Positions 1-64,000 of a DNA stretch of 64,000 bases are shown piece after piece. The DNA is taken from NCBI GenBank assembly GCA_963796275.1, contig CAWCKY010000004.1, positions 832,001 to 896,000 on the forward strand, in the 5' to 3' direction. The DNA is from an uncultured Acidobacteriota bacterium (GTDB lineage Bacteria; Acidobacteriota; Blastocatellia; RBC074). The position numbers and the translations under genes were made by a program. Below the pieces are notes generated by a model. It made no database searches. It had not been told where the DNA came from and saw only the letters and a program-made list of their open reading frames with translations. How positions within the stretch are numbered: the first letter of the stretch is position 1; every line of letters begins with the position of its first letter.

Positions 1-575
1 TTTCCCGGAAGCTTAACGTCTACATCACCACTGACCGAGTTAAACTCCATACTGCCCGCTCCGTCCGTCCCTTCCAGGCTCTGGATTTCCACTTCGACAT
101 CGCCGCTGACCGATGCCGCGTTAACCGCGCCGGCGGCGCCTTTGACTGATACATCGCCGCTGACGGATTTCGCGTGCAACTCGCCTTTCACGCTGGATAC
201 TTGAACGTCGCCGCTCACGCTCGATATCGAATCGTAGCGATAGCTTATGCCGCTCGGGACTTTGACATCGAAGCGCACGCTCACATTGCAATTACAATTC
301 TCCGGATAACGCGCGCGTACATCGACATTGTTGCCGCCGCTCGAATCTTCGATCGTCACCTGATCACGATCGGGGCCTTCCTTGTATGCAGTGACGGTGA
401 TGGTATCGCCGTTGTAACCGGTTACTGTAACATCACCTGAGATGTTGCGAATATTAACACCACCGCCCGCGCCTACCCGGTAGTTCTTCTGGAAATCCTG
501 CGCGGAGACGGATATGGTGAGTAGCAAACAAATAACACTCGCGATTGTTATTGTACGAAACAGATAGCTTTTCAT
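1..575 (-). CDS. DUF4097/adhesin-like beta-strand repeat protein, secreted (3' end runs off the window)
   Basis: Manual translation from ATG at 575: [28 protein letters not shown] (signal peptide) followed by repeated (S/N)(I/V)SGDV motifs. Absent from the ORF track because it has no stop in the window. Confidence 0.8.
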
Positions 576-763
576 TATGCGCACCGATCCTTTCGAGAGT
601 AGAGGTTTATAGCTCGTAACGACGTGTAAGTGGCAATAGATATCGAAAGGTTTCAGTCATCACCAAAACAACCGCAAAAAAAAAACACGAAGGGGAACGC
701 AAAAAAAGCCACAAATCTATCGTTTTGCGGCTTTTGTGTCCCCCTTTTTATGATGATTTCGGT

Positions 764-1732
764 TTATTGTAGCGGATAAGCCAGGCGCTGCTCTTTTCTG
801 AACCGATGCAATACCTTATGGACCTGGCGCGCCGTAATCCCGTCTATTTGCTGCGCCAGCGTTGTATGCAGACCGAGCTCGGGGGGATTCGGAGCCTCAA
901 GATATTGCAGGTATGCTTCCCGGATGCGTTGGGCGACCTCATCCGGCACATCACCCACGTTCGCAAATTTGCGGTCGTCGTCGTAAAGCATGTCGAGCCA
1001 TCTCGATACCTGATAGCTGGTGGCAAATCCGACCTGCTCTGCGATCATATCCGGCAGCTCGTGCAGGCGATAGCGCCCCTTCCTGAGTTCATTCCAGTAG
1101 AATTTCTCCATGATGAACTTCTGCTCGCGCGTAAGTTCTTTCGTGGGGGACAGCTCATGTTGGCTCAGCGACCACTGGTAAACGATGTCTTTAACCTGGT
1201 GGTATGGGATGGCGAGGGCACTGCTGATCGTCCTTCTGCGGCCGTTTTCAGGTCTCTCTCCTCTCCTGACATATCCCTCATAGGTTTGAATGACGCTCGC
1301 TCTCAACTCCGGAGTGATGACTACCTCGGGTTGTTGTATCCTGAGAATCATCGTGCTCACAATCGAGCGTTTCAACCAAACCTTGTCGGATATCTGTTTC
1401 ACTATTTCGGCCTGCAGGATATCCTTACCGGCATACTCATCCCGATAGATCTGCTCAATGCGCTCGCCCAGTTCCGGCGTCAGCTCCACACCCTTAGACG
1501 GCTTCCTCTCCGGCTCTTTACGAGATTTAACCGCGGACCCCACCGGTCGCGAAATTTTAGATACCGCGCGAGCAGGTGACGAGGTAGGCCTGAACACGGC
1601 CCGCGCCTGTTCCGGCGCAGATTTCGCGGGGCGCTTCTTATAACACTTCTGACATAATCGAGCCTTACGCTCCGGCGTGAAAAAGACAGAGCCGCAGCCG
1701 GCGCATTGAAGGCGAAATTTTATTCCACTCAT
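764..1732 (-). CDS. Hypothetical protein: N-terminal Zn ribbon plus four helical (HTH-like) repeats
   Basis: CAGC-x14-CQKC, a basic linker, then four ~55-60 aa modules starting LTPEL / ITPEL / LTREQ / VPDEV. Starts 10 bp after the kinase stop. Confidence 0.75.
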   Translation of the reverse strand: MSGIKFRLQCAGCGSVFFTPERKARLCQKCYKKRPAKSAPEQARAVFRPTSSPARAVSKISRPVGSAVKSRKEPERKPSKGVELTPELGERIEQIYRDEYAGKDILQAEIVKQISDKVWLKRSIVSTMILRIQQPEVVITPELRASVIQTYEGYVRRGERPENGRRRTISSALAIPYHQVKDIVYQWSLSQHELSPTKELTREQKFIMEKFYWNELRKGRYRLHELPDMIAEQVGFATSYQVSRWLDMLYDDDRKFANVGDVPDEVAQRIREAYLQYLEAPNPPELGLHTTLAQQIDGITARQVHKVLHRFRKEQRLAYPLQ

Positions 1733-1742
1733 AAATATATCC

Positions 1743-2735
1743 TTATTCGATGATCGGGATTATCAAGGCACAACTCTCTTCTTCAAAAACCCGCTTCAAT
1801 CTTCCGAACATCTCTTTATCCCTATAAGTTCCAATGATCGAGCCGCCCGAGCCGGCGAATTTGGCGGAAGCGCCAATCTCGCGTGCCAATTCAACCATCC
1901 TGATGTGTTTGGAATTGAGATTATAGATGCTTCGGCGCGTATCGAAATTCTTATTGATTAAACCCGCAAGTGCCTGGTAATCGCTTAAACAATCGCGCGC
2001 CTGTCGGGCCAGATCGGCTATCGTACTCATCGCATCGATCACCTTCGTTTCACCGCTATCATAGCGTTTGCGGATGTCATTGTGAAAGACCTCAGACGGC
2101 TCAGCCAGCTCGGTTTGATAGGCAATGTACAGGGGCGGCAAGATTCCGGGGTCGAGCGGTTCGTATATCCCGTGACCGTGCTGGCACATGTATTCGCTAT
2201 CGAAATCCATATAGACCAGCCCCTCATAAACCTGCGCGACGCGATCCTGCAAGCCGGCGCTGATTCCCAACTCGTCTTTTTCAACCGAAAGGATGAGGGC
2301 CGGTAGTATCTCTTTCGGTATCTCCACATCATAAAACCGGCAGAGAGCGCGCATCGTCGCAGTCACTATCGCGCTGGATCCGGCAAGTCCGACCTGCCGC
2401 GGAATGTTCGACGAGTAGCGCAATGAGAAACTGCCGGCCTTAAGCTCGATCTGCTTTCCCAGGCAGTACTCGGCAAATCGTTTGATCGCGGCTTTGACCA
2501 GTCGCAACCCTCCATAGTAACCGTTCAACCTGGTGTCGTGCAAAAAATCTTCTATGCTGTTGAATCGGCAGTGATCCTGCCGGGTCGGAATGATCTCCAG
2601 TTCGGGCCATTCATATATGACCACCTCGGCCGAGAAGTTTTTGACGATCAGACTGATGGTCTTACCGTGATAGCCGTCGGACGGATTGCCTATCAAGCCT
2701 GCCCGCGCATAGGCTCTGGTTTTAAAGATTCTCAC
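1743..2735 (-). CDS. GHMP-family sugar kinase, glucuronokinase-like
   Basis: [17 protein letters not shown]-terminus (plant glucuronokinase-type), [15 protein letters not shown]-binding motif, [20 protein letters not shown]. Overlaps the galU stop. Confidence 0.8.
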
Positions 2736-3609
2736 CTATTAACTCCTTGACGTGTTTGCGCAATCGTTCACCATAGACGGGATCGGTGAGCGCAAATTCG
2801 ATGAAGGTTTCAAAGTAGCTATCGAAATTGCCGATGTCGTAGCGTTTCTCGGTCGCGGGCAGCCGGACGCCGACGATTCGCTTGCCTTCCCCCAGCATGA
2901 GGCGGATCGCATCGGTCAATTGTATTTCGCCGCGATGATCAAAACCCGTGCGTTTGATCGCTCCGAAAAGGTCGGGCGCAAAAACGTACCGTCCTGCGAT
3001 CGCCCAATTGCTCGGCGCTTCATCGCGCCGGGGCTTCTCGACCAGATCGGTGATCCCGAACACTTCACCGCCGTCCGATTCTTTGACTATCCCGTACATC
3101 GAAACTTCGCGGGCCGGCACTTCTTCGACTGCAATGGCGCAAGCGGCCTCGTGCGCCTGGAATGCGTCGATCAACCTCTTGACGATAAGCGAAGGCTGAT
3201 GGCGGCCGATGATCGAGTCGCCCAGCGCAACGACGAACGGTTCCGTTCCGGTAAAGTTTTCCGCGCAGAGCACGGCATCGCCGAGTCCTCGCTGCCGCCG
3301 CTGGCGCGTGTAAAGAAAATGGAGACCCATACGCTCATACTCGAGCTCCTCTAGCAGGTCCTCTTTTCCGGTCTCGCGTAGCGTGCGGATCAGATCGGGA
3401 TCATCGTCGAAATGGTCTTCAATCGAGCTCTTCCCCCGCCCGGTGACGAAGAGGACACGCTTCATCCCGCACAGATGCAACTCTTCTACGATGTACTGGA
3501 CGATCGGCTTCTTCCCCACTGGAAGCATCTCTTTGGGCTGTGATTTGGTGGCCGGAAGCAATCGCGTGCCCAGACCGGCGACTGGGATGACGGCATTGTA
3601 AATATTCAT
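2722..3609 (-). CDS. galU: UTP--sugar-1-phosphate uridylyltransferase (GalU family)
   Basis: [49 protein letters not shown]. Confidence 0.92.
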
Positions 3610-3690
3610 AGGAATTCGCAGTTAAATATGTTAACAATTCAGCGACTCAGCCCGAGTTACATGAAAACGGGCCGCGAACCGATGCGAAAC

Positions 3691-3734
3691 GGGGGCGTAA
3701 GCGACCTGTGCCCTGGCACAGTCGGTTACACCCC
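3691..3734. repeat. Long imperfect hairpin (REP-like) in the divergent intergenic region
   Basis: GGGGCGTAAGCGACCTGTGCC-CT-GGCACAGTCGGTTACACCCC. Confidence 0.5.
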
Positions 3735-3884
3735 AACGCTGCTCTACTTATATGACTTAAGGGCCTAATTCAACTGTATCAATTCATTGAAAGCCAATGG
3801 TAATATAAGGCACGCCCCGCGGCGAGTGCCAAGAAATTGAAAGATATTAACGCTAGATTTAAGCCCTGGAGAAGACCATCCGTG

Positions 3885-5216
3885 ATGACCTCACATGCAA
3901 TAAAGAGTTATCACACACTGCTGACGAAGTCTCTGGCAGAGGATGCGGCTGAGAAGCTGATTGAGGGAACGAAGAGTCACAACCTGTTGTTTGAGGAACA
4001 GCCAGTCTGCAACGTTTTGCGGCCGGTCCTTATCACGGCCGAACAGTACGATTACATCAAGCGCGAATCCACGTTAGTGCTATCGGCGATCAGGAAGCTG
4101 GGAAAGGCGATGATGGCCGATGCCAGGCTACGCTCGATGCTGGACCTCTCTCCAATGGAGGAGCAGATCATAGCATTCGAGCCGGGTTATGGCGCGCCGG
4201 ACGCCACCGGCAGGCTCGATGCCCTCTTCGACACGCGCGGCGAATTCAACCTCGTTCGATACAACGCGGACTGCCTCGCCGGGCTGCCCTACGCCGATGT
4301 CTTATGCGAGTTATTTGTGAAGATGAAGGTCGTGCGGGAATTTTCGCGCAAGTTTCATATACGCGGCATCGAGATCAGGCCTCGGATACTTGAGATCCTG
4401 GCCAGATGCTATCGCCAGTCGAACCCCTTGCACCTGCGCGAACACATGCGCATCGCCATCGTCGACTGGAAAGATAACCTGGCGAGCCCCGAACTCGAGT
4501 TATGGCGGGAATACTTTGAATCGCACGGCTATCCGACAATCATCGCCGATCCCGACGAACTGGAGTATCGCGGAGGTTGGTTGCGCGCTGGAGATTTCGA
4601 AATCAACATCGTCTACAAACGAGTGATCACCCGCGAATTGCTGGCGCGCTGCGGAATGAATCATCCGCTCGTGCGTGCGGCGTGTGAACGTGCGGTCTGC
4701 GTCGTCAACTCGTTCCGATCGACCATGCTCGCGAAGAAAGCGATCTTCGCGTTACTCGACGATCCGGCTTATGACGACCTCTTCTCGGTCGACGAGGTCG
4801 GCGCTATCTGCCGCCACATCCCATGGACTCGCCTCCTGCGCGAGGGCATAACGACCTACCGCGGGCGTAGCATAGACCTATTGGATTTCGTCTCGACCCA
4901 TCAAAACATTCTGGCGCTGAAACCCAACGGAGACTATGGCGGTCAGGGAGAGACGATAGGATGGGAGTGCAGCAGCGAAGAGTGGGCGCGCGCAATCAAA
5001 TACTCGCTTTCAGATTCATATGTGGTTCAGGAGCGTATAGATGTTTTAAAACAATCATTCCCCGTGCTGCGGGATGGGGAGCTTAAATATGAAGACCTCA
5101 GCGTAGATTTCGATCCGTATACGTGGTGCGGCGAGGGAGTTGAAGGCGCCGGCATCAGGCTTTCGGCATTTTCAGGCCGCGGCGGATGGACAGCTCCGAT
5201 GCTCATTATTGAGTGA
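3885..5216 (+). CDS. Circularly permuted (type 2) ATP-grasp / glutathionylspermidine-synthase-like protein, possibly catalytically degenerate
   Basis: RLDAL, IAIVDW, IVYKRV, VVNSFRS, LKPNGDYGG, YVVQE. Start chosen at GTG 3882/ATG 3885 after GGAGA; the ORF is open from 3837. Confidence 0.8.
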   Translation: MTSHAIKSYHTLLTKSLAEDAAEKLIEGTKSHNLLFEEQPVCNVLRPVLITAEQYDYIKRESTLVLSAIRKLGKAMMADARLRSMLDLSPMEEQIIAFEPGYGAPDATGRLDALFDTRGEFNLVRYNADCLAGLPYADVLCELFVKMKVVREFSRKFHIRGIEIRPRILEILARCYRQSNPLHLREHMRIAIVDWKDNLASPELELWREYFESHGYPTIIADPDELEYRGGWLRAGDFEINIVYKRVITRELLARCGMNHPLVRAACERAVCVVNSFRSTMLAKKAIFALLDDPAYDDLFSVDEVGAICRHIPWTRLLREGITTYRGRSIDLLDFVSTHQNILALKPNGDYGGQGETIGWECSSEEWARAIKYSLSDSYVVQERIDVLKQSFPVLRDGELKYEDLSVDFDPYTWCGEGVEGAGIRLSAFSGRGGWTAPMLIIE

Positions 5217-5328
5217 AACAACCCGGGGACAAAATTTGGCCAAAAGAACGGTGATCGAAGCTAGCCCGGTCTCGAAAGCCTCGTCATTACTTAATACTCT
5301 TACGATTTGCTATCCGCGTTTGAGATCG

Positions 5329-6011
5329 TTTGGAGTTCCGCGTTTACGCGGTCTTTTTCTTTCGCATGATTCCAGACCGCCTGAAGGCGGTACTCCGAAC
5401 TATCGCTTGGAGTTCCGCGTTTACGCGGTCTTTTCTTTCGCATGATTCCAGACCGCCTGAAGGCGGTACTCCGAACTATCGTTTGGAGTTCCGCGTTTAC
5501 GCGGTCTTTTTTCTTTCGCATGATTCCAGACCGCCTGAAGGCGGTACTCCGAACTATCGTTTGGAGTTCCGCGTTTACGCGGTCTTTTTTCTTTCGCATG
5601 ATTCCAGATCGCCTGAAGGCGGTACTCCGAACTATCGCTTGGAGTTCCGCGTTTACGCGGTCTTTTTTCTTTCGCATGATTCCAGACCGCCTGAAGGCGG
5701 TACTCCGAACTATCGCTTGGAGTTCCGCGTTTACGCGGTCTTTTCTTTCGCATGATTCCAGACCGCCTGAAGGCGGAACTCCGAACTATCGTTTGGAGTT
5801 CCGCGTTTACGCGGTCTTTTTCTTTCGCATGATTCCAGACCGCCTGAAGGCGGAACTCCGAACTATCGTTTGGAGTTCCGCGTTTACGCGGTCTTTTTTC
5901 TTTCGCATGATTCCAGACCGCCTGAAGGCGGAACTCCGAACTATCGCGCTTGGAGTTCCGCGTTTACGCGGGCTTTTACTTTTCGATCGATTTTCTAACC
6001 GCCTGAAGGCG
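5329..6011. repeat. Tandem array of REP doublets (REPIN/BIME-like): 8 full copies and 1 degenerate copy of a 76-80 bp unit
   Basis: TGGAGTTCCG starts at 5331, 5408, 5484, 5562, 5640, 5718, 5794, 5871 and 5951. Each unit carries two inverted GGAG-foot hairpins, GGAGTTCCGCGTTTACGCGG and CCGCCTGAAGGCGG(T/A)ACTCC. The array lies between convergent genes. Confidence 0.92.
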
Positions 6012-6138
6012 CCTGTAAGGCAGCGGTAATGACGAGCCTGAAAGCCACATGCCTAAACTGCCGATATCCCGCTATCGCGGATGGCATGCGATATTTTATG
6101 CTGTCTGTCTTTTGTGAATTATGAGGTGACTTTCCGGT

Positions 6139-7494
<1,356 letters not shown>

Positions 7495-7654
7495 TTATAT
7501 GCGTCTTATATGCGTCTCACGTGGCCTCTGGTTCTTGATTATTCTATCTCATCGTGGAATACGAAAACTACCATTTACTATTGTCTGGGCTTAACCGTCA
7601 ACATAATTTTTAATAAGATCAGTCGTCAACCGAAGAAAAGGAGTCAAAAAATAT

Positions 7655-8521
7655 ATGATTTGTGTCAAATGCGGAACCAACCTGTCTGACGATGCTCGCT
7701 TTTGCAGCGTCTGCGGTTCAAATCTGGGCGCGACATCAGGAGGCAGGGCTGGCTTTCAAGGCGCGGGCGGTATCCAGATCGACAGCGACGGGCGCGGCGC
7801 CGGCCGCGGTTATAAATACGAGATTCTCCACCCTGGAGCATTCGCTCTGGCGCTCATCCAACTACAGCCGGAACAATCCATTCAGGCGGAAGCAGGCGCG
7901 ATGGTTTCGATGTCGGGAAATGTCGAATTGCAGTCGCAGATGAAAGGCGGGTTGATGGGCGCGCTCAAACGCGCGGTCGGCGGCGAATCGGCTTTCGTCT
8001 CCACCTTCACCGCGCATGGCGGGCCCGGCGAAGTGAGTTTCGCGCCCGGCGCGCCCGGAGATGTAGCGGCGATTGAGATGAATAATCAGATTTTTTACGT
8101 GCAATCGAGCTCGTACCTCGCGGGCGATATGAGCCTCCATATCGATACGCGATGGGGTGGAGCGAGATCGTTCTTCGGCGGCGAAGGACTGTTCGTCCTG
8201 CAGGTGCAGGGGTCCGGGCTCCTGCTCGTCTCGTCTTTCGGATCGATCCATCGCAAAAAACTCAATCACGGCGAACGGTATGTAGTCGATACCGGCCATC
8301 TGGTCGCGTGGGAAGGGCATATGCAATATGACCTGCGCAAAGCGTCGACCGCCGGTTGGTTCCGCAGTATGGTGAGCGGCGAAGGAATCGTGGCCGAATT
8401 TACGGGACCGGGTGAGATACTCATCCAGACGCGCAACCTGGCGGCATTCGCAGGGATACTCAAACCGTTCTTCCCATCACAATCGGGCGGCGCCGGGCTG
8501 GGAACACTATTTGGTGAGTAA
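7655..8521 (+). CDS. AIM24/TIGR00266-family protein with N-terminal Zn ribbon
   Basis: CVKCG...FCSVCG, then AEAGAMVSM, GGESAF, FFGGEGLF, VVDTGHLVAW, SGEG...FTGPG...QTRN. Confidence 0.88.
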   Translation: MICVKCGTNLSDDARFCSVCGSNLGATSGGRAGFQGAGGIQIDSDGRGAGRGYKYEILHPGAFALALIQLQPEQSIQAEAGAMVSMSGNVELQSQMKGGLMGALKRAVGGESAFVSTFTAHGGPGEVSFAPGAPGDVAAIEMNNQIFYVQSSSYLAGDMSLHIDTRWGGARSFFGGEGLFVLQVQGSGLLLVSSFGSIHRKKLNHGERYVVDTGHLVAWEGHMQYDLRKASTAGWFRSMVSGEGIVAEFTGPGEILIQTRNLAAFAGILKPFFPSQSGGAGLGTLFGE

Positions 8522-8598
8522 GCTATTCGATGAGGGAATATTGCGGATTTGCGACCATACAAAGGCATGATGGTGACAAATCCGCATTCCGTATTCAC

Positions 8599-9363
8599 TT
8601 ACCTTCTTCGTGTATTTAGTAAAAACTGAAGCAGGAAGCTGAAGAAGTTGGCAAATGAAATATAGATGCTGGCGGTATGCTGCACCGCTGCTTCCCAGGA
8701 ATTCTCGGCTTGTGATAGGCGGAAAAACTTGAGCAGGAAGAAGCCCGCGAAGACGACCATGCCGATGATCGAGTAGAGCAGATTAACCGTACGCGAGAAT
8801 CGGACGAAGATTCCAACCAACCCCACCACGATCAAGCCGATCAATGCGATGAGCAGGATGGGCATCAAAAAGCTGAAATCGAATCCCGTCACAAACACAA
8901 AAATCCCGCAGCCGAGCATCACCGCCGTGGTCCCGGTCAGAGCCTGGATGACGATGCCGGCCCCCTCTTCTCTCGCCGCGAACCCAACTAACGGTCCCAG
9001 CATCATCCCGATAACGAATCCCAAGCCCATCAGCAGAGTAGTGGCGATCAGGCCTCCACCTGCCAACGGAATAATGAATATTCCGATCATCGCCAAAATA
9101 AAAAGACCGATGGCAGCGAGCCATCCCTCGAGCCGACGTCCGACATAGGCGCCCACACCGCCCGTCGCGATCGTAAGGCTGAGCAGACACAGAACCTTCG
9201 CCATAAGCGGCGTGCTTTCAACCGGCAATGCGCGAAATCCCAGCAACATGAGAAGCAATCCCGCAAAGACAGCAATCACCAGACCTTTGATCGAATCGAG
9301 GTCCGCTTTTAATTGATCGGCAATAAATATCGAACGCCTACGAACGTATCTCTCTGTTTGCAT
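8599..9363 (-). CDS. Bax inhibitor-1/YccA-like membrane protein
   Basis: About 7-8 hydrophobic segments, GMMLGPL, IVIQALTGT, C-terminal AA...IYISFANFFSFLLQFL. Confidence 0.7.
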   Translation of the reverse strand: MQTERYVRRRSIFIADQLKADLDSIKGLVIAVFAGLLLMLLGFRALPVESTPLMAKVLCLLSLTIATGGVGAYVGRRLEGWLAAIGLFILAMIGIFIIPLAGGGLIATTLLMGLGFVIGMMLGPLVGFAAREEGAGIVIQALTGTTAVMLGCGIFVFVTGFDFSFLMPILLIALIGLIVVGLVGIFVRFSRTVNLLYSIIGMVVFAGFFLLKFFRLSQAENSWEAAVQHTASIYISFANFFSFLLQFLLNTRRR

Positions 9364-9428
9364 GCTTTTTTGTCCTCCAATCTGTAAATCAGATAGGCAA
9401 CTTATAGAAGGTAATTAAGCAAGAATCA

Positions 9429-10052
9429 TCAATCAATGAATCTGCGATCATCCAGCATCGCATTTGCCAGCAATCCCAGATATTCATTATGCGTCAGATC
9501 GATGGCACCGAAATATCCGATGTGAGTGGTTCTCTGCTGCGCATCAAGCAGATAATATCCGTGGTCTCGCAGCCTTTCGACCAAAGCGACGAGCGCTATT
9601 TGAGAAGCCGAAGTAACCCGGCTGAACATCGACTCGCCGAAGAAAGCCGATTTCATAGCGACGCCGTACAATCCGCCGACCAGGTCATCATCCTTCCAGA
9701 CCTCGACCGAATGGGCGTAATTACGGCGATGAAGTTCGAGATAGAGCGATATCATCTCATCGCTCAACCAGACCTCATCCGAATCGACCTCGCTATGACG
9801 CGCGCACGCGCGGATTACGGCCGGGAAATTAGCATTGAATTTTATCTGATAGTCTTCCTTTCGGATAACTTGCCGCAACGACCGGCGTACGCGGAACCGA
9901 TCGTCGAGTGGTATGATGGTGCGTGGTTCGGCCATAAACCACTCTATCCGCCCATATCGCCCGCGCGCCATTGGGAAGAAGCCTTGCTGATAACCTGCAA
10001 TCACCTGCTCCGGCGTGATGTTCGGTTGTAAGGCTGATTTGCGACTCTTCAT
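9429..10052 (-). CDS. aat: Leucyl/phenylalanyl-tRNA--protein transferase
   Basis: YQQGFFPMA, AHSVEVW, LVGGLYGV, FFGESMFS, LLDAQ. ATG at 10052 preferred over 10157. Confidence 0.93.
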   Translation of the reverse strand: MKSRKSALQPNITPEQVIAGYQQGFFPMARGRYGRIEWFMAEPRTIIPLDDRFRVRRSLRQVIRKEDYQIKFNANFPAVIRACARHSEVDSDEVWLSDEMISLYLELHRRNYAHSVEVWKDDDLVGGLYGVAMKSAFFGESMFSRVTSASQIALVALVERLRDHGYYLLDAQQRTTHIGYFGAIDLTHNEYLGLLANAMLDDRRFID

Positions 10053-10147
10053 GCCCAAAACATTAGCATGACAACGATTTACAAGCAAAGGAAAGGCCTG
10101 CCTCTGCCCCTTCGACTTTATCGGCGCTCGTGCTATCTTTGCCGCCG

Positions 10148-12013
10148 ATGCAACCAATATTTATCCTTATACTAACGCTTCTCCTGACATCGCCCGCGAT
10201 CCCTGCCAAGTCGGCGGCTCTGGCTCAACTGGAATTGAGTTACAGACTCTCCTTTCCCCAGCCGCACACGCATCTCTACGAGGTTACTTTTACCATCGGT
10301 AACGTCGCCGCCCCGCAGATCGATTTACACATGCCAGTATGGACGCCGGGATCATACCTGGTCCGCGAATTCGGGCGAAACGTACAGGACTTCGAAGCCA
10401 GGGATAAGAACGGCCAGCGGTTGAGATGGCAGAAAACCGACAAATCGACCTGGCGGGTCGAAGCGGGCGCAGGCAGCGGCAGCCCGAAAACTATCAGCGT
10501 CAGCTATCGCGTCTATGCGAATGAATTGACGGTCCGGACGAGCCACCTCGATTCATCTCACGCTTACTTCAACGGCGCCAGCCTGTTCATGTATGTCAAA
10601 GATGCGACCGCTCTCCCATTAAACCTCAAGATCGACGCGCCGGAGGGATGGCGCGCGACCACTCCGCTCGGGCTTGAGCCCGGGGCAAACGGGTTTTATT
10701 CCGCCCCGAATTACGACGTCCTCGTCGATTCGCCTACGGAAGTCGGTAAACACCAGGTGCTCGAGTTTACGGCGCGCGGCAAAACGCATCGGATAGCCAT
10801 CTGGGGCGATGCGGCTTATGACCCGGCAAATTTGAAAGAAGATTTCGCGAAGATCGTTGAAGAAGGCGCCCGGATGTTCGGCGGCCTGCCATACGATCAC
10901 TATACTTTCATCATACATATTCAGCCGGACATAGGCGGGGGCCTTGAGCACCTGAACTCTACTACCTGTCAGACGACGCCGCGCACTTTTGCGACGCGCC
11001 GGGGTTATCGGAATTTTCTGGGCCTGATCTCTCACGAGTACTTCCATCTCTGGAATGTGAAGCGCATCCGCCCGCTCGCTCTCGGCCCTTTCGATTACCA
11101 GCGCGAAAACTACACGCGCGCGCTCTGGGTGTCGGAAGGCATAACTGATTATTACAGTGAACAGATGCTGCGCCGCGCAGGGCTGATCAGCTCTTCCGAA
11201 TACCTCGAGGGGCTCGCCAATAACATCCTGTCATTCGAATCGACGCCGGGGCGATTGGAGCAGACAGCTGAGTCGGCGAGCTTCGATTCGTGGATCAAGT
11301 TTTACCGTCCCGATGAGAATTCGATCAATACATCGATGTCTTATTATCTGCGCGGCGATCTTCTCGGCTGGCTGCTCGATTTCGAGATTCGCTCGCGCAC
11401 GGGAGGCGCTAAGAGTCTGGATGATCTCATGCGGCTGCTTTTGGAAAACTATGGTTTACCCAAACCCGGTTTCACCGATGCCGGTTTGAAAGCAGCCTTC
11501 GAAAAGGTCGCCGGAGCTGACCTCACGGACTTTTTCAAGCGGTATGTAAACGGCAATGAAGAGATCGAATTCGATGCTTACCTGAGCAAAGCCGGCCTGC
11601 GGCTCGCTCGCGGTTATCGAGCGGCTGCAGTTGACGCAGATGGAAAAAACGGGAAGCCCGGGACGCTCGGTATTCGCACGCGGACCAACGAAGATCGTGT
11701 GATTGCCGTCAACGTGATCACCGGACTTCCGGCATATGAGGGCGGAATCAATGCGGGCGACGAACTGGTCGCGATCGACGGCAATCGGATCGGCGCAGGC
11801 AACGTCAACGAGCGCTCGAACATTCTGGAAGAATTGCGGGCGGGCCAAAATGTCACGCTCACGGTGTTCCGGCGCGAACGAATGATGAATTTCGAGCTGA
11901 CAGCAGCCGTGAAGCCGTTCGATTATTACAGGATTGTGGAAGTTAAAGAGGCCAACCCGCAGCAGATGGCATTGCGTCAGGCGTGGCTGCGCGACGAGTC
12001 GAAGAAGGAATAA
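10148..12013 (+). CDS. M61 glycyl aminopeptidase-family metallopeptidase with PDZ domain, secreted
   Basis: Signal peptide, MPVWTPGSY, GGLEHLNS, SHEYFHLWNVKR (HExxH), LWVSEG, C-terminal PDZ (GINAGDELVAIDG). Confidence 0.93.
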   Translation: MQPIFILILTLLLTSPAIPAKSAALAQLELSYRLSFPQPHTHLYEVTFTIGNVAAPQIDLHMPVWTPGSYLVREFGRNVQDFEARDKNGQRLRWQKTDKSTWRVEAGAGSGSPKTISVSYRVYANELTVRTSHLDSSHAYFNGASLFMYVKDATALPLNLKIDAPEGWRATTPLGLEPGANGFYSAPNYDVLVDSPTEVGKHQVLEFTARGKTHRIAIWGDAAYDPANLKEDFAKIVEEGARMFGGLPYDHYTFIIHIQPDIGGGLEHLNSTTCQTTPRTFATRRGYRNFLGLISHEYFHLWNVKRIRPLALGPFDYQRENYTRALWVSEGITDYYSEQMLRRAGLISSSEYLEGLANNILSFESTPGRLEQTAESASFDSWIKFYRPDENSINTSMSYYLRGDLLGWLLDFEIRSRTGGAKSLDDLMRLLLENYGLPKPGFTDAGLKAAFEKVAGADLTDFFKRYVNGNEEIEFDAYLSKAGLRLARGYRAAAVDADGKNGKPGTLGIRTRTNEDRVIAVNVITGLPAYEGGINAGDELVAIDGNRIGAGNVNERSNILEELRAGQNVTLTVFRRERMMNFELTAAVKPFDYYRIVEVKEANPQQMALRQAWLRDESKKE

Positions 12014-12020
12014 AAAATAC

Positions 12021-12122
12021 AGTTTTTAGTTTTCAGTTTTCAGTTTTCAGTCTTTTGTTCCCTCAACCCTGTGCAGTCGGGAAACCTGGAATCTGAAAAC
12101 TAGAAACTGAAAACTGAAAACT
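12021..12122. repeat. Inverted blocks of 7-bp tandem repeats, (TTTTCAG)n ... (CTGAAAA)n
   Basis: Directly visible; could form a long hairpin between co-oriented genes. Confidence 0.8.
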
Positions 12123-12126
12123 CCTC

Positions 12127-14865
12127 ATGAATCGAGTCTTCGTTCTCATCATTTGCTTTTGCATTACGTGCTTTTGCATTTGGGCGAGCAGCTACCAGGT
12201 CCGCTCATCGACCGCGCAGGTTCGGGAAATTGCCGAAAACAGAGGCGCCGCATCAGTCTGGCCAGCTTTGCTCCGTCTGCGCACGACCGCGACAGTGCTG
12301 CATACGACCGCACACCCCGACGATGAAGATGGCCCTCTGCTCACGTGGCTTTCACGCAAGTCCGGGATACGCACTGGCCTGCTTACCCTCAATCGCGGCG
12401 AAGGCGGAGCCAATCTGATAGGCCCGGAGCTGTACGACGCGCTTGGCATATTGCGAACCGAGGAGCTGTTGGCCGCCGGAAGATATTACGGCGTCGATCA
12501 GATGTTCACGCGCGCGACCGATTTCGGATTCTCGAAACGGTTGGATGAAACGCTCGAACACTGGGGCAAAGATGCTGTGCTCGGCGACGTCGTGCACGCG
12601 ATCCGGTTATATCGACCAGATATCGTCGTTTCGCGTTTTCATGGCAAATTTCGGGATGGACACGGAAATCATCAGGCTGCCGGGTTGTTGAGCATTGATG
12701 CGTTCAAGGCGGCCGCCGATCCCAAGCTCTTCCCGGAGCACTTCAAAGAAGGCCTCAACCCCTGGCAGGTTAAGAAGCTCTATCTCAGCTTGCGCGAAAA
12801 TGAGGTCAGTAATCTCAATCCGGAGTCCGCATCCAGACCTGGAACGGTTACCAGGTCGAACCCCATATTGAAGATCGATGCCGGCGAATACGACCCGCTG
12901 CTCGGACGTTCATATACGGAGATCGCGCGCGACGGGTTGAGCCATCAGCGGTCCCAAGGCGCGGGTCAAGCGTTCGCGCAGCCGGGTTCATCATTCACCT
13001 CCTTAATCCTGGCCGACAGCGCAATTCCACCGGTCAAGTTTGAAAAGAGCATATTCGATGGGATCGATACGACGATAAACGGATTAGCAAAACTCGCGGG
13101 ATCGATCGATATCTCTTCCGAACTGAGTGAAATCAACAACCGGATCGAAGCGGCCATAACGAAATTTGACGCCCGCCGGCCCGGGATCGTCGCCGCCGAG
13201 CTTGCCGCCGGGATGCGAACGACGCGCGCTTTGATCGAGAAGATCAAACAGATCGATGAAGCGTATAAGGATCATTTACTCTTCTTGCTCAAAAATAAAG
13301 AGCGCGAATTTAACGATGCCATGAACAAAGCGCTGGGATTGTCGCTGGAGGTTCTGGTCAAACCTAAAACTCCACCTGCCGGATCGACGTCTCCTTTCCA
13401 TCCGCGGGAAACATTCAATGTTGCAATTCCAGGACAAAGTTTCGGTATTGACATTTATTTGACCAGCCGTGGACGCCATTTAATAAATCCCAATCGCATC
13501 AAAGTAGAATTGCAAGTTCCAGCAGGTTGGAACTCTTACGTTTATCCACCGATTCCCGCCTTCTGGAGCGATAATGCGCGTTATCAATTCATGGCATCGG
13601 TGAAAATACCGGACGATGCGAAATACACCAGACCCTACTGGTCGCGCGCCGATGAATTGCGCGATCATATTTATCGGATCGACAAACCGGAATATCAGCA
13701 TCTTCCCTTCTCTCCGCCGGAGGTCATCGGCATCTTCAATTACGAGATCGCCGGCGTCAAATTCGAGCTCGCACAGCCTGCGCAGACCGTCTATCTCGAG
13801 CGGCCCTGGGGCGAGCGGCGGCGCCTGTTGACGGTTGCGCCGTCTATCAATGTCGGCATCTCACCGCGCATCGGCATTGTGCCTATCACCGCATCGGCCA
13901 CTTCATTCAACGTCAGCGCGGGCGTTTCCAACAATGTCAACGGCGAGGCAGCCGGTAAGGTACGTTTAAAATTGCCCGAGGGCTGGACATCGACTCCGGC
14001 TGAACACAATTTCAAATTCGCTCACGAAAGTGAAGTCGGCAGCTTCACCTTCAAGGTCATCGCACCACAGGTCAGCGCAGGCATCGAATACGAGGTCCGC
14101 GCCGTCGCCGAATATTCGGGCCGAGAATACGGCGAGGGCTATCAGGTGATCGCACATCCCGACCTGGAACCGCGTCACCTCTATCGCGCCGCCACAATGA
14201 AGGTTCGCGGAATCGATTTCAAAGTTGCGCCGAATCTGGTGGTCGGGTATGTAATGGGCGTTGGCGATGAAATGCCGAAAGCGCTCGAGCAGATGGGAGT
14301 GCGAGTAACCATGCTGGGTGAGAATGATCTGGCCAATGGTCGACTTGATCATTATGACGCGATAATCATCGGCATCCGAGCTACAGCCGTACGTGACGAT
14401 CTGAAGGCATACAGCAAGAATCTGCTCGATTATGCCGAGCGCGGAGGCAACCTCATATATCAATATCAAACGCAGGAGTTCGATGACGCACCTTATGGAC
14501 CTTATCGGTATCAGCTCAGCGCGCGCGCCGAAGAAGTCTCCGAAGAAGATGCGAAGGTGACGATTCTCGATCCCGCGCATCCTTTCTTCAATTTTCCCAA
14601 TAAAATCACGTCTGCCGATTTCGAGGGGTGGCTGGAAGAACGAGGCTCAAAATGGATGACTAGTTGGGATGATCACTATAAGGCCTTGCTTGAAAGCCAC
14701 GATCGCTCGCAACCGCCGCAGCGTGGCGGACTGCTCTATGCGCAATATGGCAAGGGAACGTTTACATATGCGGCTTACGCGTTCTATCGTCAATTGCCCG
14801 CAGGCGTACAGGGCGGGTACCGATTGTTTGCGAACATCATCAGTATGAAGAAACGTCCAATCTAA
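12127..14865 (+). CDS. PIG-L/LmbE-family deacetylase with NEW3-like and C-terminal GATase-like domains, secreted
   Basis: AHPDDE, NRGEGG, RTEELLAA, DFGFSK, GHGNH; C-terminal VGYVMGVGD...YDAIIIGIRA...RQLPAGV. Confidence 0.88.
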   Translation: MNRVFVLIICFCITCFCIWASSYQVRSSTAQVREIAENRGAASVWPALLRLRTTATVLHTTAHPDDEDGPLLTWLSRKSGIRTGLLTLNRGEGGANLIGPELYDALGILRTEELLAAGRYYGVDQMFTRATDFGFSKRLDETLEHWGKDAVLGDVVHAIRLYRPDIVVSRFHGKFRDGHGNHQAAGLLSIDAFKAAADPKLFPEHFKEGLNPWQVKKLYLSLRENEVSNLNPESASRPGTVTRSNPILKIDAGEYDPLLGRSYTEIARDGLSHQRSQGAGQAFAQPGSSFTSLILADSAIPPVKFEKSIFDGIDTTINGLAKLAGSIDISSELSEINNRIEAAITKFDARRPGIVAAELAAGMRTTRALIEKIKQIDEAYKDHLLFLLKNKEREFNDAMNKALGLSLEVLVKPKTPPAGSTSPFHPRETFNVAIPGQSFGIDIYLTSRGRHLINPNRIKVELQVPAGWNSYVYPPIPAFWSDNARYQFMASVKIPDDAKYTRPYWSRADELRDHIYRIDKPEYQHLPFSPPEVIGIFNYEIAGVKFELAQPAQTVYLERPWGERRRLLTVAPSINVGISPRIGIVPITASATSFNVSAGVSNNVNGEAAGKVRLKLPEGWTSTPAEHNFKFAHESEVGSFTFKVIAPQVSAGIEYEVRAVAEYSGREYGEGYQVIAHPDLEPRHLYRAATMKVRGIDFKVAPNLVVGYVMGVGDEMPKALEQMGVRVTMLGENDLANGRLDHYDAIIIGIRATAVRDDLKAYSKNLLDYAERGGNLIYQYQTQEFDDAPYGPYRYQLSARAEEVSEEDAKVTILDPAHPFFNFPNKITSADFEGWLEERGSKWMTSWDDHYKALLESHDRSQPPQRGGLLYAQYGKGTFTYAAYAFYRQLPAGVQGGYRLFANIISMKKRPI

Positions 14866-15082
14866 TTCGGGCTGACAAACAAGTTCTGCCCCCTACGTAG
14901 TTCCATTCGCCCAATTAAAGTGCAAACGAAAAATGTCGAAACGGACGGAAAGCTTATGATTTTTTCGTTTATTTCGTTTATTTTGTAGCCCTCGTTTCCC
15001 CCTTGCTTTGGCAATAATCTTCCACCGTTAAATGCGGGGCTACCGGGCGCCAAATTTGCGGTTAATTCTCTAAAGATAAACA

Positions 15083-17320
15083 ATGGCTTCACCAGTCACA
15101 CGCGTAGAGATCGTACAAAATAAAATCGACGACTATCTGGCAACTGCAAGGCCAGCCGGCTCTCAGCTTGCTCTGAGCGATAAGCTCAGCCCTGAAACCG
15201 ATCTGACAGTGCGGCAGGCTCTCGAGATATACGAGGATCAGGTGACGAGCCGCCTGCTCGACGTCGCGGCGCGCGAACTCAAAAAGCGCAATGAAGGCTT
15301 CTACACCATCTCCAGCGCAGGACACGAGAACAACGCGATCATCGGGACGATGTTGCGGTTGGATGATACGTGTTTCCTCCATTACCGTTCCGGCGCCTTG
15401 ATGCTGGCGCGCGGGCGTAAGCTGCCGGGGACGAATATGCTCTTCGATACCCTGGTCTCGTTCTGCGCTTCCGCCGACGACCCCATCGCACAGGGCCGCC
15501 ACAAAGTCTGGGGAAGCTATCCGCTGCGTGTTCTCCCGCAGACCAGCACTATCGCTTCGCATCTGCCCAAGGCCGCCGGTTTCGCATTTGCAGTGCGACA
15601 AGCGCGCCGCATCGGGCGCATGAGCGATCTGGGCGACGACTCCATCGTTTGCTGCTCTTTCGGCGATGCTTCGGCCAATCACGCTACGGCGCTCTCCGGC
15701 ATCAACGCTGCGCGATATACGGTGCGGCGAGGCGGACCGGCGCCCATTCTTTTCCTGTGCGAGGACAACGGCATAGGAATTTCGGTTGAAACACCGCGGG
15801 ACTGGATCCGCGATTCATTCGACAATCTGCCGCACCTCAAATATTTCGAAGCTGATGGAACGATCGATGAAATCTGGGACGTCGCCGAGGAAGCGATAAA
15901 AACGTGCCGCGTCTCACGCGCCCCGGTCTTTCTCCATCTGCACGTCACGCGCTTATGGGGACACGCCGGCACCGATGTCGAAACAACCTATCACACGATC
16001 GAAGAGATTGCAGCCGCCGAAGCCGAGGACCCGCTCATGCTGAATGCTCAGCGGTTGATTGAGACGGGCGCCGCCACCCCGGCCGGTCTGCGATCGATGA
16101 TCGACAGCGTTCGAGCCCGGATCGATTCGTTGATGGAAGAAGCCGTCAGCAGGCCAAAGCTCAAAACGGTCGAACAGGTGATCGCTCCCCTGGCGCCTTA
16201 TGATGAGGAAGCGATTCGCTCTTCTACCCAAATCGCGGCCGACCGCAAGGCACGCGAAAAACTATTTGATAACGCGCTTCCTGAGAATGCGTTCGCGCCG
16301 ACGAAACGGACGATGGCCGCGCACATCAACTCGGCGCTCGCTGACGAGATGCTGCGTTTTCCTGAGATCATCGTCTTCGGAGAGGACGTCGGCAAAAAGG
16401 GCGGCGTGTATTATGTGACTCAAGGCCTGCAGAAGAGATTCGGCGTGGCGCGGGTCTTCGATACGCTGCTCGATGAAACTACCATTCTGGGAGTAGCCCA
16501 GGGCGCGTCGATCGCCGGTTTGTTGCCCATCCCCGAGATCCAATACCTCGCCTATCTTCACAATGCGCTCGATCAGATTCGGGGCGAGGCGTGCTCGCTA
16601 TCGTTCTTCTCCGCCGGCCAATTCACCAATCCGATGGTGGTGCGCATCGCGGGGCTGGCTTATCAAAAAGGCTTCGGGGGCCATTTCCATAACGATAATT
16701 CGATCGGAGCGCTGCGGGATATACCGGGATTGATGATCTGCACTCCGGCGCGCGGAGACGACTCGGCGATGCTTTTGCGCGGTTGTATAGCAGCGGCACG
16801 GGCTTGCGGACGGGTGGCCTGCTTTCTGGAACCGATTGCGCTATACCACGAGAAGGATCTCTATGAAGACGGCGACAACAAATGGCTCTTCGATTATCCG
16901 GCTCCGGGAGAGATGTTGCTGCCCGGCGAAACCGGCCTATATCATCCCGACGCCAAAGATATATTGATTGTGAGCTATGCCAACGGGCTGCGCCTTTCGT
17001 TGCGCGCGGCCCGCAGGCTTAAAGAAAAATTCGGCGTCGCTGCGCGGGTCATCGATCTGCGATGGTTGAACCCTCTACCGTTTGAAGTAGTAAAAATGCA
17101 CGCCGAAGAATGCGATAGAGTGCTCGTCGTCGATGAATGCCGCGCAACCGGAGGCGGCATAGCCGATGCAATACTTGCGTCGCTGGCGGAAGAAGGGTTT
17201 AAAGGGACGATGCGATCAGTACGCGCGGTCGATTCGTATGTCCCTCTGGGGGCGGCAGCGAACCTGGTGTTGATTTCCGAGGAGCAGATTCTTGAGGCGG
17301 CTCGGGTTATTTGTAGTTAA
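15083..17320 (+). CDS. Fused E1 alpha/beta ThDP-dependent 2-oxoacid (likely branched-chain) dehydrogenase
   Basis: FYTISSAGHE, FLHYRS, FGDAS...DNGIGIS, GEDVGKKGGV, RVFDTLLDE, EIQY, GGHFH, DLRWLNPL. Confidence 0.9.
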   Translation: MASPVTRVEIVQNKIDDYLATARPAGSQLALSDKLSPETDLTVRQALEIYEDQVTSRLLDVAARELKKRNEGFYTISSAGHENNAIIGTMLRLDDTCFLHYRSGALMLARGRKLPGTNMLFDTLVSFCASADDPIAQGRHKVWGSYPLRVLPQTSTIASHLPKAAGFAFAVRQARRIGRMSDLGDDSIVCCSFGDASANHATALSGINAARYTVRRGGPAPILFLCEDNGIGISVETPRDWIRDSFDNLPHLKYFEADGTIDEIWDVAEEAIKTCRVSRAPVFLHLHVTRLWGHAGTDVETTYHTIEEIAAAEAEDPLMLNAQRLIETGAATPAGLRSMIDSVRARIDSLMEEAVSRPKLKTVEQVIAPLAPYDEEAIRSSTQIAADRKAREKLFDNALPENAFAPTKRTMAAHINSALADEMLRFPEIIVFGEDVGKKGGVYYVTQGLQKRFGVARVFDTLLDETTILGVAQGASIAGLLPIPEIQYLAYLHNALDQIRGEACSLSFFSAGQFTNPMVVRIAGLAYQKGFGGHFHNDNSIGALRDIPGLMICTPARGDDSAMLLRGCIAAARACGRVACFLEPIALYHEKDLYEDGDNKWLFDYPAPGEMLLPGETGLYHPDAKDILIVSYANGLRLSLRAARRLKEKFGVAARVIDLRWLNPLPFEVVKMHAEECDRVLVVDECRATGGGIADAILASLAEEGFKGTMRSVRAVDSYVPLGAAANLVLISEEQILEAARVICS

Positions 17321-17432
17321 ACTCAACGAGGCGCAAAGACTACCGAAAAAATGTTTAAGACAGAAGACAACATACTATTTCTCTCTGCGACTTAAGTTTC
17401 TGTCACTTTTTAATGGAATTCACACGATTGAA

Positions 17433-18293
17433 ATGAACCAAACATGTCTCATCACGGGCGCAAATTCAGGGATCGGCAAAGTTACCGCACGCGCGCTGGC
17501 CGCCAGCGGCGCGACCGTTATTATGGTTTGCCGGGATCGGACTAAAGGCGAGGTGGCTCGCGCCGAGATCCGCGGGGTAACAAACAACGACCGGGTCGAG
17601 CTGCTAATCGCCGATCTGTCCGAACAGCGCCAGATCAGGCGACTCGCGGCAGAGGTGAAAGAACGATTTGCAGAACTGCATATACTGATCAACAACGCCG
17701 GAATATGGAACGACAAACGCGAGGTCACTGTCGATGGATTCGAGACCACCTGGGCGTTGAACCATCTCGCGTACTTCCTGCTCACTGAAGAATTGATCGA
17801 TTTGCTTAAGTCCTCAGCTCCCGCGCGCATCATCAATCTCTCATCCGATTACCACAAGTTGGGGCATATAGATTTCAATGACACACAGCTCAGTCGAGGA
17901 TACAGCGGAGGGAGAGCATACGGCCAGTCGAAATTGGCCAATGTGATATTCACCTATGAGCTCGCACGAAGACTGAGAGGCACGGGAGTTACGGCCAACT
18001 GCCTGCATCCGGGAGCGGTGAACACCAATTTCTTCAACAATATCGGGGGCCTATTCGGAATACTGACCTGGATCGGAAAACCATTTTTGCGCACTCCGGC
18101 AAAGGGAGCGGAGACGGTCATCTGGCTGGCCTCATCTCCTGAAGTAGAGCATGTCAGCGGCAAGTATTTCTTTGATCGCAGAGAGAGGCGATCCAGCCCG
18201 GAGTCATATGACCAGAAGGTTGCTCAAAGCTTATGGGAAGTCAGCGAGAGAATGACGAATGGATCGTTCATTTCTTCGAGTACCGCGCCCTGA
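17433..18293 (+). CDS. Short-chain dehydrogenase/reductase (retinol dehydrogenase-like)
   Basis: ITGANSGIG, LINNAG, YGQSK (YxxxK), HPGAVNT. ATG at 17433. Confidence 0.92.
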   Translation: MNQTCLITGANSGIGKVTARALAASGATVIMVCRDRTKGEVARAEIRGVTNNDRVELLIADLSEQRQIRRLAAEVKERFAELHILINNAGIWNDKREVTVDGFETTWALNHLAYFLLTEELIDLLKSSAPARIINLSSDYHKLGHIDFNDTQLSRGYSGGRAYGQSKLANVIFTYELARRLRGTGVTANCLHPGAVNTNFFNNIGGLFGILTWIGKPFLRTPAKGAETVIWLASSPEVEHVSGKYFFDRRERRSSPESYDQKVAQSLWEVSERMTNGSFISSSTAP

Positions 18294-18383
18294 TACAATG
18301 AATACCATTGTGAGTGTAATCGCTTCCGCGCAGTTGCAAAGTGTCATGGCTAACTGCCCCACCAGGGTGCGGAGGGAGGCCGT

Positions 18384-19376
18384 ATGAAAAACAAAGTCAT
18401 CGGGATTGTCATCACGATGTCGATTGCGGCATTGCTCCCGATATTCCGTGGAGTATCGGAGCAAATCGAAACCCAATCTGCGCAACAAAAAAAGCAAAAA
18501 TACGACTCAGCGACTGCTATCGGCGCAGAATTTCCCGCTTCAGTGCAAGATCCTCAGAAACCACAGGATCGAATCTTGATCAAGACAAACCTGGTCAACC
18601 TGACGGTAACCGTGAGCGACCGGCTCGGGAGGTTTGTGACCGGACTTTCGCCAGAGAATTTTGAAGTTTATGATGACAACATCAAGCAACAGATCGCTTT
18701 TTTCGCCAACGAGGATTCACCGGTGTCGATGGGAATCGTCTATGATGTCTCCGGCTCGATGAAGGATTTCAGCGCTCATTCGCTGCGAATGCTCAGACAA
18801 TTTTTCGAGAACTCACATAAAGAAGACGAATTCTTTGTCATCGCATTCAACAACCGCACACATCTCGTTCATGACTTTTCATCCTTGCCCGACGAGATCA
18901 TCAACCGTGTGGGCTTTATCAAGTCCGACGGCAGCACTGCCCTCATTGACGCGACGTATCTTGCGACCGAAAAGGTACGCCAGGGGCGACACCACAAGAA
19001 AGTCCTCCTGATTTTTTCCGACGGAGAGGAAAATAGCAGCCGGTATTCAGGAAGGGAGCTGAAAAATCTGCTCAACGAGACCGATGTCCAAATCTATGCC
19101 ATTGGAATGAGCGAGTGGAGCAGCGGCGCCCCCACGTTGAAATTCCTCTCTGAACCGACCGGCGGGCAAGCGTTCTTTCCTCTCGATTACGTATCGGCGG
19201 ATTTCGTCTACACCAGACTCGCATTGATGCTGAGAAATCAGTACGTCATCGGCTTCTATCCGAACAATACGGCATATGACGAGAAGTGGCACAAACTGCG
19301 CGTCTTGCTCAATGCGCACAAACAACTTGGTAAACTGAAGATATTCTACAAAAATGGCTACTGGTCCAAAAAATAA
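18384..19376 (+). CDS. VWA-domain protein (acidobacterial VWFA type)
   Basis: Signal peptide, LVNLTVTVSD...GLSPENFEVYDD, MIDAS motif DVSGS, TALIDA, SDGEEN, TGG, QYVIGFYP. Confidence 0.88.
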   Translation: MKNKVIGIVITMSIAALLPIFRGVSEQIETQSAQQKKQKYDSATAIGAEFPASVQDPQKPQDRILIKTNLVNLTVTVSDRLGRFVTGLSPENFEVYDDNIKQQIAFFANEDSPVSMGIVYDVSGSMKDFSAHSLRMLRQFFENSHKEDEFFVIAFNNRTHLVHDFSSLPDEIINRVGFIKSDGSTALIDATYLATEKVRQGRHHKKVLLIFSDGEENSSRYSGRELKNLLNETDVQIYAIGMSEWSSGAPTLKFLSEPTGGQAFFPLDYVSADFVYTRLALMLRNQYVIGFYPNNTAYDEKWHKLRVLLNAHKQLGKLKIFYKNGYWSKK

Positions 19377-19447
19377 AAGCAGGTCGGGTAATTCATCGGG
19401 CGGAGAAGGTTAAAATTTCCGCCCGATCAGGAGAGGAGTAATACACT

Positions 19448-20290
19448 ATGTCCAACCCTATATTCACCGAAGGCCCCGCAGATAAAGGAGCGGATTCGAC
19501 TTTTCTCGCATCTATAAAAAATGCCGAGAGCTATCGCGACTACACGGCCGAAGCTCGCAGTTGCGTGAAAGAGCTATACCGGCTCAACCATGCAAACCAG
19601 ACGCTCGATTTCGTCCTCAAGAAGAAAGCCGAGTACGGTAAGTTCAATAAAGCGGAGATGGGTATCTGGGAGGCGATGGAGTATTTGAATACGCTGGTCG
19701 ACGACAGCGATCCCGATATCGATTTGAGTCAGGTCGATCACGCGCTGCAAACCGCCGAGGCCATACGTCAGGATGGCCATCCGCGCTGGTTCATACTGAC
19801 CGGCTTGATCCACGACCTGGGAAAGGTGCTTTGCCTCTTTGGCGAACAGCAATGGTCGGTGGTGGGCGATACATTTCCGGTCGGCTGCGCCTACAGCGAT
19901 CGCATCGTTTATTCGGAGTTGTTCAAGGCCAACCCCGATTATCTAAACCCCGCCTTTCAAACTCCGCAGGGGATTTACGAAGCTGGCTGCGGGCTCGACC
20001 ATGTGCATCTTTCCTGGGGCCACGACGAGTACCTCTATTCGGTCGTGCAGAATTACTTACCGCAGGAAGCGTTGTGGATGATCCGTTATCACTCGTGTTA
20101 CCCGGTCCATCGCGAAGGCGCATACGCGCACCTGCTCAATGAAAAGGATCGGGAGATGCTGAAATGGGTTCGGGCATTCAATCCTTATGACTTGTATTCC
20201 AAATGCGATGTGAAACCGGACCTGAGTGAGTTGAAACCATACTATGAAGAATTGATCGGAGAATTTTTTCCACCCAGGATCGCGTGGTGA
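19448..20290 (+). CDS. miox: myo-Inositol oxygenase
   Basis: [56 protein letters not shown] (di-iron ligand motifs). Confidence 0.92.
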
Positions 20291-20396
20291 TCTGAAGAGA
20301 GAAAGGGGAAGCAAAAAAGACAAACAAAAATGGCCAAATATTTTTGTCTATTTTGTTATACCTTTTTGCTTCCCTTTTCTCTCTTCTTTTCGAGCC

Positions 20397-21395
20397 ATGA
20401 GTAATCCGTTAGTTATCCAAACAGAGAGCGGTCTTTATTGCGAGGCGGGCGATTTTTATATAGACCCGTGGCTGCCGGTGGAGCGTGCGATCATCACTCA
20501 CGCGCATGCAGATCACGCTCACCCCGATTGCGGACATTATCTCGTGAGCCTCGAGGGAGAACGCCTCTGCCGCGCACGGCTGGGCGCCGACGCCTACATC
20601 GAATCCCTCCCTTACGGTGAGCAGCTTGATATTAATGAAGTGAGCGTTTCGCTGCATCCCGCCGGTCATATATTGGGGTCATCGCAAATCCGCCTCGAAT
20701 ATAAAGGTGAAGTCTGGGTCGTCTCGGGCGATTACAAACTTCGGGAAGATCCGACGTGCAGCCCGTTCGAAATCGTGCGCTGCCATACATTCATCACAGA
20801 AGCCACCTTCGGCCTGCCGATCTATCGCTGGCCATCGCCGCAATCGGTCATGGCCGAAATCAATAATTGGTGGAGAAGCAATCAGGAGACGCAGAAGGCC
20901 AGTTTCTTGCTGGCATATTCAGTGGGTAAAGCGCAGCGCATTCTGAGAGGAATCGATGCAACGATCGGGCCTATTTATACGCATGGCGCGGTTGAAAAGA
21001 TAATTGACGAATACCGGGCCGCTGGGGTTGATCTTCCCGAAACGACGCTCATCTCTGAAGCGCCGAAGAAAACTGATTGGATGAAAGCCTTGATCCTCGC
21101 GCCGCCCTCTGCCAAAGGAACTCCGTGGACGAGGCGCTTCGGAACCCACTCCAGCGCCTTTGCCTCAGGTTGGATGAGCATTCGCGGTACCAGGCGACGC
21201 CAGGCTTTGGATCGCGGCTTCATCCTTTCCGACCATGCCGATTGGGAAGAGCTGTTGACGGCTATCAGAGCGACCGGAGCCGGGCAGGTCTGGGTGACGC
21301 ACGGTTATGTGTCCGTACTCGCGCGTTATCTGCGCGAAGTTTTTGGGCTCGATGCGAGAGAGCTGAGGACGAGTTATGAAGGCGAAGAAGAATAA
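20397..21395 (+). CDS. Ligase-associated DNA-damage-response exonuclease (MBL/beta-CASP)
   Basis: FYIDPW, THAHADH, HPAGHILGS, SGDYK, ITEATFGLP, ASGWM, LSDHADW, THG. Confidence 0.92.
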   Translation: MSNPLVIQTESGLYCEAGDFYIDPWLPVERAIITHAHADHAHPDCGHYLVSLEGERLCRARLGADAYIESLPYGEQLDINEVSVSLHPAGHILGSSQIRLEYKGEVWVVSGDYKLREDPTCSPFEIVRCHTFITEATFGLPIYRWPSPQSVMAEINNWWRSNQETQKASFLLAYSVGKAQRILRGIDATIGPIYTHGAVEKIIDEYRAAGVDLPETTLISEAPKKTDWMKALILAPPSAKGTPWTRRFGTHSSAFASGWMSIRGTRRRQALDRGFILSDHADWEELLTAIRATGAGQVWVTHGYVSVLARYLREVFGLDARELRTSYEGEEE

Positions 21396-21405
21396 AAATA
21401 CTAGA

Positions 21406-21486
21406 GCATTGTTCATTGTTAATTTTACATTTTACATTTGTCATTGAGGAAATGGGGTTCAACCAATGACAAATGAACAATGAACT
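21406..21486. repeat. Inverted blocks of ~7-bp repeats (CATTGTT/CATTTTA ... AATGAAC/AATGACA)
   Basis: Directly visible between the exonuclease and ligase genes. Confidence 0.65.
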
Positions 21487-21503
21487 GGGCCACCCGATAA
21501 ATC

Positions 21504-23114
21504 GTGAAAGCATTTACTGAACTTTATACAGCGCTCGACGAAACGACGAAGACCAACGCGAAGACCGAAGCGCTCGCCCGATATCTGCAACATGCTCCGC
21601 CGGAAGATGCGGCTTGGGCGATCTGGTTCCTCAGCGGCCGGCGGCTGAAACTTGTCGTCCCGACTCGCAGATTATGTGAATGGTCAGCCCGCGAAGCGGG
21701 AATCTCTGATTGGCTGTTCGACGAATCGTATCTCGCCGTCGGTGATTTAGCCGAAACCATAGCGCTGCTCTTGCCCGATCCGGCGGAGATCATGGAGATT
21801 CCGCTTCACCAACTCGTAGTTAAACTCGGGCGATGGCGCAAGCTGGGTGAAGCGGAGCAGCGCGAAGAAGTGTTGCGCTACTGGCGACAGCTCGATCGCA
21901 AGCAGCGATTCGTCCTCAATAAAATCATCACCGGCGAATTTCGCGTGGGCGTCTCAGCGCAGATGGTCATCCGCGCTATCGCCCGGCAAAGCGGCATCGA
22001 TCCCGGGGTGATCGCGCACCGGCTGATGGGCAACTGGGAACCGGGGCCAGAATTTTACCGGCAATTAATGCATCCGGATCATCAGGACGCCGATGTGAGC
22101 AAACCATATCCGTTCTTCCTCGCTTCCCCACTCGATGAAGACCCCGAGTCGCTCGGGGATGTTAAAGACTGGTTCGTCGAATGGAAATGGGATGGCATAC
22201 GTTCGCAACTCATTAGACGCAACGGACAGACTTTTCTCTGGTCGCGCGGAGAAGAGCTCATCACCGAACGTTTCCCGGAATTACAGGCGCTCGGCGACTT
22301 CCTGCCTGAAGGCGTCGCCCTCGACGGCGAAATACTCCCATGGAAGGACGATAAACCAATGCCCTTCGGCCAACTGCAACAACGCATCGGGCGCAAAACT
22401 ATCACAAAGAAAATCCTGACCGATGTTCCGGTCCGGATAGTCGCTTATGATCTGCTCGAATTTGCTGGCGAAGATATCCGGCAGAGACCCCTGATAGAAC
22501 GGCGTAATTTGCTGGCCGGGATCGTCAATGCGTTGCCCGACGCACAAATTCAATTGCTTCACCTGTCGCCGGTTGTCGCAGGCGACTCGTGGGAAACGCT
22601 GCGCGGGTTGCGAGCTACCAGCCGCGACCGCAGCGTAGAGGGCCTCATGCTTAAACGTCTCTCATCGACCTATCGAGTCGGGCGCCAGCGTGGCGACTGG
22701 TGGAAATGGAAGATCGAGCCGTACACAATCGACGCCGTCTTGATCTATGCGCAACGCGGGCACGGACGGCGTGCAAGTTTATACACGGACTATACTTTTG
22801 CGGTCTGGGACGAGAGCACTCTCGTACCCTTCGCCAAAGCATATTCCGGTTTGTCCGACCAGGAGATCGACGAAGTGGACCGCTTCATCCGTCAGAACAC
22901 GGTCGAATCGTTCGGTCCCGTGCGCAGCGTCAAGCCAGAACTGGTTTTTGAGCTGGCATTCGAGGGCTTACAACGATCGTCGCGTCATAAATCTGGTATC
23001 GCTACTCGTTTTCCGCGCATTTTGCGATGGCGTAAAGATAAGAAGATCGAAGAAGCCGACACATTAGGGACAATCAAAGCGATGTTGCCGAGCTCGCATC
23101 CCGACAAAAAATAA
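21504..23114 (+). CDS. ATP-dependent DNA ligase
   Basis: Motif I EWKWDGIR, LDGE, YDLLE, EGLMLK, WWKWK, OB-fold with RFPRI. Confidence 0.95.
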   Translation: MKAFTELYTALDETTKTNAKTEALARYLQHAPPEDAAWAIWFLSGRRLKLVVPTRRLCEWSAREAGISDWLFDESYLAVGDLAETIALLLPDPAEIMEIPLHQLVVKLGRWRKLGEAEQREEVLRYWRQLDRKQRFVLNKIITGEFRVGVSAQMVIRAIARQSGIDPGVIAHRLMGNWEPGPEFYRQLMHPDHQDADVSKPYPFFLASPLDEDPESLGDVKDWFVEWKWDGIRSQLIRRNGQTFLWSRGEELITERFPELQALGDFLPEGVALDGEILPWKDDKPMPFGQLQQRIGRKTITKKILTDVPVRIVAYDLLEFAGEDIRQRPLIERRNLLAGIVNALPDAQIQLLHLSPVVAGDSWETLRGLRATSRDRSVEGLMLKRLSSTYRVGRQRGDWWKWKIEPYTIDAVLIYAQRGHGRRASLYTDYTFAVWDESTLVPFAKAYSGLSDQEIDEVDRFIRQNTVESFGPVRSVKPELVFELAFEGLQRSSRHKSGIATRFPRILRWRKDKKIEEADTLGTIKAMLPSSHPDKK

Positions 23115-23122
23115 TTTTCATG

Positions 23123-23156
23123 AATAGGCAAATATTTCTCTGTTTTGCGTCCTTAT
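23123..23156 (+). promoter_or_regulatory. Candidate ECF-sigma promoter or operator, copy 1 (GGCAAA-N15-CGTC)
   Basis: AATAGGCAAATATTTCTCTGTTTTGCGTCCTTAT; 32/34 identical to 31062-31095. Confidence 0.65.
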
Positions 23157-23395
23157 ATGTATGTGAGAGATTTTTACGATACAAATAATGGTTTTCCCGC
23201 TAGTGACCTCAATGGAATACGAGAAATATTGAATACGGAGGAATTTACAACTCTCACAACTAGTAATCAGTGCGCTCCCCACTCTATAGCGCTAGGAGTT
23301 AGGCAATTCTGTGCTAGATCTCACAGTTGAGGATTGGGATAAGAACCAATCGTTTGCGGTTTGATTTAGTAACAGTACAAAGCTGGTATCATGAA

Positions 23396-24787
23396 ATGAG
23401 GAAAATGTCTGGCGAAGGTTATCCCCAATCTCCGGAGCCGACTGAGGCAGAGGTGCGGCAAGTAGTACAGCGGATTTTGAGCAGCAAGCATTTTTCCAAT
23501 GCCCCGACGAAACAAAGGTTTTTGCATTTAATTATCGAAGCATACATTGATGGGCGCGAAGACAAACTGAACGAATATATGATCGGATGCGAGGTGTACG
23601 CTCGCAACGAGACATATAACCCTGCACTCGATCCCATCGTACGCGTCGGAGCTCACGGTCTGCGGAAAAAACTTCAATCTTATTATAAAGATGATGGGAA
23701 AGAAGACGAGCTGATCCTGGAGATCCCAGTCGGAAGTTACATTCCTATTTTCACCACACGCGCTCGGCCTCCTGAATCAATTGAATCTACTCAAGATATT
23801 ATTCCGAAGGTTCCAGCAGTTGAATACGGTGAGAAAAAAGAGATATCTGAGAAATCCGTGAGTAAGTGGATTTCTCTGCTCAGTCTGCTAATAGCCTTTC
23901 TATTGATGACTGTTTTTGCATTAGCTTTTTCCCAGCGAAATTTATGTGGGCACTTCGGAGAGAGTGCTGTTCAGCACGAGAGCCTCAGCATAATAAAACC
24001 TGTCTGGGAAACATTTCTGAAGGATGAGAGTCCACCCATCATCGTCCTAACCAATCCTTCGGTCTTTCGTTTTTCAAATCCCGGCGATCCGGCTCAGCTT
24101 TCCCGATATTCTACGGGATTATCTCCCGCGGAAACCAGATCGATAAACGAGATATTCGGACCAGGGCGTTTCGAAACCGGTTATGGATCGACTCCCAGGC
24201 TCGTGCTCTCTTACGACGAGTATTCAAATTTCGGTGAGACAATCGGGCTCTATCAGATCACCCGGCTTTTCAACAAGATCGGCAAAAATGTCATACTCAA
24301 GCAAAGCCGAAGGCTGACGGTCGAAGATTTGAAAGATCATCATGCAATCCTGATCGGCAGCGGCTGGGTTAATGAATGGATGGGCAACACACCGATCAGA
24401 AAATCCTTCGACCGGGGACCAAGCGCGAGCATCATCAACCAAAACCTTTTTACCGAAGAAGATGGGACCATCACAAACAAATACAGAGCAAAATTTGATG
24501 AGGAGACCGGTCTGCTCATAGAGGATTATGCTGCAATCACAGTAAAACCAGGCATTTCAGAGCGAAAAACAATCATGGTTCTGGCCGGATCGCGTTATGA
24601 GGGAACCCAGGCGGCCGCCGAATATTTAACTGACGAACACCACCTCGCAGTCCTTAACCGGTTGCTGGTGCAGCCGGATGGCAATTTCCCCAAACATTTT
24701 CAGGTTTTGCTTAAAGTCCATGTCGATAATGGCGTCACAACTAATATCGAAACGGTAAAAGTTAGCAGCCTTGAAGATTCTAGGTGA
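23396..24787 (+). CDS. Membrane-anchored putative regulator: N-terminal wHTH-like domain, one TM helix, periplasmic domain
   Basis: VQRILSSKHF...EYMIGCEVYAR...DPIVRV...LRKKLQSYY...EIPVGSYIP (acidobacterial N-terminal domain); TM WISLLSLLIAFLLMTVFALAF. Start uncertain (23327/23396/23405). Confidence 0.75.
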   Translation: MRKMSGEGYPQSPEPTEAEVRQVVQRILSSKHFSNAPTKQRFLHLIIEAYIDGREDKLNEYMIGCEVYARNETYNPALDPIVRVGAHGLRKKLQSYYKDDGKEDELILEIPVGSYIPIFTTRARPPESIESTQDIIPKVPAVEYGEKKEISEKSVSKWISLLSLLIAFLLMTVFALAFSQRNLCGHFGESAVQHESLSIIKPVWETFLKDESPPIIVLTNPSVFRFSNPGDPAQLSRYSTGLSPAETRSINEIFGPGRFETGYGSTPRLVLSYDEYSNFGETIGLYQITRLFNKIGKNVILKQSRRLTVEDLKDHHAILIGSGWVNEWMGNTPIRKSFDRGPSASIINQNLFTEEDGTITNKYRAKFDEETGLLIEDYAAITVKPGISERKTIMVLAGSRYEGTQAAAEYLTDEHHLAVLNRLLVQPDGNFPKHFQVLLKVHVDNGVTTNIETVKVSSLEDSR

Positions 24788-25099
24788 AGTTGTGCAAGCA
24801 CTAAAATTGCTCCAGCATCTTGATTTATCATGCACCGGCGCATATCATTCCTGATCGAACAATCACTTGCACATAGTAAGCAGGGAGATACAAGATTGAA
24901 CGGATAAAGGCTAAGGCCATAAAGGATTGATGAGCTTGGCCAATCCTTTCGCACCCGTCAATATATGGACTCCCACTATCCCGATGGTTCCTTCATCGAG
25001 AAAACGAAATGATCGCAGTGCAACAGAAAACTGTTGTACAGACTCATCTCAAGCCTACTTGTTGATGAGAGCATTAATCGGACCGGACTGAGAAAGAGA

Positions 25100-25756
25100 A
25101 TGAGGCAAGCCAAGTTAGAATCCCTCCCAAGCGCTAAACTCTTTGATCTTTGTGCAACTCGTTTCGAAGATGCTCAATATTGGGAGGAGTTCGTCAGACG
25201 ATATAATCAAAGCCTGACGCGGTGCGTCTATCAAGCCTATCGGCAGTTTACGGGTGAGGATCTTCTGCTTTCTCCGTGGGCTGTGACCGACCTTTTACAG
25301 GAAATCTACCTCAAAATATTACAGGATAACTGCTCGTCGCTCCGGAGCTTCCGCGGAGATGCGGAAATCGAGGCCGAAGTCTATTTGATGCACATCGCCA
25401 CCAGCGTGACGATCGATCGTCTCCGCCGACAGCACAGTATGAAGCGATTCGTCCAGACGCGGTCGATCGAAGCCACTCACTATCTGCATGAAGAACGGAC
25501 TCGGCGAGAGACGGTGGTGAACTCATACACTGACGAGCTGGTCGAACACGAATTGATTAAGATATTGCGTAGCCGTTTCAGAGGTAAAAACAGGGAGCGC
25601 AACATCCTCATCTTCCTGCTCCATTTCCGGGATGGATTTACTGCGCAGGAGATAGCCAGCGCCCACGTCTTCGGACTGAGCCAACATACCATCGCTCATA
25701 TTCTGAATCGGATGAGGGAAGGGATTCGAGAAGTGATGTTTGCCGATATGACATAA
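25100..25756 (+). CDS. ECF-type sigma-70 factor
   Basis: Region 2 WEEFVRRY...DLLQEIYLKI...IATSVTIDRLRR; region 4 IFLLHFRDGFTAQEIA...ILNRMR. Confidence 0.85.
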   Translation: MRQAKLESLPSAKLFDLCATRFEDAQYWEEFVRRYNQSLTRCVYQAYRQFTGEDLLLSPWAVTDLLQEIYLKILQDNCSSLRSFRGDAEIEAEVYLMHIATSVTIDRLRRQHSMKRFVQTRSIEATHYLHEERTRRETVVNSYTDELVEHELIKILRSRFRGKNRERNILIFLLHFRDGFTAQEIASAHVFGLSQHTIAHILNRMREGIREVMFADMT

Positions 25757-25952
25757 AGTCCAAGGATTAAGCCACTTAGGAAACAGAAGGACAAAGTGGC
25801 AAAAAAGACAAAAAGGTGGATTCTTGCTTTTTGTCCTTTCCCGACTCTCGTTACCCACTCTTGGCAATTCACGATCATTGCTCTTCGCCCTGAAAAGGCG
25901 GTGGAGATTAGACGTAGTTACGCTACGCTTCACCCCCGGCTACATTCCACTG

Positions 25953-26120
25953 CGTCTCCGGCGCAAACCCAAACGTTTTGGTGGCTGACAAGCTCAAGAT
26001 CGGGAGGCTAGTGGTTGCGGCTCGCTCCAAGCCGCTCCGTCTGGCGCAAACCCAAACGTTTTGGGTACTGACAAGTTCAATATCGGGGACGTAGTGGCTG
26101 CGGGTCGCTCCACGCCGCTC
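25953..26120. repeat. Diverged direct tandem duplication (85 bp + 83 bp) that includes the 3' end of the M91 gene
   Basis: 25953-26037 versus 26038-26120; both read CGTCT..GGCGCAAACCCAAACGTTTTGG...CTGACAAG.TCAA.ATCGGG...TAGTGG.TGCGG.TCGCTCCA.GCCGCTC. Confidence 0.85.
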
Positions 26121-26907
26121 TCATTTTATTTTCGGTGAATTGTTTCTGATCATATGGCGGAAGTCCGATAGCCTGGCGTTCGTAGTTTCTGACCCCATCG
26201 CTGAATTCAGGATCCATCCTTCCATAGGCGGCATCATCGGCGTGGATCAACTCATGCGCGAGCCAGATTTCGGGGGGTTGTTTCTGCCAGGGTTCATTCG
26301 ATCCGATGCTCGACAAATCGGGATTGTATTTTATGGTTGTGTCCGAGCCCGCACCATTCCCACGTATGGCCCTTTCCATTCCCGATCCATCCCGCCACTT
26401 GAGCATCTTTCCCGGATCCACGGCGGCGCGGTAGTTGTCAGGCCGCGCATCGTTCGCGCGGGAGCCGGGAACGATGGTGACGATCCGGCCGCTCTGTGCA
26501 AGGCTCTGCAGGAGATGCTGACCGATCGGAATAGCGGCGATAGAATCGAGTTGCGATCTCACTTTCTCGACGAATTCTTCTGTGCCTTTGACGATGGTCC
26601 TATGCTGGTATTCGACCGACACCAGATTATCGGCCGGGATATCATCGAGCAGATCTGCGGTCAGAATTTTATCGAGAGCTCCTTTGTCTTCTTGCGGCGC
26701 ATAACCCAGACTCAATACCTCACGCAGGAGATGGCGGCTCTCGGCGGTGGTTCGACGGAGGTCTTCGAGAGAGACAGAAGAAATGATCTTTCGAGCGACT
26801 ATGTCGCGTTCACGCCACGATGCCGCATCGAACTGCCGGACGAGACATTGGCTGCAGAGGCAAGTTGATGGGTGATCCTGATTTGTAGATTCGAAGGGAC
26901 TTTTCAT
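26077..26907 (-). CDS. M91-family (NleD-like) zinc metallopeptidase with N-terminal His/Cys motif
   Basis: PIGQHLLQSL, GAGSDTTIKYNP, LAHELIHA (HExxH), ERQAIGL, TENKMR...RPRY C-terminus; N-terminal HPSTCLCSQC. Confidence 0.78.
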   Translation of the reverse strand: MKSPFESTNQDHPSTCLCSQCLVRQFDAASWRERDIVARKIISSVSLEDLRRTTAESRHLLREVLSLGYAPQEDKGALDKILTADLLDDIPADNLVSVEYQHRTIVKGTEEFVEKVRSQLDSIAAIPIGQHLLQSLAQSGRIVTIVPGSRANDARPDNYRAAVDPGKMLKWRDGSGMERAIRGNGAGSDTTIKYNPDLSSIGSNEPWQKQPPEIWLAHELIHADDAAYGRMDPEFSDGVRNYERQAIGLPPYDQKQFTENKMRAAWSDPQPLRPRY

Positions 26908-26984
26908 AAAGAGAGACTGAGATTAACCACGAATTCAGACAGATGCGCTGATCTTTTAAAACTCATGGTGACTTTGCGCCATAA

Positions 26985-29435
26985 CTATTCGTGTCTCAAA
27001 GTCACCATCGGATCCACTCGAAGTGCGCGCATGGCCGGAATCAGGCATGCCAGCAGAGCCACGCCAGACAATAAGAACGCGACCCCGATAAAAGTCACCG
27101 GGTCAGTCGGCTTTACTTCATACAATTGACCTGCAAGATATCGCGTCAACGCATATGACGCTGACAAGCCGATGCATACTCCGATAAACGTCATCACTAT
27201 CCCTTGCCGGATAACCAGCCTAAGCACATCGCCAAGCTGCGCGCCGAGCGCCAGACGAATGCCGATCTCGTGCTTGCGCTGCGTCACCGCATACGACATC
27301 ACCCCGTAAATCCCCATCATAGCCAAAAGAAGCGCGATGGCAGCGAAGATGGTGAGCAGTAGCGTATAGAAGCGCGGTTGGCCCACGGAAGACCAGAGCA
27401 CTTGCTCCATCGTCCTGACGTCAGCAATAGACAGTTCGGAATCCAATGAATGTATCGCGCGCTTCACCGCCACGTTGTAGCTCATCGGGTTACCGTTCGT
27501 TCGCACCAAAATGGCGGCAAAGCCGTAAGGCCAACGGTGATGCGGCCAATAGACTGTGGGCATCACCTCGCTTTCGATGTCGGAGATTTTGATATCGGCA
27601 GCCACACCGATTATTTCATCCGTCTTCTGTTCCAACCGGCTGATCCTGATCCGGCGCCCCAGTGGGTTCTCGTTCGGGAAGTAGCGCCGCGCCATCGTTT
27701 CATTGATGATAACTACGTTCGCGTCATCCTCTGTGATATCACGCTCTGTGAACTCTCTGCCCATCCGTAGCGGAATGCCCATCGTTCGCAGGAAATTACT
27801 GTTGACCGGGCGAATATGGGCCATCTGTTTGTTCATGTCGGCCGGGGAGTGGAGGCCTTCGATCATAAAGAATGTATAGACGCCCGTCCCGCTAAGGAGG
27901 AGGTGACTGATAGCACTGGCAGACTGCACGCCGGGCAACTCAGATATTCGTTTAATCGCCCCCTCAAAGAATGCGGTCCTCTTTTTCATATCGAGATATG
28001 CGGGTTCCGGTAATATGATGTGCATGGTCAATAAATTTTTGATATTGAACCCCGGATCGACCGCTTGCAGCCGCAGGAAACTCCTGATCATCAAGCCCGC
28101 GCCGATGAGCAGAACGAGCGCGAGCGCGAATTCCGCGACTACAAACAGCCCGCGCCAAGTGTTACTTCGCGCACCCGTCATCGCACTTCTTCCACCCTCT
28201 TTGAGCGCTTCGTTCAGATCGATCTTTGAAGTTTGCCAGGCGGGCACAAGACCGGAGATGACGGCGGCCAACAACGAGACGCAGACTGTGAACACCACCA
28301 CTCTTCCATCAAGGTCTATCTCCGACAGACGCGGAATGTTGGCAGGACCCAATGCCACGAGAAGCTTGACCATGTAAAACGCCAGTAATAGCCCGAGCGC
28401 GCCGCCCCATACCGCTAATAGAATATTCTCGATCAACAACAGACGAATGAGCCGCAGACGCCCTGAGCCCAGCGAAGCGCGGATGGCCATCTCCCTTTCT
28501 CTGGCGGCGCCTTGAGCCAAACGAAGATTGGCGACGTTAGCACAAGCGATCAGGAGAACGAAAAAGACCGCTCCGAGCAAAACCAGTAATTTCGGGCCGA
28601 TATTTCCGATCGCCTGTTTATCCAAAGGTACCACGTTCACCCCCCAACCGGCGTTGAAGGCGGGGTACTGCTGTTCCAGTTGTTTGGCGATAATGTTCAA
28701 TTCTTCACTCGCCTGCTGTAGCGTCACGCCTGCTTTGAGACGCGCCGGCACCCACAAGTATTGCCCCCATTTCGCTCGATAATCTTTGGCCGGATCCAGA
28801 CCCAGCGGTACCCATACATCCGCCGGTTGATTTTGAAAATTGAAGTTTGGCGGCAATACCCCGATCACCGTATGACCCACTCGATCGAGGCGGACCGTCT
28901 TACCCAGTATCGCAGGGTCGCCGCCGAAACGACGCTGCCAGAGGCCATAACTCAGCACTGCGACACGATCACCATGCGATGGCTCTCCTTCCTCCACTTT
29001 ATGCGGCGCATCTTCTTGCCGGGTGAAGGTGCGGCCGAGATATGCTTCGACTCCGAGCAAAGGAAAGAAATTGGCCGTTACTTTGTGGAATCGGACGTGC
29101 TCCGGCTCTCCGGTGCCGGAAATTGTTTTTTGATCCAACGTAAAGATTGCGGCGATCTCCTCGATAACGCGGCTGCTCTTCTGCCAATCGAGGAAATTGT
29201 TGGGCGCCACTCTGGCCCGGTCGCGCCCGCCACCGGGGTTATTCTCAAAGAGCATAACCAGCCGGTCGGGCTCTCGATATGGAAGAGGACGGAGCCGCAC
29301 GGTATTTACGACGCTGAAGATTGCGCTGGTTGCGCCGATTCCTAAAGCCAGGCTGAGCGTGGCCATCGCCGTGAGACCGTAATTTCTGCGTAGCATCCGC
29401 AGGCCGTGACGGATATCTTTCCAGAGAGTCCCCAT
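26985..29435 (-). CDS. ABC transporter permease, ADOP (duplicated MacB/FtsX) family
   Basis: LWKDIRHGLRMLRR, LALGIGA, LIACANVANL, REMAIRASLG, GIYGVMSY, EIGIRLALGA, RVDPMVTLRHE. Confidence 0.93.
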   Translation of the reverse strand: MGTLWKDIRHGLRMLRRNYGLTAMATLSLALGIGATSAIFSVVNTVRLRPLPYREPDRLVMLFENNPGGGRDRARVAPNNFLDWQKSSRVIEEIAAIFTLDQKTISGTGEPEHVRFHKVTANFFPLLGVEAYLGRTFTRQEDAPHKVEEGEPSHGDRVAVLSYGLWQRRFGGDPAILGKTVRLDRVGHTVIGVLPPNFNFQNQPADVWVPLGLDPAKDYRAKWGQYLWVPARLKAGVTLQQASEELNIIAKQLEQQYPAFNAGWGVNVVPLDKQAIGNIGPKLLVLLGAVFFVLLIACANVANLRLAQGAAREREMAIRASLGSGRLRLIRLLLIENILLAVWGGALGLLLAFYMVKLLVALGPANIPRLSEIDLDGRVVVFTVCVSLLAAVISGLVPAWQTSKIDLNEALKEGGRSAMTGARSNTWRGLFVVAEFALALVLLIGAGLMIRSFLRLQAVDPGFNIKNLLTMHIILPEPAYLDMKKRTAFFEGAIKRISELPGVQSASAISHLLLSGTGVYTFFMIEGLHSPADMNKQMAHIRPVNSNFLRTMGIPLRMGREFTERDITEDDANVVIINETMARRYFPNENPLGRRIRISRLEQKTDEIIGVAADIKISDIESEVMPTVYWPHHRWPYGFAAILVRTNGNPMSYNVAVKRAIHSLDSELSIADVRTMEQVLWSSVGQPRFYTLLLTIFAAIALLLAMMGIYGVMSYAVTQRKHEIGIRLALGAQLGDVLRLVIRQGIVMTFIGVCIGLSASYALTRYLAGQLYEVKPTDPVTFIGVAFLLSGVALLACLIPAMRALRVDPMVTLRHE

Positions 29436-29774
29436 TAATCGCCTTTCTTATTTTAATTTCGGCTTTTATCGGATAGAAAGAAAGGGAAATCGCAAAACGG
29501 GCAAAGTATATCGATATATGTAGGGTATTCACAACAAAAAATTTCGTGATTTCGTCTATCTCTCAAGTTCAGCCGTATCACCAAAGCTTCCCCCTATCCA
29601 TCTAAAAGCGATAAGCCCGGGTGAAAAATTCAACACAAAGACGCATTCAGCCGTTGCCGGCCGGGACGCGAGGTATAATTTTCCTCTTCATTTTGCGTTC
29701 TGCGTCTTTGTGTTGAGCAAATCATTCTTTCTGTCTCACTTAATTATGTCCTGAATAGACACAGATGAGACTAA

Positions 29775-30572
29775 TTACTTGAGACCCTCGAACCACTCAG
29801 CCACCCACTGCCAAAACGTCGGGGTTTCCCAAGTTGCCGAACCGAAGAGGCAACAATTGCACTCTGTTCGCCCTCCGGTCCCCGCCACAGGCAGCCCCAG
29901 GCTCTGGCCACCCGCCACGTACCACATCTGCTGGGGTTGTGCACCCACGATGTTGTAAAAGTATTTGCCGTGCTCACCCGTGATCGCCTCCGCCAGGTTA
30001 GTGACCGATACTTCATAATCGCTCCCACTCTGGAAGGTGAAATCCTCAGTCCCGTTGAAGAAACGCAACACGGCGTAGCCGTCTTCCGGAATCTCAACGT
30101 TGAGGCAAGCCTTGACTGCTATATCCGTCGGAGCGTGATCGCACACCTGGCCGGTATTTACATCGGCAAAGCGCACATTGGTGAATGGGTTAGTGGAATA
30201 AAGCTCTCCGTTCTTGAAGTAGATTCTGGCGCGGCATAACATCGGATCAACCTGCAACTCCTCATTCGGATGCAGATCCTTCTCGATATCTACCATCCTG
30301 TCGAATGGGCGGCGAGGATCGCTGGCCGACTGCGGCACATAGCGGCTGAGCGGCTTGCCTTCGGGAAATACCTCCAGACAGATGTCGCCGCTTACTTCGG
30401 CAAAAGTGTGATATTCACGCACGACGACGCCATCTTGTTTGATTATGATGTGCGGTTGGTGGACGTGTTCGGGAGCTTCACCGTCCGTTGATATCATGCC
30501 TACCATCAACCGCGAAGAATATCTGCTGAAAAATGCACAAAGATCTTCAAAACTGAATCGAATCGAATTCAT
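29775..30572 (-). CDS. Hypothetical 265-aa protein, beta-rich, with Cys- and Trp-rich C-terminus
   Basis: AGGAG Shine-Dalgarno upstream of ATG 30572; no family recognised. Confidence 0.75.
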   Translation of the reverse strand: MNSIRFSFEDLCAFFSRYSSRLMVGMISTDGEAPEHVHQPHIIIKQDGVVVREYHTFAEVSGDICLEVFPEGKPLSRYVPQSASDPRRPFDRMVDIEKDLHPNEELQVDPMLCRARIYFKNGELYSTNPFTNVRFADVNTGQVCDHAPTDIAVKACLNVEIPEDGYAVLRFFNGTEDFTFQSGSDYEVSVTNLAEAITGEHGKYFYNIVGAQPQQMWYVAGGQSLGLPVAGTGGRTECNCCLFGSATWETPTFWQWVAEWFEGLK

Positions 30573-31061
30573 GGTTTTCTCCTACAAATTAATTTTGGGC
30601 CAGGTTTAAGTGGCGGCCAGGTTTTGCAACTAGTGCCTCGCGGTCGGTAATCCACCACGGTTCGCACGACAGGAAAAATCCTGAGAAGGGGAAGTACCGA
30701 AGTTATTCCAACCTCGCTATTTCTCAATATTTATCAGTGTTCTCCGTGCTTCTTCCAACCCAAGGCTAGGATCAGAGCTGATCGAGTTGAGGCTTCACGA
30801 CCAGTATTAGGCGAGCAGACGATCTCTGCTCCTAATCTTCATACTGCCCATTTATACCGTCTAGGATGAAAAATCGGATTTTGCGAATTCGGCGGGCATG
30901 CTTTGAGCAAGACCTGATAGGTCTGTGAGTAAAGCATTCAAAACACAGGGTTAAATGAACAAATGGCTATAATGAAGTATCCGTTCTCGGTTCACTCTCC
31001 CAAGGTTATTATGCTCTGATTTAATACCAATCTGATTCTGTAAAAAAAATAATATTTCCCA

Positions 31062-31095
31062 AATAGGCAAATTTTTCTCTCTTTTGCGTCCTTAT
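31062..31095 (+). promoter_or_regulatory. Candidate ECF-sigma promoter or operator, copy 2
   Basis: AATAGGCAAATTTTTCTCTCTTTTGCGTCCTTAT, about 90 bp upstream of the probable CHAT-gene ATG (31184). Confidence 0.65.
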
Positions 31096-31183
31096 GTCTA
31101 TACAGGGATTTTTTTGGGACCGACTCAATTTTTCAAGACGAGAAACTGAGGGTATTGAGGCATTACCAATACGGGAAGAACGC

Positions 31184-34100
31184 ATGAGAGACGATGTCAA
31201 TGGAAAAAACGGAAATAAGGAGAAGGAGAGGGAAACACATCCTGACAGAAACTCCATGGTTGGTTATGTAAGTGGATCCTGTCCCACCAATTTAAGAACT
31301 GTCATTGAGGAACATTGCTTAGACTGTTTGGAATGCCGGACTCAATTGTCCATTCTTTTGCATCTGATCATTTCTGCGCCGGATGCGGAAGAGCATCGAA
31401 AGTTTACCGATCTATTGGCGCTCGGAGAAGAAGCTGCTGCCCGCGCTCGATCGATCATCATCAATGAGCAGAAGCATCCGCCCAGTCTTTCAGGGGGAAA
31501 GTCGTTCCGGCTCCGCCAACCCGCTCTAGCACCGGCGTTGGTCATCATTGTTCTGCTTTGCGGCAGCCTGTTCGGATATTTCATTTTCTCCCGCCAATCT
31601 TCAGAAGAACGCATGCTCACCCGCGTGCGTGATGTTTATCAGAACACTCGTTTGCTTCAAGCGCGTGTGACGGGTGGCTTTTCACATCAAAACTATATAG
31701 TGACCCGCGGCTCCGGCAATATCGCCGGAGTTGATGAAACCCAGCGTATAGCGCTTTTGGCAGAAATAAATCAGGAGGTTCACACCCGACCAAAGGCCGC
31801 TACCCGTCACATTCTTGGCAAACTATTAATGTTGCAGGGAGATTTGGAACCTGCCGAGCAACAATTTCATCTCGCATTGAAGGAAGCCCCGCGCCACGCT
31901 CAACTCAATGCCGATCTGGGCGCGCTCTACTATGAGCGCAGCTTGAAGAAAGAACACGAAGATCGTGAACTACTGGAAAAAGCCGCCGAGTATAGCTCGA
32001 AGGCAGTCGAGCTCGAACCGATGCTCTCTGAATCATGGTTCAATCGAGCGCTCTGTTATGAGCAGATGAATCTTACACATCAGGCGGAGAGCGACTGGGA
32101 GCAGTATCTCGCTCTCGATAGTAGTTCGGCATGGGCAGAAGAGGCTCGCGTACGTCTCGAGAAGCTACGAAACCGGAAAGCACAGATGGAGAAGCAGGAC
32201 CAGAGCATTCCGGAAGAATTCCTGGCGGCTGAGGCAGCCGGCAATGAACCAAAGATGCGCGAGTTTATAACCCGGCAATTCGTCGTCATCCAGAATCTGG
32301 CGATGAATCATATCTTCGATAAGTATCTATCCGCGGCCATTTCCGGAGAGAAGAACCAGGCCGATCAACACTTGCGTGCGCTCAAGCATATTGGACAGTT
32401 GATCAGCGATATCAAAAGGGATCGCTTCGTCAGCGATGCGGTCAATTTTGTGGCGCGCGGCAACTCCGCAGTGAAAAAGGACGTACAGGCAATCCGTCAG
32501 ACCCTCCAACAAGCCAGAGGGGAATACGCGCGCGGTAATATTAGCGCCGCATCGGGGCTATACGAGAAAGCCCATAACGCCGCTGAACTTATTGAAGATC
32601 ATTGTCATGCCGAAATGGCAGCTCTCGGCCTCGCCCGTCCTTACGGTTACGCGGACGAATCTGAGGGAATTGTCTCGCTCAGAAATCGGCTCGTAAGCGA
32701 CAGCGAACGGCGATTTCATCGGCAGATGCACGCCCAGGCGCTCCTTGCGCTGGCTAATGTCGAGGGGGCAGCACAGCAATTATCACTTAACCTTCAACAT
32801 AGCAATCAGTCTGCCGAAATCGCCAAGGAGTTAGGCGATGCCCAAACCGCAGTCAACAGTTTGAGGTTTGTCGCCTTCGCTTACGACAGCATCGGCGATT
32901 ACGATCTTGCATTAAAGAAGCGCTACGAAGCCATCTCGCTGATTCGCGATTTCCCGGCCAGTCACCACATAAATGCTGTGGTTTACGACGGGATGAGTGA
33001 CACGCTCTTCAAAATGGGCAGATATCCAGCGGCGCTGCATTACCAGCGTGAAGCCGTATGGTCGAGCGAGCAATCGGTCAATATACCGTTATCTGTTTAT
33101 ATGACCCAGAGACTCGGGTTGATTTACGGTATGCTGGAAAAGCATGAAATGGCGAGACAGCACCTCGATCAAGCAATTGCACGCGCCGAAACGGTCTCAG
33201 ATAAAATCGCACGTAAACAGCTGCAATTGGATCTTTATACAAACTATGGCGATTTCTACGTAAAACAAAACAGGCCTGGTGATGCAATCACGATTTACCA
33301 ACGCGCTATCGAAAATTTAGTAAAGTCGGGAAGTCGTTTTCACCTCTCGTCTATTCACCAGGGTCTTGCATCGGCATATCTGGCACTGGGGCAGAATGAG
33401 GAAGCCGAGAAACAGCTTCAAACAAGTATCGATTTAATCGAGCAGGCGCGCGGACAGATCGATGACGCGCGTAGCCGAGGCACCTTCCTCGCCAGCCAGC
33501 AGAACATCTATCGTGCGATGGTCACCTTTCAGTTCTTTAAGAAGAACGACCATGCGCGAGCATTCAATTACGCCGAGATCGCCAAGGCTCGCGATCTCCT
33601 CGATACATTGGCAGGTTCACCCGAAATAAATACAAACGACGGCCAGATCAGGTTGGCCGTCACCAGCAGCGCCACCCCTCTCACAATCGAACAGGTGCAG
33701 CGCGCGCTGCCGCTCAACACCCAACTGGTCCAGTATGTCATCGGCAAGGAAAACCTGATGATCTGGCTCGTCAAGCGCGACCGGTTGTTGACAGCAAACG
33801 CCAATGTGAGCGCGGATAAGTTGCGAGGCAAGGTCACGGCTTATCTCGATGAGCTGCGTAAGCGCGGCAATATCGAAGGTCTCAACAGCCAGGCGTCTGA
33901 GTTATATCAATGGCTGATCGCACCGATAAGCAAACACCTCGAACCGGATAGCGAGCTATGCATCGTGCCGGACGGGTTGTTGCAAAATCTGCCGTTCGCC
34001 TCGCTGGTCTCGCCTGAGACGAAACGCTATCTTGTCGAAGACTACTCGCTCGTCACCAATCCGAGTGCGAGCGTCTTCGCGCGGACTCTGGAATTATCCT

Positions 34101-34786
34101 GTGACAAGCAGTTGACCGGGACGGGATCGTTCCTCGGCTTCGCCAATCCGCGCTTCAATCAACAGATTTTCCCCAAACTTAATCCGTTGCCCTCGTCCGA
34201 TGAGGAGATCGCCCGCATTCAATCCCATTACTCCGCGGCGCGTATCCTGAGCCGTGGGCAGGCGACCGAGAGCGCTCTCGTCAATCAAATAGGCAAGTAT
34301 GAGATTGTCCATTTGGCCACGCATTCGTTGAGCGACAAGCAGTCATCGCTACTCTCGACGATCGTGCTGGCGGACGAAAGGGATCGACATAAGGGAGAGC
34401 GATATCCCGGCCGAGCCCTATTCGACGGTGCGCTGCGGGCTCACGAGATATACGGCCTGAAGCCGGAGATGACGCGACTGGTAGTTCTCTCGAGCTGCAG
34501 TTCTGGGCTCGGCGATCAGACGCGCAATGAGGCTATGGGCGGCCTGGCGCAGGCATTTCTGGCGGCCGGCGTCCCGACGGTGGTCGCGAGTTTGTGGGAA
34601 ATCGATGATGAGAGTACGGCGGGGCTGATGGAGAAGCTCCACGCCACTCATCGCATGAAGAGACTTGCCTTCGGCCAATCATTGCGCCAGGCACAGATTT
34701 CGTATCTTCAATCCGCGCCCGTGCGGCGTCGGCATCCTTACTTTTGGGCGACTTTTATCGTCACCGGTAATGGATTGACAACTTAA
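31184..34786 (+). CDS. zf-HC2 anti-sigma / TM / TPR / CHAT (caspase-HetF-like) protease fusion
   Basis: EHCLDCLECR (HxxxCxxC), TM LVIIVLLCGSLFGYFIF, TPR helices (WFNRALCYE), CHAT motifs IVPDGLL.NLPFASL, VHLATH (His), VVLSSC (Cys), GLAQAFLAAG, VASLWEIDD, HPYFWATF. Confidence 0.92.
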   Translation: MRDDVNGKNGNKEKERETHPDRNSMVGYVSGSCPTNLRTVIEEHCLDCLECRTQLSILLHLIISAPDAEEHRKFTDLLALGEEAAARARSIIINEQKHPPSLSGGKSFRLRQPALAPALVIIVLLCGSLFGYFIFSRQSSEERMLTRVRDVYQNTRLLQARVTGGFSHQNYIVTRGSGNIAGVDETQRIALLAEINQEVHTRPKAATRHILGKLLMLQGDLEPAEQQFHLALKEAPRHAQLNADLGALYYERSLKKEHEDRELLEKAAEYSSKAVELEPMLSESWFNRALCYEQMNLTHQAESDWEQYLALDSSSAWAEEARVRLEKLRNRKAQMEKQDQSIPEEFLAAEAAGNEPKMREFITRQFVVIQNLAMNHIFDKYLSAAISGEKNQADQHLRALKHIGQLISDIKRDRFVSDAVNFVARGNSAVKKDVQAIRQTLQQARGEYARGNISAASGLYEKAHNAAELIEDHCHAEMAALGLARPYGYADESEGIVSLRNRLVSDSERRFHRQMHAQALLALANVEGAAQQLSLNLQHSNQSAEIAKELGDAQTAVNSLRFVAFAYDSIGDYDLALKKRYEAISLIRDFPASHHINAVVYDGMSDTLFKMGRYPAALHYQREAVWSSEQSVNIPLSVYMTQRLGLIYGMLEKHEMARQHLDQAIARAETVSDKIARKQLQLDLYTNYGDFYVKQNRPGDAITIYQRAIENLVKSGSRFHLSSIHQGLASAYLALGQNEEAEKQLQTSIDLIEQARGQIDDARSRGTFLASQQNIYRAMVTFQFFKKNDHARAFNYAEIAKARDLLDTLAGSPEINTNDGQIRLAVTSSATPLTIEQVQRALPLNTQLVQYVIGKENLMIWLVKRDRLLTANANVSADKLRGKVTAYLDELRKRGNIEGLNSQASELYQWLIAPISKHLEPDSELCIVPDGLLQNLPFASLVSPETKRYLVEDYSLVTNPSASVFARTLELSCDKQLTGTGSFLGFANPRFNQQIFPKLNPLPSSDEEIARIQSHYSAARILSRGQATESALVNQIGKYEIVHLATHSLSDKQSSLLSTIVLADERDRHKGERYPGRALFDGALRAHEIYGLKPEMTRLVVLSSCSSGLGDQTRNEAMGGLAQAFLAAGVPTVVASLWEIDDESTAGLMEKLHATHRMKRLAFGQSLRQAQISYLQSAPVRRRHPYFWATFIVTGNGLTT

Positions 34787-34929
34787 TCGCTCGCTCGGAG
34801 CGCACAATTCCAGCGTGGCAACCTGTGGTCACCCGCCCGACCAGTGACAATCACGGCCAAGTACCGCAGTCCCTGGCACGCTGGTATTGTACGCTCCGAG
34901 ATCGGCGAATTTTTTCTGAGCACACAGCA

Positions 34930-35355
34930 ATGGGAAAAAATCATAGTGCTCCGCCCTGCTGTGAGTCGACAGTCCATCAGACGGTGGCTCTACCGCAGAA
35001 GCTGGCGCAAATAATATTTGATCAAAAAGACTGGGCTTTTGTGTCACAAGAAACTGCTCCCGTCAGGCGACTATTTATCCGAGAGCGCAGATCACTGGCG
35101 CTCCAATGGGTGCGGCACACCCGCCAACTTGCCACCCGGATCGTCATTCACAACTGCTGCGCATCCCCTATAAATCACCAACGCGCAGTCAATTGGTTTA
35201 AGCTATTCAGCAACTACACGCTCCTCCTGAGTATTTGTATCGTTTTGTTTTTCGTAATTCGATGGGGCAATCCTATCTACGCGACCAAACTGGTGGCCTG
35301 GGCGCTCGATATTGTCGAAAGACTCTATCATCCTCCACACACTTCTGCGGTCTAG
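34930..35355 (+). CDS. Hypothetical protein
   Basis: IFDQKDWAFV...LFIRERRSLALQWV resembles small acidobacterial conserved proteins. Start uncertain (34825 or 34930). Confidence 0.55.
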   Translation: MGKNHSAPPCCESTVHQTVALPQKLAQIIFDQKDWAFVSQETAPVRRLFIRERRSLALQWVRHTRQLATRIVIHNCCASPINHQRAVNWFKLFSNYTLLLSICIVLFFVIRWGNPIYATKLVAWALDIVERLYHPPHTSAV

Positions 35356-35395
35356 GTGACATCCGATCAACATCAATAAAACCGGGATAAATTCG

Positions 35396-35893
35396 ATGGG
35401 AGAAAACGCAAACTTTATGATTAAGCATGCCGAGATTGCACTGGCGATAGAGGAGATCGAACGGGAATTTCTCGATGTGATACAGGAAGACATCGCCCGC
35501 TTGATCTTTCTGGCATCAACCCGAGACTATCAGGCCGACCGATACCAGCACGATGTCCTCGCATATCTCTACTCTGAGGATATGGCCGACGAGGCCTTGG
35601 CTGCCTGCCATCGCAAAGTTTTCGATCGCGTTACGATCACGCCGCTTCCCGAACTCGTCTGGCAGCTGGATAGTTATCTCGTTTCGGTCATCATGCCGCA
35701 GAGCGAGGTCATTCAGCTTTGGAAGAAACATACTCCATATCACATATTGCCTCCGAGAGACTGCGATCCTCTAGCCGCGGAGATCTTTTTATCGAATGTT
35801 AAAGTGGCACTGACGATTTTGGAGGAGCGCAGCAAAAATGAGGTGCATTCCAAGCATGACCCGATCTTATCAAAAATAGCAGATTTAGCCTGA
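35396..35893 (+). CDS. Hypothetical protein
   Basis: RLIFLASTRDY..DRY.HD.LA...ALAACHRKVF; co-oriented downstream of the CHAT gene. Confidence 0.7.
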   Translation: MGENANFMIKHAEIALAIEEIEREFLDVIQEDIARLIFLASTRDYQADRYQHDVLAYLYSEDMADEALAACHRKVFDRVTITPLPELVWQLDSYLVSVIMPQSEVIQLWKKHTPYHILPPRDCDPLAAEIFLSNVKVALTILEERSKNEVHSKHDPILSKIADLA

Positions 35894-36069
35894 ATATAAA
35901 CTAAAACAGCCACAGAGACTCACCTGAGATTTCATATATAAGATATGAGATCTAAGTAGTGTCTATGCGGCTGGATAAAAATCGAAAACGCGATCCAGAC
36001 GGATGCCTGACGCCAAGGAGATAGAGACCCCTCTTCTCCTTGGCGTCTTCGCATCTCCGCTTCAAATCA

Positions 36070-38985
36070 TTACGGACCCGTGCATAAGAAGGTCCTAAAT
36101 GACAACGAGAATGCGCGCACGTTGCCAGTATCGAGCGCTGCGACATCGGAGACGCTCAGCGTCCATGTGCCGTTCCCCATCTTACCGTCGAAAGCCGATA
36201 GCGGGTTGGCCGGTTTAAACGTCCCGGTGAAGGGTGCGTTAAGAAACGTGATGTTCTGGATAAAGAACGGTGCGCTATCATCTAGCACCGAATTACAAAA
36301 GTTATTACCATCGTTAGTGATGCCGCCCGGCCGGTTCACCAGCGTGACGGTCGTACCATCCGGCGAGGTCAGTGTGATCACGAGGTCGCTCACCCACTGG
36401 TGGTCGAGCCCGACCGTTGTCGCGCCGCTGGCGCTCGAGCAACTGCTGCCGTCAAAACTGAATTTGAGGCCACTGACCGGGCCTGTCAGCCCGCTCACCA
36501 TAATCGGAATATTGACTCCCGTGGGGATGCCATCGGGAATCGGCACCGGCGGTCCGGTATAACTGATGACTGTGTCGGGAGCCGGCGTTCCCGTCTGAAT
36601 TCTGAAGGTGGAGACCTGCGGCCCGACGGGGCTGTTTGCGTAATTGACCGTCAATGTGAATTCGATCACCTGGCCGCAACCTGCCGCGCTGTCGATGTTG
36701 AAAGTGAACGGCACCGCATTGACGGCACTCTGGCCATTTGAACCGATGATCGGATAGCTGGAAGTGGCCGTGACGATCGTTACGCCCGGAGTTGTGGTAG
36801 TAAGCGTCCCGCTGATGCCGAGCGCCGTGGCGCCACCGATATTGGTCAACTGAGCCGAGACCGTGCCACCTTCACCGGGCTCGAAACTGCCATCGCCATC
36901 ACCAACATCCGCTGTTGCCACCGTGCCGAGTTGGAGCAAAGGCGAAGGAGCCGCGCCGATCTGGAGCAGCGCCCCGAAAGCGTCAATGATTCCGGTTCCG
37001 GAATCGCGGTCACGACCGCTCGCTTCAATGTCGATCGCGGTCTGCATGAGCGCCTGCCGGATCCTATTCTGCGTCGCCCTCGGTCTGGCCGATTTCAGCA
37101 ACGCGGCGACCGCAGCGGCGTGTGGCGCAGCGGCCGATGTGCCGAAGAACGGCTGAAAAAAGGGAACGCTGGTCGACACACCGTCTACCGCTGTCAGGTC
37201 GGGCTTTTTGCGCACCTCTCCGCCATTGTTGCTGAAAAGGAGGCTGCCCGGCGTGATCGGGGTGCCGTCGGATTTGTAGAAAACGCGGCGGAAACCGTCG
37301 GAACTGAACAATTCCACCGGATTGGAAGGGCCGCCGGTAAAGGTCCCGGCTCCCGCGACCGAGGCATCGATCGCCGCGACGCCGAACGCCCCGGCGACAG
37401 AGTTGTGGCCGTGAGTCGATCCGGGAGTTGCGATCCCCAACTGGCCGCCGAAATTGTTCAAATGCAGCGCGCGCCGCTCCGCCCCGTCCGCTTTGAAAAT
37501 CAGGATGCGATCGTTTGCGAGAGCGCCGGCTGTGAATTCGAGGGGGTCGTCATCGCCGTCCTGAATGCTGGTCGACGCATCGAACACCGTGGTCAGCGTG
37601 TTATCCATGATGATGAGGTCATAGTCGTTGGCCGAAGCACCCGCCGGATCCGACCACCATAACCCGAGAATAAATCCAGAATTGGACTCAACGCGGTTTG
37701 CAATCGCGCCGTTGCCGAAATCATGGAGCGTACCGCCGGGAAGTAATGGGAGCGTGGTCCGTGAATTCTTGAAATCACCCTCCCAAACGCTGGAGGTCCC
37801 GTCGTTGAAATTGCCGTCATTGCCGGCCGAAGAAAAATAAAGCGCTCCGTCCGCAACCACCTCCTCGACCGCAGTTGAAATGATGTCGTCGTGGAAGGGC
37901 GATTCGACGTTGTAAATAACGTCGTCGACGATGATGTCGCAGCCCGCAGCGCGCAGTGCGCGAATATTATCGGCGAAACTGTTGACGCCATTGAAAGCGG
38001 TGGCGAAGAAGAGCTTGGCGCCGGGGGCCAGGTCGTAAATGATCTCGAGCATCGCCGTACCCTCACCGCCACCCGGAGGGCCCTCCTGTCCGGGCAACAC
38101 CGTGACATCAGACGGAAGATCGCCTGAAGCAAACGACTGCGGCATGAAGTCGACGCTGTCCGAGAGGACGCCGATCTTGACGCCCGCACCGTTGACGCCG
38201 AAGAAATTACGTCCAGCCAGTGCGCCGAGAGCCGTATCGCCCTCTGAAATGACGTTACCGGTATTTGCCCGCGGAATGTCCTGCGCGCGGCGCGCGCCCG
38301 CTTTCGCAAGAGCCGCTGTGATCTGCGTACGGACGTTCATCGCCCGTTGATCGAAATTGAGCCGTGACCCGGTTTGCAGGAACGGGTTTGTTTTAACGGG
38401 CAGCGTCGCAGGAGCTTTGCCGGCCATGCGGGTGTTGGCGATTTGCCAATGAGTCCTCGCTTGTTCAGCCGACTTGATCGATATGACTTCGGAATTTTCC
38501 GCCAGTGGCGAAATAGCTTCCCACGGCAGCCAGGCTCGGACTTCCTTTTCCGAGGCGCTGGTAATTTGTCCGCCAAACTTCTGGATCATCATCAGAAACG
38601 GCTTGTCGACTCTAGCTCTGATATTAAGGTGCATACGACCGCGGGCATCGATATTTTTTGTCGTGGCGGCCGCCGAGCGTAATGTCCTGACTTCACCGCG
38701 CGCGGTCATCATCTCACCGCGTTGCGATTTCATCGCGTACCGAAGATTCGAAGCGATCTTCTTTTGTGCCGGCGTGAGCGAGTTTTTCTCGGCAAGCAGG
38801 GCACTAATCTGAGCTTGCGCGGCAGCGCTCAGTGGCAACTCACCAGTTGCCGATCCGCCAGGCTGTTGTATCGTACCTCGCTGCGCGCTTGCGCCGCGAA
38901 ATGATACCGGGATCATTAAACAGCTGGCCACGAGAGCAAGTAAAACCACTATTGTTGAACTGGATCTCACGTATCGTTTTATCAT
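36070..38985 (-). CDS. Secreted subtilisin-clan serine protease (S8/S53-like, Asp-Glu-Ser) with C-terminal proprotein-convertase P domain
   Basis: Signal peptide and prodomain; IGVLSDS, GEGTAM, SSAGN, KPDL, GTSAAAPH; P domain HQWVSDLVITLTSPDGT...NGTWTLSVSD; AGGAGG Shine-Dalgarno. Confidence 0.9.
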   Translation of the reverse strand: MIKRYVRSSSTIVVLLALVASCLMIPVSFRGASAQRGTIQQPGGSATGELPLSAAAQAQISALLAEKNSLTPAQKKIASNLRYAMKSQRGEMMTARGEVRTLRSAAATTKNIDARGRMHLNIRARVDKPFLMMIQKFGGQITSASEKEVRAWLPWEAISPLAENSEVISIKSAEQARTHWQIANTRMAGKAPATLPVKTNPFLQTGSRLNFDQRAMNVRTQITAALAKAGARRAQDIPRANTGNVISEGDTALGALAGRNFFGVNGAGVKIGVLSDSVDFMPQSFASGDLPSDVTVLPGQEGPPGGGEGTAMLEIIYDLAPGAKLFFATAFNGVNSFADNIRALRAAGCDIIVDDVIYNVESPFHDDIISTAVEEVVADGALYFSSAGNDGNFNDGTSSVWEGDFKNSRTTLPLLPGGTLHDFGNGAIANRVESNSGFILGLWWSDPAGASANDYDLIIMDNTLTTVFDASTSIQDGDDDPLEFTAGALANDRILIFKADGAERRALHLNNFGGQLGIATPGSTHGHNSVAGAFGVAAIDASVAGAGTFTGGPSNPVELFSSDGFRRVFYKSDGTPITPGSLLFSNNGGEVRKKPDLTAVDGVSTSVPFFQPFFGTSAAAPHAAAVAALLKSARPRATQNRIRQALMQTAIDIEASGRDRDSGTGIIDAFGALLQIGAAPSPLLQLGTVATADVGDGDGSFEPGEGGTVSAQLTNIGGATALGISGTLTTTTPGVTIVTATSSYPIIGSNGQSAVNAVPFTFNIDSAAGCGQVIEFTLTVNYANSPVGPQVSTFRIQTGTPAPDTVISYTGPPVPIPDGIPTGVNIPIMVSGLTGPVSGLKFSFDGSSCSSASGATTVGLDHQWVSDLVITLTSPDGTTVTLVNRPGGITNDGNNFCNSVLDDSAPFFIQNITFLNAPFTGTFKPANPLSAFDGKMGNGTWTLSVSDVAALDTGNVRAFSLSFRTFLCTGP

Positions 38986-39559
38986 TAGACCTCCTGAAGT
39001 CTATTCTGAGGGAGAAGCGGGTTACCGCTTGTTGTAAGGAAAGCGTCTGAGACAGCCGTGTTAGTAATTACCGCCTCATACCGATCAAAGATGATAATCA
39101 GCCACGATGTGATATACACCGAATATCTGTTATTGCTGCGAATTGAATGGCCGAACGGAGCGCTTAAATCACCCGCTGCGGGGTCACGCTCTCAGGAAGA
39201 CAGAGTGGGTGTCTTTCTCCGATCTTAGAGGCCAAGGTGGAGATTCTACAGATCAATCTATGTTTCGTCCATACTTATGCCTCAATAAGGGCAACTTATG
39301 TCACGAATTTACCAATAATTTTTACCGATAATTTTTATATTAAATTTAAGTTGTATCTCGCAATTTATTTACACAGACTTATTAACATGGCATGTCGGGG
39401 AACTGACAATATCGTTTTCCATTTGCAACCGATCGGTCGGCGATGCAATGAGGAAACGGAATGGCGGTCTGAGCCGGTATGCACCTTGGCAAGCCCCGCC
39501 TATTCGATTACGGGGTCGTTAATATATGCAATCGCTGGCCGATCTCGGAGATTACATTC

Positions 39560-42500
39560 ATGTTAAAAAATATCACCCTGCTTCTCACGACGATCTTGTT
39601 TTTAGGCGCGTCGCACGCATCAGCGCAGCAAGAGACGGCGACGGTGACTGGCGAGGTCAAGGACGGTTCGGGCGCCGTGGTTCCACAGGCGACCATCACC
39701 ATTACCAACACCGGCACCAACATCAGCATCAGGAGCGAAACGAACGAACTCGGCTCCTATACCGTGCCAAACCTACGGCCTGGTGCTTACAGCATCACCG
39801 TCGAAAAAACAGGTTTCAACAAAACCGTGCGCAGCGGGCTGGTCCTGCAGGTCAACCAGGTCGTGCGCATCGACTTAGCCTTACTACCCGGGGGCGTCAA
39901 CGAGGTAATCGAAGTGGCAGGCGGAGCGACGCTGCTCGAAACGGAGACATCATCGCGTGGAGCGTTGATCGATCAGAAGAAGATCGTCGATCTGCCGCTC
40001 AACGGGCGCGACTACAATCAGCTCGCGCTCCTCTCGCCCGGTGTGCTGGCCGGCACGCCGCGACTCGCATCGATCAATTTCAAGGGTGCGATCAATGTCA
40101 ACGGCAACCGGGTGTTTATGAATGTATTCCTGCTCGACGGCGTGGACAACATTTCGTACTCAAATAGCTTTCGCGGCGACAATGTCCAGGTCGTCCAGCC
40201 TTCGATCGAGGCGCTGCAGGAGTTCAAAATTCAAACCAATGCCTACTCAGCCGAGTTCGGCCGCTCGGCGGGAGCTGTGGTAAACGCAGCGATCAAATCG
40301 GGTACGAATGCCTTTCACGGCAGCGCCTACGAATTCCTGCGCAACGACGCGCTCGACGCCAACAATTTCTTCGCCAACTTCACCGGGCAGGAGAAGCCCG
40401 TCCGCCAACGCAACCAGTTAGGCGGCGCGCTCGGCGGCCCGGTCATCAAAAACAGGACATTTTTCTTCGGCGATTATGAAGGTATGCGCGAGCGCGAGGG
40501 CATCGTGCGCATCTCCACGTTGCCGTTGCCCAGCGAGAAAAATGGCATCTTTCTTAACAGCGATGGAACACCAGCTCTGATTCGAGACCCTTTCAAGACC
40601 GGTAATTGCATCAGCTCTAACCGACCTGAAGACCAAGTCGCGTGTTTTCCCAACGGCACTATACCCACGGGCAGCTTCGACCAGGTCGGTGCAAAAATCG
40701 TCGCCTTAATTCCGGATCCGAACCTTCCCGGCACAAGCAACAACTATGTCGCCACGCCAGTCACACGCACGCGCCAGGATCAGTTCGACGTGCGCATCGA
40801 TCATAACTTCAGCAGCAATCTCAATGCATTTGGACGTTACAGTTTCGTTGATTCGAACCTTTTCCGTCCCGCGCCGCTGCCGGGCCTGGCAGAAGGATCA
40901 TTCAACGATGCGTTCGGCACGGGCGACAGCCGTTCCCAGGGTATGGCAGCCGGCGTGAACTGGACGATCAGCTCTCTGATGACCGCCGACATCCGATTCG
41001 GCCACACGCGCGGCGACTACTTCGTCTTCCCTCCCAATTTCGGAGTGAATGGCGCGGAACAGGTCGGCTTGAATAACGTGCCGGGTGATCCGGAGATCGC
41101 CGGAGGATTACCGAAGATCAACCTCCAGGGCTTTTCGGCGATCGGACGCCACACTTCAACGCCGCAGTTCCAGACGCCGCGCAGTTACGATTTCAAGGGA
41201 TCGCTCTCGTATCTCCGCGGCCGGCACTTTATGAAATACGGCGGTGAACTGCTGTTGGTAAACACCGGAATACGCGATATCAATGCGCTGATCGGCAACT
41301 TGAACTTCAACAACAATCTCTTCACGGGGCGTGCAATCGGCGATCTGCTGCTCGGACTTCCCCAACGCTTGACGCTCACCAGCAACTCGGTCTTCAATCA
41401 GAAGCAGCAGCTCTATTTCCTATACCTGCAGGACGATTTCAAAGTCTCACAGAAACTGACGCTGAATCTCGGTTTGCGCTATGAATATGCAACGCCTGTC
41501 GTTGAGGAAGACAATCAATTCGTCAACCTTGATCCGCTCACCGGCTCAGTAATTACGGCGAAAGACGGAAGCCTGTTCGACCGCGCATTGGTTCGTCCGG
41601 ACCGCAATAACATCGCGCCGCGGGTCGGATTTGCCTGGTCGCCGACGGGTCGCTGGGTGGTTCGCGGAGCTTACGGAATATTCTACAACCATACGAACCG
41701 GCAGGGCCGCGAGGGCCTGTTAGGATTCAATCCGCCGTTCCTGGTTGACAACACGATCAGCGTCTCGGGCAATAGCCAGCCGGCCAGCAGCGCGATCTTC
41801 CGGTTGCAAAACGGCTATCCATCGGGCCTGCTCGATCCTGGCAATCTGACGCCCACGATCATGCGGCGCGCACAGGACATCGACCAGCGCTCACCATATA
41901 TCCAGCAATGGAACTTCGGGATACAGCGGGAGATTCGAACAGACCTGCTTATCGAAATCGCATATGTGGGTAACAAAGGCACCAAACTGGCCGGTTTTCG
42001 CAACCTGAATCAACGCGCAGTTGTGTTCAATCCGCAGACGGGCGCGGCGAGCGCGGGGGCGCGGCCGTTCCCGCAATTCGGCGATATCCAGTTTCTCGAG
42101 AACCGCGTCCTTTCGAACTACCACTCGATGCAGATTCGCGTCGAGAAACGCTATTCGGCAGGCCTCACATTCCTCGGCAGTTACACCTGGGGCAAGGCTC
42201 TGACGCTCTCGCCCGACCATCTGTCAACCAGCGGAGTCGGCGCCGGTTTCGATGTAGGGACCTTCCGCGAACCTCAGAATCCGAACGATCTGCGATCCGA
42301 ACGCGGGCTGGCAGAATTCGACATCGAGCAGCGCGGCGTAATCAGCTACGTGTGGGAGATTCCTTTCGGCAAATCCCGCAAGTTCGGGAAGAACGCGAGC
42401 GCGCTGGGCGATCTGTTGTTCGGCGGATGGAATGTAACCGGCATTAATACATTTCAGAGCGGCCTCGGGCTGACCGCCATACAAACAGGCGGTTTAGTCT

Positions 42501-42871
42501 TGGACCTGGGCGGGGAACGCCGCGGCAGACCGAATCTGATCGGCGATCCGAAGGGCCCAAAAACGACCGAAGAATGGTTCAATAAAGCCGCGTTTTCGCA
42601 GATCAACCCGAACCAGGGGCTCGTCTTCGGCAATTCGGGTGTCGGCGTGATGAGGGGCCCCGGTCTGGTTAATTTCGATTTCACTTTTTCGAAAAACATC
42701 GCCGTGACCGAGACGAAATACTTTCAGTTCCGCACGGAGTTATTCAACGCATTCAACCACACCAACCTGGGGTTGCCGAGCCTCGATATCGCCAACGCTG
42801 CTTTTGGATCCATTCGGACAACTGCAACCCCTGCGCGGATCATCCAATTCGCGCTGAAGTTCTACTTTTGA
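39560..42871 (+). CDS. TonB-dependent receptor, Oar-like, with carboxypeptidase-regulatory-like N-domain
   Basis: TVTGEVKDGSGAVVP, DLPLNGRDY, EFKIQTNAYSAEFGR, KSGTN.FHGSAYEF.RN, QDDFK, APRVGFAW, C-terminal QFALKFYF. Confidence 0.93.
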   Translation: MLKNITLLLTTILFLGASHASAQQETATVTGEVKDGSGAVVPQATITITNTGTNISIRSETNELGSYTVPNLRPGAYSITVEKTGFNKTVRSGLVLQVNQVVRIDLALLPGGVNEVIEVAGGATLLETETSSRGALIDQKKIVDLPLNGRDYNQLALLSPGVLAGTPRLASINFKGAINVNGNRVFMNVFLLDGVDNISYSNSFRGDNVQVVQPSIEALQEFKIQTNAYSAEFGRSAGAVVNAAIKSGTNAFHGSAYEFLRNDALDANNFFANFTGQEKPVRQRNQLGGALGGPVIKNRTFFFGDYEGMREREGIVRISTLPLPSEKNGIFLNSDGTPALIRDPFKTGNCISSNRPEDQVACFPNGTIPTGSFDQVGAKIVALIPDPNLPGTSNNYVATPVTRTRQDQFDVRIDHNFSSNLNAFGRYSFVDSNLFRPAPLPGLAEGSFNDAFGTGDSRSQGMAAGVNWTISSLMTADIRFGHTRGDYFVFPPNFGVNGAEQVGLNNVPGDPEIAGGLPKINLQGFSAIGRHTSTPQFQTPRSYDFKGSLSYLRGRHFMKYGGELLLVNTGIRDINALIGNLNFNNNLFTGRAIGDLLLGLPQRLTLTSNSVFNQKQQLYFLYLQDDFKVSQKLTLNLGLRYEYATPVVEEDNQFVNLDPLTGSVITAKDGSLFDRALVRPDRNNIAPRVGFAWSPTGRWVVRGAYGIFYNHTNRQGREGLLGFNPPFLVDNTISVSGNSQPASSAIFRLQNGYPSGLLDPGNLTPTIMRRAQDIDQRSPYIQQWNFGIQREIRTDLLIEIAYVGNKGTKLAGFRNLNQRAVVFNPQTGAASAGARPFPQFGDIQFLENRVLSNYHSMQIRVEKRYSAGLTFLGSYTWGKALTLSPDHLSTSGVGAGFDVGTFREPQNPNDLRSERGLAEFDIEQRGVISYVWEIPFGKSRKFGKNASALGDLLFGGWNVTGINTFQSGLGLTAIQTGGLVLDLGGERRGRPNLIGDPKGPKTTEEWFNKAAFSQINPNQGLVFGNSGVGVMRGPGLVNFDFTFSKNIAVTETKYFQFRTELFNAFNHTNLGLPSLDIANAAFGSIRTTATPARIIQFALKFYF

Positions 42872-42990
42872 TTTTCTCAGATAGAAGAAGGAGAATACGA
42901 ATCAAACGGACCTAACGAAATGAGCGAAAACATCGGGTTTTTTCGGCTGTTTCGCTACTTTCGTTTGTTGTATTCTCTCTTATTAAGCAT

Positions 42991-64000: not shown

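Follow-up and report, generated by a model that had tools for sequence, protein, structure and literature searches.

Gene organization of the locus

The window (the whole stretch of DNA analysed, 64,000 nucleotides from a soil acidobacterium) carries on its minus strand a gene for a GalU-like sugar-1-phosphate uridylyltransferase of 295 aa (positions 2722-3609), predicted to act as a glucuronate 1-phosphate (GlcA-1-P) uridylyltransferase, i.e. a UDP-glucuronate (UDP-GlcA) pyrophosphorylase, and a gene for a GHMP kinase of 330 aa (1743-2735), predicted to be a D-glucuronate 1-kinase. As stated in the first-pass annotation of this DNA, the two genes overlap by 14 bp (2722-2735). The kinase gene starts with GTG within the 3' end of the GalU-like gene, and an AAGGAG lies about 7 nt 5' of this start codon. 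A gap of 10 bp, with an AAGGA ribosome-binding site, separates the kinase stop from a further minus-strand gene (764-1732), which codes for a 322-aa protein of no known family, without a match in Pfam or NCBIfam. Homologues of this protein with 44-60% identity are encoded directly downstream of the kinase in three other loci (L031, L035, L038), and the gene is probably the third of the transcript in this lineage. It is followed by a terminator-like hairpin with a 12-pair stem and a T run (704-735, minus strand), found by a consensus scan and thus a pattern match only.

A gene for a myo-inositol oxygenase (MIOX) homologue of 280 aa is located on the plus strand (19448-20290) and outside this conserved module. 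Its start is 15.8 kb away from that of the GalU-like gene, in line with the distance of about 16 kb given before, and between them lie unrelated housekeeping genes, e.g. aat and the genes for enolase and an M61 peptidase. The 64-kb window yielded no glycosyltransferase genes, so the earlier proposal that the pathway serves exopolysaccharide synthesis receives no local support.

The kinase is a member of the glucuronokinase family

The kinase matches PF00288 with 55.4 bits. Its residues 7-327 align over the full length with the kinase domain of Danio GKUP (45% identity, 292 bits), and the identity to plant glucuronokinase, again over the full length, is 46-47%; the plant and fish enzymes share 50-53% between themselves. 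The N-terminus that had been described as glucuronokinase-type corresponds to residues 10-20, which align with ARVGLMGNPSD in fish and ARIGLLGNPSD in plants and agree with the family motif A-R-x-G-L-x-G-N-P-S-D. In an alignment of 22 diverse family members 27 columns are invariant, among them R11, G16, N17, P18 and D20 of the kinase. Close homologues carry the JGI label 'glucuronokinase', and bacterial homologues of the kinase were already noted in 2009. Judged by these alignments, the kinase is a glucuronokinase-family member, as had been assumed, and it is predicted to phosphorylate D-glucuronate at C1. Two other GHMP kinases were considered and rejected: the scores were far below the cut-offs both for the heptose-7-phosphate kinase HddA (NF049969, 51.1 bits, cut-off 600) and for the galactokinase GalK (NF003006, 25.9 bits, cut-off 443).

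Kinase and GalU-like genes are linked across bacteria

The GalU-like gene adjoins the kinase gene in 15 of 16 acidobacterial loci (kinase at least 49% identical). In other phyla the same holds for 62 of 80 loci, with the gene upstream in 38 and downstream in 22. It is the only conserved neighbour of the kinase in these 80 loci; at least four of the 18 loci without an adjacent GalU-like gene are at a contig end. Several organisms have both parts fused into one protein (P0127, P0128, P0143 and a 624-aa ORF in G159), and in P0128 the N-terminal half shares 42% identity with the GalU-like protein studied here. Altogether the pair was confirmed in at least 587 bacterial stretches. The pairing of kinase and GalU-like gene is thus far beyond chance and recurs in many bacterial phyla.

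In a quick FastTree analysis with 18 unlinked acidobacterial GalU sequences as the comparison set, the kinase-linked GalU-like proteins formed two clades, type A (n=34, support 0.998, with a long stem), to which our protein belongs, and type B (n=22, support 0.999). Type A matches are at least 57% identical to our protein, all other GalU matches at most 48%. By this definition, type A occurred in the 301-genome Acidobacteriota sample only in kinase-bearing genomes (14/14) and was never found among the approximately 140 other genomes with a GalU match. In 8 of the 22 type B loci the pair is followed by an SDR, which scores 219 bits against the UDP-GlcA 4-epimerase of B.cereus, in keeping with a pair that yields UDP-GlcA.

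The resemblance of this SDR to a UDP-GlcA/UDP-GalA 4-epimerase means that either uronate could enter the pathway, and the pair might salvage a sugar other than glucuronate (galacturonate, another hexose or a pentose) into another UDP-sugar. Broad-specificity bacterial pairs exist, e.g. the GalK/uridyltransferase of Solitalea described for xylose (PMC11267548). In addition, sugar specificity is not fixed by 45% identity. We found no solved structure of any member of the glucuronokinase family and no known specificity residues, and the literature searched yielded no assayed bacterial member of either the glucuronokinase or the kinase-linked GalU-like family. On the other hand, the plant and fish enzymes, which differ from each other roughly as much as either differs from the kinase, are both described as specific for glucuronate in the reports on them (PMC2823444; PMC3938481), and the family is well conserved, as the invariant columns show. 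We therefore regard a different substrate as decidedly unlikely.

The sugar pocket of the GalU-like protein is altered

The GalU-like protein matches PF00483 (111.5 bits) and scores 282.4 bits against the equivalog model TIGR01099, below the cut-off of 326.8. Against solved GalUs it reaches 197-222 bits, the closest being YngB of B.subtilis with 222 bits. The catalytic core of GalU is present, i.e. the AGLGTRLLP loop (G-x-G-T-R), the VEKP lysine and Asp131. In the alignment with YngB, Asp131 corresponds to Asp133 and Glu191-Lys192 to Glu191/Lys192; the roles of these YngB residues, including that of the Mg-binding Asp, are taken from PMC7961091.

The sugar pocket differs. The glucose-contacting Asp (Asp134 in YngB, Asp131 in PaUGP) is replaced by Ser132, and Ala205, adjoining the position of YngB Val204, is found where Ile is usual. 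Asp134 and Val204 of YngB are reported as contacts to the glucose moiety (PMC7961091, PMC11796359). At the residue aligned to Asp134 all 34 type A sequences have Ser and all 22 type B sequences have Thr, Cys or Ser, whereas 17 of the 18 unlinked acidobacterial GalUs have Asp. Only this site and the Ile to Ala exchange next to Val204 show the same change in both kinase-linked clades. Going by tree and alignment, type A and type B have lost the glucose-contacting Asp independently. However, Klebsiella UGP is reported to have Val at this position and yet to be active on Glc-1-P (PMC11796359). Thus losing the Asp is compatible with a uronate substrate without being diagnostic of one.

Could the GalU-like gene simply be the housekeeping UDP-glucose pyrophosphorylase of the cell, placed beside the kinase without any shared pathway? 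It is the strongest TIGR01099 match of its genome, where the search for a second galU returned one other full-length paralogue (191 bits, 32% identical) and nothing scoring above the GalU-like gene itself. The enzyme might hence also, or only, make UDP-glucose. The retained Mg-binding Asp131 and VEKP lysine are compatible with this, as is the finding that 12 of the 14 acidobacterial type A genomes have no second GalU match at E<=1e-60. A purely housekeeping role is nevertheless hard to reconcile with the restriction of type A to kinase-bearing genomes, with the fusions and with the convergent change of two pocket positions; moreover, the paralogue in this genome keeps the GDD motif. We consider such a role highly improbable. 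Rather, the conserved adjacency, the fusions, the strict co-occurrence and the altered sugar pocket suggest that the GalU-like protein is a dedicated partner of the kinase that probably takes GlcA-1-P, which lends comparative support to the acceptor role proposed for it in the first-pass annotation.

MIOX and a possible supply of glucuronate

MIOX is encoded once in the genome. It matches PF05153 with 377.6 bits (cut-off 25) and, with residues 24-280, mouse MIOX (2huo) with 270 bits (E 2e-79). The motifs HAxQTAE, HDLGK, WGHDEY, HSxYPxH and DLYxK, which we take to be the sites of the di-iron ligands, are all kept relative to the mouse enzyme, with identical His and Asp residues. The protein thus has the full motif set ascribed to it and, on this evidence, is a genuine inositol oxygenase homologue. 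The genome also contains an inositol-1-phosphate synthase domain (PF01658, 114 bits) and, in answer to the question of whether ugd is present, UDP-glucose dehydrogenase candidates. A search with PF01704 (USP-type pyrophosphorylase) gave no match in this genome, as it gave none in the control genomes.

The first-pass annotation had proposed a plant-like pathway in which MIOX feeds the kinase. Such a dedicated route, with glucuronate made from possibly self-made myo-inositol and converted by kinase and GalU-like enzyme to UDP-GlcA, would be consistent with the intact state of all three genes and with the inositol-1-phosphate synthase domain. The distribution of the genes does not favour it. In the sample of 301 Acidobacteriota genomes the kinase was present in 21 and MIOX in 25; two genomes had both genes, where 1.7 are expected by chance, and both of these belong to one family. 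The exception is a Blastocatellia-like lineage, in which 11 of 13 genomes have both genes (G000, G016, G303-G311). Outside this lineage MIOX was present in 4 of 39 kinase-bearing genomes, near the background of 8%. The link between MIOX and kinase is therefore weak, and co-presence is confined to this one lineage.

Gene positions give a similar picture. In the three genomes where the distance is visible (G000, G016 and G307), MIOX is 6.6-24 kb away from the operon, but it is within 10 kb of the kinase in only 1 of 80 loci. The proximity of about 16 kb seen here is shared with one relative and reflects a single inherited syntenic block (G000 and G016), the direct neighbours of MIOX vary among relatives, and in our locus MIOX and the pair are on opposite strands.

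MIOX follows UxaC instead of the kinase: 21 of the 25 MIOX-bearing genomes have UxaC, with 3.8 expected by chance. Genes for a LacI regulator, a sugar transporter or a PfkB kinase are found near MIOX in other Acidobacteriota, and our genome has a UxaC-like gene on the same contig, about 620 kb from MIOX. As MIOX in Acidobacteriota is usually accompanied by a UxaC-type glucuronate isomerase, it probably serves mainly to break down inositol. A dedicated plant-like pathway appears rather doubtful; of the proposed inositol supply, what stands is that it is possible in one lineage. The joint occurrence of both genes there and the distance of 6.6-24 kb run counter to a purely catabolic MIOX.

A putative glucuronate salvage module

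The best reading, in which we have moderate confidence, is a glucuronate salvage module of kinase and GalU-like enzyme, accompanied by a separate, mainly catabolic MIOX. The kinase would convert free D-glucuronate to GlcA-1-P, and the GalU-like enzyme would then form UDP-glucuronate from GlcA-1-P and UTP. Such a route would need neither NAD+ nor UDP-glucose dehydrogenase. In the Blastocatellia-like lineage some of the glucuronate made by MIOX may reach the kinase incidentally. What is observed is the membership of both proteins in their families, their conserved linkage and the changed sugar pocket; the two enzyme activities we infer from these. A more far-reaching version, which we think unlikely, is that the kinase-linked GalU-like proteins are true UDP-GlcA pyrophosphorylases that arose at least twice from UDP-glucose pyrophosphorylases by the same two pocket changes, and that in this lineage they are fed with self-made inositol via INO1 and MIOX.

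Many bacterial capsules, exopolysaccharides and lipid A modifications are made with UDP-glucuronate as the donor. In textbook accounts bacteria have a single route to it, through UDP-glucose dehydrogenase. If the salvage module operates as proposed, kinase and GalU-type enzyme would constitute a second, NAD-free and widespread bacterial route; this would revise ideas about the recycling, in soil and water, of uronate-rich polymers from plants and microbes and provide a compact two-enzyme tool for UDP-GlcA production. The two-residue signature offers a simple, testable rule for the sugar specificity of GalU-type enzymes. Should INO1 and MIOX feed the pair in the Blastocatellia-like lineage, the plant pathway would have a complete counterpart in bacteria. 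The result for MIOX also advises caution: that genes are located in the same 64-kb window is not enough to infer a plant-like pathway.

Comparison with known systems

In Francisella an operon is described that combines an inositol oxygenase with uxaC, uxuAB and kdgKA (PMC3479022). There, a MIOX homologue of a bacterium goes together with glucuronate catabolism of the uxaC type, which matches the MIOX-UxaC co-occurrence in Acidobacteriota, although in our genome the two genes are far apart on the contig. With the bacterial GalUs YngB (7B1R), P.aeruginosa UGP (8F73) and Klebsiella UGP the GalU-like protein shares the fold, the nucleotide-binding motif, the Mg-binding Asp and the VEKP lysine; it differs from them in its sub-cut-off TIGR01099 score, its separate kinase-tied clade and the exchanges Asp to Ser and Ile to Ala.

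Zebrafish GKUP combines a glucuronokinase and a putative UDP-GlcA pyrophosphorylase in one protein; in the account of PMC3938481, pyrophosphorylase activity could not be demonstrated for the fish domain. As in the bacterial fusions, a kinase of the same family is joined to a nucleotidyltransferase. However, the N-terminal domain of the animal protein belongs to another nucleotidyltransferase lineage (E 0.06 with the GalU-like protein), and hence the fish and bacterial fusions arose independently.

The plant route to UDP-GlcA is described as consisting of MIOX, glucuronokinase (Arabidopsis At3g01640, EC 2.7.1.43) and UDP-sugar pyrophosphorylase (PMC2823444). Common to both are the kinase family with its GNPSD N-terminus, the proposed chemistry from GlcA via GlcA-1-P to UDP-GlcA, and the presence of a MIOX homologue in the genome. 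Unlike in plants, MIOX is uncoupled from the kinase outside one lineage, the pyrophosphorylase is of the short bacterial GalU type and not of the eukaryotic UDPGP/USP type, and the kinase and GalU-like genes form a translationally coupled operon.

Organization of the gene pair and its surroundings

The window lies within contig 4 of a 9.46-Mb genome assembled in 7 contigs. The GalU-like gene (2722-3609, minus strand; GalU family, 295 aa) is the first of the pair and overlaps the GHMP kinase gene (1743-2735, minus strand; 330 aa) by 14 bp. MIOX is encoded on the plus strand (19448-20290), at a distance of 15.8 kb from the start of the GalU-like gene. Both the overlap and a MIOX some 16 kb away are as the first-pass annotation had described them. 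The kinase is read from a GTG start codon with an AAGGAG ribosome-binding site about 7 nt upstream. A gene for a 322-aa protein of no known family (764-1732, minus strand) begins 10 bp past the kinase stop and has its own AAGGA site; downstream of it is a terminator-like hairpin (735-704, minus strand). The ribosome-binding sites, the short gap and the position of the hairpin point to one transcript, which probably carries the GalU-like, kinase and 322-aa genes. A promoter scan gave no excess of sites (6 versus 4.3 +/- 1.7 in shuffles), and an Rfam search of positions 1-24000 returned no family at threshold. The 322-aa protein has an N-terminus beginning CxxC...CxxC.

Divergently upstream of the GalU-like gene is encoded a 459-aa protein of no known family (3837-5216, plus strand), which is kept at that position in 9 related loci with 54-68% identity; its homologues match circularly permuted ATP-grasp type 2 weakly, under the cut-off. 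It is followed by a 78-bp tandem repeat (5325-6011; 8.8 copies, 95% matches), each unit of which contains two GC-rich hairpins, one of them followed by a T run, with nine terminator-like matches on the plus strand. The repeat had no Rfam match, and ORFs called over it, e.g. 5442-6029, are probably artefacts.

The genes between the pair and MIOX are unrelated: enolase, an AIM24-family protein, a Bax1-I protein, leucyl/phenylalanyl-tRNA-protein transferase, an M61 peptidase, a PIG-L protein, a fused E1 dehydrogenase, an SDR and a VWA protein. The E1 protein (15083-18293; 745 aa) consists of fused alpha-like and beta-like (transketolase-type) dehydrogenase parts; its gene overlaps the next SDR gene by 29 bp, and its counterpart in G016, a genome of the same family, is 77% identical. 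Directly after MIOX (20397-23114) come the exonuclease of a ligase-associated DNA damage response (TIGR04122, 487 bits) and an ATP-dependent DNA ligase (NF006701, 736 bits), an ordinary known pair. A protein with a Peptidase_M91 'effector protein' domain (26077-26907, minus strand; 87 bits) and a 1230-aa TPR-CHAT protein (31094-34786, plus strand) have no relation to the kinase and its partner.

The kinase belongs to the glucuronokinase family

The kinase scored 51 bits against the HddA model (cut-off 600) and 26 bits against the galactokinase model (cut-off 443). Its best PDB relative by sequence is an HddA-like kinase (49.6 bits); the same search returned no solved glucuronokinase structure for comparison. 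Residues 7-327 are 45% identical to the kinase domain of the Danio 'glucuronokinase with putative uridyl pyrophosphorylase' (P0216), and identity to both halves of a plant protein named glucuronokinase in UniRef is 46-47%. Since the plant and fish proteins share 50-53% identity, the bacterial kinase is almost as near to each of them as they are to one another. The glucuronokinase-type N-terminus proposed from the sequence was borne out: ARxGLxGNPSD is common to the bacterial, plant and fish proteins, and the core of this motif does not vary among 22 diverse members.

Close homologues bear source names from Blastocatellia and Acidobacteriota and are called 'glucuronokinase' by JGI and GHMP or mevalonate kinase by NCBI. 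Related sequences in 'a few bacteria', Solibacter usitatus, Dyadobacter and Verrucomicrobium among them, were reported by Pieslinger et al. in 2009 (PMC2823444), so that bacterial homologues as such were already known. At 50% identity (E<=1e-30) the family is now a large one of 569 clusters, and relatives were confirmed in at least 587 stretches of species-representative genomes. Among the matches listed are Acidobacteriota, Planctomycetota, Verrucomicrobiota, Chloroflexota, Kiritimatiellia, Hydrogenedentota, Nitrospirota and Bacteroidota. Within a sample of 301 Acidobacteriota genomes, 21 had a kinase match at E<=1e-40, 16 of them with at least 49% identity. The five weaker homologues (34-40% identity) were excluded as orthologues; none has an adjacent GalU-like gene.

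A GalU-like protein is the conserved partner of the kinase

The partnership with the GalU-like protein is the strongest part of the finding. The two genes immediately adjoin one another in 15 of the 16 acidobacterial genomes whose kinase is at least 49% identical. In the best 80 loci of at least 587 relatives from other genomes, a GalU-like ORF was the only conserved neighbour (62 loci). It lies directly upstream of the kinase in 38 of these 80 (type A, 55-88% identical to the window's protein) and directly downstream in 22 (type B, 40-45%); 18 lack a GalU-like neighbour, at least 4 of them with a contig end beside the kinase. No conserved transporter, glucuronidase or glycosyltransferase was found beside the pair in these best 80 loci of at least 587, the other neighbours being unrelated housekeeping genes. 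Fourteen of the 301 genomes had GalU matches with at least 57% identity to the window's protein, and each of the fourteen carries the kinase; all other GalU matches had at most 48%; this tally takes in the unpublished genomes G049 and G152.

Fusions were also found. A GalU-like half makes up the N-terminal part of six of 180 long kinase-domain proteins, which fall into three clusters; the fusion protein P0128 is 42% identical to the window GalU-like protein, and one acidobacterial genome has a fused ORF of 624 aa. The animal fusion (PMC3938481) has a different nucleotidyltransferase half, and this UP domain was rejected as a relative of the window protein (E 0.06). The fusion therefore arose independently.

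A FastTree phylogeny was calculated from 77 sequences: 34 type A, 22 type B, 20 acidobacterial GalUs without an adjacent kinase gene (unlinked), and the second GalU paralogue of the genome as outgroup. Upstream GalU-like ORFs shorter than 250 or longer than 340 aa, five in number, were excluded. Type A (support 0.998, with a long stem of 0.755) and type B (support 0.999) were each monophyletic.

In 8 of the 22 type B loci (L053, L078, L083, L093, L097, L099, L103, L104) an SDR gene directly follows the GalU-like gene, giving the order kinase, GalU-like, SDR (example SDR, L083:11935-12909). The SDR matched B. cereus UDP-glucuronic acid 4-epimerase structures with 219 bits; entry 6ZLD is identified as this enzyme in PMC11519531. 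The match is an additional hint as to the substrate of the pair, and suggests that in Planctomycetota and relatives kinase, GalU-like protein and SDR could form a route of three genes that leads on to UDP-galacturonate.

Changes in the sugar pocket of the GalU-like protein

Types A and B were compared with 18 of the unlinked acidobacterial GalUs; L143 and L156 were omitted because of very long branches, the wrong ORF probably having been picked. Only two alignment positions, 132 and 205, were changed in both linked clades. Position 132 is Asp in 17 of the 18 unlinked proteins, Ser in all 34 type A proteins, and among the 22 type B proteins mostly Thr (19), otherwise Cys (2) or Ser (1). At position 205 all 18 unlinked proteins have Ile, Val or Leu, and 34/34 type A and 19/22 type B proteins have Ala. 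In the fused proteins, residue 132 is Cys or Ser and residue 205 is Ala or Ser.

Aligned to B. subtilis YngB, Asp131/Ser132 correspond to Asp133/Asp134 and Ile204/Ala205 to Val204/Met205. For YngB, Mg2+ is assigned to Asp133 and the glucose moiety to Asp134, Gly172, Glu191 and Val204 (PMC7961091). The equivalent Asp131 of Pseudomonas UGP is reported to help hold glucose, the Ala mutant being almost inactive (PMC11796359). Loss of the acidic side chain from the sugar pocket would be expected for a substrate with a C6 carboxylate. Klebsiella UGP likewise lacks the glucose-contacting Asp, having Val where the window protein has Ser132, yet is described as a good UDP-glucose enzyme (PMC11796359); hence the change at position 132 is suggestive but not diagnostic.

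MIOX, the kinase and glucuronate catabolism

The MIOX is a genuine family member and single-copy in the genome. The first-pass annotation had suggested that it may stand at the head of a plant-like route in which it feeds the kinase and uridylyltransferase to make UDP-glucuronate for exopolysaccharide. Co-occurrence did not bear this out across the phylum: MIOX was found in 25 and the kinase in 21 of the 301 genomes, and both in 2 (the window's genome and G016, from one family) versus 1.7 expected by chance. A further search covered 50 of the 80 best kinase-bearing genomes (of at least 587 relatives). Of the 11 closest relatives (kinase identity 68-83%), 9 had MIOX, as did 4 of the 39 others, a share near the 8% background. 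Among the genomes searched, the association of MIOX with the kinase is therefore confined to a single Blastocatellia-like lineage, in which 11 of 13 genomes have both.

The distance between MIOX and the pair was judgeable in three genomes, those of the window, G016 and G307. G016 and the window are syntenic from the E1 gene through to the kinase, and the proximity of MIOX in G016 is therefore not independent; in G307, MIOX lies 6.6 kb from the GalU-like gene. Among seven related MAGs checked (G303, G304, G305, G308, G309, G310, G311), MIOX and kinase are on different contigs in G304, G305, G308 and G311, where linkage is not judgeable. No conserved MIOX neighbours were found within the lineage. 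G016 also has a family 4 glycoside hydrolase gene (L113:6305-7684, minus strand), on the strand of its MIOX and about 300 bp downstream of it, which has no equivalent in the window.

MIOX instead tracks the glucuronate isomerase UxaC, which occurred in 46 of the 301 genomes and in 21 of the 25 with MIOX (3.8 expected), spread over eight families; the MIOX and UxaC tallies take in the unpublished G049. The UxaC found is mostly a divergent form (240-300 bits, PF02614), and 19 of the 30 genomes having that form also have MIOX. In the window's genome the UxaC-like gene (C4:1470994-1472343; L164:8980-10404) directly follows a Gfo/Idh/MocA oxidoreductase gene, about 620 kb from MIOX on the same contig. 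Among the 21 MIOX neighbourhoods inspected (20 fetched loci and the window), 7 included a sugar transporter, 6 a LacI regulator, 4 a PfkB kinase and 4 a DcuC carrier. In Francisella, an operon with inositol oxygenase, uxaC, uxuAB and kdgKA is described (PMC3479022). Most likely, MIOX serves inositol breakdown, and together with the divergent UxaC-like form it may represent an undescribed inositol-to-glucuronate catabolic set in Acidobacteriota.

A putative salvage route beside the canonical one

The best-supported reading of the pair is a two-gene salvage of free glucuronate: kinase and GalU-like enzyme would convert it to UDP-glucuronate, often in genomes that also encode UxaC-based catabolism (UxaC was found in 9 of the 16 acidobacterial kinase genomes). 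Since MIOX would release glucuronate into the same cytoplasm, it is plausible that some of it reaches the kinase in this lineage. There was no sign of a dedicated MIOX-to-kinase pathway among the data gathered, and the 64-kb window showed neither glycosyltransferase nor polysaccharide-export genes. Open PMC and bioRxiv full text yielded no papers on a tested bacterial glucuronokinase or GalU-type GlcA-1-P uridylyltransferase. This analysis adds the test of the MIOX link, the association of MIOX with UxaC and the finding that two residues of the sugar pocket changed convergently.

The genome also has an inositol-1-phosphate synthase match. The search for ugd and a second galU that had been proposed gave candidates for both: a TuaD/Ugd-like dehydrogenase (504 bits), followed by a UXS/ArnA-like SDR, and a GalU-family paralogue with 32% identity to the window's protein and the GDD motif kept. 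A profile search for the USP type (PF01704) gave no match in this genome or in the control genomes. The TuaD/Ugd-like protein is one of three nucleotide-sugar dehydrogenases; another adjoins a PEP-CTERM glycosyltransferase. With these dehydrogenase genes the genome has the canonical route, and the kinase route, if any, would be an addition to it, as in plants.

Follow-up and report, generated by a model that had tools for sequence, protein, structure and literature searches.

A window of 64,000 nucleotides from an uncultured Acidobacteriota bacterium carries a six-gene module that is conserved in soil Blastocatellia and that consists of an ECF sigma factor, an anti-sigma factor with a CHAT domain, a wHTH-like membrane protein, a β-rich protein named U, an ADOP permease and an M91 peptidase. 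Judged by its domain order, the zf-HC2-TM-TPR-CHAT protein is of the design of the Myxococcus anti-sigma factor DdvA. The new element of the module is U. Starting from the observed domain architecture, catalytic dyad, gene linkage, upstream motif and hypervariable loop, the module can be read as a DdvA-like anti-sigma switch, with the tail of U as the likely ligand and proteolysis freeing the sigma factor. As a whole, this reading has about an even chance of being correct.

Composition and Conservation of the Module

All nine ORFs of the initial annotation were retrieved at their positions, and the module genes were found together in other genomes as well. The six core genes lie together again at five other loci (L002, L003, L097, L107, and L113). 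The genome contains 41 CHAT matches, 184 ADOP-like ORFs and 11 wHTH paralogues, so that the cluster might be a chance gathering of abundant paralogue families. This is extremely improbable, as the same six genes recur jointly and the ADOP permease is a dedicated orthologue; for the six core genes, accidental clustering is refuted. It is a valid account of the secreted subtilase with a P-domain (36070..38985, − strand), a neighbour outside the module that was rejected as a member since it occurs in 0 of 75 loci. The window subtilase did not match the S8 proteins beside distant U genes. The two ORFs of unknown function with 176 and 165 aa (34825..35893, + strand) are accessory; the pair is present in 1 of the 75 loci, in another genome where it adjoins the module and where a fused form occurs too. 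The island of 16 kb that had been proposed is thus not supported. Counts across loci, here and below, are not independent, because the loci are related by descent.

The M91, ADOP and subtilase labels were confirmed by domain profile searches. The M91 metallopeptidase (26077..26907, − strand) matches PF14891 (E 2.4e-24) with HELIH; both HELIH and YERQA, i.e., HExxH and the downstream Glu, are conserved. It lacks a signal peptide and occupies an exchangeable second-protease slot behind U. The ADOP (MacB/FtsX-type) permease (26985..29435, − strand) scores 988.8 bits with TIGR03434, above the cut-off of 622.3, and belongs to a module-specific orthologue group: all 21 module permeases have their best match in the two cassette ADOPs among the 184 ADOP-like ORFs of the genome. 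The subtilase contains S8 and P-proprotein domains.

The predicted wHTH-TM-periplasmic one-component regulator (23327..24787, + strand; likely start 23396 or 23405) is encoded directly behind the anti-sigma factor in relatives. Its wHTH label finds no sequence match in Pfam, NCBIfam or PDB, and Foldseek returned nothing at E 1e-3 or better. What sustains the label is a confident model of helices and a hairpin, with a topology that fits an OmpR-type wHTH before one TM, and the presence of PF00486 in 22% of one Atlas cluster. The periplasmic domain has a weak likeness to BcsB (E 3e-3).

The Anti-Sigma Factor and its Sigma Factor

The DdvA-like ZAS-TM-TPR-CHAT anti-sigma gene (31094..34786, + strand) probably starts at the ATG at 31184, because the putative −10 box overlaps 31094. 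As annotated, it encodes a CHAT protein (PF12770, E 3.5e-63) with an intact His/Cys dyad, H1077/C1135, that is unchanged in all 23 aligned relatives; TPRs were matched too. The CHAT family profile matches DdvA only, with the dyad positions aligned, and the profile of the whole anti-sigma factor matches the DdvA linker/scaffold (E 1.1e-14), positions 158–343 aligning with DdvA 99–286. The zf-HC2 assignment is valid for the family rather than for the individual protein: the Pfam profile misses the window protein but matches 13 of 18 relatives, and the putative zinc ligands H49/H74/C78/C81 are kept in 18 of 18. In addition, the ZAS family profile matches ChrR, 3hug, DdvA-Nt and RsiW. A single TM helix (approximately residues 148–166) is followed by the linker/scaffold and a TPR array that matches NprR, RapJ and RapH by profile. 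The TPR-CHAT part should be periplasmic, and the protein is likely a membrane sensor that holds back a sigma factor.

The divergent ECF sigma factor of the module (25034..25756, + strand; likely ATG 25100) remains just below the cut-offs of Sigma70_r2 (20.6 versus 24 bits) and TIGR02937 (40.9 versus 42.9), and far below that of NF041236 (E 7e-6). Its family profile matches sigma-E and SigH. The ECF label is weaker than had been implied. The sigma gene lies directly upstream of a fused anti-sigma gene in L004, L046, L048 and L049, and directly upstream of a split ASD and CHAT pair in L052, L055 and L056. As sigma directly precedes anti-sigma in these genomes, their separation in the window is a rearrangement; the genes are indeed apart, but by 5.3 kb instead of 5.4 kb. 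This gene order indicates that the two proteins are very probably a cognate pair. As regards the ECF group of the sigma factor, the term CHAT is absent from the main text of PMC7826278.

Two observations run against the module model. No module gene was seen in 9 of 20 sigma-homologue regions, several of these at contig ends, and genome G033 has CHAT-U-M91 without a sigma match when the window sigma factor is used as query.

The Shared Upstream Element

Two genes of the module are preceded by an element that looks like an ECF-type promoter. Copy 1 (23127..23156, + strand; GGCAAA-N15-CGTCCTTAT), with an AT-rich tract upstream, would drive the wHTH gene and perhaps the sigma gene behind it. Copy 2 (31066..31095, + strand) has a conserved position before the anti-sigma gene. 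The two had been described as near-identical, which is true for the boxes, but the identity over 57 nt (23106–23162 versus 31045–31101) is 81%. The resemblance is far beyond chance, with 3 places in 9.46 Mb at two or fewer mismatches and the next best at 7. Across loci, the spacer varies while the boxes are constant, giving the consensus GGCAAA-N15-CGTCYT. In agreement with a promoter, the motif is on the anti-sigma strand in 29 of 35 soil-clade loci and on the opposite strand in none of them. The pattern is found in 6 of 61 genomes; each of these six belongs to the 18 genomes that have the sigma family, and the pattern is absent from the other 43. Scanning with other spacer lengths gave background only. 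Lone pattern sites in G014 and G025, where the AT tract is absent, may be due to chance. The motif is probably the promoter of the window sigma factor.

Within the genome, four motif sites precede two anti-sigma genes, the wHTH gene and a gene for a sigma-54-type activator; CRISPR or CBASS genes were not seen behind these sites, and a PADLOC scan of 8 proteins gave no defence system and no convincing match. The suggested conflict regulon is not supported. What the switch turns on looks like a small regulatory cascade (sensor, wHTH, other sigma factors, sigma-54-type activator) rather than a defence island. Likewise, a role of the three opposite-strand genes as sigma-induced effectors is not supported, as no motif was detected in the 450 nt before U, ADOP or M91, nor in those before S8 or sigma. 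In L114, a single exception, the motif lies approximately 600 nt before sigma.

Protein U and its Hypervariable Loop

U (29775..30572, − strand) is a β-rich protein of 265 aa from an undescribed family, without a signal peptide in the window. Each of the 69 aligned members keeps H38, G122, Y186 and C238. U was found in 113 of 301 class genomes, i.e., over a third of the Blastocatellia searched. In 37 of 40 sampled loci it adjoins either a CHAT gene or an anti-sigma/TPR gene that lacks CHAT. A CHAT gene lies at most two genes away in 26 of the 40, and in 11 further loci a U with a signal-peptide-like start faces a ZAS-TM-TPR gene without CHAT, which suggests that U goes with the receptor part and, at these loci, is exported. 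In L052 and L055, the proteins behind CHAT are U-like by eye, but were excluded from the counts, with a profile comparison probability of only 1–3%.

Foldseek gave nothing for U at E 1e-3 or better, the best VIA-align hit had Z 3.3 over 82 residues, with no gasdermin among the matches listed, and a search of the ESM Atlas gave no usable match. These missing matches do not establish a new fold, and a gasdermin fold is not excluded by its absence from the list. In the model of U, a low-confidence loop precedes a short hydrophobic tail. Together with the size of U, this corresponds to the layout of bacterial gasdermins as given in the accessible part of their description (bioRxiv 2021.06.07.447441). 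U and the second protease could accordingly be a cytoplasmic effector pair, in which the protease cuts the loop, the C-terminal peptide drops and U is activated, while the sigma switch merely travels along. Neither U nor M91 has a signal peptide. Among 23 neighbours scanned for the protease slot next to U, 7 were S8 and 1 was C14; C39 and S8 occur there in two further loci, and M91 in 15 of 17 loci. However, the fold searches returned no match, many U genes have no adjoining protease, including the one in the second cassette of the genome, an exported U beside CHAT-less receptors fits poorly, and the sigma promoter motif is absent before U; an effector pair is unlikely. If U were an effector, it would still be a new protease-linked fold, present in more than one in three of the searched Blastocatellia genomes.

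The hypervariable loop comprises residues 232–243 (29844..29879, − strand) around the invariant Cys238. Among 121 loop sequences, 120 are distinct. In the 51 closest pairs, the loop is 47% identical, whereas no other 10-residue window falls below 77%, and in close pairs it changes approximately three times faster than the silent sites of the gene. In five pairs with a body pS of 0.10–0.15, loop pN is 0.45, compared to a body pS of 0.14 and a body pN of 0.04. Since pS in the loop (0.47) is just as elevated as pN, recombination or multi-base changes, besides selection, may explain the variation. An origin by a DGR was rejected: instead of adenine-specific variation, all bases vary, with A/G among the third positions, and the genome has no template copy. 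RT matches in the genome are distant from both U genes.

U might also be a constant co-receptor or enzyme with a His/Tyr/Cys site, the loop being simply unconstrained and the signal something else. The four invariant residues and a loop pLDDT below 50 agree with this, but a loop that outpaces silent divergence and differs so sharply in identity from the other windows does not, which makes this explanation very unlikely. Alternatively, the loop is a bait for foreign proteases of phages or competitors, with a cut exposing the Cys-bearing tail and the sensor guarding U. Rapid diversification without a matching change in the sensor suits such outside pressure: covariation between the loop and variable sensor positions was not found in 13 pairs (best r 0.21, p 0.09), nor was a matching hypervariable patch found in the sensor. 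The DdvA regulon, moreover, protects against a phage (PMC11506125). Against a bait, the loop is almost constant in one related clade (L005–L013, L015–L017), PADLOC detected no system among the 8 proteins scanned and the motif targets are regulators. We regard it as quite unlikely.

Proposed Mechanism

In the preferred reading, the membrane anti-sigma factor likely retains the nearby ECF sigma factor until a ligand arrives. This ligand is likely the cysteine-centred variable tail of U, which would bind the periplasmic TPR array; proteolysis would then free the sigma factor for GGCAAA-N15-CGTCYT promoters. Release by CHAT self-cleavage and subsequent RseP-type cleavage, as proposed for DdvA, could equally well be right or wrong. 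That U, as ligand or pro-ligand, acts on the TPR sensor is a real possibility, just short of an even chance. It is doubtful that in the present clade M91 trims U and the ADOP permease exports U or its peptide.

Several observations run against this reading. U and M91 lack a signal peptide, whereas the TPR-CHAT part should be periplasmic; the loop does not covary with the sensor; and the ADOP gene is absent from most co-oriented CHAT-U-M91 loci.

A broader and rather unlikely extension is that peptide-barcode recognition is widespread in Blastocatellia. U would be a folded pro-signal that an exchangeable protease matures, that leaves through Sec or an ADOP permease and that a caspase-fold anti-sigma factor reads, with the Cys tail as an allele-specific identity tag. 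This would provide a ligand class for DdvA-type sensors and the first cargo for an ADOP permease. As the predicted promoter can be used in a reporter, the relation between U and the sensor is open to a reconstitution test.

Comparison with Known Systems

The trans-envelope CHAT anti-sigma factor had initially been considered new, but DdvA/DdvS of Myxococcus xanthus is a published precedent (PDB 8ROT, 8RW5, 8RLZ; PMC11506125, PMC6061681). Both systems have the ZAS-TM-linker-TPR-CHAT order and the His/Cys dyad. DdvS is the cognate ECF sigma factor with a promoter, GTAA-n16-CGT (PMC6061681), to which the window motif is alike in its n16 geometry and its CGT, and the DdvA locus resembles the module in its layout, with a following uncharacterised protein and a second peptidase (C25). 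Differences are the length (1230 aa versus 991 aa for DdvA), the zinc ligands (HHCC versus CHCC), the displaced sigma gene, the −35 box GGCAAA and the extra wHTH and ADOP genes. In addition, DdvS promoters drive CRISPR-Cas and CBASS genes, whereas the window motif sites precede regulators. DdvA-type anti-sigma factors are further marked by a dimer with an incomplete active site and by RseP-dependent turnover. Mutation of the DdvA dyad gave no phenotype, and a trigger of DdvA is not known; self-cleavage is considered verifiable only after the signal has been identified (PMC11506125). Even in DdvA, gating by proteolysis is unproven. For the trigger of periplasmic CHAT anti-sigma factors of the DdvA type, the module gives a concrete candidate in U, a dedicated partner that stays with the TPR receptor also where CHAT has been lost and that bears a quickly diversifying tag. 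In addition, one ADOP permease, among about 184 in the genome, becomes linked to a specific pathway through the module.

A CHAT protease is tied to sigma release in type III-E Craspase (Csx29/Csx30/CASP-sigma; cf. PMC10028731) as well, and the NF041236 match of the window sigma factor, far below the cut-off, is a further likeness. Craspase is a cytoplasmic TPR-CHAT protein on Cas7-11, RNA-triggered, with Csx30 as separate anti-sigma factor. The window protein is a membrane-anchored fusion and no cas gene was present among the ORFs scanned, which does not fit a Craspase.

Bacterial gasdermins are comparable to U in size, in a cleavable loop that is followed by a short C-terminal peptide and in having neighbouring proteases of several classes, at least in the accessible part of bioRxiv 2021.06.07.447441. 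They differ in that no structural match was returned for U, and that the invariant Cys of U is C-terminal.

Lastly, Rap and NprR are peptide-sensing TPR receptors, and agr-type signals are Cys peptides. No AgrB-like gene was seen, and the module is unlike these systems in that its receptor is a periplasmic anti-sigma factor and its precursor has a folded body of 225 aa. What it has in common with them is the TPR profile match and a variable peptide around a fixed Cys.

Identity and linkage of the module genes

All nine ORFs proposed in the initial annotation are present in the window, and its labels for the CHAT protein with TPRs, the M91 peptidase, the ADOP permease and the subtilase are borne out by Pfam and NCBIfam. 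The family profile of the ECF sigma factor matches sigma-E and SigH, although the protein is a divergent member that scores slightly below curated cut-offs. The gene at 23 kb plausibly encodes a wHTH membrane regulator, as judged from its structure model, although databases give no firm match. For the anti-sigma factor (ZAS-TM-TPR-CHAT; 31094..34786, + strand), the zf-HC2 domain is genuine, though Pfam gives no match in the window protein: H49, H74, C78 and C81 are invariant in 18/18 relatives, 13 of which score for zf-HC2, and the zinc-domain profile of the family matches ChrR, 3hug, DdvA-Nt and RsiW. The claimed CHAT dyad, His1077 and Cys1135, is likewise invariant in 23/23 relatives. Most records of relatives bear the name Blastocatellia or Acidobacteriota. 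The genome holding the window has 41 CHAT matches in total, and many of its exported TPR-CHAT genes adjoin separate ECF sigma and anti-sigma-like genes, a split form.

Gene linkage was followed through U, a 265-aa beta-rich protein (29775..30572, − strand), in 17 genome loci and 58 mostly short metagenome loci. CHAT is present in 17 and 33 of these, respectively, M91 in 15 and 19, sigma in 4 and 9, ADOP in 3 and 29, and wHTH in 2 and 8. Neighborhoods in other genomes thus uphold the proposed co-occurrence, with all six core genes together in three loci (L002, L003 and L113). Two proposed members drop out: the subtilase occurs in 0/17 and 0/58 loci, and the 176/165-aa pair of unknown proteins, in 1/17 and 0/58, is no regular part.

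In the soil clade, wHTH and anti-sigma lie on one strand and U, ADOP and M91 on the other, with sigma facing M91; two loci (L097, L107) carry this module with one end gene cut off. Compared with this order, the window has wHTH shifted in front of sigma, with a promoter copy of its own. The separation of sigma and anti-sigma, noted initially as unusual, is real (measured at 5.3 kb) but most likely reflects a rearranged sigma/anti-sigma operon of the usual kind, since sigma directly precedes anti-sigma in L004 (sigma, anti-sigma, U and M91 in sequence on a single strand) and in 6 of 20 sigma-homologue regions examined beyond the U loci. In the other regions, sigma is divergent from an exported TPR-CHAT gene (2/20), module genes lie at greater distance (3/20) or none were seen (9/20).

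On sequence comparison, the ADOP is dedicated to the module; 21/21 module permeases find the two cassette ADOPs of the window genome as first match, which the L014 permease does not. The second cassette (C4:476569-488272) holds ADOP, U, anti-sigma and promoter without M91, and its different, truncated sigma (178 aa) apparently has no region 4. Elsewhere in the genome, at C1:218143, lies a third fused anti-sigma, accompanied by a sigma of its own and by two genes distantly resembling U. Before the full anti-sigma of L014 (G001:C166) come sigma, promoter, a ZAS-TM fragment of 235 aa, the 176/165-aa pair and, fused into a single 346-aa protein, a second version of the pair; one more fragment, of 377 aa, lies downstream.

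Several features of the window stand apart. Two tandem 81-nt copies (25957-26120; 84% identical), the second overlapping the last codons of M91, look as if the 3′ end of M91 had been duplicated locally; no further copy was found in the genome outside this interval. Single-copy long inverted repeats follow the anti-sigma gene (34794-34900; 27-nt arms) and, at 20294-20386 (45-nt arms), a myo-inositol oxygenase gene (19448-20290; PF05153, E 4e-113), here in a bacterium.

A shared putative promoter element

In front of wHTH (23127..23156, +) and anti-sigma (31066..31095, +) stands the element GGCAAA-N15-CGTCYT, preceded by an AT-rich tract. Four sites, all outside the window, served to train a matrix, which scored the top four sites of the genome, one being a training site, at 30.8–32.4 bits and the next at 23.4. 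At 22 bits or more, three contigs gave 5 element sites against 0–1 in eight column shuffles. Among 35 soil-clade loci with enough flank, the element lies on the anti-sigma strand in 29 and on the opposite strand in none. Six of 61 genomes have the exact pattern, and all six belong to the 18 that carry the sigma family; a control with the pattern reversed gave 3 matches.

Downstream of the element lie genes for anti-sigmas, wHTH, an ECF factor, FG-GAP proteins and, followed by a response regulator, a sigma-54-type activator; in G002 two sigma-like ORFs are also among its targets. We infer that the module sigma reads it. A search upstream of U, ADOP and M91 did not find it, which speaks against the suggestion that the opposite-strand genes are sigma-driven. 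The fourth site of the window genome (C6:876362-885696) precedes the sigma-54-type activator; further genes there encode a LuxR-type response regulator, an ECF sigma and two FG-GAP proteins that resemble each other, of which one was scanned.

The U protein

Word search found 195 U homologues and profile search 51 clusters, with matches in 113/301 class genomes (112/300 leaving out the unpublished G205). The structure is predicted confidently (pLDDT 85, pTM 0.84); structure searches found no match for the model. H38, G122, Y186 and C238 are invariant in 69/69 members.

Among 40 loci sampled from the weaker matches, CHAT lies within two genes of U in 26. In 11, all of family f9, the start of U resembles a signal peptide, and the gene that U faces encodes ZAS-TM-TPR but no CHAT, in one case in two pieces; two loci have neither gene, and in one the U ORF was not called. 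Family f9 genomes (L190-L200) carry multiple such pairs, a single genome having as many as 9 U matches, and most of their receptors end in an NCLLS-x-x-P-x-x-C-like motif.

The slot adjoining U often holds a protease of varying class: M91 in the window's clade, S8 in 7/23 and C14 in 1/23 (23 of 34 listed neighbors scanned), and C39 and S8 in L083 and L085. U and its protease could form an effector pair that resembles bacterial gasdermins (bioRxiv 2021.06.07.447441, as far as its available text goes), which we consider unlikely. L083 (G019:C137) has two partner/protease pairs in tandem: sigma, anti-sigma, a U-like gene, a C39-like protease, a second U and M91.

Residues 232-243, around Cys238, are hypervariable, with 120 distinct versions among 121 sequences. 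When the 51 closest pairs are compared, identity is 47% in this loop and no lower than 77% elsewhere in the body. Among 39 DNA copies, five close pairs (body pS 0.10–0.15) gave pN 0.45 and pS 0.47 in the loop. In the L005-L017 clade the loop hardly varies, and no covariation with the sensor was found in 13 pairs. That the loop is bait for foreign proteases is a quite improbable reading, and U as an unvarying co-receptor with an unconstrained loop seems more doubtful still. An origin from a DGR was rejected.

Proposed mechanism and comparison with known systems

The reading we prefer, at about an even chance, is a chain of steps with U as the ligand of the sensor. The zinc domain of the anti-sigma would hold sigma until U or its tail bound the TPR array. 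Cleavage by CHAT and of RseP type would then release sigma, which would amplify the sensor and set off a short cascade of regulators. The best argument for this reading is that U accompanies the receptor even where CHAT is absent, and is exported there. Its weakest point is the passage of U without a signal peptide to the periplasm, for which ADOP with M91 is a candidate route in the window's clade and lysis another. The proposed signalling resembles that of Rap/NprR receptors and agr peptides; the TPR array matches NprR, RapJ and RapH by profile.

The CHAT-gated, trans-envelope sigma release inferred initially is already a published hypothesis, since DdvA has the same ZAS-TM-TPR-CHAT design and its release is proposed to proceed by CHAT self-cleavage followed by RseP (PMC11506125). 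In the available text of that source, dyad mutants showed no phenotype, the sensed signal is still to be found, and the locus order is ddvS, ddvA, an unknown protein and a C25 peptidase. Across its linker/scaffold, DdvA is matched by the anti-sigma family profile (E 1.1e-14), and at E 0.01 it is the sole PDB match of the CHAT profile. For other groups, PMC8999054 and PMC8195603 mention genes of the CHAT or caspase type close to ECF sigmas; the accessible parts of these papers and of PMC7826278 hold no description of U, and a literature search of incomplete coverage found no paper on the acidobacterial module or U. The present analysis adds the module of six genes, its predicted promoter and the rapidly diverging Cys loop in U. 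The window switch is DdvA-like, and its element, GCAA-n16-CGT, compares with GTAA-n16-CGT for DdvS in the available text of PMC6061681.
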